Shown: piece after piece, positions 1 through 64,000 of the stretch | Position numbering within the stretch: the first letter of the stretch is position 1 | Layout of the letters: each line of letters starts with the position of its first letter | Sequence record: KF620435 | DNA: 64,000 nt | From: Shigella phage pSb-1 | Strand: one strand, 5' to 3' | Notes under the pieces: generated by a model | What the model was told of the DNA's origin: nothing | The model's database searches: none | What the model saw: the letters and a program-made list of their open reading frames with translations, nothing else | Translations under genes and position numbers: made by a program

Positions 1-198
1 TGAACGGAGTACCTACCGGAATCTGACCTAACACCTGAAGACGATTCACTTCGTTAGCAATGGTGTCATAAATACCATTCTCACGTTGTTCGTGAATGGT
101 GTGGAGTAAGCCACGATTCTGATAAAGAGCATCTTTACTGGCAGCATCCCATGTCGAGCTAATAACACCTAATGTAGCTTGTCCTTCTTGAGTAGACT

Positions 199-954
199 TT
201 AAGTCGTCAATTTCGGTTGCAAAATCTGCTTCGGTGTCTGTAACACGGTGTTTGCCACCTGGTAATTAATTTCCTCATCAGGATTAAAGTCCAGAGGATC
301 TGTACCAGAGTCTTTCAACAACTTTTTAATGGCTTCGGGATTCTTCTTATCCAGGTCAATCAGGAAAGAAAGTTTTTCCTCATCCATTAAACCGTTGTTC
401 TGTAACATCAGCATTACCTTACGGTACGGCTGAAGTTCTTGCATCTTACGAGTATAGTTAGCACCCATCTGCATCAGGCTAATGGCCTCCTCCGGTGAAC
501 GGGGAGTAATCATTTTGCCGTTAGCTTTAAAAGGAGCCATCAACTTCTCATAACCTTCCTTATAGTTGAAGTCAGCAGGCAGACCTTCAGACTGTTTGCC
601 TTCTTCTTTCTGTTCCTGGCCTGGTTCAGCAGTAGAAGGTTCAGCTTTAGTAATCGGCTCACCGTTACTATCAACTTCTGTGTCAACAACTTTATCATCA
701 ACTTTATCAGAAGTTAAAGAATTTGCTGAATCATCTTCAACTGGTTCAGTCTCAGGGGAGGTTTCTTCGGTTGGTAGGTCTTCAACAGCAGAGGTGTCAA
801 CTTCTTCATCAGGAGTCTGTACGCCGTTGGTTTCTGGGTTGTTCTGAGTGGAAGTATCTTCCTCAGCAATAATAGCTGGGGCTTCCATATTCAGAATCTC
901 ATCATCCGACATTGCGAGAATGTCGGAAGCTGTGGTTGCAGCTTCCGTAGTCAT
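199..954 (-). CDS. acidic late protein (scaffold- or virion-associated?); frame-linked to a partial ORF running off the window start
   Basis: 251-aa ORF, Glu/Asp/Thr-rich low-complexity N-terminal half; sits downstream of portal in late block. Confidence 0.4.
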   Translation of the reverse strand: MTTEAATTASDILAMSDDEILNMEAPAIIAEEDTSTQNNPETNGVQTPDEEVDTSAVEDLPTEETSPETEPVEDDSANSLTSDKVDDKVVDTEVDSNGEPITKAEPSTAEPGQEQKEEGKQSEGLPADFNYKEGYEKLMAPFKANGKMITPRSPEEAISLMQMGANYTRKMQELQPYRKVMLMLQNNGLMDEEKLSFLIDLDKKNPEAIKKLLKDSGTDPLDFNPDEEINYQVANTVLQTPKQILQPKLTT

Positions 955-973
955 AGGAAATATCTCCGGTTAA

Positions 974-1318
974 TTATTCGTCTTCAGGTTCAGCACGAAC
1001 TGCGTCGAGTTCTTCTTCTACCTGTAGAATAACGTCAGCTTCATTCTCACCCATACGAATGGCAAGGTCGAGCCAACGACGTAAGTGACCAGCAGCTTGA
1101 GCCATGTTCAGTGCATCTGCACGGTTATTAGGTTCAAGCAGTGGGTCACCAGACTCCTGCACGTAACGTGCACAATCTTCTACACAGAACTGGCGAAGGA
1201 TTACTTTACGGAACAGTGGATTCTCCAGAAGTTTACGTACATCTTCTGCGTGTGCAACTGCACCTTTAGCAGCTTCCAGTCGATGTTCCAGTCCTGCGAT
1301 TGTTGATTCTTTACTCAT
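974..1318 (-). CDS. hypothetical late protein
   Basis: 114-aa ORF tightly packed between portal and acidic protein genes. Confidence 0.4.
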   Translation of the reverse strand: MSKESTIAGLEHRLEAAKGAVAHAEDVRKLLENPLFRKVILRQFCVEDCARYVQESGDPLLEPNNRADALNMAQAAGHLRRWLDLAIRMGENEADVILQVEEELDAVRAEPEDE

Positions 1319-1331
1319 GTGAAGGTCTGCC

Positions 1332-3602
1332 TTATAGGTTCATACCAAGAGCCGATGCTGGGTCTTGGCTAGGGTCATAATACTGGGAACTGAGTGAATA
1401 AGTCGGATCTTGCTGTGCAGCTAAGTCACGTTCCTGTAAAGAGTTCCCGTTAGTCAAAGCGTTATATCCGACAGCAGCAGATATGTTGGGGGTAGTTTCA
1501 CCTTCTTTAGTAGGTGTTGTCAACGCCTTAGTTATTTGAAGGTTCTGGTTTCCTTGAGATTGTGCTTTTTGTTTTTCCATATCACGAGCATGTTTAGTAC
1601 CAGATTCCTGTTCCAGATAATCCAAATCTTTGAGGTCACCACTAGAAGCTGCTTCTTTAGCCTTAGCCATATTGAGTGCAATCTTACTTTGTAACTCTTC
1701 ATTCTCAAGCTGTGCTTTCTGAATTGCCAATTGCTTAAGCTGTTCTTCCATAGGGTCTGGCTGTGGTTTCCAGGTACGTAATTCATGAGCAAGGTCTGGC
1801 ATACGTTTAAGTTCTGCAATCTTAGCTACAAGAGATAACGTAATAGTCTGATCAACTGTATTACCTAACGTTTGAACCATGAAGCTCAGGTCCTGAGATT
1901 TCTGGTTATCAATTTCAGCAGTATTAATATCAACCTCAATATCGAAGTTACCTTTAAGGTCTTCACGGTTAATTTCTACATACTGCTCATTAGTAATACG
2001 TACTACTTCTTTCTCAGATAAGAACACAGCATTCATTGCACAAATCTTAGTACCAATGTCTGCCATACCCTTAGCTAATCGACGAAGGATTGCCATCTCA
2101 CGTTTGGATGCTGCATCGAGTGCACCACGAATACCAGCAGCCACATCTCCGTAAGCTGCACCAGTTACACCACCAGAGAATGCTTTAACACCGGTTAGTG
2201 CTTCAGCTTCCTGGTTCTGCATCTGAGTCATCACTATTGCTGACTGAGGTAACTCAGGGAACTTGTGTTCCATAATGGCCTGGCTAGGATTACCCTGCAT
2301 TGGGTTATACTCATAGTCTTGCCCGTCATCATATCGACGTCGATTCAGAGTATCTAACATCCCTTTAGGGTAACCACGTTGTCCGTTTGCACTTCGACCT
2401 AACAGGTCAATCATCCCACGCATAGTTGCACCAAGAATTGCCTGGTTATCACCTAACAGCTCAGCATCAGCTTCACCAAAGAGTTCACGTTTACGGGGCA
2501 TGTAGGGAACAACTACCAAAGGTAACTTACCATCCGGGAATGGGTTCTTCTCCATACGAATAAGGGTGGAACCAATCCAGGTAGCTACAATTGGTTCCAG
2601 TGAACCATCATCATTAATGTCGTAAAATCCCCAGTATTCATAAGCAACAACTTTCTTACGAAGTGCATCCTTAAACTGGAAGTCACTAGGAGTTTTACTC
2701 TCATGGTCTGGGTCAGTCATAGGACTAGAACTTTCCCAGTCAATCTTATCCAGGTTGTGATAACGGTCCTTATTCTTCATTAGGTCTGCTTTGCAAGTCT
2801 CAAATGAGATAACTGCATACAGAGCCTTATCCAAATCGCCATTACAGCTTGGGTCAATAACTACGTTATTAGGGTTAAGCATTTCAACAGTAGGTCTGTT
2901 AACCAGTGCCTTCTCTATCTCTACCTCAGTAACTCCTGTCTGGATTGCATAGGTAGCTTCCCCAGTTTCATTGAAGTAGTTAACAGCTTCCTTAATATCT
3001 TCCGGCATCGTTTCGTCATATTCACGGGGATTCTCTGCCTGAAGCTGTAAAGCCTGCTGAAGAATATCTGCTTGTTCCTGGTTCTCAATTGGATACAACT
3101 GGAAGACCGGAGTTTCTGTTTTAATCTTAACAGTCTTACGTTCCCAACCAATGCGAGCAATACCAGTACCATCATCCACGATACTATGTACGTAATCATC
3201 CACCAGTTTTACTTTATTAAGCTGGGTACGGAATTGGTAGTTAAGAACTAATTCATTCTGACGTGCAGCTAACTCATCCTCAAAAGTAACAGGGGTTACC
3301 TTAAAGAGTTTGTTGGATGAGAGGAATGGTTCAGACAATGGTGCATAACGCCATTCTGCCTGACGGCGAACCAGTCTAGGTTGGACTTGTGAACGTCCTT
3401 TAACCTTTGGGGGTTTAGCCTTACCTTTGACTTCCATCAGGTCATTCCACTCACGAATCTGTGCCATGATTGCATCGTGAGCAGGTTTAGCAGATTCCAA
3501 ATCACCCTTGAGTAATTGGATACTTGGTTCCTTCTTCCAATCCGTTAATTTCTCTGATTGAGCCGGGTCTGGTAAAGGCTTAAAAGTGTCTTGGTGTTCC
3601 AT
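1332..3602 (-). CDS. portal protein (N4 gp59-like)
   Basis: 756-aa intact ORF in late block; size and position match N4-like portal; no specific motif read. Confidence 0.55.
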
Positions 3603-3604
3603 AG

Positions 3605-4132
3605 TTATTCCTGTTCAAAAAGTTTACGGTCAGCCTGAATCTGTTTACCCAACTCAATTAGTTGGCTGTCACGGAGTCTAACAGTTGCCCTGAGTTCTTC
3701 AACCAAACGTCTGCCTTCTTCAAGACTGTTGTCGAGTCTGGCTGCATGGCTTGCAAGACTTCTGCACTCAAAGGTTCCGGCTTCGGCTTGACGTTTATAT
3801 ACCGATGCTCGTCTTTCAGACTGTTGCATCCGGCTGTCATAATCACTGCTAACGCGAGCAAGCTCGCTTGCGTAATTACTCTCAGCCGTCTGCAACCGGG
3901 AAGTAAGTAACCCAACTTCATAACTATGGTTTCTTTGGAGAGCATTGTATTTGTCCTGTAATTTTTGTATTGCCTTCTGATCTTCAATCTTTTGGTCATC
4001 CCACTTCTTTTGAACAGTAGACTGTCCGTTGGAATTACCCCAAAAGTAAATGGTGGCCCCGAGGACCACCACCAGAAGATAAGGCCAACCTTTAGAGATT
4101 AGCATCTTCATTACATGCCTCCAGCGGCACAT
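3605..4132 (-). CDS. i-spanin (Rz-like)
   Basis: N-terminal TM segment ([16 protein letters not shown]) followed by long coiled-coil; contains embedded out-of-frame lipoprotein ORF. Confidence 0.6.
3658..3921 (-). CDS. o-spanin (Rz1-like lipoprotein) embedded in i-spanin gene
   Basis: alternate frame inside Rz; signal peptide with lipobox ([12 protein letters not shown]); start chosen at internal Met. Confidence 0.5.
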   Translation of the reverse strand: MKLGYLLPGCRRLRVITQASLLALAVIMTAGCNSLKDEHRYINVKPKPEPLSAEVLQAMQPDSTTVLKKADVWLKNSGQLLDSVTAN

Positions 4133-4727
4133 TGCCTATTCGGTTAGCTACCCAACCATACGTAAAGTCTGGCATGTTTAATGAGGTGTAGTGGTTCAGT
4201 TGTTTAGCATCTAATAACTTAATCATTACCTGACATGCTGCAACTTTGCCTCGTTTTTTCTGTAATGCTTTATATGCATTAACAGTACTTGTACCGACTT
4301 TACCATCAACCTGTATTTTAGGGTAGTCTTTGCCATCACGGGACATTTCATTAAGAGATAACTGCAACCACTTAGCAGGACGAGTTACACCTGTGTTAAC
4401 ACCAGCATCCACCAGCTTATGTGTTACAGCAGGAGATATATCAGCGAAGGCTACGAAGTTAGGCTTAAGTACGTAGTCATCAATGTATATCTCAGCAGCC
4501 ATCTCTTTAGATAAACCTTTCATAGAACCATCCCAACCATACTCGGTAGCCAGAACTTCTTTATGAGTCTTAGCTACAGATTGGGTAATACCATGATTAG
4601 TTTCCCCACCTGGGTCACGAGGATTGTTTACATATCCCCCTTCCATATAAAACACTGCCCCCAGGATAGCAGCGATAACTCCTCCCACTGCACCACCTTT
4701 CGCAGCAAGTTTCTGTTTAGCTTTCAT
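4092..4727 (-). CDS. SAR-type endolysin, GH108 N-acetylmuramidase with PG_binding_3-like C-terminus
   Basis: EGGYVNNPRDPGGETNHGIT signature of glycoside hydrolase family 108; Gly/Ala-rich N-terminal signal-anchor-release-like segment. Confidence 0.8.
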   Translation of the reverse strand: MKAKQKLAAKGGAVGGVIAAILGAVFYMEGGYVNNPRDPGGETNHGITQSVAKTHKEVLATEYGWDGSMKGLSKEMAAEIYIDDYVLKPNFVAFADISPAVTHKLVDAGVNTGVTRPAKWLQLSLNEMSRDGKDYPKIQVDGKVGTSTVNAYKALQKKRGKVAACQVMIKLLDAKQLNHYTSLNMPDFTYGWVANRIGNVPLEACNEDANL

Positions 4728-4977
4728 GTGAATCTTCCTTTGGTCGGAATCGTATTAATCTACCTACAATATTTAAGGCAAACAGTGCGATTGCAATATT
4801 GGAACCATGGGGAATATCTTCTAGGATGTGACGAGGTAATCCTGTCAGCATTGGTTGAATGATATCTATGGCAGAAAACATAATTAAACCAAACGTACTA
4901 ATCTGAATAGATGCCCACTTCCAGCACCTTTTCCAGTTAGGTACTAACTCTACCCTTCTTTTTAACCTGCGAACCAT
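4717..4977 (-). CDS. holin-like protein (two predicted TM helices)
   Basis: small protein immediately upstream of endolysin; two hydrophobic helices; GGGAG RBS before internal Met. Confidence 0.45.
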   Translation of the reverse strand: MVRRLKRRVELVPNWKRCWKWASIQISTFGLIMFSAIDIIQPMLTGLPRHILEDIPHGSNIAIALFALNIVGRLIRFRPKEDSHES

Positions 4978-5291
4978 GCGAATATCTCCCGTCTTGCAGC
5001 AGCCAATACACCAATAATTGCACCTGCCCCAGCCCACACCCACTTACCGAAAATTCCAGCACCAACAACTTTATGCTTAATGGTGATGAACTCTTCAATA
5101 GTAGGTTCATTCTTAGCTAGACTATCCTCCACATTCTTTAGTCTGTTACCTATGTCATTGATTGAATCCCGTAGTTCTACCAGAGTTTCCTCCAGTTTCT
5201 CACGGTCCTGCCTGTCTCTTGCCTGGTTATCAAACAGAGTCTTCAATCGTTCCTCCAGTCTGACTAGAAGCAGTTCACCTGATTCATTCAT
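4962..5291 (-). CDS. membrane protein with coiled-coil and C-terminal TM helix (holin/antiholin partner?)
   Basis: 109 aa; first gene of lysis cassette; GAGIFGKWVWAGAGAIIGVLAAA hydrophobic C-terminus. Confidence 0.4.
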   Translation of the reverse strand: MNESGELLLVRLEERLKTLFDNQARDRQDREKLEETLVELRDSINDIGNRLKNVEDSLAKNEPTIEEFITIKHKVVGAGIFGKWVWAGAGAIIGVLAAARREIFAWFAG

Positions 5292-5415
5292 AATATTACC
5301 GTAGTTATGTAGTTAGGAATCCCGATAGGGTTGTATCATAAGATGACTCCTAGATAATACTTAGTATGATGGAGTACATCCAGACATAGTGTCTGGTATT
5401 AACTACGAGGTAACT

Positions 5416-6042
5416 ATGTCTATTAAAGATATTTTCCAAAGTGGTAGGGATGTTGTATGCAAAATGAAGGGTGGTTTGTTGGTCGTGGGAAGTTATGGAG
5501 AACGAATAGTTTCTGCTAATAATATCTCAGAGCTTCCACCAGAACTGCTACCCATCCCACCAACAGAGTTAGAAGATACTTTCCTTCTGGACTTGTATAC
5601 ATGGACTGGGAACCAAGCAGTAAATGATCAGTCCTGGTTCAATTACTTTTCATTACCAGGGATAACTAAATCACCCGGAGGTACAGCAGCCTTAACTATT
5701 GAAGAGGGTAATCTTAAGTTCCCTGTCAGAACCAGGAATACCCAAGTAATGTTCAGTGTTCGTATCTCGGGAACTATTGCAGGGGGTGCTGGTACAGCCA
5801 GGGAATGGAGAACACAAACAAGACGAATCAATGGAACTACAGTAGTAGGTTCAGACGCTAGTGTTAAAGTACAAGGTACGGACATTGCTAACAGAGATAA
5901 CGTACTAGCTACTTACACGCTTGGTTCAATGGACCCTTTCATGGTAGACGGTATTCAGTTGGGTATGCTTAATATCTCAGGACAAGTGATCACCTTAACA
6001 GCAGTATCGGTTAGGGTAATGCAAACTGTAAACTCCATATAA
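5416..6042 (+). CDS. hypothetical protein encoded opposite to the late block
   Basis: plus-strand ORF with GAGG RBS, flanked by divergent intergenic region (5292-5415) and convergent hairpin terminator. Confidence 0.45.
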   Translation: MSIKDIFQSGRDVVCKMKGGLLVVGSYGERIVSANNISELPPELLPIPPTELEDTFLLDLYTWTGNQAVNDQSWFNYFSLPGITKSPGGTAALTIEEGNLKFPVRTRNTQVMFSVRISGTIAGGAGTAREWRTQTRRINGTTVVGSDASVKVQGTDIANRDNVLATYTLGSMDPFMVDGIQLGMLNISGQVITLTAVSVRVMQTVNSI

Positions 6043-6066
6043 AAAGTATTATTAATAAGTAAAAAC

Positions 6067-6086
6067 TAACCCCGCCGAAGCGGGGT
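6067..6086. terminator. bidirectional hairpin terminator (AACCCCGC-CGAA-GCGGGGTT)
   Basis: GC-rich 8-bp stem; T-tract on minus strand side; sits between convergent genes. Confidence 0.6.
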
Positions 6087-6094
6087 TTCAAACA

Positions 6095-6559
6095 TCAATA
6101 AAGCACTTCCCATTTACCGTCTCCGGCTGAGAATAAGGTAACAAACTTACCTGCTTGTATCGTTTTTGCCGATGATATATTTATGTTTCCACCAGGCTCT
6201 AGAATTAAAGTATTAGCGGTATCTGCTCGCAGCATAACTTTTCTCCCCCGTACATAAGCACCAGAGTTTTGTATGGTTATATTGTTTACGTCTGCCGCTC
6301 CGTTTATTTGAATTATATCTCCAGCTGAGGGTATGCTTAGGGTGGCGCCGGATGCTGACACTCGTGAGTCGTTCATTGGGTCCCATCGGGTTACGTTGTT
6401 AGCAATGATAACCCTTCTACTCTGTGTAAAAATATCATCGGTAATACCAACCGAATTGCAGTTGTTTCCGGTGACAACAACATCATAGCTATTAGGGTCA
6501 ATTTGGATGGCGTACTTCTGACCGCCTCCACCACCTTTAAAGCTACCGTTAGAAACCAC
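6095..6559 (-). CDS. tailspike, C-terminal fragment (frame-broken continuation of 6571-7638)
   Basis: GTG-initiated ORF whose frame is open upstream into the preceding ORF; frames differ by one base. Confidence 0.4.
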   Translation of the reverse strand: MVSNGSFKGGGGGQKYAIQIDPNSYDVVVTGNNCNSVGITDDIFTQSRRVIIANNVTRWDPMNDSRVSASGATLSIPSAGDIIQINGAADVNNITIQNSGAYVRGRKVMLRADTANTLILEPGGNINISSAKTIQAGKFVTLFSAGDGKWEVLY

Positions 6560-6570
6560 TATGCCTTTAC

Positions 6571-7638
6571 TTAATCCGGTGAACGCATATCCACCAGTAC
6601 CTTGTGGACCAATACTTCAGCTTGCAAATCAGCTGGCGATTTACCTTTTAGATTTCCATGAGATATGAAACCGCTTAACGTGAACTCTTCACACGCATTA
6701 ATTTCAAAGCCTAACCACCCATTAGAGTGCGATATATCACCATTTGAACTTGAACTACGGCAGTCCCCAAAATCGAAACCAACACCAGTGTTGTTATACG
6801 ACACATTGCCCGTCGACGTTATAAACGTGCCATTATAAAGCATTCCCTGGTGTGACGTTGTTGTGCCGTTGTTATAGCTTCTGTTGTTTGAAACTATTGA
6901 GTGAGACGTCTGGCAAACAATACCGTTTTGACCGTTGTTATGAGACTTGCACTCGGAGATCAATACCTGGTCAGCTACCGGTGTCGACGAGTTAGTGATG
7001 AACTGAATAGTAATTCCGTTTCCGCCGTTATCATGCGCATGAACTTTCGATATAGTGACTGGCGAGGTAGTAAACGTAGCGTTAGATAGCACAAGCCCGT
7101 CAGAATACGCGGATTGAATTTCGGTGTCCTTTATAGTTTCACCGCGAACATTTCTCAGGTAGATACCATAACCAGAGCGAGTGCCGTCAACTAAACAGTT
7201 AGCTACCGTGTTACCACCGCCGACTGGGGTATCGCGTATTGTTATGCTGTGGCCTCCCGAAGCCTTTGATACTACACGGTCCAGCACAACACCTGTGCGA
7301 CCATTAATCATAATGTTATTGGCAGCTGAAGAACCGGACGTTCTTGTTCCATCTATAGTTACATTTACAATCCTTACGGAGTTAGTATTGACTTGTATTA
7401 AGTCTTCAGTTGTATCACTTTTGCGAGAAATGAACCCAGGACCAAACACATCGCATGTAACACTGATGGTTGTTACTTTATATTCAATATTTGGATTTAG
7501 TTTTACAAAAAAACCATTTGTAGTCGCATAGTCTATTGCTGTCTGCAATACGTCCTGATCTGATAATGATGACCGTCTAAAAATCTCAGGATCAACGCCT
7601 GACATAAAATAGAACCTTGGGATTATTTCACTTCGCAA
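6571..7638 (-). CDS. tailspike / tail fibre with right-handed parallel beta-helix repeats
   Basis: repeated [11 protein letters not shown] / [11 protein letters not shown] / [10 protein letters not shown] type motifs typical of pectate-lyase-like beta-helix. Confidence 0.5.
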
Positions 7639-7751
7639 TGAAGCATCACCAACACTAACCCACTTACCTAACCCAGTACCCCCAGCACTTTCAGGAGTTG
7701 AACCGGAAGAAACGATTTTAGGTAACTCACCCTCCCAGCGATACTTACCTC

Positions 7752-8111
7752 CTATATGATAAGTAGTTCATTTTTAGCATTAAGGGTAGCACCTGTATCA
7801 AATGATCCAGGTAATGTAACGTATTCTTCTCGAGATACGGCTAACTCCCCAAGGTCTACAGAACCAGCTGAATGTACAAGTACAGCATTAGCACCAAGAC
7901 TAACAGCAGTAGTACCTGGGGCAATACCAGCAGGTAGTGAATAGGATCTTTGCGTTTCTTTGTCATAAATGACTTTATACCCACCTAAATCTACGCCAAC
8001 TGAGAAGTAAACAACCTCAGACTGTTTAACACCAAACCTACGGGCAATGGCTTGTTTATTGGTAAGAATACCAGTAGAGCCTTTACCACCTTGTGAGAAC
8101 ATTTCGTTCAT
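7752..8111 (-). CDS. tailspike N-terminal fragment (frame-linked to 6571-7638)
   Basis: 119-aa ORF; downstream ORF frame open across the junction with a 1-nt offset. Confidence 0.35.
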
Positions 8112-8161
8112 AAGAACCTCTTTGTTTTTCTAGGAAACCCCTCCGAAGAGGGGGTTGTTTA

Positions 8162-8479
8162 TCAAGCGTAACTTAATTCAACTACAGCACCAACGCCAAC
8201 AGTACCTGTAAAAGTAATAGTAAGGTTGCTAGAGTCAGCTGCAATTGCAGTTACAACTGCTGCTGCTGCACCACTACCTACTTGAATTTGATTATCAAGC
8301 TTACTACTTACTACAGTATTATCAGCACACATGAAAATAGCACCTATTGCTAATCCATTACCGTTGGTGGTTTTAATACGCAAGAACTCTACTAAGGTAC
8401 TGCCAGTCTTGTTGAAGTTAGGGAACACTTCTTTAATGCGATACATAGGTATCTGGATAGTAGTACTGGGACTAGCCAT
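8162..8479 (-). CDS. hypothetical tail-associated protein
   Basis: 105-aa ORF in tail gene cluster. Confidence 0.3.
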   Translation of the reverse strand: MASPSTTIQIPMYRIKEVFPNFNKTGSTLVEFLRIKTTNGNGLAIGAIFMCADNTVVSSKLDNQIQVGSGAAAAVVTAIAADSSNLTITFTGTVGVGAVVELSYA

Positions 8480-9341
8480 ACCAACTTAGAATAGGGGATG
8501 AGTATGGGGAACCTGTAGCACTTGGAGTAGTAGTATAAGAGGGAGCCGATGCTCTTCCTTCCTGCAAAACACCATCCCTGTATCTACGAATTGCCCCACC
8601 GATACCAAGTTTTACATCAAGATAATTACCAATAGTACATACTGATTGTGGAACACCTTTAGAAGAACCATTCCAATAATTACTAATATCGATTTCTACA
8701 ACATTATCCGAACCAGTGACATTAGCAAGTCGGTACTTCTGAGTCCTGAAACGACCACATAGCTTAACAATAGCCCCGGTAGTACCCTTCACTACAGCAA
8801 CATAGTTAGTATTATCAGTAGTATCATCGTAAGTACTAAGGTAGGCATCAACTACCCCACCATCAACGTTGATGTATTCTACCGTAGCGTATTCTGCACC
8901 TAACGTACCTGTAACATTAGAATTGATAAATGTATAAGAAGCTAACGTAGCATGGTCTACAGCAGCCATAGCAAAGTTTGAGTAGTCTACGCCGTTCAAA
9001 TAAAAACCAGAACCACCCGGTGAATTAGCGTAGTACCCATCAAACAGTAGACTGGTAGCGGATTGTGCATCTGCAATAGGTACTCCTTCAGCATTTGTAC
9101 GTGTACCATCATAGAAGCAAGAGTGGGAAATAGTATCATTGCCACGAATGTCTTTGTGTGTTCCACGCCATGCATTCTTACACCAGATATCATATAAACA
9201 TCCACGGAAATTTATATTCTCTGTGCTGTAATTAGTAGCACTTGGGATGTAAATACCAACTGGACGGTCACCAATGGGAGCCTCGTTACACCAAATATCT
9301 ATGTTCTTAATTTGGAAGTAACGCACGGTCTCAGTGGCCAT
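8472..9341 (-). CDS. tail fibre/appendage protein, C-terminal fragment (frame-linked to 9428-11062)
   Basis: frame open upstream to 9467; junction at C5 homopolymer near 9436-9440. Confidence 0.4.
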   Translation of the reverse strand: MATETVRYFQIKNIDIWCNEAPIGDRPVGIYIPSATNYSTENINFRGCLYDIWCKNAWRGTHKDIRGNDTISHSCFYDGTRTNAEGVPIADAQSATSLLFDGYYANSPGGSGFYLNGVDYSNFAMAAVDHATLASYTFINSNVTGTLGAEYATVEYINVDGGVVDAYLSTYDDTTDNTNYVAVVKGTTGAIVKLCGRFRTQKYRLANVTGSDNVVEIDISNYWNGSSKGVPQSVCTIGNYLDVKLGIGGAIRRYRDGVLQEGRASAPSYTTTPSATGSPYSSPILSWYG

Positions 9342-9427
9342 GAATACGCAGTTAATGTTAGCAGGAGCATACCCACCAAAAACAGGTATTAAAGAAGTAA
9401 TGCCTGATTTAGTGGATGTTCTTTTTG

Positions 9428-11062
9428 CTACACGACCCCCTGATAAATCAATTTTAAAGTGGGAACCTTAAGTAGTATGGGTGCATCAATCACAAATCTC
9501 TTACTTGAGTCTGCGGAAAAGATTCGGTTGAGGGAGTTAAACATTCTCTGGAATGCATCGGAAGAATCAGCAATACCTGTTGTGTCATCCCCGGTATAAG
9601 AGATTGCACCAAAATCTTCTACAGTAGCATTATTGGTATCTACCCGTTCCCAATACCAGTTTGAATTTACTGTCGCAATCACCCCACCATCATCGTCTGG
9701 TACTTCAGACATACCTGTAGTAGAACGAGCAATAAATTCACCACCACCAGTATCACTATTATCATAGTACCCAGACAAAAGGACACGTGCACCAGCTGAA
9801 GGTGGAACCAAAGTTCTTAGAGCAGCGAATGACTGCACACGTCCGATATTGGTAAAGCCAAGAGGAGAATTTAAACTATTTTCTAAAGTCTCCAAAGCAG
9901 ACAACGCTTCACTAGGCATTGGCAATAGGTCAACTGTGATATTCCCTGGTGAGTAAGTTAACTGACCGTTGGATACAGAATTGATATAAACGTTAGTAGG
10001 TAGAGTAGGAAGACCATAAATCTTCTGCCCTACCACATCATATATGACCTTCATACCATTCAAATACTGAGTGGTATTCGTACTCAGAATAACATCATTC
10101 TCATGTACGTTAGCAGAACGAGCTACTTCCTGAACAGTACGGTCAGACATAATGAGCGTAGTGGATTCACCACCAATCTGAATAATCAGACGGTCATTAG
10201 TAGCTAATGGCTCAGTTAATAGGATACGTTGGTTAGCAGCATCAACCGCATAAGACTTGTCTGCTAAACCTGCATAATAACGTTCGCCATTCTTATAGAT
10301 AGCCGGTACAGATTCAAATGTGTAAGGAATAGCAATTACTTGCTCACCACCTGAAGCATACCCACCGTTGTACAACCAGTTGATCTGAACCCAGTCAGAT
10401 ACATTAGGATTATCAGGAACTGCTGGAGTACCAGTCAGGAACAGGTGTACTTCATCACCTGGTTCTAATGGTTGAGCCAGAGTAACGGTTAGTGTAGATG
10501 CATCGTAAGTAAAACCATAGCCAACTAAGTTGGTATAGCCATCAATTACAATCATCGGTACACCAACCGTACCAGCAGGCACTGGGATAGTGGTTTCACC
10601 ACCGATAGCAGAACCATTATTATATGAGTATGGAATGTATGGAGGTGATGCTTTACCTTCGCCGTCATCTCCACCACTATCTGAATTAGAAGTGGCAACC
10701 AGAATCCAGGAACCAGTAGCGGAAGGGTCATCTGGAATTACACCTGTACGGTCACCTTCTACATACAGATAATCTGTAACAACTCTTTTATTGGTATTGT
10801 CAAAACCATACAGTCGTACATAAGATGCACTGGTAGGTATGGCCTTCAGTTCAGTTTCTGATTGAACACCTAACACCATTCCATATTTATTTAAGAAATC
10901 ATAAATGAGTTTGAGGTTACCTAGGTTGCAGTACACAGTACGAACCACATGGTAAGCATTACCAAGTAATGCATCTACCATTGGGTCATTGGAACTGTTC
11001 TGGCAGTAAGGATTGGTCCAATCCTGCTTTGCATCAAAGGGGGTATGTGCGTTCATCGCCAT
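9428..11062 (-). CDS. tail fibre/appendage protein, N-terminal part
   Basis: 544-aa ORF, Gly/Ser/Thr/Asn-rich, position in tail cluster. Confidence 0.45.
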   Translation of the reverse strand: MAMNAHTPFDAKQDWTNPYCQNSSNDPMVDALLGNAYHVVRTVYCNLGNLKLIYDFLNKYGMVLGVQSETELKAIPTSASYVRLYGFDNTNKRVVTDYLYVEGDRTGVIPDDPSATGSWILVATSNSDSGGDDGEGKASPPYIPYSYNNGSAIGGETTIPVPAGTVGVPMIVIDGYTNLVGYGFTYDASTLTVTLAQPLEPGDEVHLFLTGTPAVPDNPNVSDWVQINWLYNGGYASGGEQVIAIPYTFESVPAIYKNGERYYAGLADKSYAVDAANQRILLTEPLATNDRLIIQIGGESTTLIMSDRTVQEVARSANVHENDVILSTNTTQYLNGMKVIYDVVGQKIYGLPTLPTNVYINSVSNGQLTYSPGNITVDLLPMPSEALSALETLENSLNSPLGFTNIGRVQSFAALRTLVPPSAGARVLLSGYYDNSDTGGGEFIARSTTGMSEVPDDDGGVIATVNSNWYWERVDTNNATVEDFGAISYTGDDTTGIADSSDAFQRMFNSLNRIFSADSSKRFVIDAPILLKVPTLKLIYQGVV

Positions 11063-11241
11063 CCTCGTTGTTCAAATTTAGTTTCGGTAATTGAAATACT
11101 TCCATTAGCCAGGTCGTAATCAACAACCTCACCACAGATGCTTTCATACGTTTGCAGATACTCTGCTGCCTTAGCGTTAGCTTCAGGAGTATTCAAACCA
11201 GTATGGTAACGATAACCCACCCAGTTATGAAGTGCTGTCAT
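11053..11241 (-). CDS. hypothetical structural protein fragment
   Basis: 62-aa ORF frame-linked (1-nt offset) to 11253-11762. Confidence 0.3.
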   Translation of the reverse strand: MTALHNWVGYRYHTGLNTPEANAKAAEYLQTYESICGEVVDYDLANGSISITETKFEQRGWR

Positions 11242-11252
11242 TAGCGTGTCTG

Positions 11253-11762
11253 CTAAGTCAACTTCCTGTTCTTCATCACCCGTAAGTACAGGTGCTTAGC
11301 TTGATAAGTTACGTTAAGTGCCTCGAAGTGTCGAGGTCGCATACACTGAATAGTATCAGGCCGTGGAGTGAAGATAGCATGAGGGTCTGAATCGTCGTTC
11401 AGTCTACGTCGATTCCCTGAGTTATCAAACACATTTAAGATTTTAATAACATCATCCCGGAAAGGTTTCATGAACCCATCCATGATATATGGATATTGAA
11501 TCTCAAGTGTGGGCTTAGTAAATCTGGAGTAGGCATACTTAGATTGAAGAGGATAATCAGTACGACCTTCCTTCATTTCCACAATACAACTATTAGTTCT
11601 AAGGGGGAAACGACTATGTAATCGTACCAGCCCCTCATTAATAGCAGCTAGTATCTCAGGCTTACTATCTGGTTCAATATCTAATCTGTCATCAGTGACT
11701 GCACCAGTACCTTTCAAGGTACTTAGTGCCAAGCCACGATATACTTCCGATAATTTTTGCAT
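11253..11762 (-). CDS. hypothetical structural protein
   Basis: 169-aa ORF directly downstream of terminase large subunit. Confidence 0.35.
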   Translation of the reverse strand: MQKLSEVYRGLALSTLKGTGAVTDDRLDIEPDSKPEILAAINEGLVRLHSRFPLRTNSCIVEMKEGRTDYPLQSKYAYSRFTKPTLEIQYPYIMDGFMKPFRDDVIKILNVFDNSGNRRRLNDDSDPHAIFTPRPDTIQCMRPRHFEALNVTYQAKHLYLRVMKNRKLT

Positions 11763-11768
11763 GGTTCC

Positions 11769-13040
11769 TCACACAATGTATGAACGTAGTGGGTTAACAC
11801 TATCTTCTTCTTCATCATCCCACATTGGGTCGCCCTTATTATCCACCATAGTCATACCTGCTTGTGGTTTCCAAGGATTGAGATAACCCAGCATGGAGAT
11901 AGTATCAATACAGTCATCCTTACCTTTAATTCCATTAATGGTAGCTAGTTTAATCTGGCCCATGAACAGACCCATAATAGTTGAGTCTCTCAACTCTTCC
12001 GGGAAGTACATCTTACCAGCTTTGAACCATGGAACTACCAGGTTAAAGCGTGACAGCTTAGAAGTTACAGGACGGATGCCTGGCTTACCACCTTCAGAGG
12101 ATGCAAAGTTAAAGAAGACATTACGGTTAATCATTTCTTTCTGAAGGAGTGAAATGAATCCATTTTGCTGTCCTGTGATTTCGACCCCAACGTTTTGTGG
12201 TTGGTATTCTTGAACCAGACGGAACAGGTCATCAAAGTTTTTATCCATAAGCTGACGATTAGCCACACCATCAATCCAGAACCAATCTCCATTAGAACTA
12301 TAAGCCCAAACTGATATGACACTGTAGTCACTGGTCTGTTTCTCCGAAGTAGCAAAGTCGGTTGTGATGTAATAGTTGTAGCAGGACTTCATCCTTAACA
12401 GTTGCTGTCTGCTATACCATCTAATTTCACTATCCTGAACCAGTCTCTCATCTTCGGAGCTAATACGGAGCATAAGTTCCTGATAGAAGCCTGCCAGCTT
12501 ACCAGTCTTAACTGCCATATCGTATTGAGCTTTGATGTAATCGTAAGAGAATCGGTCATCCCATGCACCCTGAAATTCTTCCCTACTACAAGGAAACTTC
12601 TCACACACAGGCCACACGTTTACATCCCATGCACCAGACTCAACTGCTTCAATGATAATGTCTTCCTTATTAAAGGGAGTACCATTGAAAATTACTTTAC
12701 GACGGGTCGGGTCAAGAGCATGGTTCACACCTTTATAAACAGTATCTTTAATAGCTTCCATGCTAGTCTTGGAGTTAGCATCCCCGTCACTAATCAAGTC
12801 ATCCAGTACACAGAGTGTTGGACGCTTACCATATATCTTCGTACCACGAAGACCTGTCTTAGCACCAAATAGCTTAACACCAAGTCGATGCCCCTCTACA
12901 TTACGAAACTCCAATAGGTTATCCGTAAAGGTAGCTTCGGGTATCCATTGCTGAAGGAACTCACTATTCTTGTAACGAAACTCAATGTTCTTACGTGCAG
13001 ACTTAGCACCGTTATCCATTGAGTCAGATACGTAAATCAT
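11769..13040 (-). CDS. terminase large subunit, C-terminal nuclease part (frame-broken)
   Basis: RNaseH-like nuclease region (ITTDFATSEKQTSDYSVISVWA); N-terminal ATPase part lies in adjacent ORF in another frame. Confidence 0.7.
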   Translation of the reverse strand: MIYVSDSMDNGAKSARKNIEFRYKNSEFLQQWIPEATFTDNLLEFRNVEGHRLGVKLFGAKTGLRGTKIYGKRPTLCVLDDLISDGDANSKTSMEAIKDTVYKGVNHALDPTRRKVIFNGTPFNKEDIIIEAVESGAWDVNVWPVCEKFPCSREEFQGAWDDRFSYDYIKAQYDMAVKTGKLAGFYQELMLRISSEDERLVQDSEIRWYSRQQLLRMKSCYNYYITTDFATSEKQTSDYSVISVWAYSSNGDWFWIDGVANRQLMDKNFDDLFRLVQEYQPQNVGVEITGQQNGFISLLQKEMINRNVFFNFASSEGGKPGIRPVTSKLSRFNLVVPWFKAGKMYFPEELRDSTIMGLFMGQIKLATINGIKGKDDCIDTISMLGYLNPWKPQAGMTMVDNKGDPMWDDEEEDSVNPLRSYIV

Positions 13041-13045
13041 TCCTT

Positions 13046-13378
13046 CTACCTTACCCAGCTTGGTAAGTGCCCAAACACTGCCAGGAACAAAGTAAAGTAT
13101 TCCATGAACACAGCAGTCTTACCTGCACCACGGAAACACAGATTAACTACATACTGGTTCGGACTAATCATCTTATCCAACATCTTCAGGTGAACTGGTG
13201 GTGTTTTGTTGGATTCGCCCTCTTTGCCATTAACCAACTTAATAAAGTTGGCAAAGGTAAGAGCAAACTGACTAGGAACATAGTTAGATGAATTAAGGTG
13301 GGAGTAATCCACCTGGTCTAGCCATTCATCCAGTTCCTGTTTAATTAACTCAGACATCTGTAATGTCCTCATCTGCAC
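13046..13378 (-). CDS. terminase large subunit, N-terminal ATPase fragment
   Basis: Walker A CFRGAGKT; frame offset to downstream ORF consistent with one missing base. Confidence 0.65.
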   Translation of the reverse strand: MQMRTLQMSELIKQELDEWLDQVDYSHLNSSNYVPSQFALTFANFIKLVNGKEGESNKTPPVHLKMLDKMISPNQYVVNLCFRGAGKTAVFMEYFTLFLAVFGHLPSWVR

Positions 13379-14039
13379 GTACTAGTTTAGAACCAGCAAC
13401 CTCTTTGGTAGGTACGCCACTATTGATTGCATTAATCTGCTGTTCAGCTAATGCAGCAAGTGTTGCCTTGAGGTCAGTCAACCCAGAGTTCTCTCTTAAG
13501 TCCAGATTGATATTCGTTACCTGGTCTTTTGGTTTAGCTAAGTGAGTAAGGATAGAGTTAGCTGCATCACATCTTACCTTCTCACTTGCTGCTGTAGTCA
13601 TCAGTTCAACCTGAACGTTGATTGCCTTCTGATAATTATCCTGGTTTACAATCCACACTGGAACCAAACTTTGTTCCATGATGAGGTTAACTAGCTTACC
13701 TCTGTGGTAAGCAGATACGTAAGCACTAATATCTTTCTCACTGGTTCCCCGTGCTACAAGTTCTGCTTGTCGGTTAGGGAATGTCTTGAAGTAGGCTTCC
13801 TTATTTGAGTAGCCCATATGTTTGTAAGTCACATACTGAACTGCATTCATGTAGTCCTGTGTCTTAAACTTACCTTCCTTCATTACACCAGAGTAGGAGA
13901 TAAAGTTTTCACGAAAGGACTCAGCAACCAGTTGGTCTTGGGTTATGTTGTTAATCGTGTCTACCAACTCCTGGGTCACACTGTTTTTGAAGTTAGCAGG
14001 TAAGGCATTAATAATCTGCTGCTTAGTTAGTTCACTCAT
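13350..14039 (-). CDS. possible terminase small subunit
   Basis: 229-aa ORF overlapping start of terminase large subunit; call by position only. Confidence 0.3.
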   Translation of the reverse strand: MSELTKQQIINALPANFKNSVTQELVDTINNITQDQLVAESFRENFISYSGVMKEGKFKTQDYMNAVQYVTYKHMGYSNKEAYFKTFPNRQAELVARGTSEKDISAYVSAYHRGKLVNLIMEQSLVPVWIVNQDNYQKAINVQVELMTTAASEKVRCDAANSILTHLAKPKDQVTNINLDLRENSGLTDLKATLAALAEQQINAINSGVPTKEVAGSKLVRADEDITDV

Positions 14040-14086
14040 ACTTATCTCGCTACAAAGTTATGTCTATTAAAGAAGATTCTTTTCTT

Positions 14087-14101
14087 GGGGTGAGATACCC
14101 C
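14087..14101 (+). promoter_or_regulatory. candidate vRNAP-type hairpin promoter (GGGGTG-AGA-TACCCC)
   Basis: 5-6 bp stem with 3-nt purine-centred loop about 110-125 nt upstream of first early ORF. Confidence 0.3.
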
Positions 14102-14210
14102 TTGAAGAAACGATACCATACAGTTACACTTTAGTCATGATATAGAAAAAGTTCATGATACTAAATAGTATGTAATGTTCCGATGACCCTATTCCCTAAA
14201 GGAGTAACCT

Positions 14211-14501
14211 TTGAGAATCTATATGAGAGTCCACGACTCTAAAGATGAATACAAGGAGCTAGACCACACTAAGGCTGGTATTCTTTCAGATGATATTATC
14301 ATTACTCACGATGAAGATACCTATCATGAATTGGCTGGGATGATGCTTTTAGAGAATCGACCCGGCATTAAAATCTTAGAACCAAGAGAAACTTACTCTT
14401 TAGAAAAACATCCTTCATCTCTTGTGTTCTTCACAAAATTACCTCATAGTGTCTCCGTCAGGCGAAGCAAAGACAGTGTTCGGATGACGGTGACGATGTG
14501 A
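14211..14501 (+). CDS. early protein, member 1 of tandem paralog family
   Basis: shares IIITHDEDTYHELAGMMLL motif with five downstream ORFs. Confidence 0.55.
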   Translation: MRIYMRVHDSKDEYKELDHTKAGILSDDIIITHDEDTYHELAGMMLLENRPGIKILEPRETYSLEKHPSSLVFFTKLPHSVSVRRSKDSVRMTVTM

Positions 14502-14576
14502 TTAGTCATGCCGCCTAGTAGACAGTGGCGGTACTCGTAAAGAGTTAATAACTTCTACAGTCAGGGTTGCCCGGCT

Positions 14577-14589
14577 CCTTTCCTACCTA
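14577..14589 (+). promoter_or_regulatory. candidate hairpin promoter or regulatory hairpin (CCTAC-CTA-GTAGG)
   Basis: 5-bp stem, 3-nt loop; CCTAGTAG element also at 14513-14522. Confidence 0.25.
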
Positions 14590-14649
14590 GTAGGCTAACG
14601 ATACACATGTATCTAGGGTGATGAACTGACCCGTGATTGAAAACGGTAA

Positions 14650-14685
14650 GGGTAGAGTCGAGAGGCTCTACCCCATTTCTTTTTC
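14650..14685 (+). terminator. hairpin plus T-tract (early terminator/attenuator)
   Basis: GGGTAGAG...CTCTACCC stem followed by CATTTCTTTTT, just upstream of RBS of 14701 ORF. Confidence 0.45.
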
Positions 14686-14700
14686 AGGAGGTATGCAAAA

Positions 14701-15099
14701 ATGAGCATCTACGCTTTTGATATTGATATTACCGGAGTACTTCGTAAGCAAGAACCCTACTACTTAGGGGAACCAGAGATAGTAAGTAAGTTCCTAACAC
14801 CTAAACAAATGGTCTTCCTGCCTGATTGTGAAGAATCCCATGAGATAGTTGGTTCATTCTTCTTAAGTAACCTGCAAATCAATACACGTATACTTACTGA
14901 ACCAGTTGTGTATGACCTTACTAAGTATGCAGACTTCGAAACATTCTTCCCAGGAGTCAAGTTCTATAAAGTACCTGGTTGGGAAATGATAGCTGATCAT
15001 AACGTCTTTAATAAAACACTTTCCATTTACTTCAGACCTATTCCTAAAGGAAGGAAAATCCATCATGAAATTCATAATGACCATCCCCAGTTTTGCTGA
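14701..15099 (+). CDS. early protein, paralog family member 2
   Basis: motif VFLPDCEESHEIVGSFFL. Confidence 0.55.
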   Translation: MSIYAFDIDITGVLRKQEPYYLGEPEIVSKFLTPKQMVFLPDCEESHEIVGSFFLSNLQINTRILTEPVVYDLTKYADFETFFPGVKFYKVPGWEMIADHNVFNKTLSIYFRPIPKGRKIHHEIHNDHPQFC

Positions 15100-15376
15100 A
15101 GAGCCTATGTATACAACTGACTTCACTTTAGAAGAAGTCATGAACAGTAATCCCCAGCAAGTAATCCTGGTTCCTACCTTAGAGGACTACCATGAAGTAA
15201 GGGGTCAACTCTTCTTAGCAGGTAATGACCGTAAGGTTGTGTGTATCATTCCTCCTTCTGTCTATACCAATAGTGGTGCGTATGATGCTCTACCTTTTAT
15301 GTTGATATCTGATGACTACCAATGGGATAGTCGTTATGAGAATGAGGAATACCGTTACTACTATGTAAGGAAGTAA
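15065..15376 (+). CDS. early protein, paralog family member 3
   Basis: motif VILVPTLEDYHEVRGQLFLAG. Confidence 0.55.
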   Translation: MKFIMTIPSFAEEPMYTTDFTLEEVMNSNPQQVILVPTLEDYHEVRGQLFLAGNDRKVVCIIPPSVYTNSGAYDALPFMLISDDYQWDSRYENEEYRYYYVRK

Positions 15377-15379
15377 GTT

Positions 15380-15703
15380 ATGCACTTCTACTCATTAGTT
15401 GCTCTAAGTACAAGTTGCTATCGCAGTAAAGTAACTAAACGGGATTGTTTAAATGGTAAACTGGATGGAACTACTATTTTATATGAACCAAGTGAAGAAG
15501 CCGATGAGTTCATAGGTACTTGTCTAATGTTAGGCATACCCATCACTTTCACTAAGATAGATACATCAATTGAGATATCTGAGTTTGCAAGGGTATACAT
15601 CTTATCAACTGCTGAACCTATGGTAGTAACTACCTTAACTGGTAGACTTATTACCCTCTATCCTTCTACCTCATATTTATCTAGCGACGAGTGTGCCCTA
15701 TGA
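15380..15703 (+). CDS. early protein, paralog family member 4
   Basis: motif TILYEPSEEADEFIGTCLMLG. Confidence 0.5.
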   Translation: MHFYSLVALSTSCYRSKVTKRDCLNGKLDGTTILYEPSEEADEFIGTCLMLGIPITFTKIDTSIEISEFARVYILSTAEPMVVTTLTGRLITLYPSTSYLSSDECAL

Positions 15704-16038
15704 ATAGAGTACTATACCCCCATCAATATAAGGATGAAGTCTCTGTTTACTCCGAGAATGTCAATAAAGCTATTGATTGGTTACTCCCACAAGACTGTCA
15801 TATGCTTATGCTACCTGGTGAGTTAGCAGATAGTACCCGTGGTTCCATCCTTCTTCTCAATAGTCCAGCTAAGTTAACCATCATTAACCCAGGGGAATCC
15901 ATAAAGATACCTGCTGGTGAATCTGCATTCTTGTTCTTTGAACCAAGGATAGAAGAAGGGTTCGATGGGCTTACTATGGATAGTAGACCCAATAAAGATT
16001 TTAAAAGAGTAAGGATTATATCTCATGAAACTTACTAA
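15691..16038 (+). CDS. early protein, paralog family member 5
   Basis: motif HMLMLPGELADSTRGSILLL. Confidence 0.5.
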   Translation: MCPMNRVLYPHQYKDEVSVYSENVNKAIDWLLPQDCHMLMLPGELADSTRGSILLLNSPAKLTIINPGESIKIPAGESAFLFFEPRIEEGFDGLTMDSRPNKDFKRVRIISHETY

Positions 16039-16351
16039 GATAGGTTATGCTGGTGGTCCTAATCCCACCAGACACACAACCTTACAAAACCTTCTTGGAA
16101 GGCTCACTCCTATTATCCTTGTACCGGATGAGCAAACACTTCACGAAGTTAAGGGGTTAGCTCTAATATTAGGCAAAAAGGTTATTGTAAAAGTACAAGA
16201 ACCAGGAAAAGAATTACCATGGCCTTCCTCCTTATACTCCCCGTGGCATGTGAATACGGATAAGTACACTCTTACCTTCACCACTAGTGATACTTTCCAA
16301 TCACCACATTTGGTATATGCTCCCTCCTATTTAACTACTTATAAGGATTAA
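16025..16351 (+). CDS. early protein, paralog family member 6
   Basis: motif IILVPDEQTLHEVKGLALILG. Confidence 0.55.
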   Translation: MKLTKIGYAGGPNPTRHTTLQNLLGRLTPIILVPDEQTLHEVKGLALILGKKVIVKVQEPGKELPWPSSLYSPWHVNTDKYTLTFTTSDTFQSPHLVYAPSYLTTYKD

Positions 16352-16713
16352 CATGTGGTATGTAATAGTTAAGGGCTTACCTGAACCAGTGATAGTACAC
16401 AGCCTGGCTTTCGTAGAAGTGGGTAGACCATTACTTGTAAATGGTAAGCTGTATGAGGTTTTAAGTATCAAACGCTATGATGAATAAGAGATAAATAGGA
16501 GGTAGATAGATACCTCCTCATAATATTTTTGCATGTCAAAATTGTGATAGCTATGTATGGCTACAGTGGTGTGGCTGGGGCTACACCCTTACACTCAACC
16601 ATCCCCCCCGGTATGTTGACGGTGTAGCCACTACCCTACCCCACCTTACACGTTACACATGCTCCGCATGTTATGGACATGTTGTCCTATCATCAACTAT
16701 TGGAGCTATCATC

Positions 16714-17036
16714 ATGACTACTCAAGCTACTGTACGTATGACCGCAGGAACTTTACTTGGTACTGTTAACTCAGCTGCTACTACTGTTGCAGATACATTC
16801 GGTACAGCAACTAAAGCAGTAGGTATGCTTAATTCATATGTAAGTACTATGCAGAGAAACAAGCCATTCGTACTAAATTAGAAATGCATACATTCGTTAA
16901 TAAACTGGCAGAGGAAACAGCTATGACTGAGACTCTGCGTAAGAAAAGTATTGAGGAATTCTGCAAGGATTCAGAAAACGCTCGTATCTATAACGCAGAA
17001 TATTCCAAAGTAATTGACATCCTGACTAAAGACTAA
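16714..17036 (+). CDS. small hypothetical protein, frame-broken (two ORFs 16714-16881 and 16884-17036)
   Basis: GGAG RBS; second ORF frame continues first with 1-nt offset. Confidence 0.35.
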
Positions 17037-17044
17037 GTCACCTA

Positions 17045-17070
17045 GGAGACTCTTCGGAGTCTCCTGTTTT
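17045..17070 (+). terminator. intrinsic terminator (GGAGACTC-TTCG-GAGTCTCC + TGTTTT)
   Basis: perfect 8-bp stem, TTCG tetraloop, T-tract. Confidence 0.7.
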
Positions 17071-17122
17071 GAACATTAGATAGTTCAACTATTCCGCATA
17101 AAAAGTTAAAAGAGATTCCTAC

Positions 17123-17269
17123 TATGAGCAAACTAGAAAACGCATTTATCTTAACTGTTTGTGTACTTGCATTGGTTACTTTGGTTTCCGTTCACATTGG
17201 AAAACCTCTGGTAAACACTGACTATGGTAATGGTCAAAAAGTAAAATCCATCCTGCTATCAGATAAGTA
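17123..17269 (+). CDS. small membrane protein
   Basis: 48-aa ORF with hydrophobic helix ILTVCVLALVTLVSV. Confidence 0.3.
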
Positions 17270-17324
17270 AAAACTAAGCTGTTCCACAGCTTACGGATAC
17301 ATTTCAACCAATTAGGAGACATCC

Positions 17325-17540
17325 ATGAACGTAGAGAATATCCGTATGATTGAGGATTGCTTTAGCAATAAACCTGTAGACCTAAGCAATGCAAAAAGGT
17401 CTACAGATAAAGAGTATGGAGAGTTTCTATCATTACTCGATGAATACCGTATGCAAGGACATGTTGAATTACATGCCTATCTGCATAACTCAGGCTACTT
17501 CATGGATAAACTGGAAACTGAAACAGGCTGTCCATTCTGA
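17325..17540 (+). CDS. hypothetical early protein
   Basis: 71-aa ORF. Confidence 0.35.
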   Translation: MNVENIRMIEDCFSNKPVDLSNAKRSTDKEYGEFLSLLDEYRMQGHVELHAYLHNSGYFMDKLETETGCPF

Positions 17541-17668
17541 AAACCAAGACGCTCCGCGTCTTATGGATGATGTAAATGCATCCACTAATCATTGAACTTT
17601 TATCCTTTTGTTTGGGTGTTCTCACCGACGAGTTCACCCGTAAATCACATAAATCTGGAGAGTACAAA

Positions 17669-18048
17669 ATGTCTATTCAAAAATTCACTTTCGGTCAATC
17701 TAACGCTGCTGCTACCACTGCTAAAGCTGACAAACCAAAAGCTCAGTTCTGGCTGAACATTGGTTATGTAGCTAATGAAGCTCTGATGATGAGAAATTCA
17801 TCTCTCTGCCTACTGGTATTCCACTGGATACTCAGGAACCACTGCCTACTAATAGCAGCAATGCTGACTTCCGTGCTATGCGTTGTGCACAGAATGACTT
17901 GCTGGAACAGTTAATCGCATATGCTCAGAACCTGGAACCAGGTGAAGAAGGTATCATTAACCTGCAAGTTCAACTTCGTCGTGTGAAAGCAGAGGCTGCT
18001 GACATCCCAGCAGACGAGAATAAATATGCTCGTAAACTGACTTTCTAA
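17669..18048 (+). CDS. hypothetical protein, frame-broken near 17790
   Basis: ATG with GGAG RBS; C-terminal two thirds continue in frame offset by one base; ends before terminator. Confidence 0.4.
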
Positions 18049-18058
18049 TCAACCACTA

Positions 18059-18086
18059 GACTCCCTTCGGGGAGTCTTTTATTTTT
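18059..18086 (+). terminator. intrinsic terminator (GACTCCC-TTCG-GGGAGTC + T-tract)
   Basis: 7-bp GC-rich stem, TTCG loop, TTTTATTTTT. Confidence 0.75.
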
Positions 18087-18191
18087 AACTAGACGATAAG
18101 CTATTTCTACTTTTTGAGTATCTTTAGACGAAGGGTACTGAAACAGTAACCAGATAGATATAGATTTATATTAGATGAAGGAGTAACCATT

Positions 18192-18377
18192 ATGCGTATA
18201 GTATGTAACCGATATAATCCAACTAGTCTGATTGAGTTCATGGAACCAATTGGTAGTCGTATTAACTACGATAAACGATGGCAAGTAACATTAGTGGATA
18301 AACGTGAACGTCATTATGACCACTTCTTTGTAGCTAAACCTACTCGTAAACAAATCCGTAAACTTCACAAAGGATAA
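18192..18377 (+). CDS. hypothetical protein
   Basis: 61-aa ORF. Confidence 0.35.
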   Translation: MRIVCNRYNPTSLIEFMEPIGSRINYDKRWQVTLVDKRERHYDHFFVAKPTRKQIRKLHKG

Positions 18378-18381
18378 TGCT

Positions 18382-18534
18382 ATGAAGCTACTAGCAGAGA
18401 CTCTATGTATTCTATTAATGATACTGCTGGTAGCTGCATTTCCGTGGCTATTAGCCGTAGGCGTAATTATTGGTATGTTCATAGCCGGAGCGAGTGATGC
18501 TCGTGGAAGAGATGAACCAGGTGGAGAAGTGTAA
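18382..18534 (+). CDS. small membrane protein
   Basis: 50-aa ORF, one hydrophobic helix. Confidence 0.3.
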   Translation: MKLLAETLCILLMILLVAAFPWLLAVGVIIGMFIAGASDARGRDEPGGEV

Positions 18535-18958
18535 ACACTGCTGTCACATGTCTCACTGTCAGAAGAGTGTGTACGGAGGAACCAGTGATATTCACTAACA
18601 TAGAAGATGCCATTGAAGAATGTATCTTTCGTAGGTATCACACTGGTGTACAGAAACGGCACTATGGTGTTGTGCAACTCAATGGCTATCAAATGGTTGT
18701 AAGAATTGTACGTAACAGTAAACCTTTTAACTTTATGTGGAGTACTAAATCATGCGTAAGTCATTAATCATGGGAACCAAAGCTGACGTACAAAAGATGA
18801 AAGAGCGTCTGGCTGCTAAGCAAAAGACATCTGAACCAGTACGTAAGATTGTTACCTTCAATCATCCATGTATCAAATAACTAGGAGTCCTCCATTAGGG
18901 GGACTTCTATTTTTTATTCTTGAATAGTTAGATATGTATTTAAATAGGAGAAATAATC

Positions 18959-19273
18959 TTGAATGAAATTATTTGTATACTTCCACATTCAGCTAAGATA
19001 GCTGACCGGAATATACGTATCCACTTACCATTCCCTTTAAGCAATCCATTCACTCGTAATGAAAGAACCACAGTAGAGGATGTAGAGGTAGCTTATGAAG
19101 CTTACCTTCGTAATCGTCTTATTAATGGTGACAAGTTAATTACAGCAGAGATGGAAAGGATTGCTTCCTTTGTAACAGATAGTACAGGTAAGCCTGTTGG
19201 CTTAATTGGTACTGAATCTGATGTTAACGTTATTCGTAAAATACTAATGGAGGCACTAGGTGAACAATCTTAG
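18959..19273 (+). CDS. hypothetical protein
   Basis: 104-aa ORF. Confidence 0.4.
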   Translation: MNEIICILPHSAKIADRNIRIHLPFPLSNPFTRNERTTVEDVEVAYEAYLRNRLINGDKLITAEMERIASFVTDSTGKPVGLIGTESDVNVIRKILMEALGEQS

Positions 19274-19506
19274 TGATGTCATCGTAGATAAAACAATATT
19301 AGTAAATCCCAAAGGGTATGCCTGGTTCATGCTAAAGCATACCCGTAAGGTATATGTTAGATAGGTATATATACGTAATTTTAGTAAGTTATCCTACAGA
19401 GAAGTACGTATTAATAATGAGATGTACTTTCTGGATGAGTCAGTGATTATCAAATCAACTGAAGACAGAAAGGCTCCTTACTTTAACTATTACGGATTCA
19501 ACTAAA

Positions 19507-19728
19507 ATGATGTACTCAACTGATTATGGTCTTTGCCCTGTATGCAACAAACGTAGAGGAGTTGCCAATCATAAACGTTGCAGTCGTATCCTACAAAAAC
19601 GACGGAACCATGAAGAATGGGATAAGATATTGGAAAACCAACACAAAGATGAGTTCAAGCAGATGGCTGTTAAGGCATCTACTCAGCTCATTCGTCGTAC
19701 TAACTTCATAGAAGGTTATCAGAAATGA
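19507..19728 (+). CDS. hypothetical protein
   Basis: 73-aa basic ORF. Confidence 0.35.
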   Translation: MMYSTDYGLCPVCNKRRGVANHKRCSRILQKRRNHEEWDKILENQHKDEFKQMAVKASTQLIRRTNFIEGYQK

Positions 19729-20081
19729 AGCTAATCGTAGCTGGTGGGAGAGACTTCGTAAATACCCAAGTAATGATTACAGTATTAATGGATTTAGTGG
19801 AGAAGGGTAAGATTGACCCTAATCCAGAATTAGTATGTGGTATGGCTCGTGGAGCAGATATGCTTGCATATAGCCTATGGGCTAATAACAAAATGACTAT
19901 TCATAATTTCCCAGCAAACTGGGATAAATATGGAAAATCTGCTGGTTATAGACGTAATCAGGAAATGGGTGAATTTGCAGACGCTGCTGTATGCTTCTGG
20001 GATGGTAATTCCAAAGGAACCAAGCACATGATTGATATCATGAATAGGCTTAATAAACCTGTATACGTTGTGAGGTATTAG
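19725..20081 (+). CDS. SLOG/DprA-like Rossmann-fold protein (DUF2493-like)
   Basis: VAGGRD ... GMARGADMLA motif resembling DprA/Smf-like GxARGxD. Confidence 0.4.
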   Translation: MKLIVAGGRDFVNTQVMITVLMDLVEKGKIDPNPELVCGMARGADMLAYSLWANNKMTIHNFPANWDKYGKSAGYRRNQEMGEFADAAVCFWDGNSKGTKHMIDIMNRLNKPVYVVRY

Positions 20082-20336
20082 ATGATTATTACATATCCTA
20101 CAGGCAAGAACGTGGAATATATGGGACATACTATCCAAGTGCCTCACTGGGTTAAGTATGTAGCACTATTACCACGACAGTATAAGAGTGCTAATACCTC
20201 ACTAATAGGATTCTCTAAGAAGCCTAAGCTAACAGAAAACAATATCTGGGTATCCTCTGGGAGACAAGAAGAGATTGGTTTCTGTGATTTAAGTATTGTA
20301 GATAATAACATCTATGGGACATTGAAAAAGGTATGA
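20082..20336 (+). CDS. hypothetical protein
   Basis: 84-aa ORF. Confidence 0.35.
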   Translation: MIITYPTGKNVEYMGHTIQVPHWVKYVALLPRQYKSANTSLIGFSKKPKLTENNIWVSSGRQEEIGFCDLSIVDNNIYGTLKKV

Positions 20337-20647
20337 AAACTATTCTAGTAGTTCATGATTCTACATTTACTGATGTAGATAAGATGATGCGTAATATTGA
20401 TTATGTATCTCAGACAAGCCAAGCATTCAATGAAGAGTTTACTCTTTACTGTAATGCTGAATCTCCACTGGTTCCTATCCTTAAGGATTCAGGGCTACCA
20501 TTCTCTACAGAGAACTTCCCAGAAGAACCGGACTATGTAATTTCATTTATCTATGACTTACATGATGGTTCTGAAACTAGTGAACTAGCTATGAACCAGT
20601 GGCGTAGTAAACGTCCTGTGTTTGCATTTCAGGTACTTAAACCATGA
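20333..20647 (+). CDS. hypothetical protein
   Basis: 104-aa ORF. Confidence 0.35.
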   Translation: MKTILVVHDSTFTDVDKMMRNIDYVSQTSQAFNEEFTLYCNAESPLVPILKDSGLPFSTENFPEEPDYVISFIYDLHDGSETSELAMNQWRSKRPVFAFQVLKP

Positions 20648-21024
20648 AGATTATGTCATTAGGTAACGACACCAATGCTTTACTAGGTGTATCTGCACGT
20701 CCAATCATCATTGTTAATAAACATCATGGTAAATCAGGTGAGTATATTGGACGTGGTTCACCATTAGGCAATCCATTTGTCATTGGTAAACATGGAACCA
20801 GAGAGCAAGTAATTGCTAAGTATAAAGTCTGGTTACAAGATCAGATTGATAAAGGTAATCCAGTTGTACTGGATGAACTTAATCGTCTGGGTAATAAAGC
20901 CATTGACGAGAAAGGGTTAGCCTTACAGTGCTTCTGTTATCCGAAACCATGCCATGGTGAGGTTATTAAAGAGAAGCTAGTAAAGGCTATGTATAACTAC
21001 TTTGTAGAAAATCCAAAAGGATAA
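20644..21024 (+). CDS. DUF4326-like protein
   Basis: YIGRGSPLGNPF motif and Cys/His cluster (CFCYPKPCHGEV). Confidence 0.45.
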   Translation: MKIMSLGNDTNALLGVSARPIIIVNKHHGKSGEYIGRGSPLGNPFVIGKHGTREQVIAKYKVWLQDQIDKGNPVVLDELNRLGNKAIDEKGLALQCFCYPKPCHGEVIKEKLVKAMYNYFVENPKG

Positions 21025-21027
21025 TTC

Positions 21028-21378
21028 ATGAAAGAAATCTTAGTATTCACTACCAATGTACTTGGGCAGCATACCAATACTGCTGCCAAACTGGCATATA
21101 AGAAGCATGGTGCTCGCTGGGGTATGGCCTATGGTCATTACGGTAATAGCTTTGCCATTCCAGTAAGGGATGGCAGTGGTAACCGAATTAAAGAAGGTGC
21201 TATCTATGGCTTCGTTGAAGGCTTTATTTCCTATGCATCTACTAATCCACAGTGGGATTTCAAAGTAATGGAAGATGCCCTTCTGGACCCATACCTGTTC
21301 AATAATGTCACTGGCAATGTGCTATTGCCAGAAGCATGGCGTAAATACTTAGGGGATGCTTACAATTATTGGAGTTAA
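21028..21378 (+). CDS. hypothetical protein
   Basis: 116-aa ORF. Confidence 0.35.
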   Translation: MKEILVFTTNVLGQHTNTAAKLAYKKHGARWGMAYGHYGNSFAIPVRDGSGNRIKEGAIYGFVEGFISYASTNPQWDFKVMEDALLDPYLFNNVTGNVLLPEAWRKYLGDAYNYWS

Positions 21379-21426
21379 AGCTGCTCCGCAGCTTTTGGTT
21401 ATTAATCACATTTAGGAGAATAAGCG

Positions 21427-22242
21427 ATGTACTCATCTATTGAACATCAGAAGCAACTCGAAAAACTATTCAATAAAAATCAGCTCTTGCCTCGCATGAG
21501 GAAGGAATTCGAGGACTCCGAAGAAATTGACTTTAAGGCATTCGCTGCCTATTTAGAAATTGATTATAAGCTGCTCATTGATGCAATGGTGCAGATTGCC
21601 TTACATAAACGTGCCAACATCCAAACTATGATTGGCTCCCTCATGAGTCACTCAGATGATGCTCAGTACATCGCTGATTGTCTGTATAAGATGGCAGAGA
21701 ATGACTGCTTCAACTATGACCCTACCATCGACATGTTCGGTGTTATCTATGAGATTAGTGAAGATGTTCAGATGGAATTGGAAGCATTCCAGTACCCATT
21801 GCCCATCGTAAGTGCTCCTAAGCCTGTTAAGTGTAACCGTGATACTGGTTACTACGAAAGCAGGGGCAGCATCATCCTCAAGAAGAACCATCATGAGATG
21901 GATGTCTGTCTTGACCACATCAACCGCATGAATAACCAACGTCTCTGCATTAACTGGGACGTTGCTAACTATGTAAAAGACTCCCGTCCTAACATGGATA
22001 AACCTAAAGAAGGTGAAACTCGTCAGGACTATGAGAAACGTGTTAAAGCCTTTGAGAAGTACAGCCGTACTGCTAAGGAAGTAATGGAGTTAGTGACCAA
22101 AGAAGGTAATAACTTCTCCTTGGCTCACAAATACGATAAACGTGGGCGTACATATGCCTGTGGTTACCACATAAATTATGCAGGTACTTCATGGAATAAG
22201 GCAGTGGTAGAATTCGCACAAAAAGAACTCGTGGAGGACTAA
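21427..22242 (+). CDS. RNA polymerase II small subunit (N4 gp15-like, T7-RNAP N-terminal homolog)
   Basis: 271 aa; DKRGR matches T7-RNAP T/DxxGR motif; precedes palm-domain subunit. Confidence 0.6.
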   Translation: MYSSIEHQKQLEKLFNKNQLLPRMRKEFEDSEEIDFKAFAAYLEIDYKLLIDAMVQIALHKRANIQTMIGSLMSHSDDAQYIADCLYKMAENDCFNYDPTIDMFGVIYEISEDVQMELEAFQYPLPIVSAPKPVKCNRDTGYYESRGSIILKKNHHEMDVCLDHINRMNNQRLCINWDVANYVKDSRPNMDKPKEGETRQDYEKRVKAFEKYSRTAKEVMELVTKEGNNFSLAHKYDKRGRTYACGYHINYAGTSWNKAVVEFAQKELVED

Positions 22243-22856
22243 TGAAAATCTGCAAGGACTGTGGGGAAACAAAAGACCTCACAGAGTTCGTACCAAAATC
22301 ATCTTGCAAAGACGGTTATGAGGTACGGTGTCGTAAATGTCGAGCCTTAAGGTATAACAAAGCTGACCCAGTATGTATGTTCAGGAAGACCTATCTAACT
22401 CAACTAACTCACTCTATAAAAAGAGGACACCCACCACCCAGCTATTCACTAGAGGATTTCTATGAATGGTTGGATAAGCAACCAAATATCCATCAACTAT
22501 GGGATGATTATGTGGCGAGTAACTATGCAAAAGACTACAAACCATCCGTAGACCGTATTAATGACCACAAACCATATACTCTAGATAACATTCAGCTAAT
22601 GTCCTGGAAAGAGAATAGAGATAAAGGAGCACGTAGCAAGAAAGAAGGTAACATTGCCACTGCACAACCCGTTATCGCCTATCATCTAGATGGTACATTC
22701 TATAAAGAATTTGCTACTACAGCAGAAGCTGCACGTCATGTAAGTGGTAGAACGTGGGGTATTATAACAGTAGCCAATGGCATCCCTGTGAAAGATGGTA
22801 GAGGTCATATTTATAACCCCAAAACGTACAAAGGCTTTAAGTGGGCCTGGAAATAA
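22242..22856 (+). CDS. homing-endonuclease-like protein (Zn finger + HNH-like + NUMOD1-like)
   Basis: Cys4 cluster at N-terminus, VDRINDHKPYTLDNIQLMSWKEN, C-terminal EAARHVSG...ITVANGI. Confidence 0.5.
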   Translation: MKICKDCGETKDLTEFVPKSSCKDGYEVRCRKCRALRYNKADPVCMFRKTYLTQLTHSIKRGHPPPSYSLEDFYEWLDKQPNIHQLWDDYVASNYAKDYKPSVDRINDHKPYTLDNIQLMSWKENRDKGARSKKEGNIATAQPVIAYHLDGTFYKEFATTAEAARHVSGRTWGIITVANGIPVKDGRGHIYNPKTYKGFKWAWK

Positions 22857-22912
22857 TCATCCAATAAGCAGGCTCTCCATAGTGGGGAGCCAAGAAGCAA
22901 AAGGAACATAAA

Positions 22913-23707
22913 ATGCAACTGTTAACCGCTCGTGAATACCTGAAAGTAGATATTGCTAATAACTATGGCTTAGATAAAAAGACATGGGATGAACGTATTA
23001 GCTGGTTCGATGAGAATGAAGCTAACCTGCTTAATCTGGTAGATGAAGCTGAAGATTCTGCTCTGTTCTTTGCTGGTGTAAATGCATGGAAAGATATGAA
23101 AGCCGGTAAGCCTATTGGTTATGCTGTAGCTCTGGATGCTACATCATCTGGCTTACAGTTACTGGCCTGCCTGACTGGTGACCGTTCTGCTGCTGAACTG
23201 TGTAACGTAGTTAACTACATGGGAGAGAATGGTAAGCCATTACGTCGTGATGCTTATACAGTCATCTACCACAAGATGCTGGACATCCTTGGTGAAGCAT
23301 CTCGTATTAAACGTAGTGACACTAAGCAGGCAGTTATGACTGCATTCTACGGTTCAGAAGCCAAGCCTAAAGAAGTATTCGGTGAAGGTATTCGTCTCAA
23401 GACTTTTGAAAATGTAATGGAAACTGTTGCTAGTGGTCCTTGGGCACTGAACAAGTTCTTACTGCAATGTGGTAACCCGGATGCTAACCGTTACATATGG
23501 GTACTGCCTGACAACTTCCACGCTGTCATTAAGGTCATGGTTCCAGAAGTACAAACTGTTAACTTCTTAGGTAAGCCATTCGACATCACTCGTATGGTTC
23601 AGGGCACTGAAGAGAAGACTCGTATGCTCTCTGCTAACATCACCCACTCTATTGATGGATGGTGGTACGTGAGATGCTGCGTCGTTGTAACTTCGACCGT
23701 GACTTAG
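22913..23707 (+). CDS. RNA polymerase II large subunit, N-terminal part (frame-broken)
   Basis: T7-RNAP motif A (LDATSSGLQLLACL) and motif B (RSDTKQAVMTAFYGS). Confidence 0.8.
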   Translation: MQLLTAREYLKVDIANNYGLDKKTWDERISWFDENEANLLNLVDEAEDSALFFAGVNAWKDMKAGKPIGYAVALDATSSGLQLLACLTGDRSAAELCNVVNYMGENGKPLRRDAYTVIYHKMLDILGEASRIKRSDTKQAVMTAFYGSEAKPKEVFGEGIRLKTFENVMETVASGPWALNKFLLQCGNPDANRYIWVLPDNFHAVIKVMVPEVQTVNFLGKPFDITRMVQGTEEKTRMLSANITHSIDGWWYVRCCVVVTSTVT

Positions 23708-24129
23708 TGGAAGCTGTGCGAGAACTCTGCGATGAAGGTCCATCAGAATATGGGGAAATTGCAGGTAATCTGGAGAAGGTACAGGAGTTATGGAGCCATT
23801 ATGAGAAATCTGGCTTCTTATCCTTATCAATCCTGGATTATCTTGACCCATGTACTATTGCTTATGTAGATCGTCAGGTAGTAGCAGATATGATTGACAC
23901 TATGCCTAAGAAACCATTCCCTGTAATGACTGTACACGACTGCTTCCGTTGCCATCCTAACTACGGTAATGACCTGCGTCGTCAGTACAATCAGATTCTG
24001 TCTGACATTGCTAAGAGTGACCTACTGGGCTTCATCCTGTCTCAGGTACTGGGACAAGAGTTCTCTGCTGGTAAGCTGGATGACAGCCTCTGGCAGGACA
24101 TCCTTGAAACAGACTATGCATTAAGTTAA
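23659..24129 (+). CDS. RNA polymerase II large subunit, C-terminal part
   Basis: motif C VMTVHDCF; joins upstream ORF by re-reading one base near 23659. Confidence 0.75.
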   Translation: MVVREMLRRCNFDRDLVEAVRELCDEGPSEYGEIAGNLEKVQELWSHYEKSGFLSLSILDYLDPCTIAYVDRQVVADMIDTMPKKPFPVMTVHDCFRCHPNYGNDLRRQYNQILSDIAKSDLLGFILSQVLGQEFSAGKLDDSLWQDILETDYALS

Positions 24130-24135
24130 TAAACT

Positions 24136-24168
24136 AGCCTCACTCCCGAAGGAGTGAGGCTTATTTTT
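24136..24168 (+). terminator. intrinsic terminator (AGCCTCACTCC-CGAA-GGAGTGAGGCT + T-tract)
   Basis: 11-bp stem, tetraloop, TTATTTTTT. Confidence 0.75.
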
Positions 24169-24186
24169 TGCTTGGAGGTAACAACT

Positions 24187-24369
24187 ATGCTAATCCCTTT
24201 TGAAGTAATCTTTCAGCTAATACTGATAGTTTTATCTGTACTAGTTCTGTCTACAATAGTTCATGCCCACAAAACTAAGTTTGCTTATTACTACTATGGA
24301 GCATACTCACTAGGCTGCTTTGCAATGGCAGGATGGCTAGCTTTTGCTATCTACTGTGTAAACAACTAA
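24187..24369 (+). CDS. small membrane protein
   Basis: GGAGG RBS before internal Met; two hydrophobic segments. Confidence 0.4.
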   Translation: MLIPFEVIFQLILIVLSVLVLSTIVHAHKTKFAYYYYGAYSLGCFAMAGWLAFAIYCVNN

Positions 24370-24397
24370 CCCTCCTTTTGGAGGGTTTTTATTTTTA
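24368..24397 (+). terminator. intrinsic terminator (AACCCTCC-TTTT-GGAGGGTT + T-tract)
   Basis: 8-bp stem and TTTTATTTTT. Confidence 0.7.
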
Positions 24398-24443
24398 TTC
24401 ATCATGTATACTAATCCTGCTATTTACTTATGAGGAAATTGAT

Positions 24444-25277
24444 ATGCCAACTTTGAAAGTAGGTTTTAACAAAACCACCAATGTTGCAACTGTACTGGAT
24501 GCCAGTGGTTCTATCCCAGGTGGTTCCGTAGAAGTAGGTACTTTTGTACACCCTGATGCCACTTACCCTGATAGTTTAGTTATCTTTCATGGTGTTCGTG
24601 ATCTGCTGTATAAACGCTCTGCTAAAAACCCAGCCGAAGCAGGCTTCTGGCCTAACAACATCGTGGATATGCAGTCCATCTCTATTGATATGAAAGCTAC
24701 TCCACGACTGACTATTGCTACCAAACTGCCTCGTGTAGTCTCCACCATCGAAGGTGAAGATATTAACTGGCATGTTGATGTAGCAGGTGGTAAAGCACCA
24801 TTTACTTATAAATGGCAGTTCAAAGCAAATACTGCTGGTGCAGCATTCGCTGATATTAGCTCTAGTACTAACCCATCTGCTGCTACTGCAACATTGATTC
24901 TTAATGATGTAACAGCTACTTCTGCTGGTATTTATAAAGTGATTGTTACTGATGCTAATGGAACCACTGTAGAAGATGAATCGTTGTTAGCTGTAGGCTA
25001 CTACGAAGCAAGCTCTCTGGTAGCTACTCCTGATTCACTTGCTCTGTCTGTTGCTGACGATCTTGCTGCCGGTAAGACCGTAACAATTGTTGCTATGCCT
25101 GTTGGTTCTTCTTCTGGTGCTTTGTCTATCAAGACCGCTCCAGATTCTGGTCGTGCTACGGCTACCATTGCTGGTAATGTACTGACAGTTAAACCAGTGG
25201 CTGCTGGTGATGCTACTTCTGTAGTAGTTACCAATGGTACGGTAGATGTGACCATCCCTGTTACTGTTGCAGAATAA
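24444..25277 (+). CDS. Ig-like (Big_2-type) domain protein
   Basis: Thr/Ala/Val-rich beta-strand repeats (TVTIVAMPVGSSSGALSIKTAP; VVVTNGTVDVTIPVTVAE); GAGG RBS at internal Met. Confidence 0.45.
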   Translation: MPTLKVGFNKTTNVATVLDASGSIPGGSVEVGTFVHPDATYPDSLVIFHGVRDLLYKRSAKNPAEAGFWPNNIVDMQSISIDMKATPRLTIATKLPRVVSTIEGEDINWHVDVAGGKAPFTYKWQFKANTAGAAFADISSSTNPSAATATLILNDVTATSAGIYKVIVTDANGTTVEDESLLAVGYYEASSLVATPDSLALSVADDLAAGKTVTIVAMPVGSSSGALSIKTAPDSGRATATIAGNVLTVKPVAAGDATSVVVTNGTVDVTIPVTVAE

Positions 25278-25327
25278 GAGTATCCTTTGTTTGGGGTTAT
25301 AAACCCTGAAATGAAACCCTCAAGTTT

Positions 25328-25357
25328 GACCTCCCTATTGAAGGGAGGTCTTTTTTT
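25328..25357 (+). terminator. intrinsic terminator (GACCTCCC-TATTGA-AGGGAGGTC + T7)
   Basis: stem-loop followed by TTTTTTT. Confidence 0.75.
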
Positions 25358-25382
25358 GACTTAAACATCCTGGAGCCAGGAA

Positions 25383-25568
25383 ATGAAATCCGAAACAGTC
25401 TTTGCTTTGATTGTAGGCTTTGCGTTTGGGCTGTTCACTATGGGTATGTTAATGACTCATATTGGCCCAAACTCTAAGGCCAAGGTTGATTCACTCAAGG
25501 CTGAATGTGAATTAAATATCCCTCGTAATCAAAACTGTGTAATGCAGTTCGTACCGGAGAAGAAATGA
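25383..25568 (+). CDS. small membrane protein
   Basis: 61 aa, N-terminal hydrophobic helix. Confidence 0.4.
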   Translation: MKSETVFALIVGFAFGLFTMGMLMTHIGPNSKAKVDSLKAECELNIPRNQNCVMQFVPEKK

Positions 25569-25750
25569 AATTAACTCAGTCCCAAGCAATCTTCCTTCGT
25601 ATGGTTCAAGGTGGCTCTGCCACCAGCAACCGTAATAACAAAACCGCACAGTCTCTTAAGAAGCTGGGCTTAGTACAGTTCAATGCTGGTCTTGGGTGGT
25701 CATTAACCCCTACCGGAGCACTGCAACTCAACGAATTAAAGGGTAACTAA
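25565..25750 (+). CDS. hypothetical protein
   Basis: 61-aa ORF. Confidence 0.35.
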   Translation: MKLTQSQAIFLRMVQGGSATSNRNNKTAQSLKKLGLVQFNAGLGWSLTPTGALQLNELKGN

Positions 25751-26080
25751 ATGAAAACTTTACTTAAAGGTATTGCAGTAGCTGCACTGATAGCTTTGGT
25801 TCCAAATGCACAAGCAATTGAACCAGAACCTATTCTGGAAGGTGCTCAGGCTTATCTGGATGACACCAGGGATGCGTTCGGACAAGGATTCTTCATGGGC
25901 AGTATGATCTCTTACATCGAGAGCACAAATAACTGTGTTCCCGAAGGTATTAAGTATTCAGTCATTCCGCCTAAAATTGCCAAAGTAGTTATTTATGATT
26001 CTGCAATCCTCAAATTGAAGAATACATCTCAAATTGTTGTGTACTCAGTACACAAGGCATACCCCTGCACTAAATCTTAA
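25751..26080 (+). CDS. secreted/periplasmic small protein
   Basis: N-terminal signal peptide ending AQA. Confidence 0.45.
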   Translation: MKTLLKGIAVAALIALVPNAQAIEPEPILEGAQAYLDDTRDAFGQGFFMGSMISYIESTNNCVPEGIKYSVIPPKIAKVVIYDSAILKLKNTSQIVVYSVHKAYPCTKS

Positions 26081-26114
26081 TTAGCAATTCCATTAGCTTT
26101 AGGAGAGTAAGTAA

Positions 26115-26321
26115 ATGGCAAGCATTGACTCCTTGACCGTATGTAATTCACGTCAAGCTCGTAACTTTATTATCCGTGCCCTAAAAGCAGGCAACGTACC
26201 GTTCCTGACTTCATCACCCGGCATGGGTAAATCTGCAATCATTCGTTCTATTGCAGAAGAATTTGGCATGAAGCTGATAGACCACCGTCTATCTACTTCT
26301 GCCCCGGAAGACCTTAACTAA
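26115..26321 (+). CDS. AAA+ (MoxR-like) ATPase, 5' exon-like segment
   Basis: Walker A SSPGMGKSAI; ORF stops right before HNH ORF; Walker B lies 0.9 kb downstream in another frame. Confidence 0.6.
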   Translation: MASIDSLTVCNSRQARNFIIRALKAGNVPFLTSSPGMGKSAIIRSIAEEFGMKLIDHRLSTSAPEDLN

Positions 26322-27192
26322 TAGGGCTTTGTGGGGGTGACCTCACATCGAAAGCTATCTAAATGGGGAAACTCCTACTATTACAGGGAAACCATGATAC
26401 ACTCTGGTTTCCCAATAGAGGACAATCCCATGCTAAATATTAATGAAAGTTGGAAAGACATTGTTGGTTATGAAGGTTACTATGAAGTCTCTACGCATGG
26501 TCGCGTTAGAAATACCCGTACAGGTATGATAAAGAACCAATGTGTACAGACTAGCGGTAAGTATCTACAAGTCAGTTTGTGGAAAGGCAACAAAGAAAAA
26601 AGATGTTTAATACATCGCTTAGTTGCTATAGCCTTCATTCCTAACCCTGAAGACAAGCCTCAAGTAAACCATTTAGACAAAAATGATAAGAACAACCATG
26701 TTCAAAATTTGGAATGGGTAACCATATCCGAGAATCATTTACATGCATTTGCTAATGGTAGAAAAGGCTCCAAATCCCGACTAGGTGAAAAAACTAGTAA
26801 AGCCTCTCAGTACCGATATGTGTACTGGGATACCAAAAGAGCTGTTTGGAAAGCATCTATAAAGATAGATGGCAAAACAGTAAACATTGGTAGATTCAAT
26901 ACTGACCTAGAGGCAGCTTTAGCCGCTGATGAGGCAATTGATTCCTGGGGCTGGGATAGAATTAAAAACTTTCAATAATTAAATGCCTAACGACTATCGA
27001 AAACACGTAGTGATACGGAAGTGAGTAGAGTAGGGTGCAAGCCAATGGCACTCGAAAAGATAGCCACCCGGACAGGTAAAGCTGAGGGTGTTGATATAGT
27101 CTGGTCTGCGTAGTAATACGTAGCTGTATATGTCCAACTCGCATATACGGGTAGAGCCTTGCAAACTCTACTGAACATAACGTAGTGGTCTG
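26320..27192 (+). mobile_element. putative group I intron carrying an HNH homing endonuclease gene, interrupting the AAA+ ATPase gene
   Basis: ATPase Walker A and Walker B separated by about 870 nt containing HNH ORF plus about 200 nt non-coding; boundaries approximate. Confidence 0.45.
26331..26978 (+). CDS. HNH homing endonuclease (NUMOD4 + HNH + AP2-like)
   Basis: GYEGYYEVSTHGRVRN, VNHLDKNDKNNHVQNLEWVTISEN, AP2-like YRYVYWDTKRAVWKASIKIDGKTVNIGRF. Confidence 0.8.
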   Translation: MGVTSHRKLSKWGNSYYYRETMIHSGFPIEDNPMLNINESWKDIVGYEGYYEVSTHGRVRNTRTGMIKNQCVQTSGKYLQVSLWKGNKEKRCLIHRLVAIAFIPNPEDKPQVNHLDKNDKNNHVQNLEWVTISENHLHAFANGRKGSKSRLGEKTSKASQYRYVYWDTKRAVWKASIKIDGKTVNIGRFNTDLEAALAADEAIDSWGWDRIKNFQ

Positions 27193-28035
27193 CCATTCCG
27201 TAATGGTGACCGTGCAGAGTTTATTCCATTCGCTGACTTATTCCCTATTGAAGGGGATGAAGTACCAGAAGGATATAACGGGTGGCTCCTGTTCCTTGAT
27301 GAGTTCCCATCCGCTCGTAAAGAAGTAATAGCTGCTGCATACAAACTAATTCTAGACCGTATGACAGGTCAGAAAAAACTTCATCCTAATGTGATGATTG
27401 TCTGTGCTGGTAACAAAGCTACTGACCGTGCCATTGTTAACCCGCTAGGCACTGCAATGCAGTCTCGTGTGGTCCATTTTGAAATGGAACTTAACTTCGA
27501 CATCTTTGTTGAAGACGTAATGATTCCTCAACAATGGGATGAACGTCTGGTTGCATTCTTACATGCTAACCCTGGTTATCTGCATGACTTCGACCCGGCC
27601 CATAAGAACAAAACATTCTGTTGTCCTCGTACTTGGGACTTTGTTAATAAAGACCTCAAGAACCAGCCAGAAGGTGCTCTTCCTGATGAAGATTCCATCT
27701 ACTATGCAGGTCACGTTACTGCTGGTAAGGCTACAGAATTTGTTCAGTTCACTCAGGTATATAATCGTATCATTACGATTGAAAAGGTAGTCAAAGACCC
27801 ACTGGGCTGTGCACTACCGGAAGATAACAACCTGTGCTGGGCTACCGTTAACCATCTGGCTAACAAAACTACTGAAGAGAACTTTGTTGATGTTCTTCAG
27901 TACATTGAACGCTTTAAAACGTTCACCCATAAGATTCTGTACTTCCGTACAGTAGGCAATGCATTACCAGATCTTCAGGCTACTCCTGAATGGCGTAAGG
28001 CTGCTGCTAATATCTCTCGTTACATTCACGGATAA
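27193..28035 (+). CDS. AAA+ (MoxR-like) ATPase, 3' exon-like segment
   Basis: frame open from 27181; Walker B LLFLDEF, sensor MIVCAGN; ORF track starts it at 27361. Confidence 0.55.
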   Translation, partial: PFRNGDRAEFIPFADLFPIEGDEVPEGYNGWLLFLDEFPSARKEVIAAAYKLILDRMTGQKKLHPNVMIVCAGNKATDRAIVNPLGTAMQSRVVHFEMELNFDIFVEDVMIPQQWDERLVAFLHANPGYLHDFDPAHKNKTFCCPRTWDFVNKDLKNQPEGALPDEDSIYYAGHVTAGKATEFVQFTQVYNRIITIEKVVKDPLGCALPEDNNLCWATVNHLANKTTEENFVDVLQYIERFKTFTHKILYFRTVGNALPDLQATPEWRKAAANISRYIHG

Positions 28036-28042
28036 TCACAAC

Positions 28043-28546
28043 ATGAACCAATTTCCTCAGCACACACTTAGTGATGAACAACTCATGCGTGAGTACGACC
28101 GTATTCAGGCTAAGGCGTTTCTTGGACGCAGTGCAGCGTTCTTTGGTTCATTACTGTGTAGTCTTAAGTTCTCATGGAATCGTGAGAATTGTCCCACTGC
28201 ATGTACTGATGGGATAGAACTCCATTTCAACCCAGACTTCTTTATCTGGATGTGTCCAGATGCAAGAGAAACAGTGTTAATGCACGAACTCTGGCATGTG
28301 GCATATCTACATGACATCCGTCGTGGAAGCCGTGACCCAGAAGTCTGGAACCAGGCATGTGACCACTTCATTAACCTTCAGTTAGAAGAAGATGGTTACA
28401 AGTTCACTGGCATTGATAAAGGCATTTGCAAAGACCCTCAATATAAAGGATGGGTCGAAGAAGACATCTACGATGACCTGATGAAGAACCTCAGAAAAGG
28501 CAGAAGCCGTCTGGGGGTGCTGGAGCTGGTCTTGCTGGCGACATGA
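28043..28546 (+). CDS. putative metallopeptidase-like domain protein (DUF2201_N-like), possibly fused to the downstream VWA ORF
   Basis: HELWH (HExxH) motif; G5 homopolymer at 28513-28517 lies before the VWA ORF. Confidence 0.4.
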   Translation: MNQFPQHTLSDEQLMREYDRIQAKAFLGRSAAFFGSLLCSLKFSWNRENCPTACTDGIELHFNPDFFIWMCPDARETVLMHELWHVAYLHDIRRGSRDPEVWNQACDHFINLQLEEDGYKFTGIDKGICKDPQYKGWVEEDIYDDLMKNLRKGRSRLGVLELVLLAT

Positions 28547-28601
28547 AATCCCCACTTCGGGGCAGTCCCAGGGTGCTGTTGTCAACAACGTAGTACGTGC
28601 A

Positions 28602-29216
28602 ATGCAGAGCCAGAAGATGGCTGGTGGACAGATGCCCGGTAAAGGTGCTGGTCGTATGGAAGAGGTTATTACCCAATTCCTTAAACCAGTGGTTCCATGG
28701 CAGGAAGTTCTGATGAACTTCTTTACCGACATTGATGACACTCACTATACGTGGGCCAGGCCTAACCGTCGTTACACTGACATTTATCTACCTTCCCTGG
28801 AAGATGATGAAGGACGCTTACGACACTTAGCTTATTTTGAGGATGTATCTGGTTCTATTAGTAGTGCTGATTCTCTGCGTTTTAACTCAGAGGTTGCCTA
28901 TGTTAAGAGCCAGTTCAATCCTAAGAAGATGTCCCTAATTACCTTCGACGATGTTATCCAGGAAGAGATAGACATCACTGAAGAAGATACTTTTGAAGAG
29001 ATTAAGATTACAGGTCGTGGTGGTACAAGCCTTGTGCCTGTACGAGATTGGATTATTAAGAATAAGCCAACCGCTGCAATCATATTCTCCGATATGTATG
29101 TTCGTCCAATGGAAGAATTGCCATTTGATATCCCCATCATCTGGTGTGTTCTGAATAATCCCAATGCTACCGTACCTTTTGGGGAGGTAGTTCATATCCC
29201 TAAAGGAATGAAATAA
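28602..29216 (+). CDS. VWA-domain protein
   Basis: MIDAS-like DVSGSIS motif; adjacent to AAA+ ATPase. Confidence 0.55.
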   Translation: MQSQKMAGGQMPGKGAGRMEEVITQFLKPVVPWQEVLMNFFTDIDDTHYTWARPNRRYTDIYLPSLEDDEGRLRHLAYFEDVSGSISSADSLRFNSEVAYVKSQFNPKKMSLITFDDVIQEEIDITEEDTFEEIKITGRGGTSLVPVRDWIIKNKPTAAIIFSDMYVRPMEELPFDIPIIWCVLNNPNATVPFGEVVHIPKGMK

Positions 29217-29722
29217 TGGTTGTTAATGGTAATTCTCTTTATCGTTCATCCCAATTGCTGGATGTCCCAGACCGTAAGGTATCCGAACATGGTGTAAGCT
29301 ATGGATTAGGTGAAGCTGGTTATGATATTCGTATCAAACAGGATATTACCTTCTATCGCTTATTTGGGTTGATTCCAATGGTGAAGGTCGTTGATGGAGA
29401 TCAAGTATCACGCCATTTCGGTAAGTTCACATTGGCTTCAGCAATTGAGAAGTTCAACATGTCCCCATCCTGTGTAGCTATCGTTCATGACAAGTCTACA
29501 TGGGCAAGACGTGCATTATCTGTGTTCAATACCGTAATAGAACCAGGATGGAAAGGGTATTTGACTCTTGAACTGGTCTATCATGGTCGTAAGAAATTAC
29601 ATATCCCGGCTGGTGCTGGGATAGCTCAAGTATTATTTCATCTGGTTCAAGAACCTGCTAATTACAATGGCAAGTATCAGAACCAGGAAAACCAACCAGT
29701 AGCTGCTAGACCTTCAAAATAA
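29216..29722 (+). CDS. dcd: dCTP deaminase (dUTPase superfamily)
   Basis: IEPGWKGYLTLEL and PAGAGIAQVLF align with E. coli Dcd IDPGWSG/...PGMLIGALSF. Confidence 0.75.
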   Translation: MVVNGNSLYRSSQLLDVPDRKVSEHGVSYGLGEAGYDIRIKQDITFYRLFGLIPMVKVVDGDQVSRHFGKFTLASAIEKFNMSPSCVAIVHDKSTWARRALSVFNTVIEPGWKGYLTLELVYHGRKKLHIPAGAGIAQVLFHLVQEPANYNGKYQNQENQPVAARPSK

Positions 29723-29752
29723 AAGGCTATCCGGCTTAATCAAGGAAACAAC

Positions 29753-29953
29753 ATGTCAATATTTCAAGTAACTCCTACCGACAGCACTATGCGTAAAACT
29801 ATTGTTGCAACTAATGTAGTAGATGTAGATGAAACTCCAGCTGGTGCTGTAATTCATCTGATTGATGGTCGTTCAGTATCTGTGAAAGAAAGCTATCGTT
29901 CAGTACGTGGTTACGTTCGTAAAGCTTTGACTGCTGCTTCAGAAGCAGAGTAA
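29753..29953 (+). CDS. hypothetical protein
   Basis: 66-aa ORF. Confidence 0.35.
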   Translation: MSIFQVTPTDSTMRKTIVATNVVDVDETPAGAVIHLIDGRSVSVKESYRSVRGYVRKALTAASEAE

Positions 29954-30026
29954 GTAGCTGCCTAAATAGCCCAGCATATTTGGGCTATTTGTGAAGAAAC
30001 TAACTCAACCCCACATAGGAACCATC

Positions 30027-30269
30027 ATGGAATCTTTAGCAGCAATCCTTGTTCTGTTATTCGTATTAGCTGTATACCTTATCCCTACTATCATTGCTTT
30101 TGCACGAGGCCACGCCTCTAAGTGGGGTATTGGTGTGCTTAATATCGTATTAGGCTGGTCACTAGTCTTCTGGGTAGTAGCATTGATTTGGTCGCTGTCC
30201 AACAAAGGTCAGAACCAAGTTACAAATGTAACTGTTGTTCAAACCAATGGTGGCAGTAAAGCAGAGTAA
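30027..30269 (+). CDS. superinfection-immunity (Imm-like) membrane protein
   Basis: two TM helices with YLIPTIIAFARGH ... LNIVLGWSLVFWVVALIWSL pattern; AGGA RBS. Confidence 0.55.
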   Translation: MESLAAILVLLFVLAVYLIPTIIAFARGHASKWGIGVLNIVLGWSLVFWVVALIWSLSNKGQNQVTNVTVVQTNGGSKAE

Positions 30270-30343
30270 CTAACCTAAGCATCATTACATAGTGGTGCTT
30301 GTGGAAGTTGCTTCCAGCTCATTGCTTATCCATCTCCTAACCC

Positions 30344-30370
30344 AAGCCCACCTAACCCGTGGGCTTTTTT
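30344..30370 (+). terminator. intrinsic terminator (AAGCCCAC-CTAACCC-GTGGGCTT + T6)
   Basis: stem-loop and TTTTTT. Confidence 0.7.
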
Positions 30371-30386
30371 AATTACAGGTACTGTT

Positions 30387-30779
30387 ATGTTTCAAAATAG
30401 ACGAGGTAAATCAGTCCTATATGACATGGACTTTAGCAAACTGGAAGAGAGACTAATTGCTCATGCAGGCATTCATGACTCAGTGGACATTACTGTTTCT
30501 AAGTTTGATTTAAAGAATCTGGAAAAAATGTTCTCCAAGATGGATCAAGCATTAACTAGAGGTTGGGCGCCTGTATTTGTTGATACATATATACCTTCCC
30601 CACCAAGACTTAAGAGCCAGGTAGACAGGATTATAGATTCCTTCTGGGAAAATCCAGTAGAAGGTGATGTATATCTTTACCTGGCTCAATTGGAAAAGAA
30701 TCCCAGAACCAAAGACGTATTTAAGGGTAAGAGCACTACCCATCACTACCCCTGGTATAGAAGAGGTAGTAAATACTAA
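30387..30779 (+). CDS. hypothetical protein
   Basis: 130-aa ORF. Confidence 0.4.
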   Translation: MFQNRRGKSVLYDMDFSKLEERLIAHAGIHDSVDITVSKFDLKNLEKMFSKMDQALTRGWAPVFVDTYIPSPPRLKSQVDRIIDSFWENPVEGDVYLYLAQLEKNPRTKDVFKGKSTTHHYPWYRRGSKY

Positions 30780-31222
30780 TGCGTATCCCATTCCTAAGAA
30801 AAAGGGAACGAAATCCTGTTCTTTACAATAAAGGCATAGAGGATGAGTATGAACTCAATCGTAAAGCTCGTTCCTACACAACAGAATTATTCATAGGGAC
30901 TAGAAATCCTGATAGATTACTGGACTTTGTTTTTGAACAAGTCTTTATCATATACAGCTTAGCTATGTCTGCTGGTTCACAAGAAGTAAGTGATAAGGCA
31001 AGAAATGCTCTCTGTATGCTCCGTAGGGAGTATGAAGCCCTCATGTATGAAGACTTATACTCCTTTAAAAAAGAAACCGCTGTAGCGTGTTCTGTGGCTC
31101 TTACTGAAGGTGTAGCAGTATTACAGGAACTACCTCGTAGTGAGTTTAAGCTGGTATATGTTCAGGTTAAGAAAATCACAGAAACGAGAAGTGGTATCAC
31201 CAACTATCTAAGGTCATTCTAA
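30779..31222 (+). CDS. hypothetical protein
   Basis: 147-aa ORF. Confidence 0.4.
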   Translation: MRIPFLRKRERNPVLYNKGIEDEYELNRKARSYTTELFIGTRNPDRLLDFVFEQVFIIYSLAMSAGSQEVSDKARNALCMLRREYEALMYEDLYSFKKETAVACSVALTEGVAVLQELPRSEFKLVYVQVKKITETRSGITNYLRSF

Positions 31223-32139
31223 TGATTAAGGCATCAGTTATTGCAGATTCCGTTCATCCAGAAACAGGAACTCGTATCACAACCTTTGAATTGGTTTATC
31301 CCCGATTCATTCACAGTGAGTTTATGACACACCGTGTATTCAACCGCAATGCTTCAAGCAGTCGTGCTATCCCCACTGCTAAGTTCATCGAACAGGTTCG
31401 TAATGAGCCAGTGATGCCAAGTCACTGGGGCAAGAACCAGAAAGGCATGCAGGCATTTGAAGAACTATTAGAAGACCAACGCAGTGATGCAATTTTTATC
31501 TGGGAACAGGCTGCATCCAGTGTTGCTACCTATGCAGAAATGCTGCGTCGTGGGCAAGTGCATAAGCAGATTGTTAACCGCATTCTGGAACCATTCACAC
31601 ATATTCGTGTAGTAGTAACCTCAACTAGCTGGGCTAATTTCTATGGACTGCGTGACCACAAAGATGCACAACCAGAGATTCGTGAACTGGCTCAGGCAAT
31701 GCGTAAGGCACATGAAGAAAGTACACCGAGAGCATTACCATATGGGCAATGGCATCTACCGTATATTGCCCATATTGATCGTGTTGGGGCTTACAATTTC
31801 TGCAAACGCAATCGAGTTACACGCGATGAACCAAGTGATGCAGAAGTACATGGACTACTTCTCAAAGTAAGTGCTGCACGCTGTGCACGTGCTTCTTATA
31901 ACAATTTTGAAGGACGTCCATCCACTATTGAAGAAGACCTTGGCTTATTCGCTAAATTAGTGGAAAACCAACCTATTCATGCTTCTCCAACGGAACATCA
32001 AGCTACACCTATGAACCTTGGTGAAAAGTACGTTAATAACATGAACCAGTTACCTGGGAACAAGGTGTTACATCCATGGATAAAGAAGGAAATCTGTACT
32101 CAGGTAACCTGCTTCATTTTATCCAATTCCGTAAATTAA
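31222..32139 (+). CDS. thyX: flavin-dependent thymidylate synthase (ThyX-like)
   Basis: THR-x7-S-SR segment matching ThyX RHR-x7-S signature spacing. Confidence 0.55.
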   Translation: MIKASVIADSVHPETGTRITTFELVYPRFIHSEFMTHRVFNRNASSSRAIPTAKFIEQVRNEPVMPSHWGKNQKGMQAFEELLEDQRSDAIFIWEQAASSVATYAEMLRRGQVHKQIVNRILEPFTHIRVVVTSTSWANFYGLRDHKDAQPEIRELAQAMRKAHEESTPRALPYGQWHLPYIAHIDRVGAYNFCKRNRVTRDEPSDAEVHGLLLKVSAARCARASYNNFEGRPSTIEEDLGLFAKLVENQPIHASPTEHQATPMNLGEKYVNNMNQLPGNKVLHPWIKKEICTQVTCFILSNSVN

Positions 32140-32161
32140 TCCCAGGTGAGACTATTACTGA

Positions 32162-32398
32162 ATGAAACGCCTAGCTATTCAAGCAATGATTATAAGTATC
32201 ATCCTGGTTCTGGAATTTGTATTTTCATTGCACAATGCTCAGAGCCTAGAAGAGATGTTCTTCGTAGTGGCTCGCTTCTCTGCATGTGTTCTTGGCCTAT
32301 GGTGTGTATATTATTATGCACGAGACTATGTAGCCATTAAGGAACATGATGAAGCGAAAGAACGTATGAGACGCTTCATTGAAGAAAATAGTAAGTAA
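32162..32398 (+). CDS. small membrane protein
   Basis: 78 aa with two hydrophobic segments. Confidence 0.4.
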   Translation: MKRLAIQAMIISIILVLEFVFSLHNAQSLEEMFFVVARFSACVLGLWCVYYYARDYVAIKEHDEAKERMRRFIEENSK

Positions 32399-32404
32399 AC
32401 CTAA

Positions 32405-32430
32405 GACCTCCTCCGGGAGGTCTTTTTTTG
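32405..32430 (+). terminator. intrinsic terminator (GACCTCC-TCCG-GGAGGTC + T7)
   Basis: 7-bp stem, tetraloop, TTTTTTT. Confidence 0.75.
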
Positions 32431-32682
32431 GTTTCAATTACTGTCCCAGGAGGACTTATGGCAAGTTGGTATGCAACTATGTTGGAGAAAGACTCCAATG
32501 GAATATACAGGGAATCTACAGGCAGTTTTAAAAACATCTGTATAGATGGGCGTTTATGCAAAATTAACGCAATAGATACTGCGGAAGAAATTCTGTTTAA
32601 AGAAGCAGGGTATGCAGGTTTTAAGTTGGAAAAACTTAATAGAGCCTGGGATTACAGAAATCCCATTATTATTAAAAAATAA
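32428..32682 (+). CDS. hypothetical protein
   Basis: 84-aa ORF. Confidence 0.35.
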   Translation: MVSITVPGGLMASWYATMLEKDSNGIYRESTGSFKNICIDGRLCKINAIDTAEEILFKEAGYAGFKLEKLNRAWDYRNPIIIKK

Positions 32683-32691
32683 GGAAACAAT

Positions 32692-32910
32692 ATGCCTGCT
32701 AAATACCGTATCAAAGACACACCAGTAATGTGTGAGGGTGAGAAGGGCGACATTGTATATGCCTGTATCCAGGATGATTTCAATGCTGCTCAGATGCTAA
32801 CCCAAATGACAAATACACTACATGTATCAGTAACACTGGACCCTACCGGTGACTATCCATGCTTCCCTATCCCTGCCCATAACCTGGAGCAAATTCATGA
32901 TCAATCCTGA
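32692..32910 (+). CDS. hypothetical protein
   Basis: 72-aa ORF. Confidence 0.35.
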   Translation: MPAKYRIKDTPVMCEGEKGDIVYACIQDDFNAAQMLTQMTNTLHVSVTLDPTGDYPCFPIPAHNLEQIHDQS

Positions 32911-33217
32911 AGTTATTCATAGTAAAACCGGTAAGGCTGTCCCACTTAGTGAGATTGCAGTAACTGGTGATATTGCTGCTTGTCCTGCAAATATTGCTTC
33001 TCTCTGTATGTGCATTGCTGCACTAGCAGAAGAACGTAAGTTATGGCTGGAACCAAGCAAGGAAATGATTCAGGCTGGTTTAGCTGAAGTGCAAAACACA
33101 TTAGATAACTGGGAAGAGAACGGCCCACTCCCTTATGGGACGGTCAACGATATAACAGATGACATGGCATCAGATATGGCTGTGTTTGTATTACAAGCAA
33201 TGGCAAGTAAACGTTAA
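32849..33217 (+). CDS. hypothetical protein
   Basis: 122-aa ORF. Confidence 0.35.
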   Translation: MTIHASLSLPITWSKFMINPEVIHSKTGKAVPLSEIAVTGDIAACPANIASLCMCIAALAEERKLWLEPSKEMIQAGLAEVQNTLDNWEENGPLPYGTVNDITDDMASDMAVFVLQAMASKR

Positions 33218-33257
33218 TCAATGTTAAGAAGCAACATTTAATCTGGAGAGTAAATAA

Positions 33258-35825
33258 ATGTTAGTTGCAGATACCAATGAAGTAGCTACCTCAGCGACAC
33301 TGGGTGGCAAAGAAACAATTGCCTTTGGCATCTCTGATGACCCGGCATTCTTTCACGTATTAAGTACTTCCCTGTATAACAATCCTACTCTGGCAGTAGT
33401 TCGTGAGACTATCTGTAACAGTTGGGATGCTCATATTGAAGCAGGCAAAACTGATATTCCTATTCGTATCACTATTGATACTGATAACTTTATTACCTTC
33501 CGTGACTACGGTAATGGAATCCCAGATGAACTCATTGGTTCCATTTATGGTGTCTACGGTGCATCTACTAAGAAGTCCAACAGTAGTGTTACTGGTGGCT
33601 TTGGTCTGGGATGTAAATCCCCATTCGCTTACACAGATAGCTTTCAGGTTACTTCATGGAACCAAGGAAAGATGTCGGTATATAACGTAGCTAAGGCTGC
33701 GATTGAGAATGATGGTAAGCCGGGTATTGTTCCTATTGTTACCAATATTCCTACTGAGGAATCTGGTCTGGAAGTTAAATTCCAGTTAGACAAACATGAC
33801 GTAAATACCTTTGTACATTACATTACATCAATTGTATTTAACGGTGAGATTAAAGCCGAGCTTAGTATCCCTAAACTTGTTAAAACAGAAGCAGGAAATA
33901 GTATTCAACAAGGTGACTACACTCTACTGAATACACTGGGTATGTCATTTGAACCTGGTTCATATGATATGTCTGATAGCTGGTATAAAGGCTATATGGG
34001 TAACAGTAACATATTCGTTCGTTACGGTAACGTAATGTACCCAATTGTATCCAGTCCTGCTAGTGAAGAAGCTGTAGGACTTATACTCAACTTTATGAAC
34101 ATCATTGGTGCATCTAATTTAGTAGTTCAGGCTGCACCAGATACTCTAGCTATTGCCCCTAGTCGAGAAACGCTGTCTAACCAGAAGTTAACCGACGATG
34201 GTATTACTACTCTGTGTGTAGATTTAGTAGACCGTATGGAGAAAGAAATTAAGGCTAAGATTCCTGAAGCTATTAAGCAAATTGAAGAATATGCCTCTAA
34301 ATCCTCTACTCGCTTCTGGGAATATCCATCTTTCCTGGGTGCTGTTACAGACAGGACTGTTCAACGCTATATGTCTTCTAGTTTGTGGGCTAAGCAACGT
34401 AAGCATTACATCAAACACTGGCGTAATTTATCCAATAAGGCATTATTAGCTCGTCCTGAATATGCAGGTCTTAAGAAACTGTATGGTAAGGCTATGCGTG
34501 CTCTTAAGGATACTCGTGAAGGAAATACATATTCCCAATTCCAGGAATTTGTATATCGTCATCTGCACTTACCTCAGCTTGCTGCTTTAAAAGCTACTGG
34601 TATTAAGTGGTCTGGTTACATAGTGAACCAGGGTAACAGTGTTGACTTGGTAAAAGGTAAACTTACTGATTACTTTAAGATGTACCATAACTCCCATCAG
34701 AGTATTGGCATATTCACTACCAAGAACGTTGTAGTTACTCGACGTTTATCTGACTGTGCAGACTCTTTCTCGTACTTCCCTGAATACAATCGAGGCGACC
34801 TGGAGCGTACAGCTTTTGTTCACGTCGTTGGTCCTAAGAAGGGTGCAGCGGAGGAAACTGTAGCTAAGTTCACTGCTATGGGTTATCGGGTAATTGACCT
34901 TACTCAATATAATGAGTGGGACAAACCAACTAACTTCCGTAGAGAACAAGCTAAGATGGCTGCCGAGAAACGGGCTAAGACAATAGCTGCCAATAAAACC
35001 AAAGCAGGAGGTAAAACTAATGCTCTTATTTCATTGAATGCAGTTCTTGGTACTACTCTTGTACGAGATAAAAATGGTGATTGGGTATCTAAGCCATACA
35101 TTGATAAGGATTTTGCTGACCCGAGATTAAATGAGAAATCTGATTTCATCGAAGTAGAGCAACCTAAGTACTATGTACTGGCTAATCAGGTTAGTTCTGG
35201 TAGTCCTGTAACTGCTCGAATTGGAACCATGTGGAAATGGTACGAGTTATCCGATGAGATGAAAGCAGAGACAGTTGTCTGCCGTAATCAAATTGAGGCT
35301 AACAAGGCAAAACGACGTGGTGCTATTCATATTGATGATGTTCGCTTTAGTGAACTGATGTCAGTTATTACCAGTAAAGGCTTCAAGAAATATGTTACTG
35401 AACACCGTATTGGTATTTTGGAATATGTAGGACTGGATGACAGAGAGTATTGGGAAATCCTCGACATACTGGGTCTAACATTCAAACCATTACAGAATCT
35501 GATTTTTAAACCAGAATATGAATGGGCATATGACTTTCTACGAAATCGACCACACGACAACAAAGAAAAACTTGTTGAAATGGGTTGTATTAAGTCAGTT
35601 GATGACTTAGAGCCATATAGCATGATGGTTAATCCACGTAACCATAAGTACTTTGAAATACTTAATGGTTACAAAGGATTATTCAGTTATAGCTGGAATA
35701 AAAATGACATCCTACAGACGCTGGACTTAGGTAGTTTAGTCAAACACCTCAAGAAGAATCCAGAGGATATTCCTGGGTTTAAGTCCCTCTACCGTAATCG
35801 TCTAAATAAACTGAAAGGTAACTAA
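33258..35825 (+). CDS. rIIA-like protein with N-terminal GHKL (HATPase_c) ATPase domain
   Basis: N box RETICNSWDA, G1 box RDYGNGIP, G2 box GGFGLGCKS. Confidence 0.6.
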   Translation: MLVADTNEVATSATLGGKETIAFGISDDPAFFHVLSTSLYNNPTLAVVRETICNSWDAHIEAGKTDIPIRITIDTDNFITFRDYGNGIPDELIGSIYGVYGASTKKSNSSVTGGFGLGCKSPFAYTDSFQVTSWNQGKMSVYNVAKAAIENDGKPGIVPIVTNIPTEESGLEVKFQLDKHDVNTFVHYITSIVFNGEIKAELSIPKLVKTEAGNSIQQGDYTLLNTLGMSFEPGSYDMSDSWYKGYMGNSNIFVRYGNVMYPIVSSPASEEAVGLILNFMNIIGASNLVVQAAPDTLAIAPSRETLSNQKLTDDGITTLCVDLVDRMEKEIKAKIPEAIKQIEEYASKSSTRFWEYPSFLGAVTDRTVQRYMSSSLWAKQRKHYIKHWRNLSNKALLARPEYAGLKKLYGKAMRALKDTREGNTYSQFQEFVYRHLHLPQLAALKATGIKWSGYIVNQGNSVDLVKGKLTDYFKMYHNSHQSIGIFTTKNVVVTRRLSDCADSFSYFPEYNRGDLERTAFVHVVGPKKGAAEETVAKFTAMGYRVIDLTQYNEWDKPTNFRREQAKMAAEKRAKTIAANKTKAGGKTNALISLNAVLGTTLVRDKNGDWVSKPYIDKDFADPRLNEKSDFIEVEQPKYYVLANQVSSGSPVTARIGTMWKWYELSDEMKAETVVCRNQIEANKAKRRGAIHIDDVRFSELMSVITSKGFKKYVTEHRIGILEYVGLDDREYWEILDILGLTFKPLQNLIFKPEYEWAYDFLRNRPHDNKEKLVEMGCIKSVDDLEPYSMMVNPRNHKYFEILNGYKGLFSYSWNKNDILQTLDLGSLVKHLKKNPEDIPGFKSLYRNRLNKLKGN

Positions 35826-35829
35826 TCTG

Positions 35830-37860
35830 ATGAAAATCGAACTGATTTCTATCATCGCACTGGCAGTTGACAGTCGTAACCTCACACTGTGGAAGCCTGA
35901 TGGCTCCACGGTTGTATATCCTCAGAGCGACCCACGGGTTGCTCGTATTGTATCTGAAGCACAAACCAAAGGCCTGGGAACTACCAAAGATCAGATAGAA
36001 GTAAACATTGCACCAGAAGTAAACCTGCGTACTGAATACCTGGAAGCAGAGAAGAACACTAACGGATTCGTCCGTTTCTTCAAGGTAGCTAAAGCTAAAC
36101 TTAAAGAGTTCTTCCAGGATGGTACGGGTACTCAACCTGACCGTATAGTTTCTGATATTAAGCTGGGGAATCCTACTAAGACACTGGTATCTAAAGCTAT
36201 GGATACCTTTCTGGCTGTACAAGCTAATGAACCAGAAGTAACTGTAACAGATGGTTATTACGACAGGCGTGACAACCTGATGTGGGTTACTGGCTGGGAT
36301 AAGGACCATAACCATCCTGCACTGGTTCGTTTTATCAATGACGTACTGTGTTGGGGTTATAAGCATACTGACAATATTCTTAAGCAAGAATGGCCTATTG
36401 CAATTCGTGCAGTATCCGATGATGAAATGGGTGAGTTTGCTAAACAAGCTCAGCACATCAAAGGAGTACACATTGTATTTACCAGTCGTGATGAAACGCC
36501 ACTACCCTATGTGGAAGTAGCTAAAACTACGAACCAGGATAAGCTGGCTGCTGCTTCTGAGAAGTTAGCTGCATTAGGAGCTATTAGTACCGATGATGCT
36601 AACTTCCATACTGAAGTGAAGGAAGATGAAGTGGTTGTTGCTGTTACCAATAATGGGGTTATCCCTGGAGTTGAGAACCTGCATCGTCACTTACGTCAGT
36701 CTGCCAAGCTGAAAGACTACAAGGGCTTTACTAAGTTCCTTGAGCGTCTGGCTCCAGTTATTAAAGACCGTCTGCACTCAGTGGAAGACCTGATGAAGTT
36801 CATGGAAACTGCTGAACTGCCTATCGCTGATGATGGCTCTATCCTGTTCCTGAAACGACTTATGTTCAGGGGTACAGAAGATGGTAAGCGTGTATTCGTT
36901 GACTGTCACTCAGGTAACATACGTCAGTGGGTAGGCTGTAAAGTACAGGTACGAGAAGACCTGGTAGACCCTGACCGTCGTCAGGACTGCTCCAACGGCC
37001 TGCACGTAGCATCCATGAGTTATATCCGTAGCTTCGGTGGTGACGTAACTATCCTTGGTAAAGTAGCACCTGAAGATGTATTTGCTGTTCCTGAGTACAG
37101 TACCAATAAGATGCGTGTATCTGCATATCATATTATTGCTGAGCTGCCGGAAGAGGAACGTAATAACGTTAACAACGGTATCTACCTGTCTAAAACAGAA
37201 GTAGGTAAGAAATTGCTTAACGATGCCATCGTTGGGAACCATAGTTCACCTACCACACTTATTATGGTTGGTGGTCATCGTGGTACTAACCTCAAGTACA
37301 CTAATCTCACATCTGGTTCTGTAGAACAATTCCGTACAGTTGCTAGTAAAGAAGCACTGAACATGGAAGAGTCACTGAATGAAGCTGTAGCTGCTGAACC
37401 AGTGAAAGCTACTGACCTTAAACCTGTTGTTAAGAAGGCTCCTACTGTGAAAGAACAAATCCAGGAACTGGTCAAAGAGTTCCTCAATGCAACAACACCG
37501 GAAGATAAGTTAGCTGCTGCTGACCTTCTGGTAGAACTGCGTTCCAAAGCCAAAAAGCCTTGGGGTGCATTCGATGTAGGTAGTGATGTGGTAGCTAAGA
37601 TTGCTGATGTACGTGCAACTTACACAGCTAAACCTATTGGCAAACCTAAACCAGTGAAGGCAAGTAAGCCTGCTAAACCGGTTAATAGCAAACATGCTGA
37701 TAATCTGCGTAACATCCTGAACGATACGACGTACTCCGACTACCAGAAAGGTCATGCTCTGCAAGACTATAAGCGTCATGCTAAGAAGTCATTCACTGCA
37801 ATGGGTCTGACTGAAGAAGAAGCTAAGTTAGCTACCAAGCTGGTCAAGGCTGCTAAGTAA
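35830..37860 (+). CDS. rIIB-like protein (by position next to rIIA-like gene)
   Basis: 676-aa ORF immediately downstream of rIIA-like gene. Confidence 0.35.
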   Translation: MKIELISIIALAVDSRNLTLWKPDGSTVVYPQSDPRVARIVSEAQTKGLGTTKDQIEVNIAPEVNLRTEYLEAEKNTNGFVRFFKVAKAKLKEFFQDGTGTQPDRIVSDIKLGNPTKTLVSKAMDTFLAVQANEPEVTVTDGYYDRRDNLMWVTGWDKDHNHPALVRFINDVLCWGYKHTDNILKQEWPIAIRAVSDDEMGEFAKQAQHIKGVHIVFTSRDETPLPYVEVAKTTNQDKLAAASEKLAALGAISTDDANFHTEVKEDEVVVAVTNNGVIPGVENLHRHLRQSAKLKDYKGFTKFLERLAPVIKDRLHSVEDLMKFMETAELPIADDGSILFLKRLMFRGTEDGKRVFVDCHSGNIRQWVGCKVQVREDLVDPDRRQDCSNGLHVASMSYIRSFGGDVTILGKVAPEDVFAVPEYSTNKMRVSAYHIIAELPEEERNNVNNGIYLSKTEVGKKLLNDAIVGNHSSPTTLIMVGGHRGTNLKYTNLTSGSVEQFRTVASKEALNMEESLNEAVAAEPVKATDLKPVVKKAPTVKEQIQELVKEFLNATTPEDKLAAADLLVELRSKAKKPWGAFDVGSDVVAKIADVRATYTAKPIGKPKPVKASKPAKPVNSKHADNLRNILNDTTYSDYQKGHALQDYKRHAKKSFTAMGLTEEEAKLATKLVKAAK

Positions 37861-37922
37861 TAGCCTGTTCAAATGGCCTCACTTATAATAAAGTGAGGCT
37901 ATCTTTGAAGAGGAAATAAGCT

Positions 37923-38294
37923 ATGTCTAAAGTATTCAGAAGTAATCGCAAAGCAACTGATGAAGACATCATTCGTATGAATGCTGTTGGTCTGTCCCTC
38001 GCAACTATCGCTAAGACGTTGGGGGTTCACCCCACTACGGTTACTTTGCGATTGCGTTCTCTAAATATTGAACCAGCCGACACACGTCGGACGTTCATGG
38101 AAAACGTATTACGTCCTTTACCAACCCATGTGGCTGATTGGCTATCAGAACAAGTTGGCCCTAAGTATGAGATTCGCTCATATGTAAGGGACTTGATTCT
38201 GGAGGCATATAATAATCGCCACCTTAACCAAGAGAGTGAGCATGACAAGTTCATCCGTTTGTACGCTGGAAAGAACCGGGATGAATTGGGGTGA
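37923..38294 (+). CDS. HTH DNA-binding protein
   Basis: helix-turn-helix-like LSLATIAKTLGVHPTTVTLRL. Confidence 0.4.
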   Translation: MSKVFRSNRKATDEDIIRMNAVGLSLATIAKTLGVHPTTVTLRLRSLNIEPADTRRTFMENVLRPLPTHVADWLSEQVGPKYEIRSYVRDLILEAYNNRHLNQESEHDKFIRLYAGKNRDELG

Positions 38295-38760
38295 CATATT
38301 TACTTATCGGAACGGTAAATTGTACTGGAAGGTAAAAGCAGCGGCGCATACCGTAGTTGGCTCGGAAGCCGGGTGCTATGACAAATCCTCCGGGTATGTT
38401 CTAGTACGCTACAAACGAAGACTACGGAGAGCACACTGCATAATATGGGAAATGCACAATGGTCCTATACCTAAAGGTATGCTCATTGACCATCTAGATA
38501 GGGTAAGGACCAATAATCACATTGGAAACCTTCGCTTAGGTGGTCAAGACCTCAACCAAAAGAATCGTAGTAAACAATTTAATAACTCTTCCGGAATAAC
38601 AGGTATTTCCTGGGATAAGGAAAGAAGTAAGTGGAATGCTAAGATTCAGGTGGAGGGCAAAACTATTAATCTAGGTCGCTTTACGGACTTAGATGAAGCT
38701 GCCAGAGTCCGCTATCAAGCAGAAAAAGACTATGGCTTCACTCCAACACACGGGAAATAA
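38281..38760 (+). CDS. HNH homing endonuclease with AP2-like domain
   Basis: IDHLDRVRTNNHIGNLRL HNH motif and AP2-like GITGISWDKERSKWNAKIQVEGKTINLGRF. Confidence 0.75.
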   Translation: MNWGDIFTYRNGKLYWKVKAAAHTVVGSEAGCYDKSSGYVLVRYKRRLRRAHCIIWEMHNGPIPKGMLIDHLDRVRTNNHIGNLRLGGQDLNQKNRSKQFNNSSGITGISWDKERSKWNAKIQVEGKTINLGRFTDLDEAARVRYQAEKDYGFTPTHGK

Positions 38761-38762
38761 CA

Positions 38763-39206
38763 ATGTCAGATATTATCACCCAAACCAAAAAATGGTTTGA
38801 AATCGCAGTACCAAATCCGACGAGTAAGAACATTAGTACCCAGATGGGTTGCCATCTGGAAGAAGTAGAAGAAATGCTTCAGACCATTTATCCAAATGGT
38901 ATCTACGATGCAGAATTGCTACAACGTGCGCAAGATGCTCTTACAAATCTGGCAAATCATATGAAGCGTAAAGCTGATGCCTACCGTATTGATGTTAGTA
39001 CCGACCTGCTGGACTCACTGGCAGACCAGATTGTTACAGCAACTGGCGTCGGTACTTTCCTTGGGATGAATGTCCCCGGAGCATTGGCTGAAGTCAATCG
39101 CTCAAACTATTCTAAGTTTGAAGATGGCGAACCTGTCTTCAATGAGAATAAGAAAGTTATGAAAGGGAAAGACTACACTCCCCCAGATTTAACCCCTTAC
39201 ATCTAA
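38763..39206 (+). CDS. MazG-like NTP pyrophosphohydrolase (tentative)
   Basis: acidic HLEEVEEM ... DLLDSLADQ pattern resembling ExxE...ExxD. Confidence 0.35.
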   Translation: MSDIITQTKKWFEIAVPNPTSKNISTQMGCHLEEVEEMLQTIYPNGIYDAELLQRAQDALTNLANHMKRKADAYRIDVSTDLLDSLADQIVTATGVGTFLGMNVPGALAEVNRSNYSKFEDGEPVFNENKKVMKGKDYTPPDLTPYI

Positions 39207-39227
39207 CCCTCTACGGAGGGTTTTTTA
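39205..39227 (+). terminator. intrinsic terminator (AACCCTC-TACG-GAGGGTT + T6)
   Basis: stem-loop and TTTTTT. Confidence 0.7.
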
Positions 39228-39239
39228 CTGGAGATTTTA

Positions 39240-39467
39240 ATGTTTTCCAAACCTACCAAAGCCCCACTGAACAAGGGGCAAGAAGCGGTTGCGAAGGAGT
39301 TCTTCGACTTCCTGCTCGACCCTAATGCTACCGAATTCAATATTAGTGGCCCAGGGGGAACTGGCAAGACATTCCTGATGTCGCACCTCATTGATGACAC
39401 TATGCCTGCATATATGGAAACTTGCTCCCTTATGGGAACCAAGCCTCTGTATAACGAAGTGTTATGA
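39240..39467 (+). CDS. Dda-like SF1 helicase, N-terminal fragment
   Basis: Walker A GPGGTGKT; motif Ia (TATTNKAA...TYHSF) and Walker B (IIFVDEASM) lie downstream in two other frames. Confidence 0.65.
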   Translation: MFSKPTKAPLNKGQEAVAKEFFDFLLDPNATEFNISGPGGTGKTFLMSHLIDDTMPAYMETCSLMGTKPLYNEVL

Positions 39468-39648
39468 CTGCGACCACGAACAAGGCTGCTGAAGTTCTGG
39501 CTCAGGCTACTGGACGCCCAACGTCTACCTATCACTCCTTCCAGGGCTGATTGTTAAGAATGACTTTAAAACTGGTGAGGCTAATGTCGTACCTTCTAAG
39601 TCATTCAATATTAAGAAGAACAAAATCATCTTCGTAGATGAAGCATCC

Positions 39649-40548
39649 ATGATTGACCGTCAGTTACTTAAGTATGCTCGTGAAGGTACTCACCAGTGCA
39701 AACTGGTATTCGTAGGTGATGCTTCTCAGCTTCTGCCTGTTAAAGAGAATAAGTCTCCAGTGTATGCAGGCAATATCCCAACACACTATCTGACTGAACA
39801 GATGCGTACCGATGCACCGGAACTTAAAGCATTGCACCAGCAATTGCGTGATACGGTAGAAGGTAAGACAGGCTTCCTGCCTATTAAATGTATTCCAGGC
39901 ATCATTGACTGGGTACAAGGAGAAGAGATGGAGAAACTGGTTCTCAGTCACTTCACTCAACCTACCAACAGCCGTATTGTTGCTTACACGAATGATCAGG
40001 TTATTAATTACAATAACTACATTCGTGAAGCTAATGGCTACGTGGGCGAGTACTCCATTGGTGAACAGTTAGTATCTAACTCTGCTGTTCGCTTGGGTGT
40101 GGAAGACCGTCTGTCTATTGAACAAGACGTAAAACTCATTGACCAGGATAGTAGTACTCGCATGATTCCAGTTACAGGTGATCTGGAACTAGAAGTTCGT
40201 GATAGTACTCTGGACCTTGGTTATGGTGGTATTGTAAGTGAAGTTCCAGTACCTACTGACCCAGAATACTTCAACCGTTTGGTTAAGTGGCTAGGTAAAG
40301 AGAAGAACTGGGAACCTTACTTCCGTCTTAAAGAAACCATCCCAGACCTACGTGCTACTCATGCATGTACTGTCCATAAATCGCAAGGCTCTACTTACGA
40401 CACAATCTTCATTGATGCAGATGACCTCTCAAGCTGTCGCCAACCAGATATGGTTGCTCGTCTGCTTTACGTCGCTGTGTCTCGTGCCCGTAAGCGAGTA
40501 GTGTTCTATGGCAATCTTGCCAGTAAGTACGGTGGTCTAACTTTCTAA
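39649..40548 (+). CDS. Dda-like SF1 helicase, C-terminal part
   Basis: VHKSQG and YVAVSRA motifs; frame open upstream to 39493. Confidence 0.7.
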   Translation: MIDRQLLKYAREGTHQCKLVFVGDASQLLPVKENKSPVYAGNIPTHYLTEQMRTDAPELKALHQQLRDTVEGKTGFLPIKCIPGIIDWVQGEEMEKLVLSHFTQPTNSRIVAYTNDQVINYNNYIREANGYVGEYSIGEQLVSNSAVRLGVEDRLSIEQDVKLIDQDSSTRMIPVTGDLELEVRDSTLDLGYGGIVSEVPVPTDPEYFNRLVKWLGKEKNWEPYFRLKETIPDLRATHACTVHKSQGSTYDTIFIDADDLSSCRQPDMVARLLYVAVSRARKRVVFYGNLASKYGGLTF

Positions 40549-40558
40549 GGGAGGATAT

Positions 40559-41089
40559 ATGCCTCAGATTGGTTCAGCGACTATTGGTCAGGTTGCCAAT
40601 AGCAGTGATATAGTCAAACACCTGTTCTTAGCAGAACTGGTTCGTCTTGATAGTGTGTTAAACGGTATCATTGATAAGAACGACCGTATCAATGGTATTG
40701 ATGTATCGGCTGGATTCCTTTATCAAGGGGAGTTCTATCAGCGTTCTAACGCTGCCAGACCTCCAACCTACGGTGAGAGATTAACACTTAACCCAGAACT
40801 ATGGCCTGCAATGGACAAGTATCTGAAAGCCTCCAGTCGTTTGATTATGGAAGTACACCTTGTGAACCAGACTGTATATCGCCTGGTTCGTGGTTGTATG
40901 TCCTATCAGGATGTACGTGATGCTTTACCTGAATGCCTGGTAGCGCAAGACCAGACCGGTAAGTACAAGGAACTGCCACGTACTCGTGAAGCAGCCTGGA
41001 CTCTTGCTGGGGATCCCATGGCAATAAAACAGTATGAGAAGATTCTTCCCTCTATTGAGTACTATGCAGCTTCTCATCTGATTTTCTAG
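40559..41089 (+). CDS. hypothetical protein
   Basis: 176-aa ORF between helicase and DNA polymerase. Confidence 0.4.
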   Translation: MPQIGSATIGQVANSSDIVKHLFLAELVRLDSVLNGIIDKNDRINGIDVSAGFLYQGEFYQRSNAARPPTYGERLTLNPELWPAMDKYLKASSRLIMEVHLVNQTVYRLVRGCMSYQDVRDALPECLVAQDQTGKYKELPRTREAAWTLAGDPMAIKQYEKILPSIEYYAASHLIF

Positions 41090-41098
41090 GGTAAAGCT

Positions 41099-43678
41099 AT
41101 GCGTTACATCACCTCTCAAGATACGGGTAAGTATCCTATTGCTATCCTCGGTCATCAAATCCGAAGGGAGGAGATGATTAAAACCTACCTGCTGCCTAAT
41201 GACCTAAGCATGGAAGATTTCATCTTCATTGAACTTCATTCTGCCCCTGGCAAGAAGAAGACTCCTGCAAGGGAGATTAAGGAGTTCATACAGCAGGAAC
41301 TGCAGCAAGTACTGGATGATGCAGAGACTCAGTACATTATCTGTACCGATTCTGATTACTTTAAAATACTGACTAAAGAAGCTAAAGCAGAGGCTAACCT
41401 CGGCTATGTTTGTGACTCAGTATGGGGTAAGCAGAAGGTTATCTATGCACCTAGCTACAGGCAGGTCTTTTATGACCCACCTGTAGTGAAAGCCAAGATT
41501 GCTCAGGGTATGGATGCATTACTTAACCACATTCGTGGGCAGTATGCTGAACCAGGTCAGGGAATCATTGAGTTTGAAGCCTACCCGGATACTCCAGAGA
41601 AGATTAAAGCTTGGCTAGACCAACTGCTTGAGATGAATAAGCCACTGGCTATAGACATTGAAGCATTCGGTTTAAAGCACTATAACGCTGGCATAGGAAC
41701 AATTACATTCTGTTGGAGTAAGACACAGGGCATAGCCTTTAATGTGGACTACGAGCCGATTCCTGGGGCTACTGAAGCACCATACGGGCGTATTAACAGA
41801 AATGATGTTGTTCGAAACCTTCTTCGTGAGTTCTTCATTAAGTACACCCAACGTCAGATGTATCACAACATTAGCTATGACGTGTATGTGCTTATCTATC
41901 AGTTATTCATGGATAACCTGATTGATACAGAAGGCTTACTGCATGGCATGGAAATCATGCTACGTAACTGGGATTGCACTAAGTTAATCACCTACCTGGC
42001 TACTAACAGTTGTGCTGGTAACCACCTTAGTCTGAAAGACCAGGCTCAGGAGTATGCTGGTAACTATGCTCAGGATGACATTAAAGACATTCGTCTTATT
42101 CCTAATGAGCAATTGTTACGTTACAACCTCATTGATGGTTTGTGTACGTGGTACACCTACGAGAAGCACTGGGATACTCTCATTGCTGATGACCAACTGG
42201 ATGTTTACAACAACATCTTTAAGCCAGCTTGTGAAGACATCATCCAGATGCAGTTAACCGGTATGCCCATGAATATGGAAACCGTTAACCAAGTAGCTAA
42301 GGAGATGGAAACTGACAGGAACCAGGCTTTGAAAACTATTCGTGAGTCTAAGCTCATGAAGAATTTCACACTGATGCTTCGTCAGGAATGGGTAGACGAT
42401 AAGAACGCCAAGCTCAAGAAAAAGCAAGTAACGCTTGCTGACTGTGACATCGAGTTTAATCCTAACTCCGGTCCACAATTACAGAAGCTATTATTTGATT
42501 ATATTGGCTTACCGGTTCTTGGTCTTACTAAGAGCAAGCAACCTGCTACTGACGGTGACACTATTAAAGCACTGCGTACGCATACGCAGAGTGAAGATGT
42601 TAAGGAACTGCTCAATGCACTTATCGACTATAAGCTCGTGGATAAGATTATCACTAGCTTTATACCAGCTTTCCGGAATGCCCAACCGGGACCGGATGGC
42701 TGGCACTACCTATTCGGTAACCTCAATCTGGGAGGCACAGTCTCCGGTAGGTTATCAGCTTCAGAACCAAATCTACAAACAATTCCATCCGGCTCTAAAT
42801 ATGCCAAGAAGATTAAGAAATGCTTCGAAGCTCCTCCAGGCTGGATATTTTGCGGCTTGGATTTCGCCTCGCTGGAAGACAGAATCTCTGCACTAACTAC
42901 TAAAGACCCCCAGAAGCTTAAGGTATATACCGATGGCTATGATGGTCACAGTCTTCGTGCGTATGCTTACTTTGGTGAGCAGATGCCAGACATAGTAGAT
43001 ACTGTAGAATCCATTAACTCCATTCAGCATAAGTACAAATCATTACGTAGTGACTCGAAGGCTCCAACCTTCCTGCTTACCTATGGTGGTACTTATATGG
43101 GCTTAATGAAAAACTGTGGCTTCTCAGAGGAGAAGGCTAAGACTACAGAGAAACGTTATCACGATCTCTATGTAGTTAGTGACAGGTGGGTTCAGGCTAA
43201 GCTAGACGAAGCTGCCAAAACTGGTTATGTTACTGCCGCATTCGGTTTGAGAGTGCGTACTCCTTTACTGGCTCAGGTATTACGTGGGACATGTAAGACT
43301 CCGTATGAAGCAGAAGCAGAAGGCAGAACTGCTGGTAATGCCTTAGGGCAAAGCTGGTGTCTACTGAATAACCGTGCTGGCTCAGAATTTATGCGTAAAG
43401 TTAGAGCCAGTGAGTTCAGATTAGATATACGTCCTAGTATTCATATTCATGATGCCCAGTACTTCATGATTCGTGACAACATGGATACCCTGCAGTTCAC
43501 GAACAAGCATTTGGTTGAAGCCGTTAACTGGCAAGACCATCCTGATATTGCTCATCCAGAAGTTGGTTTGGGTGGGGAACTATCCTTGTTTTACCCAACG
43601 TGGGCTAACGAGATTGAAATTCCAAATCACGCTACCCCAGAAGAAGTTCATCAAATAATTCAAAAGGCATTCACATGA
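41099..43678 (+). CDS. DNA polymerase, family A, with 3'-5' exonuclease domain
   Basis: exo I LAIDIEAFGL; motif A LDFASLEDRI; motif B RSDSKAPTFLLTYGG; motif C IHIHDAQYF. Confidence 0.9.
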   Translation: MRYITSQDTGKYPIAILGHQIRREEMIKTYLLPNDLSMEDFIFIELHSAPGKKKTPAREIKEFIQQELQQVLDDAETQYIICTDSDYFKILTKEAKAEANLGYVCDSVWGKQKVIYAPSYRQVFYDPPVVKAKIAQGMDALLNHIRGQYAEPGQGIIEFEAYPDTPEKIKAWLDQLLEMNKPLAIDIEAFGLKHYNAGIGTITFCWSKTQGIAFNVDYEPIPGATEAPYGRINRNDVVRNLLREFFIKYTQRQMYHNISYDVYVLIYQLFMDNLIDTEGLLHGMEIMLRNWDCTKLITYLATNSCAGNHLSLKDQAQEYAGNYAQDDIKDIRLIPNEQLLRYNLIDGLCTWYTYEKHWDTLIADDQLDVYNNIFKPACEDIIQMQLTGMPMNMETVNQVAKEMETDRNQALKTIRESKLMKNFTLMLRQEWVDDKNAKLKKKQVTLADCDIEFNPNSGPQLQKLLFDYIGLPVLGLTKSKQPATDGDTIKALRTHTQSEDVKELLNALIDYKLVDKIITSFIPAFRNAQPGPDGWHYLFGNLNLGGTVSGRLSASEPNLQTIPSGSKYAKKIKKCFEAPPGWIFCGLDFASLEDRISALTTKDPQKLKVYTDGYDGHSLRAYAYFGEQMPDIVDTVESINSIQHKYKSLRSDSKAPTFLLTYGGTYMGLMKNCGFSEEKAKTTEKRYHDLYVVSDRWVQAKLDEAAKTGYVTAAFGLRVRTPLLAQVLRGTCKTPYEAEAEGRTAGNALGQSWCLLNNRAGSEFMRKVRASEFRLDIRPSIHIHDAQYFMIRDNMDTLQFTNKHLVEAVNWQDHPDIAHPEVGLGGELSLFYPTWANEIEIPNHATPEEVHQIIQKAFT

Positions 43679-43980
43679 CCAAAAGTACTAAAGAAACTGT
43701 AGTCAAAAAATATCATTGGATGGTAGCAGCACAAGTAGTATTCCAGCTTCCTAAAGTGGATGATGGTTCCCTGCTTACCATGAACACGATGTTGCTCACT
43801 GATGAACCTTATGTGACCTATAAAGATTTGGCCCGTGCCAATCATTCCTTGAAGATTAGTCTGGACCAGCGTTTCGATACCTCAGTTGACTTGAAAGACA
43901 TTGTTTACCTGTCCCTCAGCAACCTGGGTCTGATGTCTGAACCAGAGTTCCAGGCAAACATGATTCCTAAGGATAAATAA
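43675..43980 (+). CDS. hypothetical protein
   Basis: 101-aa ORF overlapping polymerase stop. Confidence 0.4.
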   Translation: MTKSTKETVVKKYHWMVAAQVVFQLPKVDDGSLLTMNTMLLTDEPYVTYKDLARANHSLKISLDQRFDTSVDLKDIVYLSLSNLGLMSEPEFQANMIPKDK

Positions 43981-43999
43981 TGCTAAGCTCTCCGGTGGA

Positions 44000-44263
44000 T
44001 TGAATAACTGGTATGTAGTACCAGTTAAGCACCCTCAACGGAAAGAGCAAGAGCCATATCAAGCAGAGTGTGAAGATATTATACAAGCACTAGGCATGAC
44101 CTTCGATGAAGGTTGTGCCTTTAAAGCTCTGTGGCGAAATGCTGCTGCCCGTATGGGTAATGGTAAACCTGGAAACTCTTCGGTGTACGACTCAGAGAAG
44201 ATTGTGCACTATGCCAATCGCATATTGAAAAAGGCTTATAATGAAGATAACCAACAATCATGA
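44000..44263 (+). CDS. hypothetical protein
   Basis: 87-aa ORF. Confidence 0.4.
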   Translation: MNNWYVVPVKHPQRKEQEPYQAECEDIIQALGMTFDEGCAFKALWRNAAARMGNGKPGNSSVYDSEKIVHYANRILKKAYNEDNQQS

Positions 44264-45113
44264 TGTCTCACTGGCTCTGGCTGTATGGCTATTGCATGAC
44301 GAATATGACTATGTAGATAACCCTAAGTACCTGTCTGTTACTACATTGCTTAAGCCCATTAAGCAAATCGTCATGAAGCATCGTGTAGATTTAAGTGACC
44401 AGTCAATTGATGTTATGGATTTCGTCTCCACATCAATGGGTACTGGTTTACATGATTCTATCGAGAAAGCCTGGAAGCTAGGTCATAAGACTGCATTGAA
44501 GAAGTTGGGGTATCCTCAACGAGTAATTGATGCAGTAGTCATTAACCCAACCGAAGCAGACTTTGATACTAACCCTGACCTTATCCCAATCTACATTGAA
44601 CAGCGTGGAACCAGGATAGTTAAGGGTTGGACTATCGGTGGTAAGTTCGACATCGTAACAGAAGGTCTGCTGCAGGACTTTAAGTCTACCTCCACCTATT
44701 CCTGGGTTGCTGGTTCCCGTGATGATGAACACAAGATGCAAGGTAGCTTGTACCGTTGGATTCACAACGACATCATTACTGAGGATGTAATTCGTATTAA
44801 CTACATCTTCACTGACTTCATGAAGCATATGGCTAATAGCAATCCGAACTATCCTGCTAATCGTATTATGCATAAGGATATTCCGTTGCTATCTATCGAG
44901 AAGACTGAACGTTGGGTAGAAGAGAAGATTCACCTCATTGAGAAGTACTGGAATGCACCTGAAGAGAAAATTCCTGAATGTACTGACGAGGAGTTGTGGC
45001 GAACAGAGCCACAGTTCAAGTACTTCTCTGATGCTTCTAAGGTAGATGTACCTGGAGCCAGAAGTACCAAAAACTTTGATGATATGGCATCTGCTCGTAT
45101 CTTCATGGACTGA
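44241..45113 (+). CDS. PD-(D/E)xK family nuclease (putative exonuclease)
   Basis: GKFDIVTEGLLQDFKST resembles D...(D/E)xK core. Confidence 0.4.
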   Translation: MKITNNHDVSLALAVWLLHDEYDYVDNPKYLSVTTLLKPIKQIVMKHRVDLSDQSIDVMDFVSTSMGTGLHDSIEKAWKLGHKTALKKLGYPQRVIDAVVINPTEADFDTNPDLIPIYIEQRGTRIVKGWTIGGKFDIVTEGLLQDFKSTSTYSWVAGSRDDEHKMQGSLYRWIHNDIITEDVIRINYIFTDFMKHMANSNPNYPANRIMHKDIPLLSIEKTERWVEEKIHLIEKYWNAPEEKIPECTDEELWRTEPQFKYFSDASKVDVPGARSTKNFDDMASARIFMD

Positions 45114-45161
45114 AAAAGGTGGCAAGGGTGCTATCAAGGTCGTGGAGGGGCAGGTTAAGCG

Positions 45162-47372
45162 TTGTCTATACTGCCCTGTCGCATCCATTTGCAAACAAAG
45201 AGAGAGATATTTTCCATCATGAGTATTGACCTGACCGGAGTCACTCACCACCCTGCAATCGAAGAAATTGTAGACGTGCTGTGTAACAAGACACAAAACA
45301 ACGACAGAGGATTCTTCCGTGTCGAAGTAGCCTACTTCCTGGCTAAAATGGCATCCTGCATGGGTGCAACCATTGTCACTAAAGACCGTGGTGACTTACC
45401 AGTCAACATTTACGCTATGGCATTAGCAACGTCTGGCTTCGGTAAAGGTCACTCGGTAAATATTATTGAAGATGGGTTCATGACTGGCTTCCGTAAACGT
45501 TTTATGGAAGACACCATGCCCGTCATTGCAAATGACCGTCTATGGAAAATTGCTAACGAACGTGCTGCTCGACAAGGTACAGACCAGAATGATGAATTTG
45601 ATAAAGTTGAAGCAGAGTATAAGCGTGCCGGGGCATATCCGTTTACGTTTGACTCTGGTACTCCACCAGCAGTTAAACAACTACGGCATAAGCTGTTAAT
45701 GGCTGGGTGTGGTTCAATCAACCTACAGATTGATGAAATTGGTTCGAACCTGTTGGCTAACACAGATGTATTAACCCTGTTCCTGGAGCTATATGACCAG
45801 GGTAAGGTTAAGCAGAAGTTAACCAAGAACACTGCTGAAAGCGTTCGTGGTGAAGAACTGGATGGTAAGACCCCAGCTAACCTGTTGCTGTTTGGTACAC
45901 CAAGTAAGTTGTTAGATGGTGGTCAGACTGAAGACCAGTTCTATGACTTTCTGGATACAGGGTATGCACGTCGCTGTCTGTTTGCCATTGGGCATTTAGA
46001 CAAACGAGCACATGCAACAATGTCTCCAGAAGAAATCTACCGTAACCTGATTAAGCAGGATAACGTACAGTCTCTTGGCAAGTGGGCTAATCACTTCCAT
46101 AGCCTGGCTGACCCAAACCTGTTTGGCTTTAAGATGGTTGTAGAAGATGCTGTGGGTATTGCTCTGATTACTTACAAAATTGATTGTGAGAAACAAGCAG
46201 AAGCTATGGCTGACCACGAAGAAATTCGTAAGGCTGAAATCTCCCACCGTTACTTCAAAGCTCTTAAGCTGGCAGGTGCATTAGCGTTTGTTGACCAGAG
46301 TTCATTCATTGAGATGTCCCATCTTAAACAAGCAATCCTGCTTGTAGAGGAATCCGGGGCAGCATTCCAGGGTATTCTCAATCGTGAGAAAGCCTATGTG
46401 AAGCTGGCTAAGTACATTGCCTCTGTAGGTAAAGAAGTAACTCATGCTGACTTACTGGAGTCATTGCCGTTCTATAAGAGTGGCAATGCAGCTCGTAATG
46501 AGATGATGACTCTTGCTACAGCATGGGGATATAAACAGCACATCATCATTAAGAAAACCTTCAATGAAGGTATTGAGTTCTTCCGTGGTGAAACTCTGAA
46601 AGAAACTGACATCAATGAGATGATAGTGGCATATAGTGATAGCTTTGCTTATGACTACATTGGTGAACGTGTACCGTTCGACCAGTTGCATGTATTAACC
46701 CAAGCTCCCGGTATGCACTGGGTGAACCATCACATGAAGAATGGGCATCGTTCTGAAGAGAACGTTATTCCAGGATTTAACATGATTGTTATTGACTGTG
46801 ATGGTGGAGTACCACTGCATACGTGCCATGAACTAATGAAGGAATATAAGTTCATGACCTATACCACTAAACGTCATTCTGATGAAGAGAACCGATTCCG
46901 ACTGATTATTCCAATGAACTATGAGTTACACCTCGATACTGAGGAATACAAAGAGTTCATGAATAACGTCATGTCCTGGCTACCGTTCGAAACGGATGAA
47001 TCTGCTAACCAGCGAGCCAAGAAATGGATGTCCTGCGAGACTGGTTCTTATCATTACAATCTTGAAGCAAATCTGTTGGACGTGCGTGACTTTATTCCTC
47101 GTACTAGTAAGAACGAGCAGTTCCAGAACCAGATGAAGGAAGTACAGTCGTTGGATAATCTGGAGCGTTGGTTCGCTAGTCGTATTGCTACCGGTAATCG
47201 TAATAATCAAATGATTAAGTACGCACTGGCATTGGTTGACAGTGGTTGGGATTTTGCCCAAGTACAGCAAGCCGTCCACTCATTCAATAAGAAACTGGCT
47301 AATCCATTACCAGATGATGAATTGAATGCAACCGTAATGGTCACCGTGGCTAAACGCTTCGCTGGCAAGTAA
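45162..47372 (+). CDS. putative DNA primase (N4 gp43-like) with P-loop-like N-terminal region
   Basis: 736-aa ORF between nuclease and RecA-like ATPase; call largely by synteny. Confidence 0.45.
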   Translation: MSILPCRIHLQTKREIFSIMSIDLTGVTHHPAIEEIVDVLCNKTQNNDRGFFRVEVAYFLAKMASCMGATIVTKDRGDLPVNIYAMALATSGFGKGHSVNIIEDGFMTGFRKRFMEDTMPVIANDRLWKIANERAARQGTDQNDEFDKVEAEYKRAGAYPFTFDSGTPPAVKQLRHKLLMAGCGSINLQIDEIGSNLLANTDVLTLFLELYDQGKVKQKLTKNTAESVRGEELDGKTPANLLLFGTPSKLLDGGQTEDQFYDFLDTGYARRCLFAIGHLDKRAHATMSPEEIYRNLIKQDNVQSLGKWANHFHSLADPNLFGFKMVVEDAVGIALITYKIDCEKQAEAMADHEEIRKAEISHRYFKALKLAGALAFVDQSSFIEMSHLKQAILLVEESGAAFQGILNREKAYVKLAKYIASVGKEVTHADLLESLPFYKSGNAARNEMMTLATAWGYKQHIIIKKTFNEGIEFFRGETLKETDINEMIVAYSDSFAYDYIGERVPFDQLHVLTQAPGMHWVNHHMKNGHRSEENVIPGFNMIVIDCDGGVPLHTCHELMKEYKFMTYTTKRHSDEENRFRLIIPMNYELHLDTEEYKEFMNNVMSWLPFETDESANQRAKKWMSCETGSYHYNLEANLLDVRDFIPRTSKNEQFQNQMKEVQSLDNLERWFASRIATGNRNNQMIKYALALVDSGWDFAQVQQAVHSFNKKLANPLPDDELNATVMVTVAKRFAGK

Positions 47373-47428
47373 GCAAACAGGAGTCTTTCTTTGGTTTGAA
47401 GGACTCCTAAATTAAATGAGGAAAAATA

Positions 47429-48181
47429 ATGTCCGAAGTAATTCCCAATGATATGAACACTCAGCTAATCCTGATTGCAGGATTCTCAGCGAGTGGTAAA
47501 TCAGCATCACTGCGTAATATCAGGAACCAGGAACGCTGGCTCTATCTGAATACTGAAGCAGGTAAACGTCTGCCTTTCCGTAATAAATTCAATACCTACA
47601 ACATTGAAGACCCATACCAAATCTGGGAAGCATTTGATGTTGCATCTCCTGGTGGAGAAATGGCAGACGATGTTGATGGTATCATCATTGACTCAGCAAC
47701 CTTCATGATGGACATGCTGGAATCCCAGTACGTATTGCCATCTGCAAACACGCAAAAGGCGTGGGGTGATTTTGCACAGTTCTTTAAGATACTGCTGCAA
47801 CAAAAAGTAGTTAAGTTTGGTAAGCCAGTAATTATTACTGCTCATGCTAAAGACGAACTGGATGAAGCTGCTGGTGTAATGAAAACATTCATCCCAGTGA
47901 AAGGTTCTCTGAAGAATAACGGGCTTGAAGCCTACTTCTCTACCGTGGTTTACGCAGAGCGTGTAGACATTAAAGAACTGGAGAAGTATGGGAACAAGAT
48001 GTTAGAAATTACGGAAGAAGAACGTGACTTAGGGTATAAGCACGTATTCCAGACCCGTCCTACCAAGAAGTCGGTTGGTAAACGACTTCGTTCCCCAATG
48101 GGTATGTTTGATAAGTCCGAGACTTACATTGATAACGATGCCCAGAAACTCTTAGACCATCTGGCTGAATACTACGCTTAA
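47429..48181 (+). CDS. RecA-like P-loop ATPase (AAA_24/Sak4-like recombination protein)
   Basis: Walker A AGFSASGKSAS, Walker B GIIIDSATF. Confidence 0.5.
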   Translation: MSEVIPNDMNTQLILIAGFSASGKSASLRNIRNQERWLYLNTEAGKRLPFRNKFNTYNIEDPYQIWEAFDVASPGGEMADDVDGIIIDSATFMMDMLESQYVLPSANTQKAWGDFAQFFKILLQQKVVKFGKPVIITAHAKDELDEAAGVMKTFIPVKGSLKNNGLEAYFSTVVYAERVDIKELEKYGNKMLEITEEERDLGYKHVFQTRPTKKSVGKRLRSPMGMFDKSETYIDNDAQKLLDHLAEYYA

Positions 48182-48220
48182 GCGTTTGCCTGGTTGTTAA
48201 TCACTTATTAGGAAAATCAT

Positions 48221-48541
48221 ATGTCATTGTTCAGTAATCTGAAAGAAAAAACCAAAAACGTTGAAGCTGTTAAAGACTCCCTGGGTGGTGGTGGCTTCGG
48301 TGCAAAAGAATCCGATATCTACACCGGTACTGTAAAAGTAGCTTACGTAGGTAAAGCTGACTCTGGTGCAGACTGGATGCAGTTAATCATTGAAGACCTG
48401 AAAAACTCAGATGGCGTACCTGCCGGTGAGTTCCGTGCTCAGGTGTACTTCACTTCTGGTAATGCTAAAGGCAATAAGCGACTTACGAGAAGAACGGTAA
48501 AGAGTACTTCCTGCCTGGCTACACTGTCATTAATGACATGA
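48221..48541 (+). CDS. single-stranded DNA-binding protein, N-terminal fragment (tentative)
   Basis: position after recombination ATPase; joins next ORF with 1-nt offset. Confidence 0.35.
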   Translation: MSLFSNLKEKTKNVEAVKDSLGGGGFGAKESDIYTGTVKVAYVGKADSGADWMQLIIEDLKNSDGVPAGEFRAQVYFTSGNAKGNKRLTRRTVKSTSCLATLSLMT

Positions 48542-49017
48542 TGCTGATGGCTACTGGTTGTGAACTGCCAGATGCAGACTTCGAAGAGAAGATCGTTAAA
48601 GTCTACGACTTCGATGCTAAAGCAGAAGTTAATAAATCCGTCATGGTTCCAGTTGATCTGGTTGGTCAGACTGTTACCTTCGCTCTGGAAAAAGTTCTGG
48701 AATCCAAGCAGGTTAAGGGTGACAACGGCTACGTTGACTCTGGTGAAACTCGTGAAGTAAACGAGATTCAGAAAGTGTTTCACCCGGAACTGCTGGTCAC
48801 AGTCGTCGAGGCTCAGGAAGCAGAGAAGGCTGAGAAAGAACTGACCCCAGAACTGGCTGTATTCTACGCAGCATGGCTGGAAAAGAACAAAGGTAAAACC
48901 CGTGATAAGACCAAGGGTTCTGCTGGTGGTAATGGTAAAGGTGGCTTGCCTCCTAAACCAGGTGCTGGCACGAGTACTACTCCTGCTGGTGGTAAATCAC
49001 TGTTCGGTAAACGTTAA
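48538..49017 (+). CDS. single-stranded DNA-binding protein, C-terminal part (tentative)
   Basis: Gly-rich flexible tail; combined length about 265 aa as recalled for N4 SSB. Confidence 0.35.
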   Translation: MMLMATGCELPDADFEEKIVKVYDFDAKAEVNKSVMVPVDLVGQTVTFALEKVLESKQVKGDNGYVDSGETREVNEIQKVFHPELLVTVVEAQEAEKAEKELTPELAVFYAAWLEKNKGKTRDKTKGSAGGNGKGGLPPKPGAGTSTTPAGGKSLFGKR

Positions 49018-49571
49018 TGAAAATCCCAATTGTTGGTGCAGACATTAGTCTCCGCAATTGGGGTTTAGCTCGTGGGATGCTGGACATTGAGTCCGGCGTC
49101 TTCGAGCAGGTCGAACTTAAACTGGTTCAAACTGAAGTTGACCACAACAAACAAGTTCGAACCAACTCCAAAGATATACAAGCCGCTCACGATTTGTTTC
49201 TTGGTTGTGAGGAATGGTTACGATCTGCTAAAGCAGTATTCGTAGAAGTACCAGTAGGCTCTCAGTCTGCTAATGGTATGAAATCCTATGGAGTATGCGT
49301 AGGATTAATTGGTGCATTTCGTGCATTGGGTTGTCCAATCTTTGAAGTATCCCCAATTGAAAACAAACTTGCACTGGTCGGTGATAAAACTGCATCCAAA
49401 GACACGATGATTCGTGCTGCTCATGCCATCTATCCCGAAGCCAACTGGCTCACAGATAAGAAAGGTAAACTTCTGAATAAGAATGAGCACTTAGCTGATG
49501 CAATCGGTGCAATCCATGCTGGTGTAAATCTCCCAGCTTTCCAGAACCTTATTAAGTTATTAAAGGCGTAA
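49017..49571 (+). CDS. RuvC-like Holliday junction resolvase
   Basis: N-terminal IVGADIS and C-terminal EHLADAIGAIHAG motifs. Confidence 0.55.
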   Translation: MKIPIVGADISLRNWGLARGMLDIESGVFEQVELKLVQTEVDHNKQVRTNSKDIQAAHDLFLGCEEWLRSAKAVFVEVPVGSQSANGMKSYGVCVGLIGAFRALGCPIFEVSPIENKLALVGDKTASKDTMIRAAHAIYPEANWLTDKKGKLLNKNEHLADAIGAIHAGVNLPAFQNLIKLLKA

Positions 49572-49572
49572 T

Positions 49573-50016
49573 ATGCAAATCATTTTGAACCAGTCCGAAG
49601 TAGAAGCTGCTGTACAGGCTTATGTCGATGATCAAATCAATCTTGCTGGTGACATTAATATTGTCATCAATGCAGACGGTACAGCCTCCGTTGGTATCAA
49701 CGAAGATGTAAGTCATAACGATGATACTCCACCCTTGGTAGAGAAGAAAACTCGCCGTTCTCGTAAGAACCCTCAAGAAGCTAAACACCGTCCGGTAGAA
49801 CCAGAGCCGGAAGAAGTAGTTGAAGAGATAAAGGAAGAAGAAACCCAGACCTCTACTGGTGGTCCGAACGGGAGTTCTACGCCGGAACCTGAAGAAGAAG
49901 CAGTAGCTGAACCAGAAGCACAAGAAGAAGTTGTGCAGGAAGAAGTTAAGGCTGAAGAACCAGCAGAGAAACCTGCTACTAAGCCTTCACTGTTCGCTGG
50001 CCTTAAACGTAGTTAA
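49573..50016 (+). CDS. charged low-complexity protein
   Basis: Glu/Lys/Pro-rich 147-aa ORF. Confidence 0.4.
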   Translation: MQIILNQSEVEAAVQAYVDDQINLAGDINIVINADGTASVGINEDVSHNDDTPPLVEKKTRRSRKNPQEAKHRPVEPEPEEVVEEIKEEETQTSTGGPNGSSTPEPEEEAVAEPEAQEEVVQEEVKAEEPAEKPATKPSLFAGLKRS

Positions 50017-50151
50017 TCTGGTAGGTGGCTCAGAAGCTGCTGCTATTTGTGGTAGTGTTCGTAATTCTGATGCTATTGCTTATCAGGATTCTGGACGTGT
50101 CGGCTCCATACATAGCATTTATCATCACTGTGCTTATACTTTGGAAACTCA

Positions 50152-50421
50152 GTGATAAAAACGGTGGTGACAAGCCGCCAGAGTAACAACAACAACCGAA
50201 CCAGTGTGCAGGAATACTCTCCCCTGTGCATTGGTTCAACTGAGGCTAATATGAACAAATTTACTATTCACTGGCTCAATGGGAAGGTTAGTTCTTTCAT
50301 GGGTGGAGAACCCGTTGAAGGAAAGAAAGCATTTCACATTGAATCAGAAGGCTGCAAAATCTTAGTACCATATGTTTGGTATAAAGATGGTGAAGTAGAA
50401 GCATTAAAAAAGAGTAGTTAA
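50152..50421 (+). CDS. hypothetical protein
   Basis: 89-aa ORF, last gene of plus block. Confidence 0.35.
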   Translation: MIKTVVTSRQSNNNNRTSVQEYSPLCIGSTEANMNKFTIHWLNGKVSSFMGGEPVEGKKAFHIESEGCKILVPYVWYKDGEVEALKKSS

Positions 50422-50821
50422 TATCGTGAAGGGTTCTGTTAGAATCCTTTGAGATAGGAACTCCTATCATAACCTTTCTTAACTTAATCTTTGCCGTATG
50501 GCACTGACGCTAGGGGTGGCCCCCCATCCGTCAGTCAGACTATTTTAAGAATGGGTTATCACAGAAAATGTAAAGCAACATTCGGGTTAATCAATGGCCT
50601 CTCCCTATAGAGGCCATTTCTGAATCTTAGGCTATATCCCAAAGGTTAGTATCTTTGGGATAAGGCTTCAGATCCCTTATCAACTAACGCTCATGTTGAG
50701 CACAACATTAACTAATAATGTCGGATAGTTCATTACGCTATTCATTCAGCATCGAGATGTTAGGTCTTACATGTAATATAGGGTATAAAGGGAGGATTCG
50801 TCCCCTCCTCCTATTATAATG

Positions 50822-50891
50822 GTCGGGGTAGCACGTAGGCATGTGCAGCTGGTCGCTACTTCTCTCGCTGGTTCGAATCCAGCCCCTGACC
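50822..50891 (+). tRNA. tRNA-like gene (anticodon arm not canonically foldable as given)
   Basis: acceptor GTCGGGG/CCCTGAC, D arm GCAC/GTGC, T arm GCTGG-TTCGAAT-CCAGC; anticodon region 2-3 nt too short. Confidence 0.55.
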
Positions 50892-51182
50892 TACTGACAT
50901 CCTATCAATGAGTACATTAGGCTAACGTGCGGAGGTTTACACTGTAGCCGGTGTAGGTAGAGAAGACGGCAGGGTAGCTACCTGTGCTTAGTGTACTCTT
51001 TGATAGGTTGTACTATCAAAGTCCAGACGATATCTGAGTGACTATAAAAACAGATGGAGCCAGGTGGAATCCCTGGCAATTAATTCAAAGTAGCATTGCA
51101 CTAATCCATCTCGGAATTCAAAGGCCAACCATGGAGCAGTGCTACTTTGAATTAGAAGAATTATGACGGGTCTGGTGAAGTA

Positions 51183-51276
51183 GATGGGGTTCGATTCCCT
51201 CCGGTGGATAAAACCACTAGCGTGCTTGGTGCACGAATAAGACTTAATACTGGTGGTTCGATTCCATCCCCCGTTA
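51183..51276 (+). tRNA. tRNA-like element(s) with two TTCGATT T-loop motifs
   Basis: GGGG-TTCGATT-CCCT and GGTGG-TTCGATT-CCATC motifs; no complete cloverleaf could be drawn. Confidence 0.3.
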
Positions 51277-51471
51277 TCCGAAGTCGCCAGGTACTTATGG
51301 CAAACGGGTAGTAACGAACTAGTCATTCGTCAAACGCCCACCCAATTATGAGTCAGCAAGAACGCCTTCACTTAAACTTAAACAAAAAAGCTTAACGCAA
51401 TAATTATGTAGGGGTATGTAAGGATTGCGAAGAAGGAGCCAGTTAAAGCCTGGCATGACTCACCTATTTAT

Positions 51472-51556
51472 GCCCACTTAGCTCAATGGTAGAGCGCAGG
51501 AAAGCTTCGAGAGAACAAGGTGTCTGTGGTCACTGGTTCGAATCCAGTAGTGGGTA
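51472..51556 (+). tRNA. tRNA-like gene, 85 nt (long-variable-arm type or disrupted)
   Basis: acceptor GCCCACT/AGTGGGT, D arm GCTC-AATGGTA-GAGC, T arm ACTGG-TTCGAAT-CCAGT; anticodon stem not resolved. Confidence 0.55.
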
Positions 51557-51783
51557 CTCATTAATAGAGAACATAGTCCTGATTGCATTGCACTCTAAAG
51601 ACAATGCCGGTGAGACAGTCCGGCACTCTAGTTATTGTAAACATGCCTATCGATATGAGTATGAGCAGACTATAATGCTCAAATACAGTTATCTATTATC
51701 GGACTATCAATCCTGTTTGCTGGTACAAGCACCAGTGGTAATAGTTAACTGGCCTAGCCTCGTTAGCTGCGTTAAAGCTACTA

Positions 51784-51813
51784 AGTCCCTCTTCGGAGGG
51801 ACTTTTTTATTTG
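51784..51813 (+). terminator. intrinsic terminator (AGTCCCTC-TTCG-GAGGGACT + T-tract)
   Basis: 8-bp stem, TTCG loop, TTTTTTATTT. Confidence 0.75.
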
Positions 51814-52240
51814 AGTATTAATAATTGGACATTCACTATGATTGACCTAATCTCTACTCCGTATGCCTATGAGGTAACGGATAACCGAGGGCACAAGTAC
51901 TTGGTATTTGCAGGTAGCGTAGCCTATAACAACGCAGTCATGTTTAAGTACAAACTCAAACCACTCTATGAGGCTAATAATGGAATTTGATGATTTAGAT
52001 TTTGAAGCTATCGAAAAAGCGAACCAAGCAAAACTGGAACAAGCTAACCGTGAAGCTGAAGAACTGGAAAATGCCAAAGATAACAATGAATGTACAAGTG
52101 GTGGTTGCACTATCTAGTACAAAAGCGTAAGGTGGTTTTTACCGAAAGGTACTGAACTACCCGACAAAGTAGTAAGGCTTAAAAAGCCAAAACAAAACAA
52201 GCCCTCCTAGTGAGGGCTTTCTCATTTATAGGAAAATAGC

Positions 52241-52474
52241 ATGACACAAGTATCTATTACCTCTGTTGTTCGTGAGGCCATTCTCAACAATACTGTTCGT
52301 ACATATTCATTTGATGAAATCGCGGAGAAACTTGGAGTAACTCGTTACGTAGCTAAGAAACTTTACTTCTCGTTCCTGTGGTTCCCTTCCGAAGAAACAT
52401 TACGGAAGATTAAAGAGACTGGTAAATTTCCAAGCGAAGGGCGTAAGCCTAAGATGTGGAGAAAATGTGACTAA
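52241..52474 (+). CDS. hypothetical small protein
   Basis: 77-aa ORF after tRNA region. Confidence 0.35.
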   Translation: MTQVSITSVVREAILNNTVRTYSFDEIAEKLGVTRYVAKKLYFSFLWFPSEETLRKIKETGKFPSEGRKPKMWRKCD

Positions 52475-52510
52475 ATCATTTACAGCACATCAAGTATGAG
52501 TATTAGTAGA

Positions 52511-52536
52511 AGCCCCTCTAATGAGGGGCTTTTTCA
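52511..52536 (+). terminator. terminator at convergence of plus and minus blocks (AGCCCCTC-TAAT-GAGGGGCT + T-tract)
   Basis: 8-bp GC-rich stem followed by TTTTTCATTT. Confidence 0.65.
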
Positions 52537-52563
52537 TTTAGTTAGTGAGGTTGAGCCACGGGT

Positions 52564-55500
52564 TCAGGGTATGGGCACGTAAGCCTTGTCCGAAACCGAA
52601 TGAGTAACCGAGGTTGCCTGTGCAGCAATACTAAAGATGTTGTCCTGAATAGGCAAACCAACGTTACCAAACATGGTAGGAGTTGGAGCCAACATAGCCA
52701 TAGCAGCATGTACTGGGTTATTACGAATCATGGACACTGCAACTTTTGCAGAACGAATCTTAAAGTTGTAGAACCACATTAAACCAACACTTTCCATATA
52801 CCCACGGAATCGACCAGGTAAACGGTCATAGTTAATGAACTCTTCCGTTACACGTCCCAGTGCTTCTTCACGAGTCTTACCTTTACGCTGGGTCAATTCA
52901 TCATAGATGATTGCTTTAGCGATAAAGTCAGAGTACTCAACCGTTTTCTGGATACCCTGGAATAGAGCAGTATCCTTAGTGAAAAGTGCATAACGACCTG
53001 CGTTACGTACAGACTTAGGCAGCTTATCAGCTAGCTTATCCATGTATTCGTGAAGTTTACCTTCAGTAATCAGGATGTCATCACGACCAATACCAGCATC
53101 TGCAATTGAAGAGAACTCACCAGCTTCTAACAGAGGCCAGATACTCAAACGCTTATGGCTATCCGTAATGGACTGAATCTCAGCCTTAAGTTTACGAATC
53201 TGGTTCGGGTTAGTAGCTGCACGTAATTCTGCTTCTGCATCTACCTGACGAAGTCGAGATTTCAGGTACTGGTTAATCTCAGCAGTCTTCTGTGGAATGC
53301 TCTTAGCAATGTTCTTAACAGGTACACCACGAGCAACCATCTGGTAAAGGTTAGCCAAGAAGTTAACAGCAGGTACAATCACTGACTTAACTACAATCAG
53401 GGTCTTAGCTTCTTTAACTAAGTTTTGAACCAGATTCTCACCACCCATTACATACTTATAGGCACGGTTGCCAAATACACCCAACATAGCTTTCTTGAAG
53501 GTATCCAGTGTTTCTGGGGACCAACGAGAATTACCAGACCAGGCATCCCCAACAGAAGCTGCACGATAACCCAGAGCATCATTCAGCATGTCACGACGTA
53601 CCCACAACTCACCTGGGCCAAACAGACTTTCTGCTTTCTGACGTGTTTCACTGTTCATCAGCTTAAGAGCATCAGCAGTCACTGGGTCCAGTTTGGAACC
53701 AAGAAGGTTCACGTACTGGGACTTATTAGAAGCAGACATCTTAATGTCGTTCTCATACATGCTATACAGGTTCTCAATTAGCATATCGTTGAAACGCTGA
53801 GCCTTAGCCTCTTCTACCTGACGACCACGCCATACACCGATTGCACGGGCAAGATGGTTTTCACCCTCGATGTGCTTCAGCATATTAGGGTCAATGGATT
53901 GCTCGTAAGCAACCACATTACCATTGGCATCATATACAGGCAGGAGTGGTTCATTACCACGTTCACCACGAGCCAGTGCTTTAGTGATACGGTCTACGGA
54001 AGGCTTGTCAGTGATACGACCAGCTACCATGGTTCCCATAGTAAAGCCTGTACCAAGGTCTACACCACCAGCAGTATTGCGAACGTTCTGTAAGATACCT
54101 TGGGAGAACGGAGCCTGTGCCTGTACTGGTGCAAAGTAGTAGCTACGTGCCGGTCCACGATTAGCAGAGCTACCTTGATAAGTGCCCAGTCGTACATAGG
54201 ATTTTTCAATCAAATCAGCAAACTGACTATCTTCAGCAACAATCAGGTTAACACCTTGTTTGTTCTCACCGGGAATATACCCTTTGTACTGGTTCAGGGT
54301 TGCACGGCTATCAGACTTGGCTTTAGCCATTTCATCTTTACGCTGACCAACCAGGTAAGAAGTAGCAAAGTCCATGCCTTCAATTTCTGTCTGAGCCAGT
54401 GAAGATAACATCTCACGGTCAGTCTTATTCATTGCTTCCAGTGCATACAGGGTAATGAGTTTATCCAGTTGAGCTACGTCTACAGTAGAACGTGTAGTCT
54501 TACGTTCACCCAGCAAGCGAGAAATTGCAGTAGCATTACGCAGCAGGTTATTACCGACTGTACCGTTAATCATGTACTGAGCCAGTTGCTTAGATTTACG
54601 GCTAATCAGGGGCCAGTTACGCCCTGCTTGTTTCTGCAAATCTGCTTCCAGTTTATTAACTTCACGGTCAACAATCTTCTGGTCAGTCAGCAAGTCACGG
54701 ATTTCAGCCAGAGACATAGTATCACGCAGGACAGCTAAGTCAGTTTTACCCATGCCAGTATGCATTGCTTTCCACTCTTCATTAGTCAGTTTACGACTGA
54801 ACTTAGATGCGATAGTGGTAGGCAAGTGTTCACGGAACTGTTGACGGTCAGCTTGTACCTGTGCACGAACTGCCTTAATCAAATCGTATACAGAAGCATT
54901 GCTCTTAGTACGTCCAATTATGTCATTAACCAGGTCATGGAAAGGTTGCCATACTTTACCCTGGTTCATTGCAGCCATAACACCTTCCGCTACGATTGAA
55001 CCATTCTTCTCTGTAGCAATAGCAGCTATCAGTTGTGCAGCATGAGCAGCACCTTTAACCAACGGGTTTTTGGTATTAGCTGCAACTTCACGAGCACCTT
55101 CCAATGCACGGGTAGACAGTACATCAATAGAGTCCACCAGATACTGGTTAGCACGGTCAATAGCATTACCGGTAGGAGTAGCAACGGAATCATAGAAGGA
55201 CTCTGCATTAAGACTGGTCTGCATGATTGTCTGAGCCAGTGCATCCATACCTTCCTGTACGTTAGTGGCTTTAGTATCACCTGCTACACGAGCATTCAGA
55301 CTAGCCATTGCAGCAGTACCGATGTTAGTCAGCATTGCATCAACGGTATTACCTGATTTCTTATCTGCTTTCATAACAGGAATGTCAGCCAGTACTTTAC
55401 GTACCTCTTCACTTACCATTGCCAGGCCAACAAAGGTAGGCAGTAAGGAAGAACGACCCTGTGCATCAAACTCAATGTTGTTAGCACCCATGATGGTATC

Positions 55501-56250
55501 GAACCTCTGCTGTGCATAATAACGGTCAGCAGGGTTAGTACTATCTGGGTCAGACATGAACGCTTCAACAGTCAGGTTCTTAGTAACATGTGTGTAGTAT
55601 TCCTGTGCACGAGCCAAAGCAGCTGGATTAATAGCAGCCTCGGTAGCCAGTGCAGCAACAATATTAGTGAAGAGACGTTGTTCCTGCATATTCATAGTGA
55701 AACCATGAGCCTGAACATCACGAGTTACTTTAGTTGCATTCACTACTGCATCAGAGAACTTACCTTTACGAATTACTTGCTGTACTGGCTCTGAACCAAT
55801 GTAGTCAGTAATCAGCTTATCGAAGGTCTTACCTAGCTCTTCCAGACGGGTATTGTCACCGTATGCTTTGTTATGGAACAGAGTAGTGTCTTTGGCTACA
55901 GCAGCAGTAGGAGCTTGTCCACGCATAACTACAGCAGAGTTAAACAGTAAGCCAGAGAACATATCATCTGCATTAGCAGGAGCTTTCTTACGTCCAAATA
56001 TCAGACGTTTGATTGCTTCATATACAGCCTGAACCATAGTTTTAAGTGCAGTGGTTTTCTTCTGCTTACTAATAAGTTCACGGTTAGTTAAGCCCCAAGC
56101 CATGTACTCATTCAGTGCAGCAGCTTTAGCCATTGCTGGTTCAATGAAGCCATTAGACAAGTGACCATTAATGGTATTCAGTGCATCAGCATATGCTTCA
56201 CGTACTGCCGGAGATTCATCCTTAACATCCAGAGAACGGAACTGGTTCAT
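52564..56250 (-). CDS. virion RNA polymerase (vRNAP), C-terminal region
   Basis: 1228-aa ORF whose start overlaps the stop of the polymerase-core ORF (TGATG) with 1-nt frame offset. Confidence 0.6.
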   Translation of the reverse strand: MNQFRSLDVKDESPAVREAYADALNTINGHLSNGFIEPAMAKAAALNEYMAWGLTNRELISKQKKTTALKTMVQAVYEAIKRLIFGRKKAPANADDMFSGLLFNSAVVMRGQAPTAAVAKDTTLFHNKAYGDNTRLEELGKTFDKLITDYIGSEPVQQVIRKGKFSDAVVNATKVTRDVQAHGFTMNMQEQRLFTNIVAALATEAAINPAALARAQEYYTHVTKNLTVEAFMSDPDSTNPADRYYAQQRFDTIMGANNIEFDAQGRSSLLPTFVGLAMVSEEVRKVLADIPVMKADKKSGNTVDAMLTNIGTAAMASLNARVAGDTKATNVQEGMDALAQTIMQTSLNAESFYDSVATPTGNAIDRANQYLVDSIDVLSTRALEGAREVAANTKNPLVKGAAHAAQLIAAIATEKNGSIVAEGVMAAMNQGKVWQPFHDLVNDIIGRTKSNASVYDLIKAVRAQVQADRQQFREHLPTTIASKFSRKLTNEEWKAMHTGMGKTDLAVLRDTMSLAEIRDLLTDQKIVDREVNKLEADLQKQAGRNWPLISRKSKQLAQYMINGTVGNNLLRNATAISRLLGERKTTRSTVDVAQLDKLITLYALEAMNKTDREMLSSLAQTEIEGMDFATSYLVGQRKDEMAKAKSDSRATLNQYKGYIPGENKQGVNLIVAEDSQFADLIEKSYVRLGTYQGSSANRGPARSYYFAPVQAQAPFSQGILQNVRNTAGGVDLGTGFTMGTMVAGRITDKPSVDRITKALARGERGNEPLLPVYDANGNVVAYEQSIDPNMLKHIEGENHLARAIGVWRGRQVEEAKAQRFNDMLIENLYSMYENDIKMSASNKSQYVNLLGSKLDPVTADALKLMNSETRQKAESLFGPGELWVRRDMLNDALGYRAASVGDAWSGNSRWSPETLDTFKKAMLGVFGNRAYKYVMGGENLVQNLVKEAKTLIVVKSVIVPAVNFLANLYQMVARGVPVKNIAKSIPQKTAEINQYLKSRLRQVDAEAELRAATNPNQIRKLKAEIQSITDSHKRLSIWPLLEAGEFSSIADAGIGRDDILITEGKLHEYMDKLADKLPKSVRNAGRYALFTKDTALFQGIQKTVEYSDFIAKAIIYDELTQRKGKTREEALGRVTEEFINYDRLPGRFRGYMESVGLMWFYNFKIRSAKVAVSMIRNNPVHAAMAMLAPTPTMFGNVGLPIQDNIFSIAAQATSVTHSVSDKAYVPIP

Positions 56251-59200
56251 CAGGTCTTCAATATTCTGAACGGCTTCATTAGGAGTGCTTCATAATGAGC
56301 CAGTACAGATTCAAAGGTAGAAGCATGTACCAATTCATGAACCAGAGTCTCTAAGGAAGGGGTAACTAAGTAGATGGTCTTATCTTCAAAGTTAGTCCAG
56401 CCATATGCATTACCAGCTTCAGCAGCTTCAATATCTTCCGGTGCTGGACGAGTAATATTCTTCTCAATAGCGTAGGCATCCAGTTGAGAAGGTGTACCGT
56501 AAACAACCTTGTAGTCTTTAGCAGCAAGGGATTTCTGTATTTCTTTCAATACTGCTTGCTGTTCAGGAGACATCTCTTTAGCCAGCTTAGTAATAGCAGT
56601 ATTAGATAGCAGACGTACACCGGACTTCAGTACACGACCTACTTGTTCCATTGCTGGTACTTCTGCCACCGGCACTTCTTTCACTGGTTCTGCTTTAACT
56701 GATTCCTCTTTCGTACCTCGTACTGCATCACGACGTTTGTTTAATTCAGCATCAAACAGTTCGTTCAGCTTAGCTACTTGCTGGTCTACAGTCAGACCTT
56801 CAAGAGAGATTTTACCGTTGTTCACATAAGGAGCACCAACAGCAGCCATCTGGTCAACTGTGACTTGTACCTGGTCCATTACCTTGTGACGAATATCCAC
56901 ACCCAGAGCAATGTTACGCAGGTTACGCTCAATCAATGCAATACCAGAATCTTTAATCATAGAAATTTTATAATCTCTATCACCATCTACTCTGGCAATA
57001 TGAGTACGTTGCTCAAAGTCTAAAGCAGACTTCGCAATAGCATCTATTGCTGAATCGGACAACTTATTTAAATCAACATTCTTAGCAAACTTAGAAAAAG
57101 ACTCATATACATTCTTGATAGGGTTGCCCTGCCAGGAAGTATATACAGCCTCGTTAGCTTTACGGCTTGCATCAGTAATGTCATTAATACCAATGTTCAT
57201 ACCATCAAAGATTTTAAGGGTATTCTTTGGAGCACCTTTCATAGTAGAAAGAGTCTGCATCATCATGCCATCACCAGTACCGATGGTCATAAATGGAATA
57301 CCTGCAACCCCTGCCTGTGAAGGAGCATAGATGCTCATTGGCACACGCATACGGTCATCTAAGTTGGTAGCCAGTACTTGGTTAGCAACATCAGTGTTCT
57401 CACTGCCAGCAATGTAGAAAGTCTGTGAACCAGTCTCAATCATTGGAGCCAGTGGAGATAAGCTATTCTGGATTTCATTCAGTTCTTTCTGTGTTAAGAA
57501 ATCACCTTTCTTCCATGTTGGGTCTTTTTCTTTTTCTGCCAGTTTAGCCTGTACAGCCTGTTGGAACATATCCTGCAATACCAGCGACTGAATCTGAGTA
57601 GCCTTCTGTAAGTTTTCAGTAGAGTGCATCAACCCTTCACCAACAGTAAATCGGATACCTTGTCTCATTGGCTCAACGAAGAAATGAAGCATATTCTCTT
57701 GTAAGTTCTTAAGAGCATCACCAGATATGGTAAACTCCTGAGGATCTAACTTACCAGTCAGAACACCATCTACTTCCTTAATGAATAACTTACCTTTACG
57801 CTTAGCTGGAATATTACCAGTCAATGCTTTCATAGAAGTAAGGAAGGTATCCAGCATAGCCTGAGCATCAGCTTCAGAAGCAGCCTCCTTACCAAACATA
57901 GCCATAGCTGGGGAAATGTTAGGGTCAACAGCACGGGCTTTCAGAACGTCGCTTAAGCGTTCATAGATGGTATCAGTAATTGCACTTACCATTTTGCTAG
58001 CAATACCACGAGCACCAGAACCATAGATGGTAATGGTAAGTGGGTTTTTAGCGATACCACGTTTCAGGTCCAGAGTACCATCTTCATTCAGGTTAAAATC
58101 TTTGATGAACAAATCCATTAACTTCTGGAGATGGTTCATCTGGTTTATAACAGGAATATTTTTACTATAAGCATTACGTAGTTCATTCAGATAGAATTGC
58201 AGACTATTGGTAGATGCTTCATACAGGTCAACACTGTCATCCTGTGTATGATGCTCGTTCATAGTCTTACCAGCTTTACCGAAGAACAAACCACCTTTAG
58301 CAGTATTCTTAATCCAGTTAGGAGTGAACTTACCACCAGTCATTAATACCATTGCGTTGATTGGCCCGTTGGTTACACCATCGGCTTCAACGTACAGTGG
58401 AGTATTAAAGTTGGCACGATCATCACTGTTAAGGTAACGGGCATATTCCATAAGAGCCATGAGAGCTACGAATGATTTATCATTCCCCAGAGATGTTCTC
58501 AGGATATCCACTGCATCAGTAGGTAAGTAGCCAGACTTATCAAACTCAACCATCATATCTACAGCAGGTTTCAGCTTACCCTCCAGAGCTTTGGTAAGTT
58601 CTTCTGACATAGCTTCACGGGTCATTTTATGTACTTTGATACCCAATGCCTGAGCCAGTCCAAGCTGGAAGCCAGAGAAATCTTCATTGTTCTGGTTCGA
58701 TAAATCCAGAGTAGCTTTAGTAGGTAAGATAGCCTCACGAACCAGCTTAGCTGATTGAGGGTTATATTTACCTAACATCTGCATACGACCAACACGGGTC
58801 ATATTGTATGCATAGTGAATAGGTACAGAAGAAATGTCTTCACTCTGTGCTCTTACCTGCTCAATAACAGAGAACAGTTGGTTGTAAGAATCCTCTACTG
58901 AACGATTCTTACCTTCCAGGGATTTAGCATGGTTCTTATTAAGTAAATCCTTATCCAGAGTACCTGCACCCATCAGTTCGAGGATACGGTCTTTACCTAA
59001 CGCCTCATAGAACTGAACCATTGGGGTATGCACAAAGAACTCTGTAGCCTGTTCTGCTTTAAGAGCAGCTTTTTGTTCTGGGGTATTACGGACAGCAGGG
59101 TTACGTAACTGAGTATGAGCTACAGGAGGAATATCATCACCGAGATACAGTTTCTCTACTGGTTCTACAAGAACAGCTTCCTCGATAGCAGTAGGGAATT

Positions 59201-60611
59201 TGTTAATGGCATCATTATCATCTAACTTCTCAATGGTATACAGACCAACAGTCTTGTTAGATTCTGGATCAATCTCAGAAACATCAAGCAAAGTTTCTTT
59301 AACTTCACCCATTTCAATGAGAGAAGACAGAATTTCTGTAGCCATTGCCATAGGGATACCCTTGGTATAACCCAATGGTGCATCAGCATTACGATTAAGC
59401 CCCCAATAAGATTCAATCTTTTGAGCCAGAGAGTTAGTAGCCTCTACTAAGGTTTGAGCATTATCAAACTCTGCTAGGATACCTTCTGGTAACAAGGAAG
59501 CATTTACACCAGTAATTGCAGCCACATCCTGCATGTCTTTAATGGCAGCATTCTGTGTAGCAGTCAGTCGCCATTGCAAACCAGCGAGTACAGCAGTCTC
59601 TAATAACTGGTCATTGAACTTAAAGGTATCACCGTCTTTCTCAACGATATTCAGCAGTTTGCCTCCCACCCAACGGTTAGCCTCAGTACCTTCTGCAAAA
59701 CGTTTACCAACATCCTTATTAGCAAGGAACTTAGCCAGACGGTCAGACAAAGTAGTCTTCAGAGTTTCACCAAACTCAAATAAGTCCTGGTAACGCTTAA
59801 TCACATCACTTGTGAGAGCGTTATTTTCTTTTTGAGTAAATGCTTCAAAGCGAGCAGCAGAAGACAGTGCTTTCTTAACATCAGTCAAAGGAGACTCAGA
59901 ACCAATGGTACGAGACTTAGGTTCTTCTGGTAGAGAAAATGCTTTAAGGAACTGGTTCGGAGTCTTTTCATTGTTATAGACAGGGAACACTGCTTCCATT
60001 CCCGATAGAGGTTTGCCACCAACGGTATAGTCTGCTTTCAGTTGAGCCAGTGATACTTCTTCTTTCTCAACGTTATTGGTATTAAGCCCAGATGTATCTA
60101 CACCAATCTGAATCAGTGCATTGTTTGCTTCTACGAATGATTGAACAGTATTGAATTGTTCAGCAGTTAGCTTCTGATTATCAAACAATTGCAGAGATAC
60201 GAACGGTTGCTCACTACCTTTGTAGAAAGTAGAACGTACAGCACCAGTATCCAGAGACATGTCACGATAACCATCATGACCAAATACATCAGACAGGCTA
60301 ATGTGGTCACCATTGGAACCAACAACAGTACCATCAGCAAAGAGCCAAGGACTCTCTTTACGGTCACCATATTTATTAAGAGTATCTTGGGAAATAGTAT
60401 TCTCTCCCACATAAGCATCTTTTTCCGATTCAGTAGACTGTTCAACGGTAACCTGTTTTTCAGACTGGTTCTCAGGCTCTTTTACAGGCTGTGGTTTAGA
60501 CTCTTTAATAGTAGGTTCTGTTTTAACAGCTTCACTAACAGAGGGTTTAGTCTGTACAGTAGGGGTAACTGGTTCCTGTTTCGTAACAGGAGTTTCATCA
60601 ACCTGATTCAC
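56250..60611 (-). CDS. virion RNA polymerase (N4 gp50-like), catalytic core
   Basis: T7-like single-subunit RNAP motifs: TRVGR (R609), VEADGVTNGPINAM (D744), RGIAKNPLTITIYGSG (K855, Y863), KIFDGMNIG (D1136). Confidence 0.85.
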   Translation of the reverse strand: MNQVDETPVTKQEPVTPTVQTKPSVSEAVKTEPTIKESKPQPVKEPENQSEKQVTVEQSTESEKDAYVGENTISQDTLNKYGDRKESPWLFADGTVVGSNGDHISLSDVFGHDGYRDMSLDTGAVRSTFYKGSEQPFVSLQLFDNQKLTAEQFNTVQSFVEANNALIQIGVDTSGLNTNNVEKEEVSLAQLKADYTVGGKPLSGMEAVFPVYNNEKTPNQFLKAFSLPEEPKSRTIGSESPLTDVKKALSSAARFEAFTQKENNALTSDVIKRYQDLFEFGETLKTTLSDRLAKFLANKDVGKRFAEGTEANRWVGGKLLNIVEKDGDTFKFNDQLLETAVLAGLQWRLTATQNAAIKDMQDVAAITGVNASLLPEGILAEFDNAQTLVEATNSLAQKIESYWGLNRNADAPLGYTKGIPMAMATEILSSLIEMGEVKETLLDVSEIDPESNKTVGLYTIEKLDDNDAINKFPTAIEEAVLVEPVEKLYLGDDIPPVAHTQLRNPAVRNTPEQKAALKAEQATEFFVHTPMVQFYEALGKDRILELMGAGTLDKDLLNKNHAKSLEGKNRSVEDSYNQLFSVIEQVRAQSEDISSVPIHYAYNMTRVGRMQMLGKYNPQSAKLVREAILPTKATLDLSNQNNEDFSGFQLGLAQALGIKVHKMTREAMSEELTKALEGKLKPAVDMMVEFDKSGYLPTDAVDILRTSLGNDKSFVALMALMEYARYLNSDDRANFNTPLYVEADGVTNGPINAMVLMTGGKFTPNWIKNTAKGGLFFGKAGKTMNEHHTQDDSVDLYEASTNSLQFYLNELRNAYSKNIPVINQMNHLQKLMDLFIKDFNLNEDGTLDLKRGIAKNPLTITIYGSGARGIASKMVSAITDTIYERLSDVLKARAVDPNISPAMAMFGKEAASEADAQAMLDTFLTSMKALTGNIPAKRKGKLFIKEVDGVLTGKLDPQEFTISGDALKNLQENMLHFFVEPMRQGIRFTVGEGLMHSTENLQKATQIQSLVLQDMFQQAVQAKLAEKEKDPTWKKGDFLTQKELNEIQNSLSPLAPMIETGSQTFYIAGSENTDVANQVLATNLDDRMRVPMSIYAPSQAGVAGIPFMTIGTGDGMMMQTLSTMKGAPKNTLKIFDGMNIGINDITDASRKANEAVYTSWQGNPIKNVYESFSKFAKNVDLNKLSDSAIDAIAKSALDFEQRTHIARVDGDRDYKISMIKDSGIALIERNLRNIALGVDIRHKVMDQVQVTVDQMAAVGAPYVNNGKISLEGLTVDQQVAKLNELFDAELNKRRDAVRGTKEESVKAEPVKEVPVAEVPAMEQVGRVLKSGVRLLSNTAITKLAKEMSPEQQAVLKEIQKSLAAKDYKVVYGTPSQLDAYAIEKNITRPAPEDIEAAEAGNAYGWTNFEDKTIYLVTPSLETLVHELVHASTFESVLAHYEALLMKPFRILKT

Positions 60612-60670
60612 TGGTTCATTGGTCTGTTGGGATTGAGCAGCATCAAGATTGCCCTGACGGAACTCTTTAA

Positions 60671-63370
60671 CTACCTGGCAGCAGGCTTGTCCAGACGTGA
60701 ATCCAATGGGGTAACTTTCACATGAGAAACATTAAGCTCCGGGTAAGCCGTAGCAAGTGCGTTAGCAATATCAGCTACGGTCTTGGCTTCCAGTCCTACT
60801 TGCTGGGCAAACTTAACCGACTTGGTATCATACGGATTGACACCGAGGCCAGTACGACTACGTACCCATTCACGCGAAGGAGTAAGAGCCTGATAATGGA
60901 CAGACTTATTCTTATCCGCATTCCCAGAAATCAAATGCTCATTCAACGCTCCGACCTTATTCTGCATGTGCTGGGCGAACTTCATAAAGTCGTCGAGATA
61001 AGCGGAAGCCAGGTCGAAGTTACCAGAGTTGTACGCAGAACGAATGCGTTTAGCATGTTGCAACGCAGAGTACTGGCCTTCATTAGAACGAGATTCGTCG
61101 GTTTTAATCTGTTTACTAACAATGTCCTGAGGACGTAAGCCTAGTTCTTCTGCTTTAGCATCAAATTCTCGTGCTCCTTGCAATAGAGCAGCAGCAGATT
61201 GCAGGGCAGCACGCTGACGATTCCCCAGTGTAATCTTACCTTCACTTGCATGTTTCAGAACCATGTTCACTGAATCTGCATCCAGTACTTCTGGAGACAT
61301 ATCAGCAGCCATAGCAATGTTGTTTGCCTGGGCTTGGTTAGCTTCTTCAGTAGCTTTCAATTTACCTGCTTCAGCCTGTTCCTGAATCATGGAATGGATG
61401 GCACGGAATGCACGAAGTACCTTCGGTGTATTCTGAACGTTAGCCATCAGGCCAGAGAACTGGTCTACGATTGCAGCAGCAGGAGAGCCTTGTTCCAGAT
61501 TAGCCAATGCACCCGGGTCACGGTTGATGAAGCTATCCATAGACATGATATTGTCATACATCTGGATTGCAGCTTCCATTTGAACGTTAGGGTCTTCAGC
61601 AGTATTAACCAAGTCAGCCATCTTCTGAATAGCTTCAACACGGTTAGTGGAACCAGAAACAGCTTCACGGATTACTGGGCTAGCTTGTTCCAGTTCTACT
61701 GGATCAAACTTCATTACCTGAGTTAGGTCAGCAGCATACTGAGTAGCAGCAGCTTTCTCTTCTGGAGAAATGTCCATTGCATCTACTGCTTCCTGAACAG
61801 TTGCTTGGGCCTGCTCTGCCTGAGCAGTAGCTTCCTGTGCAGCAGCATTAACCGTAGCATCAGATACAGGGGATGCTTGTTCATTACGCTTAGCAACTTC
61901 TTCCCCACGTTGAACCAGAATGTTAGTAATAGGAGAAGCTGCTTTTGCTAGTGCTTTACCAGCCAGAGAAGCACCAGCCAGGGTAGTACGTACAGCAGGA
62001 CCAACGGCAGCACCAGCAGCTTTAACAGTTGCACCAGGAGCTTGAGCAACTCCAGCAGAACCGAAGCCATACAATGCACCAAGCCCAGTTTGTTCACCCA
62101 CACCTTTAAGCAGATCACGTTTAGCATCTACATTACCCTGAATTGCCTTGTTCTGTGCAAGCTGGCTAGTACCAGACTGGATACCTTCTTCTACGGTTTC
62201 ACGAAGCATGTTAGAACCAGCACCAGCCAGTGAACCTACCTTAAGTGGGTTAAGTTCAAACTTAGATACCAGTGGACCAGTAAGAGCAGCAACTGGAGCA
62301 GTTAAGCCAGCAGCAGTGATACCTGTTTCAGATGCAGTCTGACGACGTGCTTCTTCAGGAGATAAACCATCTTTAATATGCTGTTGGTATACAGGAGATT
62401 TAGCAGCTAGTTCACTGAATGGCATTTCCATAATTTCATTGGCAGTCTGTTGGTATGCACCACCAGCTTCCATACCACCGATTGCTATAGCAGGAGCAGC
62501 AACACGACCAGCAGACTGTGCAATACGTGCAGGACGTGAACCTAACTCAGCAGCTAGGGTAATACCCTTAACAGCTTTATCCCCACCTACCATTACTTTA
62601 CCAAGTGCAGATACACCACGGATAAGTGGACCACCAGTAAACAGGGAACCAACACCTTCAGCCAGACCATCTGTAGCAGCCATACCATTGGACAAAGTGT
62701 TAGCAACAGAATCATAAGCATCACGACCAATACGAGATAAGGAAGCAACGAGTTCACTTTCTCCTTTATCAATATCCTGCTTATACTGTTTCTCATTTTC
62801 CTGTGCAGATATTACGTTCTGGTTCTGTACTACATTACGTCGTGCATTAAGTGCATCAGATTGTAAGTTGTGTACACCTTTGTTCAACCAATCAAGACCG
62901 GAAGCAATGGATGCCCCGGCATTATCATTGACCAAGCCTGTGCCAAGAGCAGCAATGCCCCCAAGGGTATTAGCAACACCAAGACCAACACCAGAAAGGG
63001 TATCACCAAGTGCTTCACCATATGTACGACTCTTAGTTAAATCACGACGAACAGCATTAGCTGCATTGACACGAGCATTGAGGATATCCATCCCTTGCTC
63101 ATTGCCATATTTGTTTATGATTTCAAGAGGAGAGGCATTAGTAAAATCTGCCTGAATAGAACCTGGGTCAAATGCACCAGCACCTAAATCACCGGCACGG
63201 CCTGCCTGTAATTGGTAGGCGTTCTGTGGGGTTAGTTGGAAAGGGCTTTGCCCTTGTTCAGCTTGTTTCCGAGAGGTTGCAGTAGAGACATCGACTTGCT
63301 TAGCAGTAGTGATGCTGTCTGCGAAACCTGCCAGACGGTCAAATGTTGACATAGCATGATTCCTGTTCAA
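60671..63370 (-). CDS. virion RNA polymerase, N-terminal region (frame-broken from core)
   Basis: 899-aa Gly/Ala-rich ORF ending in TAG; core ORF frame is open upstream past this stop with 1-nt offset. Confidence 0.5.
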   Translation of the reverse strand: MNRNHAMSTFDRLAGFADSITTAKQVDVSTATSRKQAEQGQSPFQLTPQNAYQLQAGRAGDLGAGAFDPGSIQADFTNASPLEIINKYGNEQGMDILNARVNAANAVRRDLTKSRTYGEALGDTLSGVGLGVANTLGGIAALGTGLVNDNAGASIASGLDWLNKGVHNLQSDALNARRNVVQNQNVISAQENEKQYKQDIDKGESELVASLSRIGRDAYDSVANTLSNGMAATDGLAEGVGSLFTGGPLIRGVSALGKVMVGGDKAVKGITLAAELGSRPARIAQSAGRVAAPAIAIGGMEAGGAYQQTANEIMEMPFSELAAKSPVYQQHIKDGLSPEEARRQTASETGITAAGLTAPVAALTGPLVSKFELNPLKVGSLAGAGSNMLRETVEEGIQSGTSQLAQNKAIQGNVDAKRDLLKGVGEQTGLGALYGFGSAGVAQAPGATVKAAGAAVGPAVRTTLAGASLAGKALAKAASPITNILVQRGEEVAKRNEQASPVSDATVNAAAQEATAQAEQAQATVQEAVDAMDISPEEKAAATQYAADLTQVMKFDPVELEQASPVIREAVSGSTNRVEAIQKMADLVNTAEDPNVQMEAAIQMYDNIMSMDSFINRDPGALANLEQGSPAAAIVDQFSGLMANVQNTPKVLRAFRAIHSMIQEQAEAGKLKATEEANQAQANNIAMAADMSPEVLDADSVNMVLKHASEGKITLGNRQRAALQSAAALLQGAREFDAKAEELGLRPQDIVSKQIKTDESRSNEGQYSALQHAKRIRSAYNSGNFDLASAYLDDFMKFAQHMQNKVGALNEHLISGNADKNKSVHYQALTPSREWVRSRTGLGVNPYDTKSVKFAQQVGLEAKTVADIANALATAYPELNVSHVKVTPLDSRLDKPAAR

Positions 63371-63420
63371 ACTTATATCGTATAAGAAGATTCACTGTAC
63401 AGTAAGTGAATGTAAGAGAA

Positions 63421-63438
63421 AAGCCCCGGATGGGGCTT
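63421..63438 (-). terminator. hairpin with downstream T-rich tract on minus strand
   Basis: AAGCCCC-GGAT-GGGGCTT between 63456-63929 gene and vRNAP start. Confidence 0.45.
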
Positions 63439-63455
63439 TATTAGTATGTAAGATT

Positions 63456-63929
63456 TTATCGAGGTTGCATATAGGGAGGTAAACCCTCTGCTAATTTTCG
63501 ATAACGTTTAGCTCGTTCTTCATCTTCACGACTACGCTCACGCTCTACTGAAGCATTAGAACGGAAGTTCTGTGGAACCAGATTTCCCTGGTTAGCTACC
63601 ACAGTATTAACAGCAGCATCCAGTGCAGCACGTGCTCTTACTAACTCAGCCTCACGAGCAGGGATAGTAGCAGCAAGTCCACTTTGCCCAGCAGCTACGC
63701 GACGACGAGTATCAGCAAGCAAGGCTTCTGCTTGGTTTACCTGGTTCTGAGCATTTTCAATATTGCCCTGTACCTGAGTAAGAACATTATCACGAGCAGT
63801 AGCTTCAATGCCTTCTCCTCGTCGTACTGAACGTGCTAGTTCTCTGGCAACGGTATCATCAATACGAATACCACCACCACCTTCATTGGAGATGAATGGG
63901 TTAAGTGCATCAAGTGCTCGACTAATCAT
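63456..63929 (-). CDS. hypothetical virion/late protein upstream of vRNAP
   Basis: 157-aa ORF, Arg/Ala/Glu-rich. Confidence 0.4.
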   Translation of the reverse strand: MISRALDALNPFISNEGGGGIRIDDTVARELARSVRRGEGIEATARDNVLTQVQGNIENAQNQVNQAEALLADTRRRVAAGQSGLAATIPAREAELVRARAALDAAVNTVVANQGNLVPQNFRSNASVERERSREDEERAKRYRKLAEGLPPYMQPR

Positions 63930-64000
63930 ACCTTCCGGTACGTTGGTGGTAGACTGCTTAAGGATCTCGGCAGCTACAGCTGGAGACTGTCCTGATTCCT

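Follow-up and report, generated by a model that had tools for sequence, protein, structure and literature searches.

Genes at the start of the window

The window, that is, the whole stretch of 64,000 nucleotides of Shigella phage pSb-1 that was analysed, comes from an N4-like phage of the genus Gamaleyavirus (Schitoviridae). Near its start, the portal protein gene (1332..3602, minus strand, 756 aa) serves as the anchor for the order of the head-assembly genes; portal products of identical length carry the PF23899 (SU10_portal) assignment. It is followed by a gene for a conserved 114-aa protein, phrog_2346 (974..1318, minus strand). The latter separates the portal gene from the one considered here, which is designated 'gp57-like' after its homologue in phage N4.

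At the window start itself, two minus-strand reading frames are found. The first is an ORF of 251 aa (199..954), acidic on computation. The second is shifted by one base (-1) with respect to the first; it reads ...STQEGQATLGVISSTWDAASKDALYQNRGLLHTIHEQRENGIYDTIANEVNRLQVLGQIPVGTPF and exits at the window start, and its translation is LPGGKHRVTDTEADFATEIDDLKSTQEGQATLGVISS...IPVGTPF. The original prediction had described an acidic ORF at 199-954 and, one base apart, a minus-strand frame open from 196 to the window start. The acidic character and the one-base offset were borne out, and the second frame exists; its opening, however, lies at 265 and not at 196. It thus comprises 88 codons (LPGGKHRVTDTEADFATEIDDLKSTQEG...) and overlaps the end of the first ORF by 67 nt (265..199).

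The downstream frame had also been said to lack a start codon. It contains no ATG and no TTG; apart from two GTGs (49..47 and 34..32), neither of them preceded by a Shine-Dalgarno-like sequence, nothing in it resembles a start codon. A start codon with a ribosome binding site of its own, which would have spoken for a separate downstream gene, was looked for and not found.

Projected onto the gene of related phages, the region can be divided as follows. Codons 1-232, in the native frame and beginning with the ATG at 954..952, occupy 259..954 on the minus strand, as delimited by tblastn and the PHROG profile. The missing-base site is at 258..259, in codon 233, where the coding (minus) strand has GG (CC on the plus strand) and relatives have GGG. 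From 258 down to 199 on the same strand, the translations show an out-of-frame tail of 19 unrelated codons (VANTVLQTPKQILQPKLTT) closed by a TAA at 201..199. The gene continues in the -1 frame over 1..257 (minus strand), where tblastn places the rest of codon 233 and codons 234-318. The last 88 codons, 319-406, fall beyond the window start.

A single 406-aa gene in related phages

Among phage records, 67 matched the first 3.7 kb of the window over 80% or more of its length, the best identity being 96.3% (ZQ2, ECBP1 and Bp4). As no reference genome of more than about 96% identity to the window turned up, the pSb-1 record itself is not part of the phage collection that was searched. Neither E. 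coli complete genomes nor plasmids yielded a match to the window start, and the view that a phage contig had been misfiled among bacterial assemblies was rejected on this ground. In ZQ2 and ECBP1, one annotated coding sequence of 1221 nt (406 aa) covers both window frames, and the gene order is portal, 114-aa gene, 406-aa gene, major capsid (major head protein). The same succession was encountered in all eight independent metagenomic contigs that carry an identical 114-aa neighbour: the 406-aa gene comes next, then the capsid gene. The proposal of one larger gene made up of both frames is therefore upheld by both annotated relatives and by 8/8 contigs.

The correspondence was located by tblastn with the ZQ2 protein, gp35. 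Residues 1-232 matched window 954..259 at 98.7% identity, and residues 233-318 matched 259..2 in the adjacent frame at 100% identity. The link between the two frames is not a matter of chance, since the reading is fixed by homology and not by the length of an open frame. The second frame had been presented as a partial late gene in its own right; it turned out to encode residues 233-318, the middle of the same gene.

Family membership was assessed with PHROG phrog_2120, a profile of 403 positions. The window ORF alone matched only positions 2-230 (E = 1.9e-77), and the ZQ2 orthologue matched positions 2-401 (E = 4.4e-146). Among the best 119 of 4182 homologues, lengths ranged from 381 to 437 aa, with 99-100% of the query covered. 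Both the whole-profile match and the conserved position place the gene in phrog_2120; the single uninterrupted ORF of about 400 aa that members have is broken in the window by the deletion at 258-259. We interpret the broken ORF as an error of the record and not as a sign of non-membership. On the strength of these alignments, window 1..954 (minus strand) is read as the first 318 codons of one conserved homologue of N4 gp57. The feature is thus an already known conserved gene, interrupted in the pSb-1 record.

Annotation of the locus in pSb-1

By protein-cluster look-up, the 251-aa window ORF is exactly YP_009008411.1/AHB79428.1 of Shigella phage pSb-1 (71,629-bp record); an exact look-up of the same ORF among assembled contigs gave no match. 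BFVD contains a second pSb-1 protein, of 99 aa, whose identity with the C-terminus of the gp57-like family is 100%. Its presence there implies that the pSb-1 record annotates the gp57-like gene as two fragments, and the two pieces indeed stand as separate database entries, V5UQF2 (251 aa) and V5UR79 (99 aa).

These entries are what speaks for taking the annotation at face value, as a 251-aa acidic protein followed by an independent downstream late gene. Judging from its length, V5UR79 would start at the internal GTG at 34..32. This call needs a start codon without a ribosome binding site, in a frame that has neither ATG nor TTG, and about 75 conserved codons (window 258..35) then go without annotation in the pSb-1 record. 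As all relatives have a single ORF, we regard the existence of two separate genes as highly improbable.

One missing base

In a three-way DNA alignment, the relatives read TAC CAG GGT GGC AAA where the window reads TACCAGGTGGCAAA. The coding strand has thus changed from CAGGGT to CAGGT (plus strand 258-259), and this one G is the sole length difference in the alignment, as expected if the two frames are one gene. The run of G is two bases long in the window, and three in ZQ2, ECBP1 and the metagenomic loci matching the search pattern. Each of the 54 phage records with a match to window 150-400 is longer than the window by exactly one base over this interval. In a 26-sequence family alignment, the deletion falls in codon 233, flanked by the invariant residues Y231/Q232 on one side and G234/H236 on the other, and the 19-codon tail that follows it in the window has no counterpart. 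As a consequence of the loss, the called ORF ends at 199, after 19 junk codons, and the true coding sequence runs on to the window start in a register shifted by one base.

A programmed -1 ribosomal frameshift, or another kind of recoding, could in principle join the two frames and yield a short and a long product. The 67-nt overlap and the direction of the needed shift would suit such a mechanism, -1 being the common direction for phage recoding. However, the overlap (265..199) holds no X XXY YYZ slippery heptamer, and the only XXXYYYZ in the whole ORF, at 531, lies upstream of this overlap and has a phase that does not fit. The two-frame layout is not conserved either: every relative examined has a single in-frame ORF, and the break falls among invariant residues of a continuous alignment. 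It is, moreover, one of many indels scattered over the record (see below). With no slippery site and no conservation of the layout, programmed frameshifting was rejected, its probability being close to nil.

Another explanation is that the sequenced stock carried a real one-base deletion, and made a truncated 251-aa protein without the C-terminal 174 residues. The sequence at 258-259, taken by itself, is the same for a true deletion and for an error. Short homologues are also encountered: P0120, of 246 aa and 61% coverage, is among the matches listed, and another 246-aa member, from a 1200-bp contig, is in the cluster list. A truncation would, on the other hand, remove the highly conserved residues 240-331, the most confidently folded domain of the predicted structure (pLDDT 83-92), as well as the invariant C-terminal motif NPLxMSDEDFxKLP. 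It would do so in a core gene: the Schitoviridae have 17 core proteins, and the N4 gp57 homologue, under the label 'tape measure', is among them (PMC7650795). The deletion is shared by none of the 54 phage records, none of the three aligned relatives and none of the eight contigs, each of which has the intact 406-aa gene. An exact-pattern scan for the deleted form returned 0 matches in viral, metagenome and genome contig collections; no independent occurrence of it is thus found in any of the three. Considering also the indels described in the next section, we deem a real mutation unlikely, if the least improbable of the alternatives to an error.

One-base indels throughout the record

The whole window was compared with ZQ2 and is collinear with the reverse strand of that genome. 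At window position 23473/23474, the two ends of the ZQ2 record, which is linear (positions 1 and 72231), come together; with respect to ZQ2, the pSb-1 record is thus a circular permutation that runs across the terminus.

Among the 72 ZQ2 proteins with a match in the window, 12 map to more than one frame, and the cause is isolated one-base indels. In coding sequences of the window, these amount to 16 deletions and one insertion, located mostly in runs of two to five identical bases. Besides the deletion at 259 in the gp57-like gene, the ZQ2 comparison placed indels in a virion structural protein (11292), the large terminase TerL (13056), the homologue of ZQ2 gp17 (16851), subunit A of RNAP1 (17779), an RNAP subunit (23656), the thymidylate synthase ThyA (32045) and SSB (48478). 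The virion RNA polymerase (vRNAP) has three breaks (60676, 56289 and 52618), the helicase two (39460 and 39546), and the homologue of ZQ2 gp75 two as well (28490 and 28553). The exonuclease carries the insertion (45109). Apart from these 12 proteins, the homologue of ZQ2 gp54 has a deletion at its beginning (43982). Comparison with a second genome, St11Ph5, recovered eight of the indels, all between window positions 39,000 and 61,000, at unchanged places, which indicates that they are specific to the pSb-1 record.

The pSb-1 genome (NC_023589) has been reported to be without a full-length vRNAP, this gene being split into three ORFs (PMC10654107), and pSb-1 itself is a plaque-forming lytic isolate (PMC4789750). 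Such an isolate cannot carry frameshifts in its terminase, vRNAP, helicase and SSB, and we therefore consider the indels to be an artefact that extends over the record. The same reasoning weighs against a real deletion in the gp57-like gene, as the 16 or so further one-base indels in essential genes cannot all be real. A later phage from the same laboratory as pSb-1 was sequenced on an Ion PGM, which for pSb-1 is circumstantial.

We conclude that an error of sequencing or assembly most likely accounts for the G missing at 258-259, which belongs to a set of about 17 one-base indels in the window, and that a biological truncation or a recoding signal at this place is unlikely. There is a minute chance that GG is the true sequence and that the protein nevertheless functions, either made in full length by non-canonical -1 recoding in the 67-nt overlap or working as two pieces; if so, pSb-1 would exhibit a strain-specific split of a core head-assembly gene.

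An error in the record makes the finding a quality flag for one public record, pSb-1 (NC_023589), and its biological significance is small. In NC_023589, one-base indels break up the gp57-like gene together with at least eleven more conserved genes. Fragmented genes inflate the ORF count and create spurious 'hypothetical proteins', and they can make core genes seem absent from pan-genome analyses of the Schitoviridae.

Other features of the window

Three further regions were singled out in the window. The first is an insertion of about 868 bp (26316-27183), which is absent from ZQ2 and splits the homologue of the ZQ2 gp76 ATPase into two exons (26115..26315 and 27184..28032) by comparison with ZQ2. 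The insertion carries a 215-aa ORF on the plus strand (26331..26978), in which YEVSTHGRVRN and NHLDKNDKNNHVQNLEWVT are what we take to be putative homing-endonuclease-like motifs. An Rfam group I intron match at 26834-27123 is below threshold (26.8 bits for a gathering score of 50, E = 1.7e-4). We take the insertion to be a probable group I intron that carries a homing endonuclease.

The second region contains a 175-aa Rz-like spanin ORF (3605..4132, minus strand), inside which a 113-aa ORF (3658..3999, minus strand) is embedded in another frame. The embedded ORF has a lipobox-like LAVIMTAGC, and the two are arranged in the same way as an embedded Rz/Rz1 spanin pair.

The third is the tail fibre/tailspike region (~5400-9950), where the alignment with ZQ2 is reduced to short patches of 79-86% identity, compared to 90-96% elsewhere. 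This patchy identity suggests that the receptor-binding module at ~5400-9950 may have been exchanged, which would be consistent with a Shigella boydii host.

Architecture and possible function of the gp57-like protein

An AlphaFold model of the protein was built on 26 homologues; its mean pLDDT is 58.7. The acidic N-terminal third is disordered in the model (residues 26-125), and the pI of residues 1-125 is 4.05. There follow a helical region (131-216) and a low-confidence linker (223-236), which holds the frameshift site, and then the helical domain 240-331, modelled with confidence (pLDDT 83-92). Towards the C-terminus, a basic stretch (340-383) is disordered, residues 341-406 having a pI of 10.2, and a short conserved helix lies inside the NPLxMSDEDFxKLP motif. 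Apart from two three-residue strands at 142-149, the model consists of helices and disorder.

In the gp57-like family, similar, near-invariant short motifs are present at both ends of the protein: ASDILxMSDDEILNM (ZQ2 residues 9-23) and NPLxMSDEDFxKLP (residues 388-401). The N-terminal copy is found at window 928..884, and the C-terminal copy is off the window. The two could be copies of one partner-binding peptide.

Database searches with the gp57-like protein gave no Pfam match at E ≤ 0.1, no match to PDB sequences by phmmer or profile searches, and no fold match when the model was run with Foldseek against the PDB (best E = 1.0). BFVD returned family members only, labelled 'tape measure', 'coil containing' or uncharacterised. 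As to the protein in particles, analysis of N4 virions did not identify gp57, and the LIT1 homologue was represented by one peptide (3% coverage, compared to 82.7% for the capsid protein; PMC3715699). A proteomic study of crude particles counted the 'tape measure protein' among particle-associated proteins, beside clearly non-structural ones (PMC11927229). According to the 2024 structural paper on phage DEV, a scaffolding protein of N4 is yet to be identified (PMC11445570).

The gene position, the composition, the mixture of helices and disorder, and the fact that gp57 was not identified in N4 virions together lead us to propose, by a modest preference, that the gp57-like protein is a putative scaffolding or assembly protein. 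Such a protein would bind coat, portal or both during procapsid assembly, and would leave before or during DNA packaging. It is the obvious candidate for an N4-type scaffolding protein; a 'tape measure' is implausible for a podovirus, and the name 'tail length tape measure protein' is probably a misnomer, passed on between annotations, in a short-tailed phage. For the reading of a single gp57-like gene with a base lost by likely error, we estimate a probability of about 90%.

Comparison with known systems

The closest relatives of the window gene are N4 gp57 and its orthologues in the Schitoviridae, such as YP_010659972.1 of ZQ2 and YP_006908834.1 of ECBP1. Over the 318 codons present, the window gene is 98.7-100% identical to that of ZQ2, and it shares the place after the portal and 114-aa genes, with the capsid gene lying beyond the window start. 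It differs from its orthologues in that the pSb-1 frame is broken at codon 233; its last 88 codons are off the window.

With tail length tape measure proteins, the gp57-like protein has in common the label, in PHROGs and RefSeq, and a largely helical make-up. Tape measure genes, however, are situated between those for tail chaperones and distal tail proteins, whereas the gp57-like gene is in the head module. Tape measure proteins also carry tape-measure domains and belong to the tail module of long-tailed phages, whereas the gp57-like protein, of 406 aa, has no Pfam tape-measure domain, comes from a short-tailed podovirus and was not found in N4 virions.

The class of scaffolding proteins, represented by P22 gp8, T7 gp9 and phi29 gp7, offers a closer parallel in organisation. 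No similarity in sequence or fold to the solved scaffolding proteins could be detected, whether by sequence, profile or fold searches of the PDB, so that homology to a characterised member is missing. The gp57-like gene nevertheless adjoins the major capsid gene on its upstream side, within the head-assembly module, and it lies 3' of the portal gene and 5' of the coat gene, as the scaffold genes of this class do. Its product is likewise acidic, helical and partly disordered, and elongated on the AlphaFold model, the mean pLDDT of which is 58.7; like the scaffolds, gp57 was not identified in mature virions of N4. The gp57-like protein also has a C-terminal helical motif after a flexible linker, and the scaffolds of P22 and T7 combine a comparable gene order with C-terminal helices that bind the coat protein.

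What the first reader, a model, noticed from the sequence alone, without database searches (positions are those of the whole stretch)
6095..60700. At least twelve essential-gene frame breaks, all consistent with single missing bases
Terminase large subunit (13040-13048), tailspike pieces (6559-6573, 7638-7754, 9341-9470), 11241-11255, two small early genes (about 16880 and 17790), RNAP II large subunit (23659), Dda-like helicase (twice, 39455-39465 and 39540-39550), SSB (about 48470-48540) and vRNAP (twice) are each split between adjacent frames. Every junction has the downstream frame one position behind the upstream frame, as a one-base deletion would give, and several sit at short homopolymers. 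A strictly lytic phage cannot carry this many broken essential genes, so systematic deletion-type sequence error is most likely. Pervasive programmed -1 frameshifting would be extraordinary.
Basis: seen in the sequence. Interest (0 to 1): 0.6.

Follow-up and report, generated by a model that had tools for sequence, protein, structure and literature searches.

The report
Sequencing-error frameshifts in phage pSb-1 genome
The many broken essential genes in this N4-like phage genome (Shigella phage pSb-1) are real in the deposited sequence, but they are almost certainly missing-base sequencing or assembly errors in short G/C runs and not biology.

Summary
The window is a G7C-like N4-type phage, identified by exact protein matches as Shigella phage pSb-1. 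I found 23 small indels that only this sequence carries. Twenty-one break 15 genes: 19 one-base deletions, one two-base deletion and one one-base insertion. Two more one-base deletions lie in non-coding DNA. At every site all alignable relatives keep the base. Putting it back restores a full-length, stop-free homolog at 94-100% amino-acid identity (80% for the divergent tailspike N-terminus). Of the 21 deletions whose lost base can be assessed, 19 remove G or C from a G/C run of 2-5, and the per-run rate rises from 2-base to 3-base runs. At most two of 7,858 A/T runs are affected. The four relatives carry 0-6 private indels each, all A/T; those I placed against gene coordinates are intergenic. 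Downstream of the breaks, 81% of the window's own substitutions still fall at third codon positions of the restored frame. No junction has a usable slippery site. pSb-1 is an isolated, plaque-forming lytic phage. The best explanation is systematic deletion-type consensus error. Pervasive recoding is effectively excluded. Interest is low, apart from database curation, because GenBank and RefSeq annotate the fragments as separate proteins.

The parts
259..260 (-). One-base deletion (CCC to CC on the + strand) breaking gp57
   Evidence: All 4 relatives keep the base. Frame goes -2 to -1. Repair gives a single HSP.
6601..6602 (-). One-base deletion (CCC to CC) splitting the gp63.1-like tailspike into ORFs 6571-7638 and 6095-6559
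   Evidence: Three metagenome contigs (L018-L020), 91% nt identical, keep the base. Homologs P0001-P0004 read ...[16 protein letters not shown]... straight across the junction.
7750..7762 (-). One-base deletion in the tailspike N-terminal domain; exact base unresolved
   Evidence: HK2, ZQ1, SP154 and AV101 each have one more base in this interval. Frame goes -3 to -2.
8485..8486 (-). Two-base deletion (CCC to C) in tail protein gp66
   Evidence: HK2 is the only DNA comparator. Frame goes -3 to -1. The repaired protein is 96% identical over its full length to P0114.
9467..9468 (-). One-base deletion (CCC to CC) in gp66
   Evidence: Compared with HK2 only. Repair gives a single HSP over residues 1-965.
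11292..11293 (-). One-base deletion (GGG to GG) in virion protein gp67
   Evidence: 4 of 4 relatives keep the base.
13057..13058 (-). One-base deletion (GG to G) in the terminase large subunit
   Evidence: 4 of 4 relatives keep the base. The fragment is annotated as psb1_0026, 423 aa, against 529-536 aa for the other listed members of its 501-member cluster.
14649..14650 (.). Non-coding one-base deletion (GGGG to GGG) in the left arm of a stem-loop
   Evidence: 4 of 4 relatives keep the base. In relatives the arms GGGGTAGAG / CTCTACCCC pair perfectly; the window loses one pair.
16850..16851 (+). One-base deletion (GG to G) in early gene gp1
   Evidence: 4 of 4 relatives keep the base.
17780..17781 (+). 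One-base deletion (GG to G) in gp2 (annotated RNAP1 subunit A)
   Evidence: 4 of 4 relatives keep the base.
23658..23659 (+). One-base deletion (GGG to GG) in RNAP2 gp16
   Evidence: 4 of 4 relatives keep the base. Repair gives 99.5% identity over residues 1-405.
28488..28489 (+). One-base deletion (CCC to CC) in gp25
   Evidence: 4 of 4 relatives keep the base.
28549..28550 (+). One-base deletion (CCCCC to CCCC) in gp25
   Evidence: 4 of 4 relatives keep the base.
32045..32046 (+). One-base deletion (CCC to CC) in thymidylate synthase ThyX gp30
   Evidence: 4 of 4 relatives keep the base.
39460..39461 (+). One-base deletion in Dda-like helicase gp37 (relatives have T or C here)
   Evidence: 4 of 4 relatives keep the base.
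39546..39547 (+). One-base deletion in Dda-like helicase gp37 (relatives have G or A after GGG)
   Evidence: 4 of 4 relatives keep the base. The fragment is annotated as psb1_0084, 299 aa, against 436 aa in relatives.
43981..43982 (+). One-base deletion (ATGG to ATG) just after the start codon of gp41
   Evidence: 4 relatives keep the base in the alignment. It counted as 3 of 4 in the strict private-indel test.
45109..45109 (+). One-base insertion (A) truncating exonuclease gp42 by 36 residues
   Evidence: 4 of 4 relatives lack the A. The 36 C-terminal residues are 100% conserved in the shifted frame.
48478..48479 (+). One-base deletion (CC to C) in the ssDNA-binding protein gp45
   Evidence: 4 of 4 relatives and 5 of 5 IMG/VR contigs keep the base.
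50806..50807 (.). Non-coding one-base deletion (CCC to CC)
   Evidence: St11Ph5 and G7C, the two relatives that align closely here, keep the base.
52618..52619 (-). One-base deletion (CCC to CC) near the 3' end of the virion RNA polymerase gene
   Evidence: 4 relatives keep the base. Frame goes -2 to -1.
56288..56289 (-). One-base deletion (CC to C) in the virion RNA polymerase gene
   Evidence: 4 of 4 relatives keep the base. Frame goes -3 to -2.
60676..60677 (-). One-base deletion (GGG to GG) in the virion RNA polymerase gene
   Evidence: 4 of 4 relatives keep the base. With all three vRNAP sites repaired, one HSP covers residues 1-3595 at 97.6% identity.

Best explanation
The window is the deposited genome of Shigella phage pSb-1, a viable, lytic, G7C-like N4-type phage. 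The frame breaks are errors of the consensus sequence and not features of the phage DNA. A base-calling or assembly process under-called the length of short G or C runs about once per 3 kb, and once added an A. Gene callers then split the affected genes into fragments, which GenBank and RefSeq annotate as separate proteins. Shown here: the indels exist, are private to this record, sit in G/C runs, hit coding and non-coding DNA alike, and are fully reversed by restoring one base. Inferred: that they arose during sequencing or assembly. Which platform produced them is unknown.
For: (1) At all 23 sites every alignable relative keeps the base: four complete genomes at most sites, five IMG/VR contigs at the SSB site, three metagenome contigs at 6601, and HK2 alone at 8485 and 9467. 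(2) Restoring the base gives single, stop-free, full-length alignments at 94-100% identity for all broken genes; the tailspike N-terminus, which is divergent, aligns at 80%. (3) Nineteen of the 21 deletions whose lost base can be assessed are G or C in G/C runs. The 18 counted give P about 2e-7 against base composition. Per-run rates are 0.15% for 2-mers, 1.5% for 3-mers and 0.8-4% for 4- and 5-mers, the last two resting on one event each (6601, a 3-mer, was found after this count). No unambiguous A/T-run contraction was seen among 7,858 A/T runs. (4) Two of the 23 indels lie in non-coding DNA, which by my rough estimate is about 10% of the window; one removes a base pair from a stem-loop that pairs perfectly in relatives. 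(5) Relatives tested the same way have 0-6 private non-3n indels, all A/T; those I placed against gene coordinates are intergenic. (6) The window's private substitutions are 287 synonymous to 61 non-synonymous in the repaired frame. Downstream of the first break they are 109 of 135 at third codon positions, the same share as upstream, 46 of 57, so there is no sign of decay. (7) Seven of ten window ORFs match pSb-1 proteins exactly. pSb-1 is an isolate that forms clear plaques (PMC4789750; PMC6853846). (8) Precedent exists: PacBio-only assemblies show G/C deletions plus A/T insertions that truncate essential genes despite high coverage (PMC8574707), and long-read assemblies are dominated by false deletions in homopolymers of 2-8 nt (PMC12007338). 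The same laboratory sequenced a sister phage with Sanger plus Ion PGM.
Against: No raw reads and no independent assembly of this lineage could be found, so the error is inferred and not observed. The near-exclusive G/C bias, with short runs of 2-3 affected while longer A/T runs are spared, is not the textbook profile of flow-based or nanopore homopolymer error. The platform used for pSb-1 could not be established because the paper is not held. Sites 8485 and 9467 rest on one DNA comparator (HK2).
Confidence: 0.94

Rival explanations
1. Pervasive programmed recoding. The genes are truly interrupted in the DNA, and full-length proteins are made by -1 ribosomal frameshifting, or by transcriptional slippage that adds a base, at each site.
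For: Every listed one-base deletion would be compensated by a -1 shift. One canonical heptamer, T_TTA_AAA, lies about 12-18 nt downstream of the gp66 site at 9467.
Against: None of the 18 junctions has an X_XXY_YYZ heptamer at the point where homology changes frame. By my rough calculation the single nearby heptamer is about what chance predicts (roughly 0.7 expected). The runs are G/C of 2-5 nt, too short for slippage by known RNA polymerases (established knowledge). The same kind of deletion occurs in non-coding DNA (14649, 50806). A two-base deletion and a one-base insertion also occur. No relative shares any of the breaks. At gp41 the deletion falls right after the start codon.
Confidence: 0.01
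2. The deletions are real mutations in a defective or decaying genome. For example, a non-viable molecule or clone was sequenced, or errors were introduced by amplification before sequencing.
For: Indel mutation by polymerase slippage also favours homopolymer runs. This cannot be distinguished from sequencing error without reads.
Against: At least 21 inactivating lesions lie in terminase, vRNAP, helicase, SSB, RNAP2 and tail proteins. That is incompatible with the plaque-forming, propagated isolate. There is no excess of non-synonymous or position-random substitutions, which a mutated or decaying template would show. If the lesions came from amplification or cloning, the outcome is still an artefact of the record.
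Confidence: 0.04
3. The genes are genuinely split into separately translated subunits, as a lineage-specific gene fission.
For: GenBank and RefSeq annotate the pieces as separate proteins. Real interruptions do exist in this family, for example the gp24 ATPase split by an intron-like HNH element.
Against: Most downstream pieces begin in the middle of conserved domains, and their homology starts before any start codon; for example the tailspike reads GTGGYAFTG continuously in homologs. The breaks are one-base frame changes and not insertions of start and stop signals. Fifteen independent fissions in one lineage, with none in hundreds of relatives, is implausible.
Confidence: 0.01

Closest known systems
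Homopolymer-length consensus errors in uncorrected assemblies (for example PacBio-only assemblies described for ARAMIS, PMC8574707; long-read assemblies described for Kastor, PMC12007338)
   Same: Single-base deletions of G or C in short runs, plus an occasional A insertion. Essential genes are truncated at several points. The errors are private to one record and are reversed by comparison with relatives. The rate rises from 2-base to 3-base runs.
   Different: The platform for this record is unknown. The same laboratory used Sanger plus Ion PGM for a sister phage. The bias here is more extreme than the nanopore profile in PMC12007338, where A/T runs dominated: no unambiguous A/T-run deletion, and mostly runs of only 2-3.
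Programmed -1 ribosomal frameshifting in phage genes (for example tail assembly chaperone G/GT-type sites, dnaX)
   Same: The downstream reading frame lies one position behind the upstream frame.
   Different: There is no slippery heptamer at the junctions, the arrangement is not conserved in any relative, the breaks occur in many unrelated genes and also in non-coding DNA, and intact single ORFs are the rule in the genus.
Gamaleyavirus (G7C-like N4-type phages: G7C, St11Ph5, ZQ2, HK2)
   Same: Gene order and content match, with 90-95% nucleotide identity over most of the window. After repair, every broken gene is a full-length ortholog.
   Different: The tailspike receptor-binding modules are swapped, as is typical of the genus. 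The record is circularly permuted relative to G7C.

Membership tests
Sequencing or assembly indel artefact (homopolymer under-call) | The indel is private to one record, while all close relatives agree with each other | tested here: met
   All alignable relatives keep the base at all 23 sites: 4 of 4 complete genomes at most sites, 5 of 5 IMG/VR contigs at the SSB site, 3 of 3 metagenome contigs at 6601. Sites 8485 and 9467 have a single comparator.
Sequencing or assembly indel artefact (homopolymer under-call) | The indel changes the length of a homopolymer run, and the rate rises with run length | tested here: met
   19 of 21 assessable deletions are contractions of G/C runs. Rates are 0.15% for runs of 2, 1.5% for runs of 3, and 0.8-4% for runs of 4-5, the last two from one event each.
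Sequencing or assembly indel artefact (homopolymer under-call) | The indels are indifferent to coding status | tested here: met
   2 of 23 indels lie in non-coding DNA, which by my rough estimate is about 10% of the window. One disrupts a stem-loop.
Sequencing or assembly indel artefact (homopolymer under-call) | Reversing the indel restores a full-length conserved ORF, with no decay downstream | tested here: met
   Single stop-free HSPs after repair. 81% of private substitutions downstream of the breaks fall at third codon positions of the restored frame.
Sequencing or assembly indel artefact (homopolymer under-call) | Raw reads or an independent accurate resequencing disagree with the deposited consensus | not testable with these tools
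   No reads are available, and no independent copy of this lineage exists in the viral, metagenome or genome collections.
Programmed -1 ribosomal frameshift | A slippery heptamer X_XXY_YYZ in the upstream frame at the shift point | tested here: not met
   0 of 18 junctions have one at the shift point. One chance heptamer lies downstream of 9467.
Programmed -1 ribosomal frameshift | The two-frame arrangement is conserved among relatives | tested here: not met
   All relatives encode single uninterrupted ORFs.
Programmed -1 ribosomal frameshift | A stimulatory downstream RNA structure | not tested
   Not pursued, because the first two defining features failed.
Transcriptional slippage recoding | A long homopolymeric run (usually A or T, about 7 or more) at the site | tested here: not met
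   The runs are G/C of 2-5 nt. The length requirement comes from established knowledge.
Shigella phage pSb-1 (Gamaleyavirus) | The window's ORF products are identical to the record's annotated proteins | tested here: met
   7 of 10 ORFs match AHB79xxx / YP_009008xxx proteins exactly, on a 71,629-bp contig. The accession KF620435 and the length are given in PMC6853846.

The most novel reading that the evidence does not exclude
The deposited sequence is correct, and pSb-1 really carries about 20 one-base gaps in G/C runs of essential genes. These would be compensated by an unknown high-efficiency recoding mechanism, for example phage-polymerase slippage at short G/C runs or a non-canonical -1 ribosomal shift.
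Probability: 0.01. Interest if true: 0.95.

Novelty: not a real feature. Interest (0 to 1): 0.08.

Why it matters
There is no biological discovery here. The practical value is curation. The pSb-1 record, which is the source of RefSeq YP_009008xxx proteins and UniRef entries, holds at least 21 frame-breaking errors. Pieces of terminase, virion RNA polymerase, helicase, SSB, RNAP2 and tail proteins circulate in databases as separate 'hypothetical proteins'. These fragments distort gene counts, protein clustering, and comparisons of tailspike or host-range genes that use this phage as the Shigella representative of its genus. The exact positions given here allow a reference-guided correction or targeted resequencing. 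The case also serves as a calibration example: many adjacent-frame breaks, private to one record, confined to G/C runs and also present in non-coding DNA, are the signature of a consensus artefact and not of recoding.

Tried and rejected
1. I looked for the source or an independent assembly of the same lineage, to compare the sites directly. Exact-protein look-ups for rIIA, DNA polymerase and P0118 found nothing. A lineage-specific pattern that allowed either C or CC at site 56288 gave zero matches in the metagenome, viral and genome contig collections. 2. A first protein search with only the C-terminal 283 aa of the joined tailspike found nothing. Repeating it with the full 551 aa found 92-93% identical homologs that span the junction. 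3. tblastn of the joined tailspike against the phage collection gave only 25% identical hits ending at the junction. These were suggestive and were superseded. 4. I tested whether the deletions cluster at Dcm (CCWGG) methylation motifs. By my reading of the contexts, four of the sites then known touch such a motif. That is a mild enrichment at most and is not the main determinant (motif counts). 5. I tested whether substitution errors accompany the indels. They do not: the private substitutions look like normal evolution under selection. 6. I tried to read the pSb-1 genome paper for the sequencing platform, but it is not held. 7. I considered that the split of ATPase gp24 was another frameshift. 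It is not: it is an insertion of about 870 bp, shared with phage PW8.
Full report
What the window is. The ORF map shows the layout of an N4-type podophage: giant virion-RNA-polymerase-sized ORFs, RNAP1/RNAP2 genes, rIIA/rIIB, a Dda-like helicase, DNA polymerase and SSB. Megablast against the phage collection finds G7C-like coliphages of the genus Gamaleyavirus at about 90-95% identity over most of the length. The best matches are St11Ph5, HK2, ZQ2 and G7C. No identical record is in that collection. Late in the work an exact-sequence look-up identified the source. Seven of ten window ORFs are identical to GenBank/RefSeq proteins of Shigella phage pSb-1 (AHB79xxx / YP_009008xxx) on a 71,629-bp contig. 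PMC6853846 gives the accession as KF620435 with the same length. pSb-1 is an isolated lytic phage that forms clear plaques on Shigella boydii (PMC4789750; PMC6853846).

Checking the observation. I translated the annotated genes of St11Ph5 and HK2 and aligned them to the window with tblastn. TerL, gp67, gp1, gp2, RNAP2 gp16, Dda (twice), SSB, vRNAP and the two tail proteins are each split between adjacent frames, and the pieces on both sides of each break are typically 95-100% identical to the homolog. vRNAP is broken three times (60676, 56288, 52618). gp57 (259, outside the given range), gp25 (28488 and 28549), ThyX (32045), gp41 (43981, just after its ATG), exonuclease gp42 (45109) and a second site in gp66 (8485) are also broken.

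Base-level anatomy. I listed the short (1-2 nt) gaps between the window and the relatives. I then aligned 61-nt windows around each candidate against four complete genomes: St11Ph5, HK2, G7C and ZQ2. At each coding site the window is the lone outlier and lacks one base that all alignable relatives keep. Two sites are exceptions.

The tailspike gene had no close DNA relative in the phage collection. For the N-terminal junction near 7757, HK2 and three unrelated phages that share the head-binding domain all have one more base. Their DNA, three metagenome contigs 91% identical to the window, places the deletion at 6601, CCC to CC. Two further private one-base deletions lie in non-coding DNA. Site 14649 removes a G from the left arm of a stem-loop whose arms pair perfectly in all four relatives. 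Site 50806 is a CCC-to-CC change.

The total is 23 private indels, 21 of them breaking 15 genes. This is a lower bound, because divergent regions were not searchable in this way.

More than chance. The same private-indel test was applied to each genome against the other four. It gives 16 strictly private isolated non-3n indels for the window and 0, 0, 1 and 6 for ZQ2, HK2, St11Ph5 and G7C. Those of the relatives are all A or T, and the ones I placed against gene coordinates are intergenic or in terminal non-coding DNA. In a separate ORF-based comparison the relatives show 0-4 apparent frame breaks against each other. By my reading of the coordinates none is in an essential gene. At a larger scale, the 90%-identity protein clusters that hold the pSb-1 fragments contain 501 (TerL) and 660 (Dda) members. 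The listed members are full length (529-536 aa and 436 aa), whereas the pSb-1 entries are 423 and 299 aa. The vRNAP fragment of 1,228 aa sits among proteins of 3,735-3,751 aa. At the SSB site, five of five IMG/VR contigs carry the intact CC.

Repair test. I inserted the relatives' base at each deletion site then known (CC at 8485) and removed the extra A at 45109; site 6601 was found later. Re-running tblastn gives one stop-free, full-length HSP for every broken gene. Examples are TerL 1-529 at 99.6%, RNAP2 1-405 at 99.5%, Dda 1-436 at 98.9%, gp66 1-965 at 97.6% and vRNAP 1-3595 at 97.6%. The divergent tailspike N-terminus aligns at 80%.

Signature of the process. Of the 21 deletions whose lost base can be assessed, 19 remove a G or C from a G/C run of 2-5 bases. 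The two ambiguous ones (39460, 39546) could also be read that way. No unambiguous contraction was seen among 7,858 A/T runs of two or more, even though A/T runs outnumber G/C runs (4,890). For the 18 sites counted, the probability that all fall in G/C by base composition is about 2e-7. Per-run rates are 0.15% for runs of 2, 1.5% for runs of 3, and 0.8-4% for runs of 4 and 5, the last two from one event each. Site 6601, a run of 3, was found after this count. Two of the 23 events lie in non-coding DNA, which by my rough estimate is about a tenth of the window. The process is therefore blind to coding. This is the behaviour of a base-specific, run-length-dependent under-call. It is not what selection or a translational mechanism would produce.

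No decay and no substitution noise. In 21 conserved genes read in the repaired frame, substitutions private to the window are 287 synonymous to 61 non-synonymous, with codon positions 53/18/277. That is at least as constrained as in the relatives. Restricting the count to the parts of nine broken genes that lie downstream of their first break gives 18/8/109, so 81% fall at third positions of the restored frame. Upstream the figures are 8/3/46, the same share. The restored frame is therefore the one selection has been acting on through the whole private history of this lineage. The record also shows no excess of random substitutions. The defect is purely one of indels.

Recoding tested. In gene orientation and in the upstream frame, none of 18 junctions has an X_XXY_YYZ heptamer where the homology changes frame. 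One T_TTA_AAA lies 12-18 nt beyond the gp66 site at 9467, and by my rough calculation about 0.7 such heptamers are expected by chance. G/C runs of 2-5 nt are far too short for known transcriptional slippage (established knowledge). The presence of non-coding deletions, a two-base deletion, an insertion and a deletion right after a start codon is also incompatible with a translational explanation.

Mechanism and what remains inferred. The most likely history is that the consensus of the original sequencing project under-called short G/C runs, and the resulting fragments were annotated as separate genes. The literature gives close precedents. PacBio-only assemblies show systematic G/C single-base deletions and A/T insertions in genomes of intermediate GC content, and one example has an essential gene truncated at three points despite 361x coverage (PMC8574707). 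Long-read assemblies are dominated by false deletions in homopolymers of 2-8 nt (PMC12007338). The platform used for pSb-1 could not be established because the paper is not held. The same laboratory sequenced a sister phage by Sanger plus Ion PGM, and flow-based chemistry is also prone to homopolymer under-calls (established knowledge). The strict G/C restriction, with long A/T runs spared, remains unexplained in detail. No reads and no independent copy of this lineage could be found, so the artefact is inferred and not observed. Given the viability of the isolate and the convergent evidence above, I put it at about 0.94.

Verdict. This is not a real biological feature. Its only value is for curating the pSb-1 record and the fragment proteins derived from it.

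Noticed in passing
window 26316-27183 (ORF 26331-26978 +): The gp24 ATPase gene is interrupted by an insertion of about 870 bp and not by a frameshift. Residues 1-67 map to 26115-26315 and residues 68-350 to 27184-28032. The insert carries an HNH homing-endonuclease ORF with NUMOD4, HNH_3 and AP2 domains. Its 3' part gives a sub-threshold match to the group I intron model (RF00028, 26.8 bits against a gathering score of 50, E = 1.6e-4), including a GAUAUAGUC stretch that matches the model consensus. The same arrangement is 98.3% identical in phage PW8, where it is annotated as 'ATPase (x2)' plus HNH. It is probably a mobile group I intron.
   Followed up: partly
window 6062-7743 (tailspike receptor-binding part); L018-L020: The receptor-binding part of the gp63.1-like tailspike is 91% identical at DNA level to tailspike genes on human-gut metagenome contigs. 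Those contigs have a quite different gene set, including tape-measure (TMP_3) and tail-tube (Phage_tube_2) genes, so they are not N4-like. Only the N-terminal Tail_spike_N adaptor differs. This points to recent horizontal exchange of a receptor-binding module between unrelated phage types.
   Followed up: partly
window 8165-9600 (gp66 C-terminal module); L021/L022: The repaired C-terminal 495 aa of gp66 is 96% identical to an 832-aa protein (P0114). That protein sits on metagenome contigs carrying a cluster of several tailspike genes. The module is also 67-71% identical to E. coli (pro)phage head-binding-domain tailspikes. In the phage collection only HK2 shares it.
   Followed up: partly
window 38236-38760 (+) and 22242-22856 (+): Free-standing homing-endonuclease-type ORFs lie between conserved genes. 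An HNH_3 protein sits between gp35 and gp36 and has no counterpart among the St11Ph5 and HK2 proteins tested. An endonuclease sits between RNAP1B and RNAP2 and is shared with HK2 at 95.6%.
   Followed up: no
window 51472-51556 (+): A single tRNA gene (Rfam RF00005, 54 bits) lies in the roughly 2-kb non-coding stretch upstream of the vRNAP gene. St11Ph5 annotates a tRNA-Ala in its corresponding region.
   Followed up: no
window 16484-16714: The sequence runs without a break from gp71.x-type genes into gp1. In G7C this is where the physical genome ends and the 1,160-bp terminal repeats lie. The deposited pSb-1 sequence therefore appears to be circularly permuted with the terminal repeat collapsed, which would be another sign of an unfinished assembly.
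   Followed up: no
window 56286-56289: At the middle vRNAP break the window reads GTG-C where all four relatives read GTACC. A private A-to-G substitution sits directly next to the missing C. This could be a compound miscall and not two separate events.
   Followed up: no

Follow-up and report, generated by a model that had tools for sequence, protein, structure and literature searches.

Genes of the array and their relationship

We analysed a stretch of 64,000 nucleotides of the N4-like Shigella phage pSb-1 (KF620435), which is called the window below. Six small open reading frames, designated A–F, follow one another on its plus strand, and they are listed together with the neighbouring elements in Table 1. 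A preliminary description of this DNA had reported six consecutive ORFs here, and all six are present. It had also stated that the five downstream copies overlap each other. This is true for B and C, for E and F (14 nt) and, if E starts at ATG 15700, for D and E, which then share 4 nt in an ATGA containing the stop codon of D; C and D, however, do not overlap and are separated by a gap of 3 nt. ATG 15700 is likely the start of E, because the homologues of E are 112–113 aa long and begin with MNRVLY; the mechanical ORF begins at GTG 15691 and has 115 aa. In the case of A, ATG 14223 is annotated as the start in some records. The distance from A to B is 199 nt, and this space is occupied by the RNA element described below.

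Table 1. Genes and other features of the pSb-1 locus, with positions in the window
Feature	Position	Strand	Remarks
Divergent intergenic region, gp69 (minus strand)/ORF A	14040..14210	.	conservation
ORF A	14211..14501	+	96 aa; TTG start, AGGAG RBS; PHROG 7213
Structured RNA element (predicted)	14495..14700	+	about 200 nt, 12 predicted helices; RNAalifold
ORF B	14701..15099	+	132 aa; PHROG 9160; identical to pSb-1 psb1_0030
ORF C	15065..15376	+	103 aa; PHROG 11661; 35-nt overlap with B
ORF D	15380..15703	+	107 aa; PHROG 12099; member of the D/E subcluster
ORF E	15700..16038	+	112 aa from ATG 15700; PHROG 12606
ORF F	16025..16351	+	108 aa; PHROG 16338
Closing ORF of the operon	16353..16487	+	44 aa; kept in St11Ph5 and VTCCBPA_322; outside the A–F family
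Terminator-like hairpin closing the right-end operon	16497..16518	+	
Position homologous to the N4/St11Ph5 physical left end	16567..16574	.	alignment of the N4 and St11Ph5 record starts
N4-type vRNAP early promoter hairpin	16657..16671	+	ACATGC-TCC-GCATGT, then TTATGGA; aligns with N4 P1; KP8 promoter table (PMC6950046)

The ORFs lie in different frames or have stop codons between them. Five of the six possess a Shine–Dalgarno sequence of their own and E is coupled to D through the ATGA overlap, and identical ORF boundaries were seen again in at least ten related phages. The dN/dS values of all A–F orthologue groups were in the range of 0.18–0.23 (0.23 for A). A–F are thus six separate genes under purifying selection and not frame fragments of fewer, larger genes, which the preliminary description had named as an outcome that would overturn it. 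The proteins are small, about 100–130 aa, and mostly acidic with a pI of 4.4–6.3; F is the sole basic member (pI 9.2). Elsewhere in the assembly, frameshifts are present in gp1, TerL and vRNAP.

PHROGs spreads A–F over six families of unknown function, and there is no Pfam entry for them. To compare the genes with each other, HMMs of the orthologue groups were used to search the window's 252 six-frame ORFs. Apart from self matches, the top hits were other members of the array (F to C, 2.5e-5; F to A, 1.9e-4; B to C, 2.2e-4; D to E, 0.016). In hhalign we obtained 67% for A with F, 72% for B with C, 56% for C with F, 73% for D with E and 19.5% for A with E, each of which beat all 30 column shuffles; several pairs, for example C–D and B–E, were individually non-significant. 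When A, B, C and F were combined in one super-profile and D and E in another, the two matched with E = 6e-5 and a score of 32, which none of 60 shuffles reached (maximum 17), and bridging sequences were matched by both. E and F were also modelled with AlphaFold (F, pLDDT 84.6 and pTM 0.75; E, pLDDT 72.4), and the two models match the same viral predicted structures in BFVD, including each other's relatives. The profile comparison, the column-shuffle controls and the fold hits shared by these two models establish that A–F are diverged copies of one family, with similarity far above chance, in agreement with the six tandem paralogues of an unrecognised family that had been proposed from a reading of the DNA. 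That the likeness arose by chance or from composition, or that the ORFs are artefacts or frame fragments, is hardly credible: although pairwise identities are just 19–24%, some pairs are non-significant and the assembly has frameshifts at other places, the single-linkage significance against shuffles, the bridging sequences, the common fold, a dN/dS of about 0.2 and the boundaries kept in relatives all contradict it.

The central motif that had been ascribed to all six proteins fits A, B, C and F as it was written, but in D and E the stretch from the Pro to the invariant Gly is shorter by one residue, and DE or DS replaces HE. The motif accounts for a strand, a Pro turn and the only helix in the core of these alpha/beta proteins. 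Because just one Gly is invariant across the family and one Pro nearly so, the pattern suggests a conserved scaffold with variable surfaces and not an enzyme.

No relatives were detected among solved structures. Among 1.84 billion proteins there are about 21 true representatives at 50% identity; two further proteins from this search, P0133 and P0136 (476 and 436 aa, 4–6 matched stretches), proved to be repeat proteins unrelated to the family. The N4 orthologues are gp70 for A (phmmer, 1.1e-17) and gp71 for B (phmmer, 2.6e-8), while C–F join the family by profile links. The N4 gp70/gp71 superfamily is narrow and restricted to the Schitoviridae. All literature hits for gp70 and gp71 came from unrelated numbering.

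The RNA element between A and B

The RNA element begins at the stop codon of A and ends directly before the Shine–Dalgarno sequence of B. Its 3′ end is an intrinsic terminator, with a stem at 14650–14673 and a T-run, after which come the AGGAGG and the start codon of B. The same architecture, a terminator placed before B, is kept in N4, KP8 and the Achromobacter phages. The single-sequence fold had a z of −2.9. Alignment of nine divergent spacers by MAFFT, followed by RNAalifold, misaligned the central domain and lost most of the helices, and an alignment made with a covariance model was used instead. This model, R1, matches the full-length element in Moo19 and in Achromobacter phages, none of which had been used for training. 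Paired cells made up 93.5%, compared with 37–46% in slid controls, double changes were found in 34 of the 59 pairs and 0 of 500 shuffles reached any of the measures, the alignment being fitted to the model, which inflates these counts.

Nucleotide identity of the element in Gamaleyaviruses is 93–99%, and together with the gp69–A intergenic region it is the most conserved part of the locus. Three unpaired blocks, AGUAGA, AAUAAC and CUACAGUCAG, are conserved across subfamilies. Rfam gave no plus-strand match at E ≤ 1 in 13900–17400; its sole hit was a spurious one to mir-279 on the minus strand (E 0.31). A crude DNA pattern scan of viral contigs yielded 92 stretches, about 80 of which had no hairpin and were chance matches. 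The RNA and the protein family occur together in six of the six lineages that have either, and both are absent from the four other Schitoviridae genera sampled. The element is conserved and apparently undescribed.

Cis-regulatory leader RNAs that contain a terminator include riboswitches, protein-dependent attenuators and cis-acting antitermination RNAs such as HK022 put. The A–B element resembles them in its multi-helix domain, invariant unpaired nucleotides, intrinsic terminator and downstream ribosome binding site, and differs in matching no Rfam family. Alternatively, it could represent a structured 3′ UTR or a stable small RNA. Another reading is that the proteins and the RNA are one functional unit, in which one or more family members would bind the RNA, most likely A, which is encoded directly upstream, and would either autoregulate read-through into B–F or form a ribonucleoprotein. 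Such a unit would account for the co-occurrence in every lineage examined, for an RNA that spans from the stop codon of A to the ribosome binding site of B, and for the conserved unpaired blocks, which are expected of a site that binds a ligand or a protein. Most members are, however, acidic, which is unusual in RNA binders, no RNA-binding fold was detected, and the co-occurrence perhaps reflects mere linkage within one module; we regard this reading as improbable.

Position at the right end of the genome

The preliminary description had put the array where the early region starts, and this placement did not hold. The left-end convention has been described (bioRxiv 10.1101/542787). Comparison with the homologous ends of N4 and St11Ph5 reveals a circularly permuted window whose physical left end is near 16570, which puts the array at the extreme right of the linear genome. 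Its counterpart in N4 is the gp70–gp72 region, likewise at the far right, and related records show the same placement. The array runs rightward, with the divergently oriented small terminase gene, gp69, on one side and the right genome end on the other, and is separated from the early region by a terminator and the genome terminus. Three hairpins with the heptamer GCTCCGC and flanking inverted repeats were found, on the plus strand only, at 16661, 17551 and 21383, all to the right of the left end; it is with the first of them that the early region actually begins. The scan of the window for vRNAP hairpin promoters (GCTCCGC/GCTTCGC) found none upstream of the array or within it, and A contains a lone heptamer that is stemless and in minus-strand orientation.

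In N4, the vRNAP promoters are confined to the left end, which is injected first, and entry of the DNA is completed only after the middle transcription machinery has been made (PMC4496689). A–F can hardly be vRNAP-early genes, because the right end is injected last and there is no vRNAP hairpin promoter. On the circular map they do immediately precede the early region, in the same orientation, and small, diversified tandem genes are typical of early takeover modules. It is nevertheless very unlikely that they are immediate-early genes for host takeover or anti-restriction that head the early region and are transcribed by the injected virion RNA polymerase, given the intervening terminus and terminator, the three canonical promoters that mark the true early region, the entry of this end last and the placement of the genes as gp70–gp72 in related records.

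The intergenic region between gp69 and A shows 95–99% nucleotide identity in Gamaleyaviruses and has long invariant blocks in common with N4. It contains a hairpin, GGGGT-GAGAT-ACCCC, at 14087–14101 and a sigma70-like sequence, TTGAAG-17-TACACT, at 14102–14130, the hexamers of which match at 8 of 12 positions; N4 has TTGCAG-17-TAGACT at the same place. We infer from these sequence features that the region may function as a promoter. The hairpin as a repeated promoter motif was ruled out, as it is unique in the window. The ACTTTAG block that is invariant with N4 was not enriched in our count (7 found, 12.8 expected), and a generic sigma70 scan gave fewer sites than were found in shuffles.

Relatives and probable role of the module

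The direct homologues of A and B in N4, gp70 and gp71 (in the G7C group the names are gp70, gp71, gp71.1 and gp71.2), likewise follow gp69, point rightward and have a structured spacer of about 200 nt between them, but N4 has two family members and pSb-1 six. KP8 shows the same arrangement with five members, none of them at its left end, and Achromobacter phage Axy24 also has five, followed by an annotated terminal repeat. Between 2 and about 7 copies occur, and their number varies, like the subtype content, even among near-identical phages. E and F are often replaced or missing. The order A-B-C-D and its position are conserved across genera, which looks more like conserved function than free accessory cargo. 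The array genes diverge faster than their surroundings, with nucleotide identities of 67–94%, compared with 93–97% for gp69 and 93–99% for the non-coding elements. Both the family and the RNA are missing from many Schitoviridae that keep gp68 and gp69, and because tRNAs or unrelated ORFans fill the slot in those phages, the slot is accessory.

This variability bears on a role tied to the position, in which the proteins would help to process, protect or replicate the genome terminus or would aid packaging by the terminase, with no arms race. In favour of such a role, the family keeps its place in two Schitoviridae subfamilies, flanked on one side by the small terminase gene and on the other by the right terminal repeat, orthologues of A and B persist from N4 through Gamaleyavirus to KP8, and the late terminase operon shares the presumed promoter region, which is almost invariant. 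We nevertheless consider it unlikely, since the phages with gp68 and gp69 that have neither family nor RNA, the changes of copy number and subtype among near-identical phages and the failure to find any DNA-binding or nuclease signature do not agree with it.

A parallel in arrangement is a cluster of 29 small ORFans (ORF87–115) in Pseudomonas phage LUZ7, which occupies the same slot at a Schitoviridae right end, divergent from gp69, and is likewise tandem and mutually paralogous, with 27 pairs at E<1e-3. The LUZ7 proteins, about 65 aa long, are of another family, and no HMM match links them to A–F; the structured RNA element was not detected there. The LUZ7 array is covered by mid-infection transcripts (PMC9163698), and by analogy, although the ORFans are of a different family, expression of the pSb-1 array may also fall in the middle stage.

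We found no profile or structural match of A–F to known anti-defence or defence families and no homology to any member of a known takeover or anti-defence island. The host-takeover module of SPO1 and the class I genes of T7 are clusters of small, fast-evolving, copy-variable accessory genes. These classical takeover modules are early, whereas the array is at the last-injected end and has no early promoters. In N4-like phages, an anti-signalling hotspot with Tad, Acb and Bes genes has been defined experimentally between the primase-polymerase and vRNAP genes (bioRxiv 10.64898/2026.06.04.730250). It resembles the array as a set of small, fast-evolving and copy-variable accessory gene clusters with no enzymatic signature, but A–F lie outside it, at the right end, adjoining the terminase genes and not vRNAP. 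The ORFs in the equivalent of this hotspot in the window (49.5–52.6 kb) had no Pfam match, which makes a comparison with that slot uninformative. The preliminary guess of a function in host takeover or anti-defence was neither supported nor contradicted by these results; the fast, copy-number-variable evolution of the array would fit it, and our best guess is that A–F are accessory proteins of the middle stage which bind host or defence components.

We favour the following account, which we hold to be somewhat probable as a whole. The module would consist of the upstream intergenic region, A–F with the RNA and terminator, the 44-aa ORF and the final terminator, all read rightward. Situated at the extreme right end and divergent from the terminase genes, it would be the last DNA to enter the cell and would not be transcribed by the virion RNA polymerase. 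Its expression would begin in the middle stage, driven by a promoter within the gp69–A intergenic region, and the structured RNA with its terminator would gate read-through into B–F. The proteins might be dispensable accessory binders of host or defence components, their diversity might have arisen in an arms race, through duplication and replacement, and they might act after DNA entry and not as first-line takeover factors; these last three steps are proposed with low confidence.

A bolder version, which we think doubtful, makes the right-end module a regulated operon for counter-defence or host manipulation that is confined to a subset of the Schitoviridae. In it, a new class of riboswitch-like or antitermination RNA would sense a signal, whether a metabolite, a host factor or a phage-encoded protein such as A, and would gate a radiating family of novel-fold binders, each aimed at a different target in the host or its defences. 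Their production would be timed to replication and packaging, when the triggers of abortive infection (terminase, portal, capsid) appear.

N4-like phages are a classic model of transcription and some of them are in therapeutic use, and the right-end genes gp70–72 of N4 have so far been without an assigned function or temporal class. Six hypothetical proteins from six PHROGs are now united as one expanding family limited to one branch of the Schitoviridae. The locus also illustrates how, in circularly permuted assemblies of terminally redundant phages, right-end genes can be mistaken for the first early genes. With a length of about 2.3 kb the module is a compact experimental target. Should the proteins be antagonists of defence or of the host, they would represent a new family that acts late, from the last-injected DNA, and a regulatory role of the RNA would make it a new class of phage RNA.

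Six tandem ORFs form one protein family

The array region shares 83–91% nucleotide identity with the Gamaleyavirus coliphages, which form the G7C group among the N4-like Schitoviridae. The psb1_0030 protein of Shigella phage pSb-1 matches ORF B exactly, so that pSb-1 itself or a phage nearly identical to it is the probable source of the window. Searches against Pfam, NCBIfam and PADLOC gave a match for none of the six proteins A–F, and in PHROGs they belong to six separate families of unknown function with a few weak cross-family links. Because orthologues keep their boundaries unchanged in all related phages examined, with a dN/dS of 0.18–0.23 in each orthologue group (Nei-Gojobori), A–F are real genes. 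They are not frame fragments of larger genes: the frames differ or stop codons intervene, and each ORF is one complete homologous unit. Shine-Dalgarno sequences precede A, B, C, D and F, and an ATGA overlap at 15700 couples E to D; the 112–113-aa database homologues of E begin at that Met. Five of the proteins are acidic (pI 4.4–6.3) and F is basic (pI 9.2). The 44-aa ORF that closes the operon lies outside the family, and a database search with it found no match.

Coordinates of the features, in the window unless a related-phage record (L number) is given
Feature	Position	Strand	Remarks
gp69–A divergent intergenic region	14040-14210		95–99% nt identity in Gamaleyaviruses; long invariant blocks common with N4
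Hairpin GGGGT-GAGAT-ACCCC, gp69–A region	14087-14101		unique within window
Sigma70-like hexamers, gp69–A region	14102-14130		
ORF A	14211-14501	+	PHROG 7213
Structured RNA, ~200 nt, A–B gap	14495-14700	+	covariation; intrinsic terminator just before B RBS
Intrinsic terminator	14650-14673		stem; followed by T-run
ORF B	14701-15099	+	PHROG 9160
ORF C	15065-15376	+	PHROG 11661
ORF D	15380-15703	+	PHROG 12099
ORF E	15691/15700-16038	+	PHROG 12606
ORF F	16025-16351	+	PHROG 16338
44-aa ORF closing right-end operon	16353-16487	+	good RBS; common to St11Ph5, VTCCBPA_322
Terminator-like hairpin, end of right-end operon	16497-16518		
vRNAP hairpin promoter	16657-16671	+	GCTCCGC within inverted repeats; ACATGC-TCC-GCATGT then TTATGGA; aligns with N4 P1
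N4-type vRNAP hairpin promoter	17549-17559	+	GCTCCGC within inverted repeats; canonical heptamer at 17551
N4-type vRNAP hairpin promoter	21381-21391	+	GCTCCGC within inverted repeats; canonical heptamer at 21383
Extra 104–109-aa ORF	L002 (PhAPEC7):3199-3513		
Extra 104–109-aa ORF	L010:2835-3149		
Extra 104–109-aa ORF	L012:2775-3089		
Extra 104–109-aa ORF	L008:3818-4132		
Extra 104–109-aa ORF	L013 (phiG17):2617-2931		
Extra 104–109-aa ORF	L005:3855-4184		

Pairwise identity among the six proteins is just 19–24%. HMMs of the orthologue groups were run against every six-frame ORF of 50 aa or more in the window (252 ORFs), and their top non-self matches were other array members (F to C, E = 2.5e-5; F to A, 1.9e-4; B to C, 2.2e-4; C to B, 4.2e-4; A to F, 3.3e-3; D to E, 0.016). 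In profile–profile comparison, the pairs A/F (probability 67%), B/C (72%), C/F (56%), D/E (73%) and A/E (19.5%) scored above all 30 column-shuffled controls, and the remaining pairs did not. Deeper super-profiles of {A,B,C,F} and {D,E} matched each other with E = 6e-5 and a score of 32, where none of 60 shuffles exceeded 17, and their alignment covers the motif region (ILvPd.e..HEv.G..fL.N....V.iLeP). Bridging sequences matched by both super-profiles were found in KP8 (L018:3968-4294), PhAPEC7 (L002:3872-4165) and Moo19 (L014:264-674 and L014:1560-1922). In the full-length family alignment one Gly is invariant and one Pro nearly so; the motif Pro-to-Gly spacing is one residue shorter in D and E.

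The AlphaFold2 model of F, made from the family alignment, was confident (pLDDT 84.6, pTM 0.75), with the topology beta1-beta2-beta3-alpha1-beta4 followed by three further strands, and the motif comprises beta3, the Pro turn and the sole helix. The model of E was weaker (pLDDT 72.4) and has one additional N-terminal helix. Searched with Foldseek against viral predicted structures, the two models matched largely identical proteins, among them the F orthologue of PhAPEC7, the C orthologue of EC1-UPM, one OLB145 protein and several proteins each from KP8 and Achromobacter phages; no relative of the predicted fold was detected among solved structures. The shared motif pointed out in the preliminary description thus holds by profiles, shuffles and fold matches, and it is confirmed that A–F are one family, the N4 gp70/gp71 superfamily.

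Position at the right genome end

The genes to the left of the array, both on the minus strand, are the large terminase (homologous to N4 gp68) and gp69, which carries a small terminase annotation in several records. In PhAPEC7, St11Ph5, EC1-UPM and N4 the homologous block is located at the right end of the record, past gp68/gp69, and its genes are named gp70, gp71, gp71.1 etc. Position 1 of St11Ph5 corresponds to window 16574 and the opening bases of N4, TGGTGGGGCTACACC, align at ~16567; the left end of the G7C group is set, by convention, at this conserved sequence (bioRxiv 10.1101/542787). The true early region is defined by three vRNAP hairpin promoters, which we set against the KP8 promoter table (PMC6950046), and a heptamer-hairpin search of the window found none upstream of or inside the array. 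Another heptamer, GCTTCGC, was seen at 47356. In N4, vRNAP promoters occur solely at the left end, the first part of the genome to be injected; the direction of the early and middle transcripts is rightward, and genome entry finishes only after the middle transcription machinery is made (PMC4496689). Contrary to the earlier proposal, therefore, the array does not start the early region; it seems to do so because the assembly is circularly permuted. By analogy with the right-end ORFans of LUZ7, which are covered by mid-infection transcripts (PMC9163698), we infer that its expression would be middle-stage or later.

We also noticed that the homologue of gp1, which in N4 has been proposed to assist middle transcription as a cofactor, is broken into ORFs of 55 and 50 aa (16714-17036, plus strand) by a deletion of 1 nt; all relatives have ...STMAEKQAIRTKLEMHT... 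here. Either the assembly is wrong at this point or the gene is truly a pseudogene. The large terminase (11769-13378, minus strand) is split into ORFs of 423 and 110 aa and the virion RNA polymerase of ~3500 aa (52564-63370, minus strand) into ORFs of 1228, 1453 and 899 aa, and the three cases together point to assembly frameshift errors.

RNA element in the A–B spacer

The most novel item is a structured RNA in the gap between A and B, which the preliminary description had passed over. The 199-nt spacer is near-invariant in Gamaleyaviruses, and the N4 and KP8 sequences can be aligned to it. RNAalifold predicted a multi-helix structure from the stop codon of A to the intrinsic terminator, with compensatory changes in 20 of 59 pairs, and the single-sequence fold had a z of -2.9. 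The spacer of the Achromobacter phage is built in the same way: in its first hairpin CCGCC/GGCGG is replaced by CCCCC/GGGGG, a compensatory change, and the unpaired blocks AGTAGA, AATAAC and CTACAGTCAG do not vary. A covariance model trained on seven sequences gave full-length matches outside the training set in Moo19 (E = 8e-27) and two Achromobacter-phage lineages (4e-10 and 1e-7), and none in 20 unrelated contigs, FSL SP-076, CB1, ort11, LUZ7 or any left-end locus. In the model-guided alignment 93.5% of cells were paired, compared with 37–46% with slid partners, double changes occurred in 34 of the 59 pairs and none of 500 shuffles attained any of these measures; the alignment is fitted to the model, which inflates the counts, and the margin is still large. 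Abundant G-U pairs point to the plus strand, and Rfam 15 gave no match.

With covariation spanning N4, Gamaleyavirus, KP8, Moo19 and Achromobacter phages, we read the spacer as a new structured RNA. It would most likely serve as a terminator-type leader gating B–F; alternatively, it may be a structured 3' UTR or a stable small RNA from the A transcript. The RNA and the protein family were found together in every lineage examined. Rivals to the reading of the module proposed below, and less likely than it, are an RNA–protein unit and a terminus or packaging role. The conserved blocks between gp69 and A, the hairpin and the sigma70-like hexamers among them, may act as promoter, regulator site or packaging signal.

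Distribution and probable role of the family

Searched exhaustively with the family HMMs, 1.84 billion representative proteins gave 23 matches, two of them repeat-protein false positives; the others (54–132 aa, including a few fragments or frameshifted calls) all fall within the same six types. N4 has two copies (gp70, gp71), and Gamaleyaviruses and Moo19 have 5–7 detectable ones. The order A-B-C-D is fixed and the distal part varies, with E, F and divergent E-like or F-like copies. Related Gamaleyaviruses carry within the array an extra 104–109-aa ORF (MKLNTSPYPVQLEVV...), which is absent from the window and does not match the family HMMs; phiG17 also has an unrelated 120-aa ORF (L013:3136-3498). 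Five right-end ORFs of Klebsiella phage KP8 matched the HMMs and no member was found at its left end; the KP8 paper remarks just on 'ten hypothetical ORFs' at the 3' end, 'transcribed in the right direction' (PMC6950046). In Achromobacter phage Axy24 (Rothmandenesvirinae) all five ORFs from gp69 to the annotated terminal repeat matched. The family was undetectable in Salmonella phage FSL SP-076, Sinorhizobium phage ort11 and LUZ7. The first two have tRNA arrays (L111, L113) in the right-end slot, and in LUZ7 it is filled by a different ~65-aa family, ORF87-115 (L114:557-6204), whose 29 small ORFans are mutually paralogous (27 pairs at E<1e-3); in its position this cluster is the analogue of the A–F array, built from another family.

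At the nucleotide level, the identity of the window to ten Gamaleyaviruses was 93–97% in gp69, 95–99% between gp69 and A and 93–99% in the A–B spacer, compared with 76–94% in the 5' part of A, 78–89% in B and 75–92% in D, and E and F frequently aligned only partially. The protein genes therefore evolve fast, while the non-coding elements of the module are highly constrained. Family-wide conservation limited to the Gly and the Pro argues for a scaffold with variable surfaces and not a catalytic site, and the rapid divergence, gene turnover and narrow range are in keeping with accessory proteins whose binding partners are host or defence components. That the array is a classical anti-defence island is less probable, as the experimentally defined anti-defence hotspot of N4-like phages is at another locus (bioRxiv 10.64898/2026.06.04.730250) and the constancy of both the A-B-C-D order and the position hints at a conserved role of some kind. 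In the equivalent of the hotspot slot, from the replication genes to vRNAP (window 49500-52600), several small ORFs lie on the plus as well as the minus strand, and a Pfam search matched none of them. With moderate-to-low confidence we propose that A–F may be accessory binders of the middle stage, with a leader RNA as their gate.

Follow-up and report, generated by a model that had tools for sequence, protein, structure and literature searches.

A probable free-standing homing endonuclease gene of the histidine-free PacI type between the RNA polymerase II subunit genes of Shigella phage pSb-1

Described relatives of free-standing phage endonucleases

The Seg and Mob families of T4-like phages are free-standing homing endonucleases. 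Skunaviruses carry free-standing 'PacI-like' and I-HmuI-like HNH genes, of which the PacI-like ones are presumptive homing endonucleases; two enzymes were reported to exclude phage sk1, and the single PacI-like enzyme tested in vivo was neither of them (PMC12724721). Like the gene described here, these genes are intergenic and optional and lie beside conserved replication or transcription genes, with several unrelated endonucleases per insertion site and with flanks that are swapped together with the gene. In contrast to these systems, any cleavage site, marker exclusion or co-conversion at the RNA polymerase II (RNAPII) slot of N4-like phages is putative.

At the level of the protein, the closest described enzymes are PacI and I-HmuI. 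PacI is active without a catalytic histidine: a tyrosine in a loop substitutes for it, and an aspartate and an asparagine bind the metal (PMC5714182, PMC4081073, PMC3384342). PacI-type enzymes constitute the predominantly viral 'group 20' of the His-Me finger nucleases, and in the inactive His-Me finger groups both the histidine and the tyrosine are absent (PMC5714182). I-HmuI (PDB 1U3E), from Bacillus phage SPO1, is an HNH homing endonuclease for which the residues D74 and N96 have been named (PMC12724721).

The locus between gp15 and gp16

The window analysed here comprises 64,000 nucleotides of Shigella phage pSb-1 (KF620435), an N4-like phage of the genus Gamaleyavirus. A sequence-only reading had placed a homing-endonuclease-like gene exactly between a homologue of the N-terminal part of T7 RNA polymerase and the palm subunit, and this arrangement was confirmed by profile searches. 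The locus consists of the following features:

21427..22242, + strand: homologue of N4 gp15, the small RNAPII subunit, corresponding to the N-terminal part of a T7-like RNAP (phrog_2166, E=4.7e-115)
22242..22856, + strand: endonuclease ORF, 204 aa, ATG start (phrog_1035, E=3.8e-32; AF2 model with pLDDT 94.2)
22857..22912, + strand: spacer common to endonuclease-free alleles, with a hairpin (22871-22891) and the gp16 ribosome-binding site; near-identical in HK2, ECBP1 and Bp4
22913..24129, + strand: homologue of N4 gp16, the large RNAPII subunit, as two ORFs, 22913-23707 and 23659-24129 (phrog_2051, Pfam RNA_pol)
24136..24161, + strand: terminator-like hairpin (11-bp stem, then a T run) closing the gp15-endonuclease-gp16 unit

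The profile phrog_2166 is labelled 'N4-like RNA polymerase', and the gp15 ORF additionally matches positions 227-423 of the 816 positions of the single-chain RNA polymerase profile phrog_414. The gp16 homologue matches Pfam RNA_pol (PF00940, E=1e-12), and its two ORFs cover positions 1-251 and 248-401 of phrog_2051, respectively. The expected palm-subunit gene is thus present, but not as one ORF: compared to three intact relatives, one nucleotide is missing at 23657-23658 (GG instead of GGG), which breaks the gene into two overlapping reading frames. This frameshift is probably a sequencing error; an exact match to the frameshifted allele was absent from IMG/VR. The gene is annotated in pSb-1 as a 264-aa 'RNA polymerase'. 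P0112, a 264-aa cluster member considered as a second case of the frameshift, was rejected, as it represents the downstream exon of a known g16 intron. As a separate observation, the ATPase gene of pSb-1 contains a group I intron bearing an HNH gene, with a predicted splice junction between ...GAAGACCU and UAGUGG...

The start codon of the endonuclease ORF overlaps the stop codon of gp15 (TAATG) and is preceded by GGAGGA 5 nt upstream, so that its translation is likely coupled to that of gp15. A scan for sigma-70 promoters and terminators revealed no promoter-like or terminator-like sites between gp15, the endonuclease gene and gp16. The ORF begins on the gp15 stop and sits between two complete genes, and is hence not intron-encoded; an Rfam search of 21000-24400 gave no intron match, and nothing at all within 21427-24129.

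The encoded protein matches the deposited pSb-1 protein AHB79472.1/YP_009008455.1 with 100% identity. This exact match, together with membership in a large family, excludes a chance ORF. The family comprises 2,362 cluster representatives (clustered at 50% identity) at E<=1e-30. With more than 2,000 such representatives it is very large and, as far as we found, uncharacterised, as no biochemical or genetic test of any member was found in the literature.

Domain architecture and the missing histidine

Three domains were assigned to the protein:

22242..22361, + strand: N-terminal Cys4 zinc ribbon, residues 1-40 (C4, C7, C30, C33), with invariant cysteines; aligns to PacI 1-45
22542..22646, + strand: beta-beta-alpha-metal core, residues 101-135, delimited by DSSP on the AF2 model; motif aligned to PacI 90-118 and to I-HmuI D74/H75/N96
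22662..22853, + strand: predicted C-terminal I-HmuI/NUMOD-like DNA-binding domain, residues ~141-204, from profile and fold matches to I-HmuI

All three had been anticipated by the sequence-only reading as a Cys4 zinc finger, an HNH-like core with arginine in place of histidine and a NUMOD1-like tail, and the domain search that it proposed recovered them once family profiles were used. Single-sequence searches were insufficient for this ORF: a Pfam scan of the protein alone returned no family at E<=0.1, NUMOD included, and a Sir2 zinc-ribbon match obtained by single-sequence phmmer against the PDB was spurious. The family profile, in contrast, aligned residues 96-196 with I-HmuI 66-171 (E=4e-5), its best PDB profile match. 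The tail, sub-threshold in the pSb-1 protein, was detected as NUMOD1 in 25 and as I-HmuI_NUMOD-like in 24 of 77 scanned family members. None of the families matched by these 77 was a Pfam HNH model; P0087, a distant and longer homologue outside the set, has a precomputed HNH_3 match. The four cysteines of the ribbon are invariant among 30 family members (alignment A5).

In the AF2 model the beta-beta-alpha-metal fold is present and the leading structural matches are HNH enzymes, the first two being I-HmuI and PacI, with I-HmuI first in Foldseek. A first strand (101-105) ends in D104-R105 and is followed by a loop with Y112 and N116, a second strand (117-121) and a helix (122-135) that carries N125. 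In the profile alignment, R105 (codon CGT, 22554-22556) of the V-D-R-I motif (residues 103-106) falls on His75 of I-HmuI (VDH), while D104 and N125 align with D74 and N96. The first strand therefore ends without the general-base histidine, with R105 in its place. The series D104-R105-Y112-N116-N125 aligns with PacI D92-R93-Y100-N104-N113, where PacI residue numbers such as Y100 are HMMER alignment coordinates and not the published numbering; Y112 corresponds to the tyrosine of PacI 'FEGYSPQN'. The PacI match consists of two collinear stretches, the zinc ribbon (1-45) and 'GVDRSDSFEGYSPQNARLACFICN' (E=0.018-0.025, family profile), and is marginal as a sequence link when taken alone (E about 0.02).

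As in PacI (PDB 3LDY/3M7K), an N-terminal Cys4 ribbon precedes a beta-beta-alpha-metal site with D-R and no histidine, a tyrosine in the inter-strand loop and then N...N. However, PacI is a homodimeric restriction enzyme of 142 aa in which a second zinc site surrounds the active site, and it lacks a NUMOD tail. No second Cys4 motif was found in the pSb-1 protein: residues 41-135 hold no conserved cysteine, and PacI 'ACFICN' aligns with 'LMSWKEN', so that the second cysteine pair (CFIC in PacI) is replaced by LMSW. The pSb-1 ORF further differs from PacI by its I-HmuI-like DNA-binding domain and by the genetic behaviour of a mobile phage gene. I-HmuI likewise combines an HNH core with a NUMOD-like helix-turn-helix tail, but it has the catalytic His75 where the pSb-1 family has arginine, and an N-terminal sheet where the pSb-1 protein has a zinc ribbon; it is also intron-encoded and nicks one strand, whereas the pSb-1 ORF is free-standing.

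Both GenBank and phrog_1035 name the protein 'endonuclease VII', which would make it a junction resolvase of the recombination endonuclease VII type required for phage DNA processing. We regard this as hardly credible. Neither a Pfam Endonuclease_7 nor an endonuclease VII structure match appeared even at permissive thresholds, the H-x-D-H and CxxC...CxxCN core is absent, a sequence-specific NUMOD-like tail is present, and the gene is dispensable in close relatives. The resolvase reading was rejected as the Endonuclease_7 features are absent, and the database name is wrong for this ORF.

The sequence-only reading had also raised the question of whether the arginine in place of the 'usual' histidine had inactivated the enzyme. 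Homing endonuclease genes often degenerate once fixed, and a decaying, inactive remnant would fit both the arginine at the position of I-HmuI His75 and the lack of a Pfam HNH match in the protein. Yet the arginine is not private to pSb-1: it occurs in 191 of 192 family members, all 192 of which have a tyrosine seven residues later. Within the set of 77 sequences, D104, Y112 and N125 are invariant and R105 and N116 are kept in at least 90%. Hundreds of relatives of ~200 aa are collinear with the ORF, which is full length, and reading frames are free of frameshifts and stops in pSb-1, in HK2 and throughout the 90% cluster of 22 members, with the exception of a single N-terminally truncated copy of 128 aa. 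Between pSb-1 and HK2, the dN/dS of the endonuclease ORF is 0.069 (29 synonymous and 9 non-synonymous changes), so that purifying selection on it is as strong as on gp15 (0.041); the G7C-type endonuclease gave 0.06-0.10. These conservation data largely refute the decay reading, which we consider very improbable and reject on account of the dN/dS and the family-wide arginine. Arginine is the ancestral state across the whole family. Given this, the invariant tyrosine and a predicted PacI-type tyrosine active site, the missing histidine is normal for the family, and the gene is probably an ordinary selfish gene that is not decaying. It is accordingly wrong to call ORF 22242-22856 an 'HNH with a dead active site': the family has the predicted histidine-free, tyrosine-type catalytic centre of PacI fused to a homing-endonuclease DNA-binding tail.

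Distribution, cassette exchange and a proposed homing mechanism

Among about 30 distinct close Gamaleyavirus relatives scored in the phage collection, HK2 alone carries the same gene. Elsewhere in the genus the slot is occupied by a 53-aa ORF, by G7C gp15.1, a family member with 32% identity, or by unrelated HNH_3/AP2 genes, which amounts to four or five alternative cassettes or states, and in N4 it is empty, with a gp15-gp16 gap of 50 nt. The synteny comparison thus bore out the earlier proposal of a free-standing mobile gene, and homologues are not conserved in all relatives as a non-nuclease gene. In IMG/VR, the gap between gp15 and gp16 lay between -1 and about 3,500 nt (77 scored of 80 N4-like loci), and at least 10 N4-like loci had an HNH-type gene in the slot. 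G7C gp15.1, annotated as a 'putative HNH homing endonuclease' and also found in PGN829.1, ST4, Bas96 and Moonfish, shares family, D-R...Y...N motif, slot and genus with the pSb-1 protein. However, it is only ~32% identical although its flanks are 88-95% identical, and a 1-nt spacer to gp16 takes the place of the shared hairpin spacer, which marks it as an independent occupant rather than an allele.

The gene and its flanks differ in their relatedness to other phages. Identities of gp15, the endonuclease and gp16 to pSb-1 are 97/96/90% in HK2, 95/77/88% in the P0002 contig and 95/32/88% in G7C, and 47/56/50%, 39/50/45% and 27/48/38% in L011, L105 and L012, respectively. Relatives that are 48-77% identical to the endonuclease hence adjoin a gp15 gene whose own identity, across these N4-like phages, is 27-95%. 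As the identities of the ORF do not track those of the flanks, gene and flanks have discordant histories; for the deep branches, vertical inheritance with many losses could also account for the pattern. Family members lie right after gp15 in seven divergent N4-like lineages, and the family extends to phages unrelated to these (crAss-like, rV5-like and Vibrio phages).

Comparison to the commonest allele (ECBP1/Bp4 type, with the 53-aa ORF) delimited the exchanged segment:

22185..22853, + strand: swapped cassette, consisting of the gp15 3' end and the endonuclease ORF

By blastn, ECBP1 aligned at 21373-22184 and 22854-24300, with 95% identity on each side. Homology therefore stops at 22184/22185, and the final 58 nt of gp15 (22185-22242) are part of the cassette. 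This stretch contains many synonymous changes and a one-codon difference (VED vs VNED), gp15 ending in ...KELVED in pSb-1 and HK2 compared to ...KELVNED in most relatives. The apparent exchange of the gp15 3' end along with the ORF is suggestive of flank co-conversion.

The fixed position after gp15 and the strong purifying selection would also suit a useful accessory protein. The protein might be a domesticated DNA binder that no longer cuts and keeps its place through a role in the RNAPII operon, such as that of a site-specific binder or transcription factor. The missing general-base histidine, the invariable location directly after gp15 in the seven lineages and the start codon coupled to the gp15 stop would agree with this, and the SMAD MH1 domain, a His-Me finger that became a DNA binder, provides a precedent (PMC5714182). 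Nevertheless, the gene is missing in nearly all close relatives and in N4, so that RNAPII can function without it; canonical HNH_3/AP2 endonuclease genes take its place in the same slot in other genomes; and every PacI catalytic position is kept, Y112 as well as the metal ligands D104 and N125. Domestication thus appears unlikely.

Instead, ORF 22242-22856 is probably a free-standing homing-type endonuclease, a PacI-type His-Me-finger nuclease with an I-HmuI/NUMOD-like tail that belongs to a large phage family. This reading is supported by domains, motif conservation, purifying selection, sporadic presence, cassette boundaries and discordance; for the protein itself we infer catalytic activity (a nick or a double-strand cut), a target site and homing, as follows. 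The gene would be co-transcribed with the RNAPII genes and translated in coupling with gp15. In N4-like genomes that lack the endonuclease, tail and zinc ribbon would direct the beta-beta-alpha-metal site to a long target, located at or close to either the 3' end of gp15 or the gp15/gp16 junction. One divalent metal ion would be bound by D104 and N125, Y112 in the inter-strand loop would act as general base or nucleophile in place of the absent histidine, and R105 may assist catalysis. In a mixed infection, the cut or nicked naive genome would be repaired from the endonuclease-carrying genome, by which the cassette (gp15 3' end and ORF) would be copied into the same slot.

For annotation purposes the ORF is an ordinary optional selfish gene that had been deposited in GenBank before, and the value of the finding is mainly clarification. 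If a family member does cut DNA, the PacI mechanism would no longer be limited to one restriction enzyme but would apply to a major class of mobile phage nucleases, new nicking or cutting enzymes with long targets would become available, and the mosaic RNAPII operon of N4-like phages would be explained.

The gp15/gp16 boundary is the point at which a single-chain T7-like RNAP was split into the two RNAPII subunits. At least four or five lineages of HNH endonuclease genes make it a hot spot today, and one PacI-type lineage has followed the junction across phages with gp15 down to 27% identity. It is conceivable, if a long shot, that the split itself was caused by endonuclease insertion ('genes-in-pieces') and that the histidine-less, tyrosine-type family is the surviving site specialist, maybe acting via a covalent tyrosine-DNA intermediate instead of hydrolysis. 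In a search for unsplit gp15-gp16 fusions, the best 120 of 1,277 gp15 homologues were all 263-303 aa in length.

Locus of the putative endonuclease gene

Among the N4-like coliphages, pSb-1 belongs to the genus Gamaleyavirus. As the sequence-only reading had it, the ORF at 22242-22856 lies between the genes for the two RNAPII subunits; its neighbours were recognized as homologues of N4 gp15 (small subunit, phrog_2166) and gp16 (large subunit, RNA_pol/phrog_2051).

Features of the RNAPII region
21427-22242, gp15 homologue; phrog_2166, E=4.7e-115; also positions 227-423 of a single-chain RNA polymerase profile
22242-22856, endonuclease ORF; phrog_1035, E=3.8e-32
22913-23707 and 23659-24129, gp16 homologue in two ORFs; Pfam RNA_pol; phrog_2051 positions 1-251 and 248-401
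24136-24161, strong terminator hairpin 3' of gp16

The TAA stop codon of gp15 and the ATG of the endonuclease ORF have one A in common (GGAGGACTAATG), and a site scan revealed neither promoter-like nor terminator-like sites between gp15, the endonuclease ORF and gp16. Together with the terminator after gp16, this predicts that the three genes make up a single transcription unit. Two further hairpins were observed, one immediately 5' of gp15 (21377-21395; AAAGCTGC-TCC-GCAGCTTT) and one in the spacer before gp16 (22871-22891; GGCTCTCC-ATAGT-GGGGAGCC), the latter conserved whether or not an allele carries the endonuclease. They may act as N4-type hairpin promoters, in RNA processing or as terminators.

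Fold and active site of the protein

The 204-aa product is already deposited, with 100% identity, as the pSb-1 'endonuclease VII' (AHB79472.1/YP_009008455.1), a label that phrog_1035 also bears. This database name is misleading, and an endonuclease VII-type resolvase, whose sole support is the inherited name, is extremely improbable. As a single sequence, the product matched no model in a Pfam scan. A database search returned 88 homologues, and the family alignment bore out the Cys4 zinc finger and the NUMOD1-like tail proposed from the sequence: C4, C7, C30 and C33 are invariant, and the C-terminal region matches NUMOD1 in 25/77 and I-HmuI_NUMOD-like in 24/77 members. The middle region is helical, and the core block reads P-S-V-D-R-x-D-D-x-x-P-Y-T-L-D-N-I-Q-L-M-T-W-x-E-N. 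In an AlphaFold model built from 77 sequences (pLDDT 94.2), a strand (101-105), a loop, a second strand (117-121) and a helix (122-135) form a predicted beta-beta-alpha-metal finger.

Structural and profile matches concur. In Foldseek, I-HmuI was the top match (E=6e-4), followed by PacI (E=1.5e-2, prob 0.99), while the family profile matched I-HmuI at E=4e-5 in a PDB search and PacI at E=0.018 (E=0.025 from the nuclease half alone). The PacI match falls into two parts that keep the same order in both proteins: PacI 1-45, which is the zinc ribbon, and PacI 90-118, the core, where 'SVDRiddskpYtldNIqLmtWkeN' is aligned to 'GVDRSDSFEGYSPQNARLACFICNRIKSN'.

The sequence-only reading had correctly observed an Arg at the position of the general-base His of HNH enzymes: the profile alignment places D104/R105 over I-HmuI D74/H75, and N125 over N96. 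The doubt it raised about activity is not supported. The Arg is no peculiarity of the pSb-1 gene: it occurs in 191 of the 192 motif-bearing family members (His in 1), and a Tyr seven residues beyond the Arg is present in all 192. The catalytic histidine is absent from PacI, in which a tyrosine of the inter-strand loop fills its role and an Asp and an Asn together bind a single metal ion (PMC5714182; PMC4081073; PMC3384342). PacI has been assigned to a mostly viral His-Me finger group; His-Me finger groups that are believed to be inactive have neither His nor Tyr (PMC5714182). The family shares the D-R...Y...N...N arrangement with PacI but lacks its second zinc site (CFIC in PacI over LMSW). 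Between pSb-1 and its relative HK2, the ORF carries 29 synonymous and 9 non-synonymous differences (dN/dS 0.069), and purifying selection matches in strength that on the essential neighbour gp15 (0.041 for the same pair). G7C-type genes gave values of 0.06-0.10. The family-wide Arg, the invariant Tyr, the PacI arrangement and the purifying selection suggest a PacI-type active site that is probably functional, with catalysis predicted from these features. Judged by the same patterns, Arg in place of His appears not to be a lesion, which answers the concern about inactivation. With Arg family-wide, ORFs intact and a dN/dS of 0.07, it is very unlikely that the gene is a decaying remnant.

Occupants of the slot and discordant histories

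Among the 60 records of the phage collection that match the region, HK2 is the sole carrier of the same gene (95.6% amino-acid identity). The slot between gp15 and gp16 was typed by a query of five alternative slot sequences, which yielded 37 records, corresponding to about 28 distinct phages after merging of GenBank/RefSeq duplicates; slot types were also confirmed by separate examination of loci.

Slot types among close relatives
pSb-1 type: 1 phage (HK2)
G7C gp15.1 type: 5 phages (G7C, ST4, PGN829.1, Bas96, Moonfish)
Mimir124-type HNH_3/AP2: 3 phages
UE-M6-type HNH_3/AP2: 4 phages
Conserved 53-aa ORF: 15 phages, including ECBP1, Bp4, St11Ph5, IME11 and PhAPEC5/7

The G7C homologue is annotated as a putative HNH homing endonuclease. 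The 53-aa ORF (MKTNIGSYELWVNEECVYSG...), which takes the place of 22242-22856 at L002 3004-3165 (ECBP1) and L005 1161-1322 (Bp4), is the most frequent occupant (89-100% nucleotide identity in the 15 phages); it overlaps the end of gp15 by 11 nt and matched nothing in Pfam.

pSb-1 and ECBP1 are 95% identical in the flanks, up to 22184 and from 22854 onward, and share the hairpin-bearing spacer. By these breaks in identity, the swapped cassette comprises the ORF and the 58 nt at the 3' end of gp15. The two alleles of the 58 nt differ by many synonymous changes and one codon (…KELVED* vs …KELVNED*), a difference of the sort that would be expected at or beside a homing site.

The wider census covered 80 N4-like loci from IMG/VR, 77 of them scorable. 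The gp15 and gp16 genes are separated by -1 to about 3,500 nt, N4 itself having an empty gap of 50 nt. A recognisable HNH-type gene occupies the slot in at least 10/77 loci (3 of the endonuclease ORF's family, 7 HNH_3), and a further 5/77 have a slot ORF with a different His-less motif. Members of this second cluster (L030 5116-5625, L031 5116-5625, L045 5387-5887, L055 4835-5353, L061 4803-5444 and 6143-6643; about 166-213 aa, without a Pfam match) have a C-terminal HNH-like motif with no His and a loop Tyr; they may represent an additional lineage of the tyrosine type.

The nearest relatives of the ORF lie almost all immediately 3' of gp15 in N4-like phages (proteins P0002, P0012, P0016, P0026 and P0034, locus L057, and pVco-5), and their identities are out of step with those of the flanks.

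Identity to pSb-1 (gp15/ORF/gp16, %)
HK2: 97/96/90
P0002 contig: 95/77/88
G7C: 95/32/88
L011: 47/56/50
L105: 39/50/45
L012: 27/48/38

Remoter members occur in crAss-like phages, rV5-like phages and one non-N4 Vibrio phage, and in Acinetobacter phage XC38 a member is located after gp16. A 74,785-nt contig labelled Salmonella enterica (P0090 and P0264), with an N4-like gp15 of 89% identity, seems to be phage DNA under a bacterial label; its 128-aa endonuclease copy, N-terminally truncated and without the zinc ribbon, either has a mis-called start or is degenerating.

Optional in its occurrence, exchanged for other occupants in relatives, bounded like a cassette and discordant in history with its flanks, the gene bears the comparative signature of free-standing homing endonuclease genes. 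The comparative evidence thus supports the proposal that the ORF is a mobile gene of this kind, as opposed to a non-nuclease gene conserved in all relatives. A domesticated DNA-binding accessory protein of RNAPII would account for the constant position and the selection, but is unlikely, as the gene is missing from nearly all close relatives and conserves the PacI catalytic set in full.

Proposed mobility and other insertions

As a homing endonuclease, the protein would most likely be produced together with RNAPII, bind a long asymmetric site through its NUMOD-like tail and zinc ribbon, and cut or nick N4-like genomes that lack the endonuclease, close to where gp15 and gp16 meet, with catalysis by one metal ion (D104, N125) and by Y112 as base or nucleophile. 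The carrier genome would then be the template in recombinational repair, and the cassette would be copied. Of the two top structural matches, I-HmuI is monomeric and nicks, whereas PacI is dimeric and makes a double-strand cut. We came across no experiments on members of the family in the literature; lactococcal Skunavirus phages are reported to carry free-standing HNH genes of a 'PacI-like' kind, where the PacI-like enzyme tested was outside the two reported to exclude phage sk1 (PMC12724721).

gp16 is itself interrupted at several positions in other N4-like phages, so that mobile elements have repeatedly targeted the RNAPII genes. In g16, splicing of a group I intron at QAV|MTAFYGS is known from experiment (bioRxiv 10.1101/542787), and the proteins P0105/P0112 correspond to it. 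Insertions at several different positions, with HNH or unknown ORFs, were also seen in relatives.

Loci with interrupted gp16
Moonfish, L008 1756-3941
pVco-5, L010 3632-5728
XC38, L017 350-2424
L012 3968-6193

In pSb-1, gp16 is frameshifted by loss of one G (GGG to GG at 23657-23658, within 23654-23661) between the HSIDG and MVVREM codons, resulting in the ORFs 22913-23707 and 23659-24129. The site is intact in all three relatives aligned across it (HK2, ECBP1, Mimir124), annotated gp16 is full length there in the other relatives examined, and a search of IMG/VR for the deleted allele gave no exact match. Although it starts at the native Met codon, the downstream frame lacks a good ribosome-binding site. 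The simplest reading, and probably the right one, is that the pSb-1 record contains a homopolymer sequencing error; a genuine frameshift would split an essential polymerase into three pieces. Independently of slot type, a segment of about 200 nt (23680-23880) occurs as two gp16 alleles, one in pSb-1/ECBP1/Bp4/Mimir124 and one in HK2/G7C/UE-M6/PGN829.1, which are 58-69% identical, compared to 92-99% for the remainder of gp16.

An insert was also found in the AAA-ATPase gene.

Features of the ATPase gene
26115-28035, AAA-ATPase gene
26315-27182, insert of 868 nt
26331-26978, HNH ORF within the insert (NUMOD4/HNH_3/AP2)

Among 56 relatives, the insert is shared with PW8 only. The Rfam group I intron model gave a full-length, sub-threshold match at 26834-27123 (26.8 bits, E=0.001). 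The junction fits group I intron rules, exon 1 ending in U and the intron in G, and splicing is predicted to restore EDLSGLPFR.
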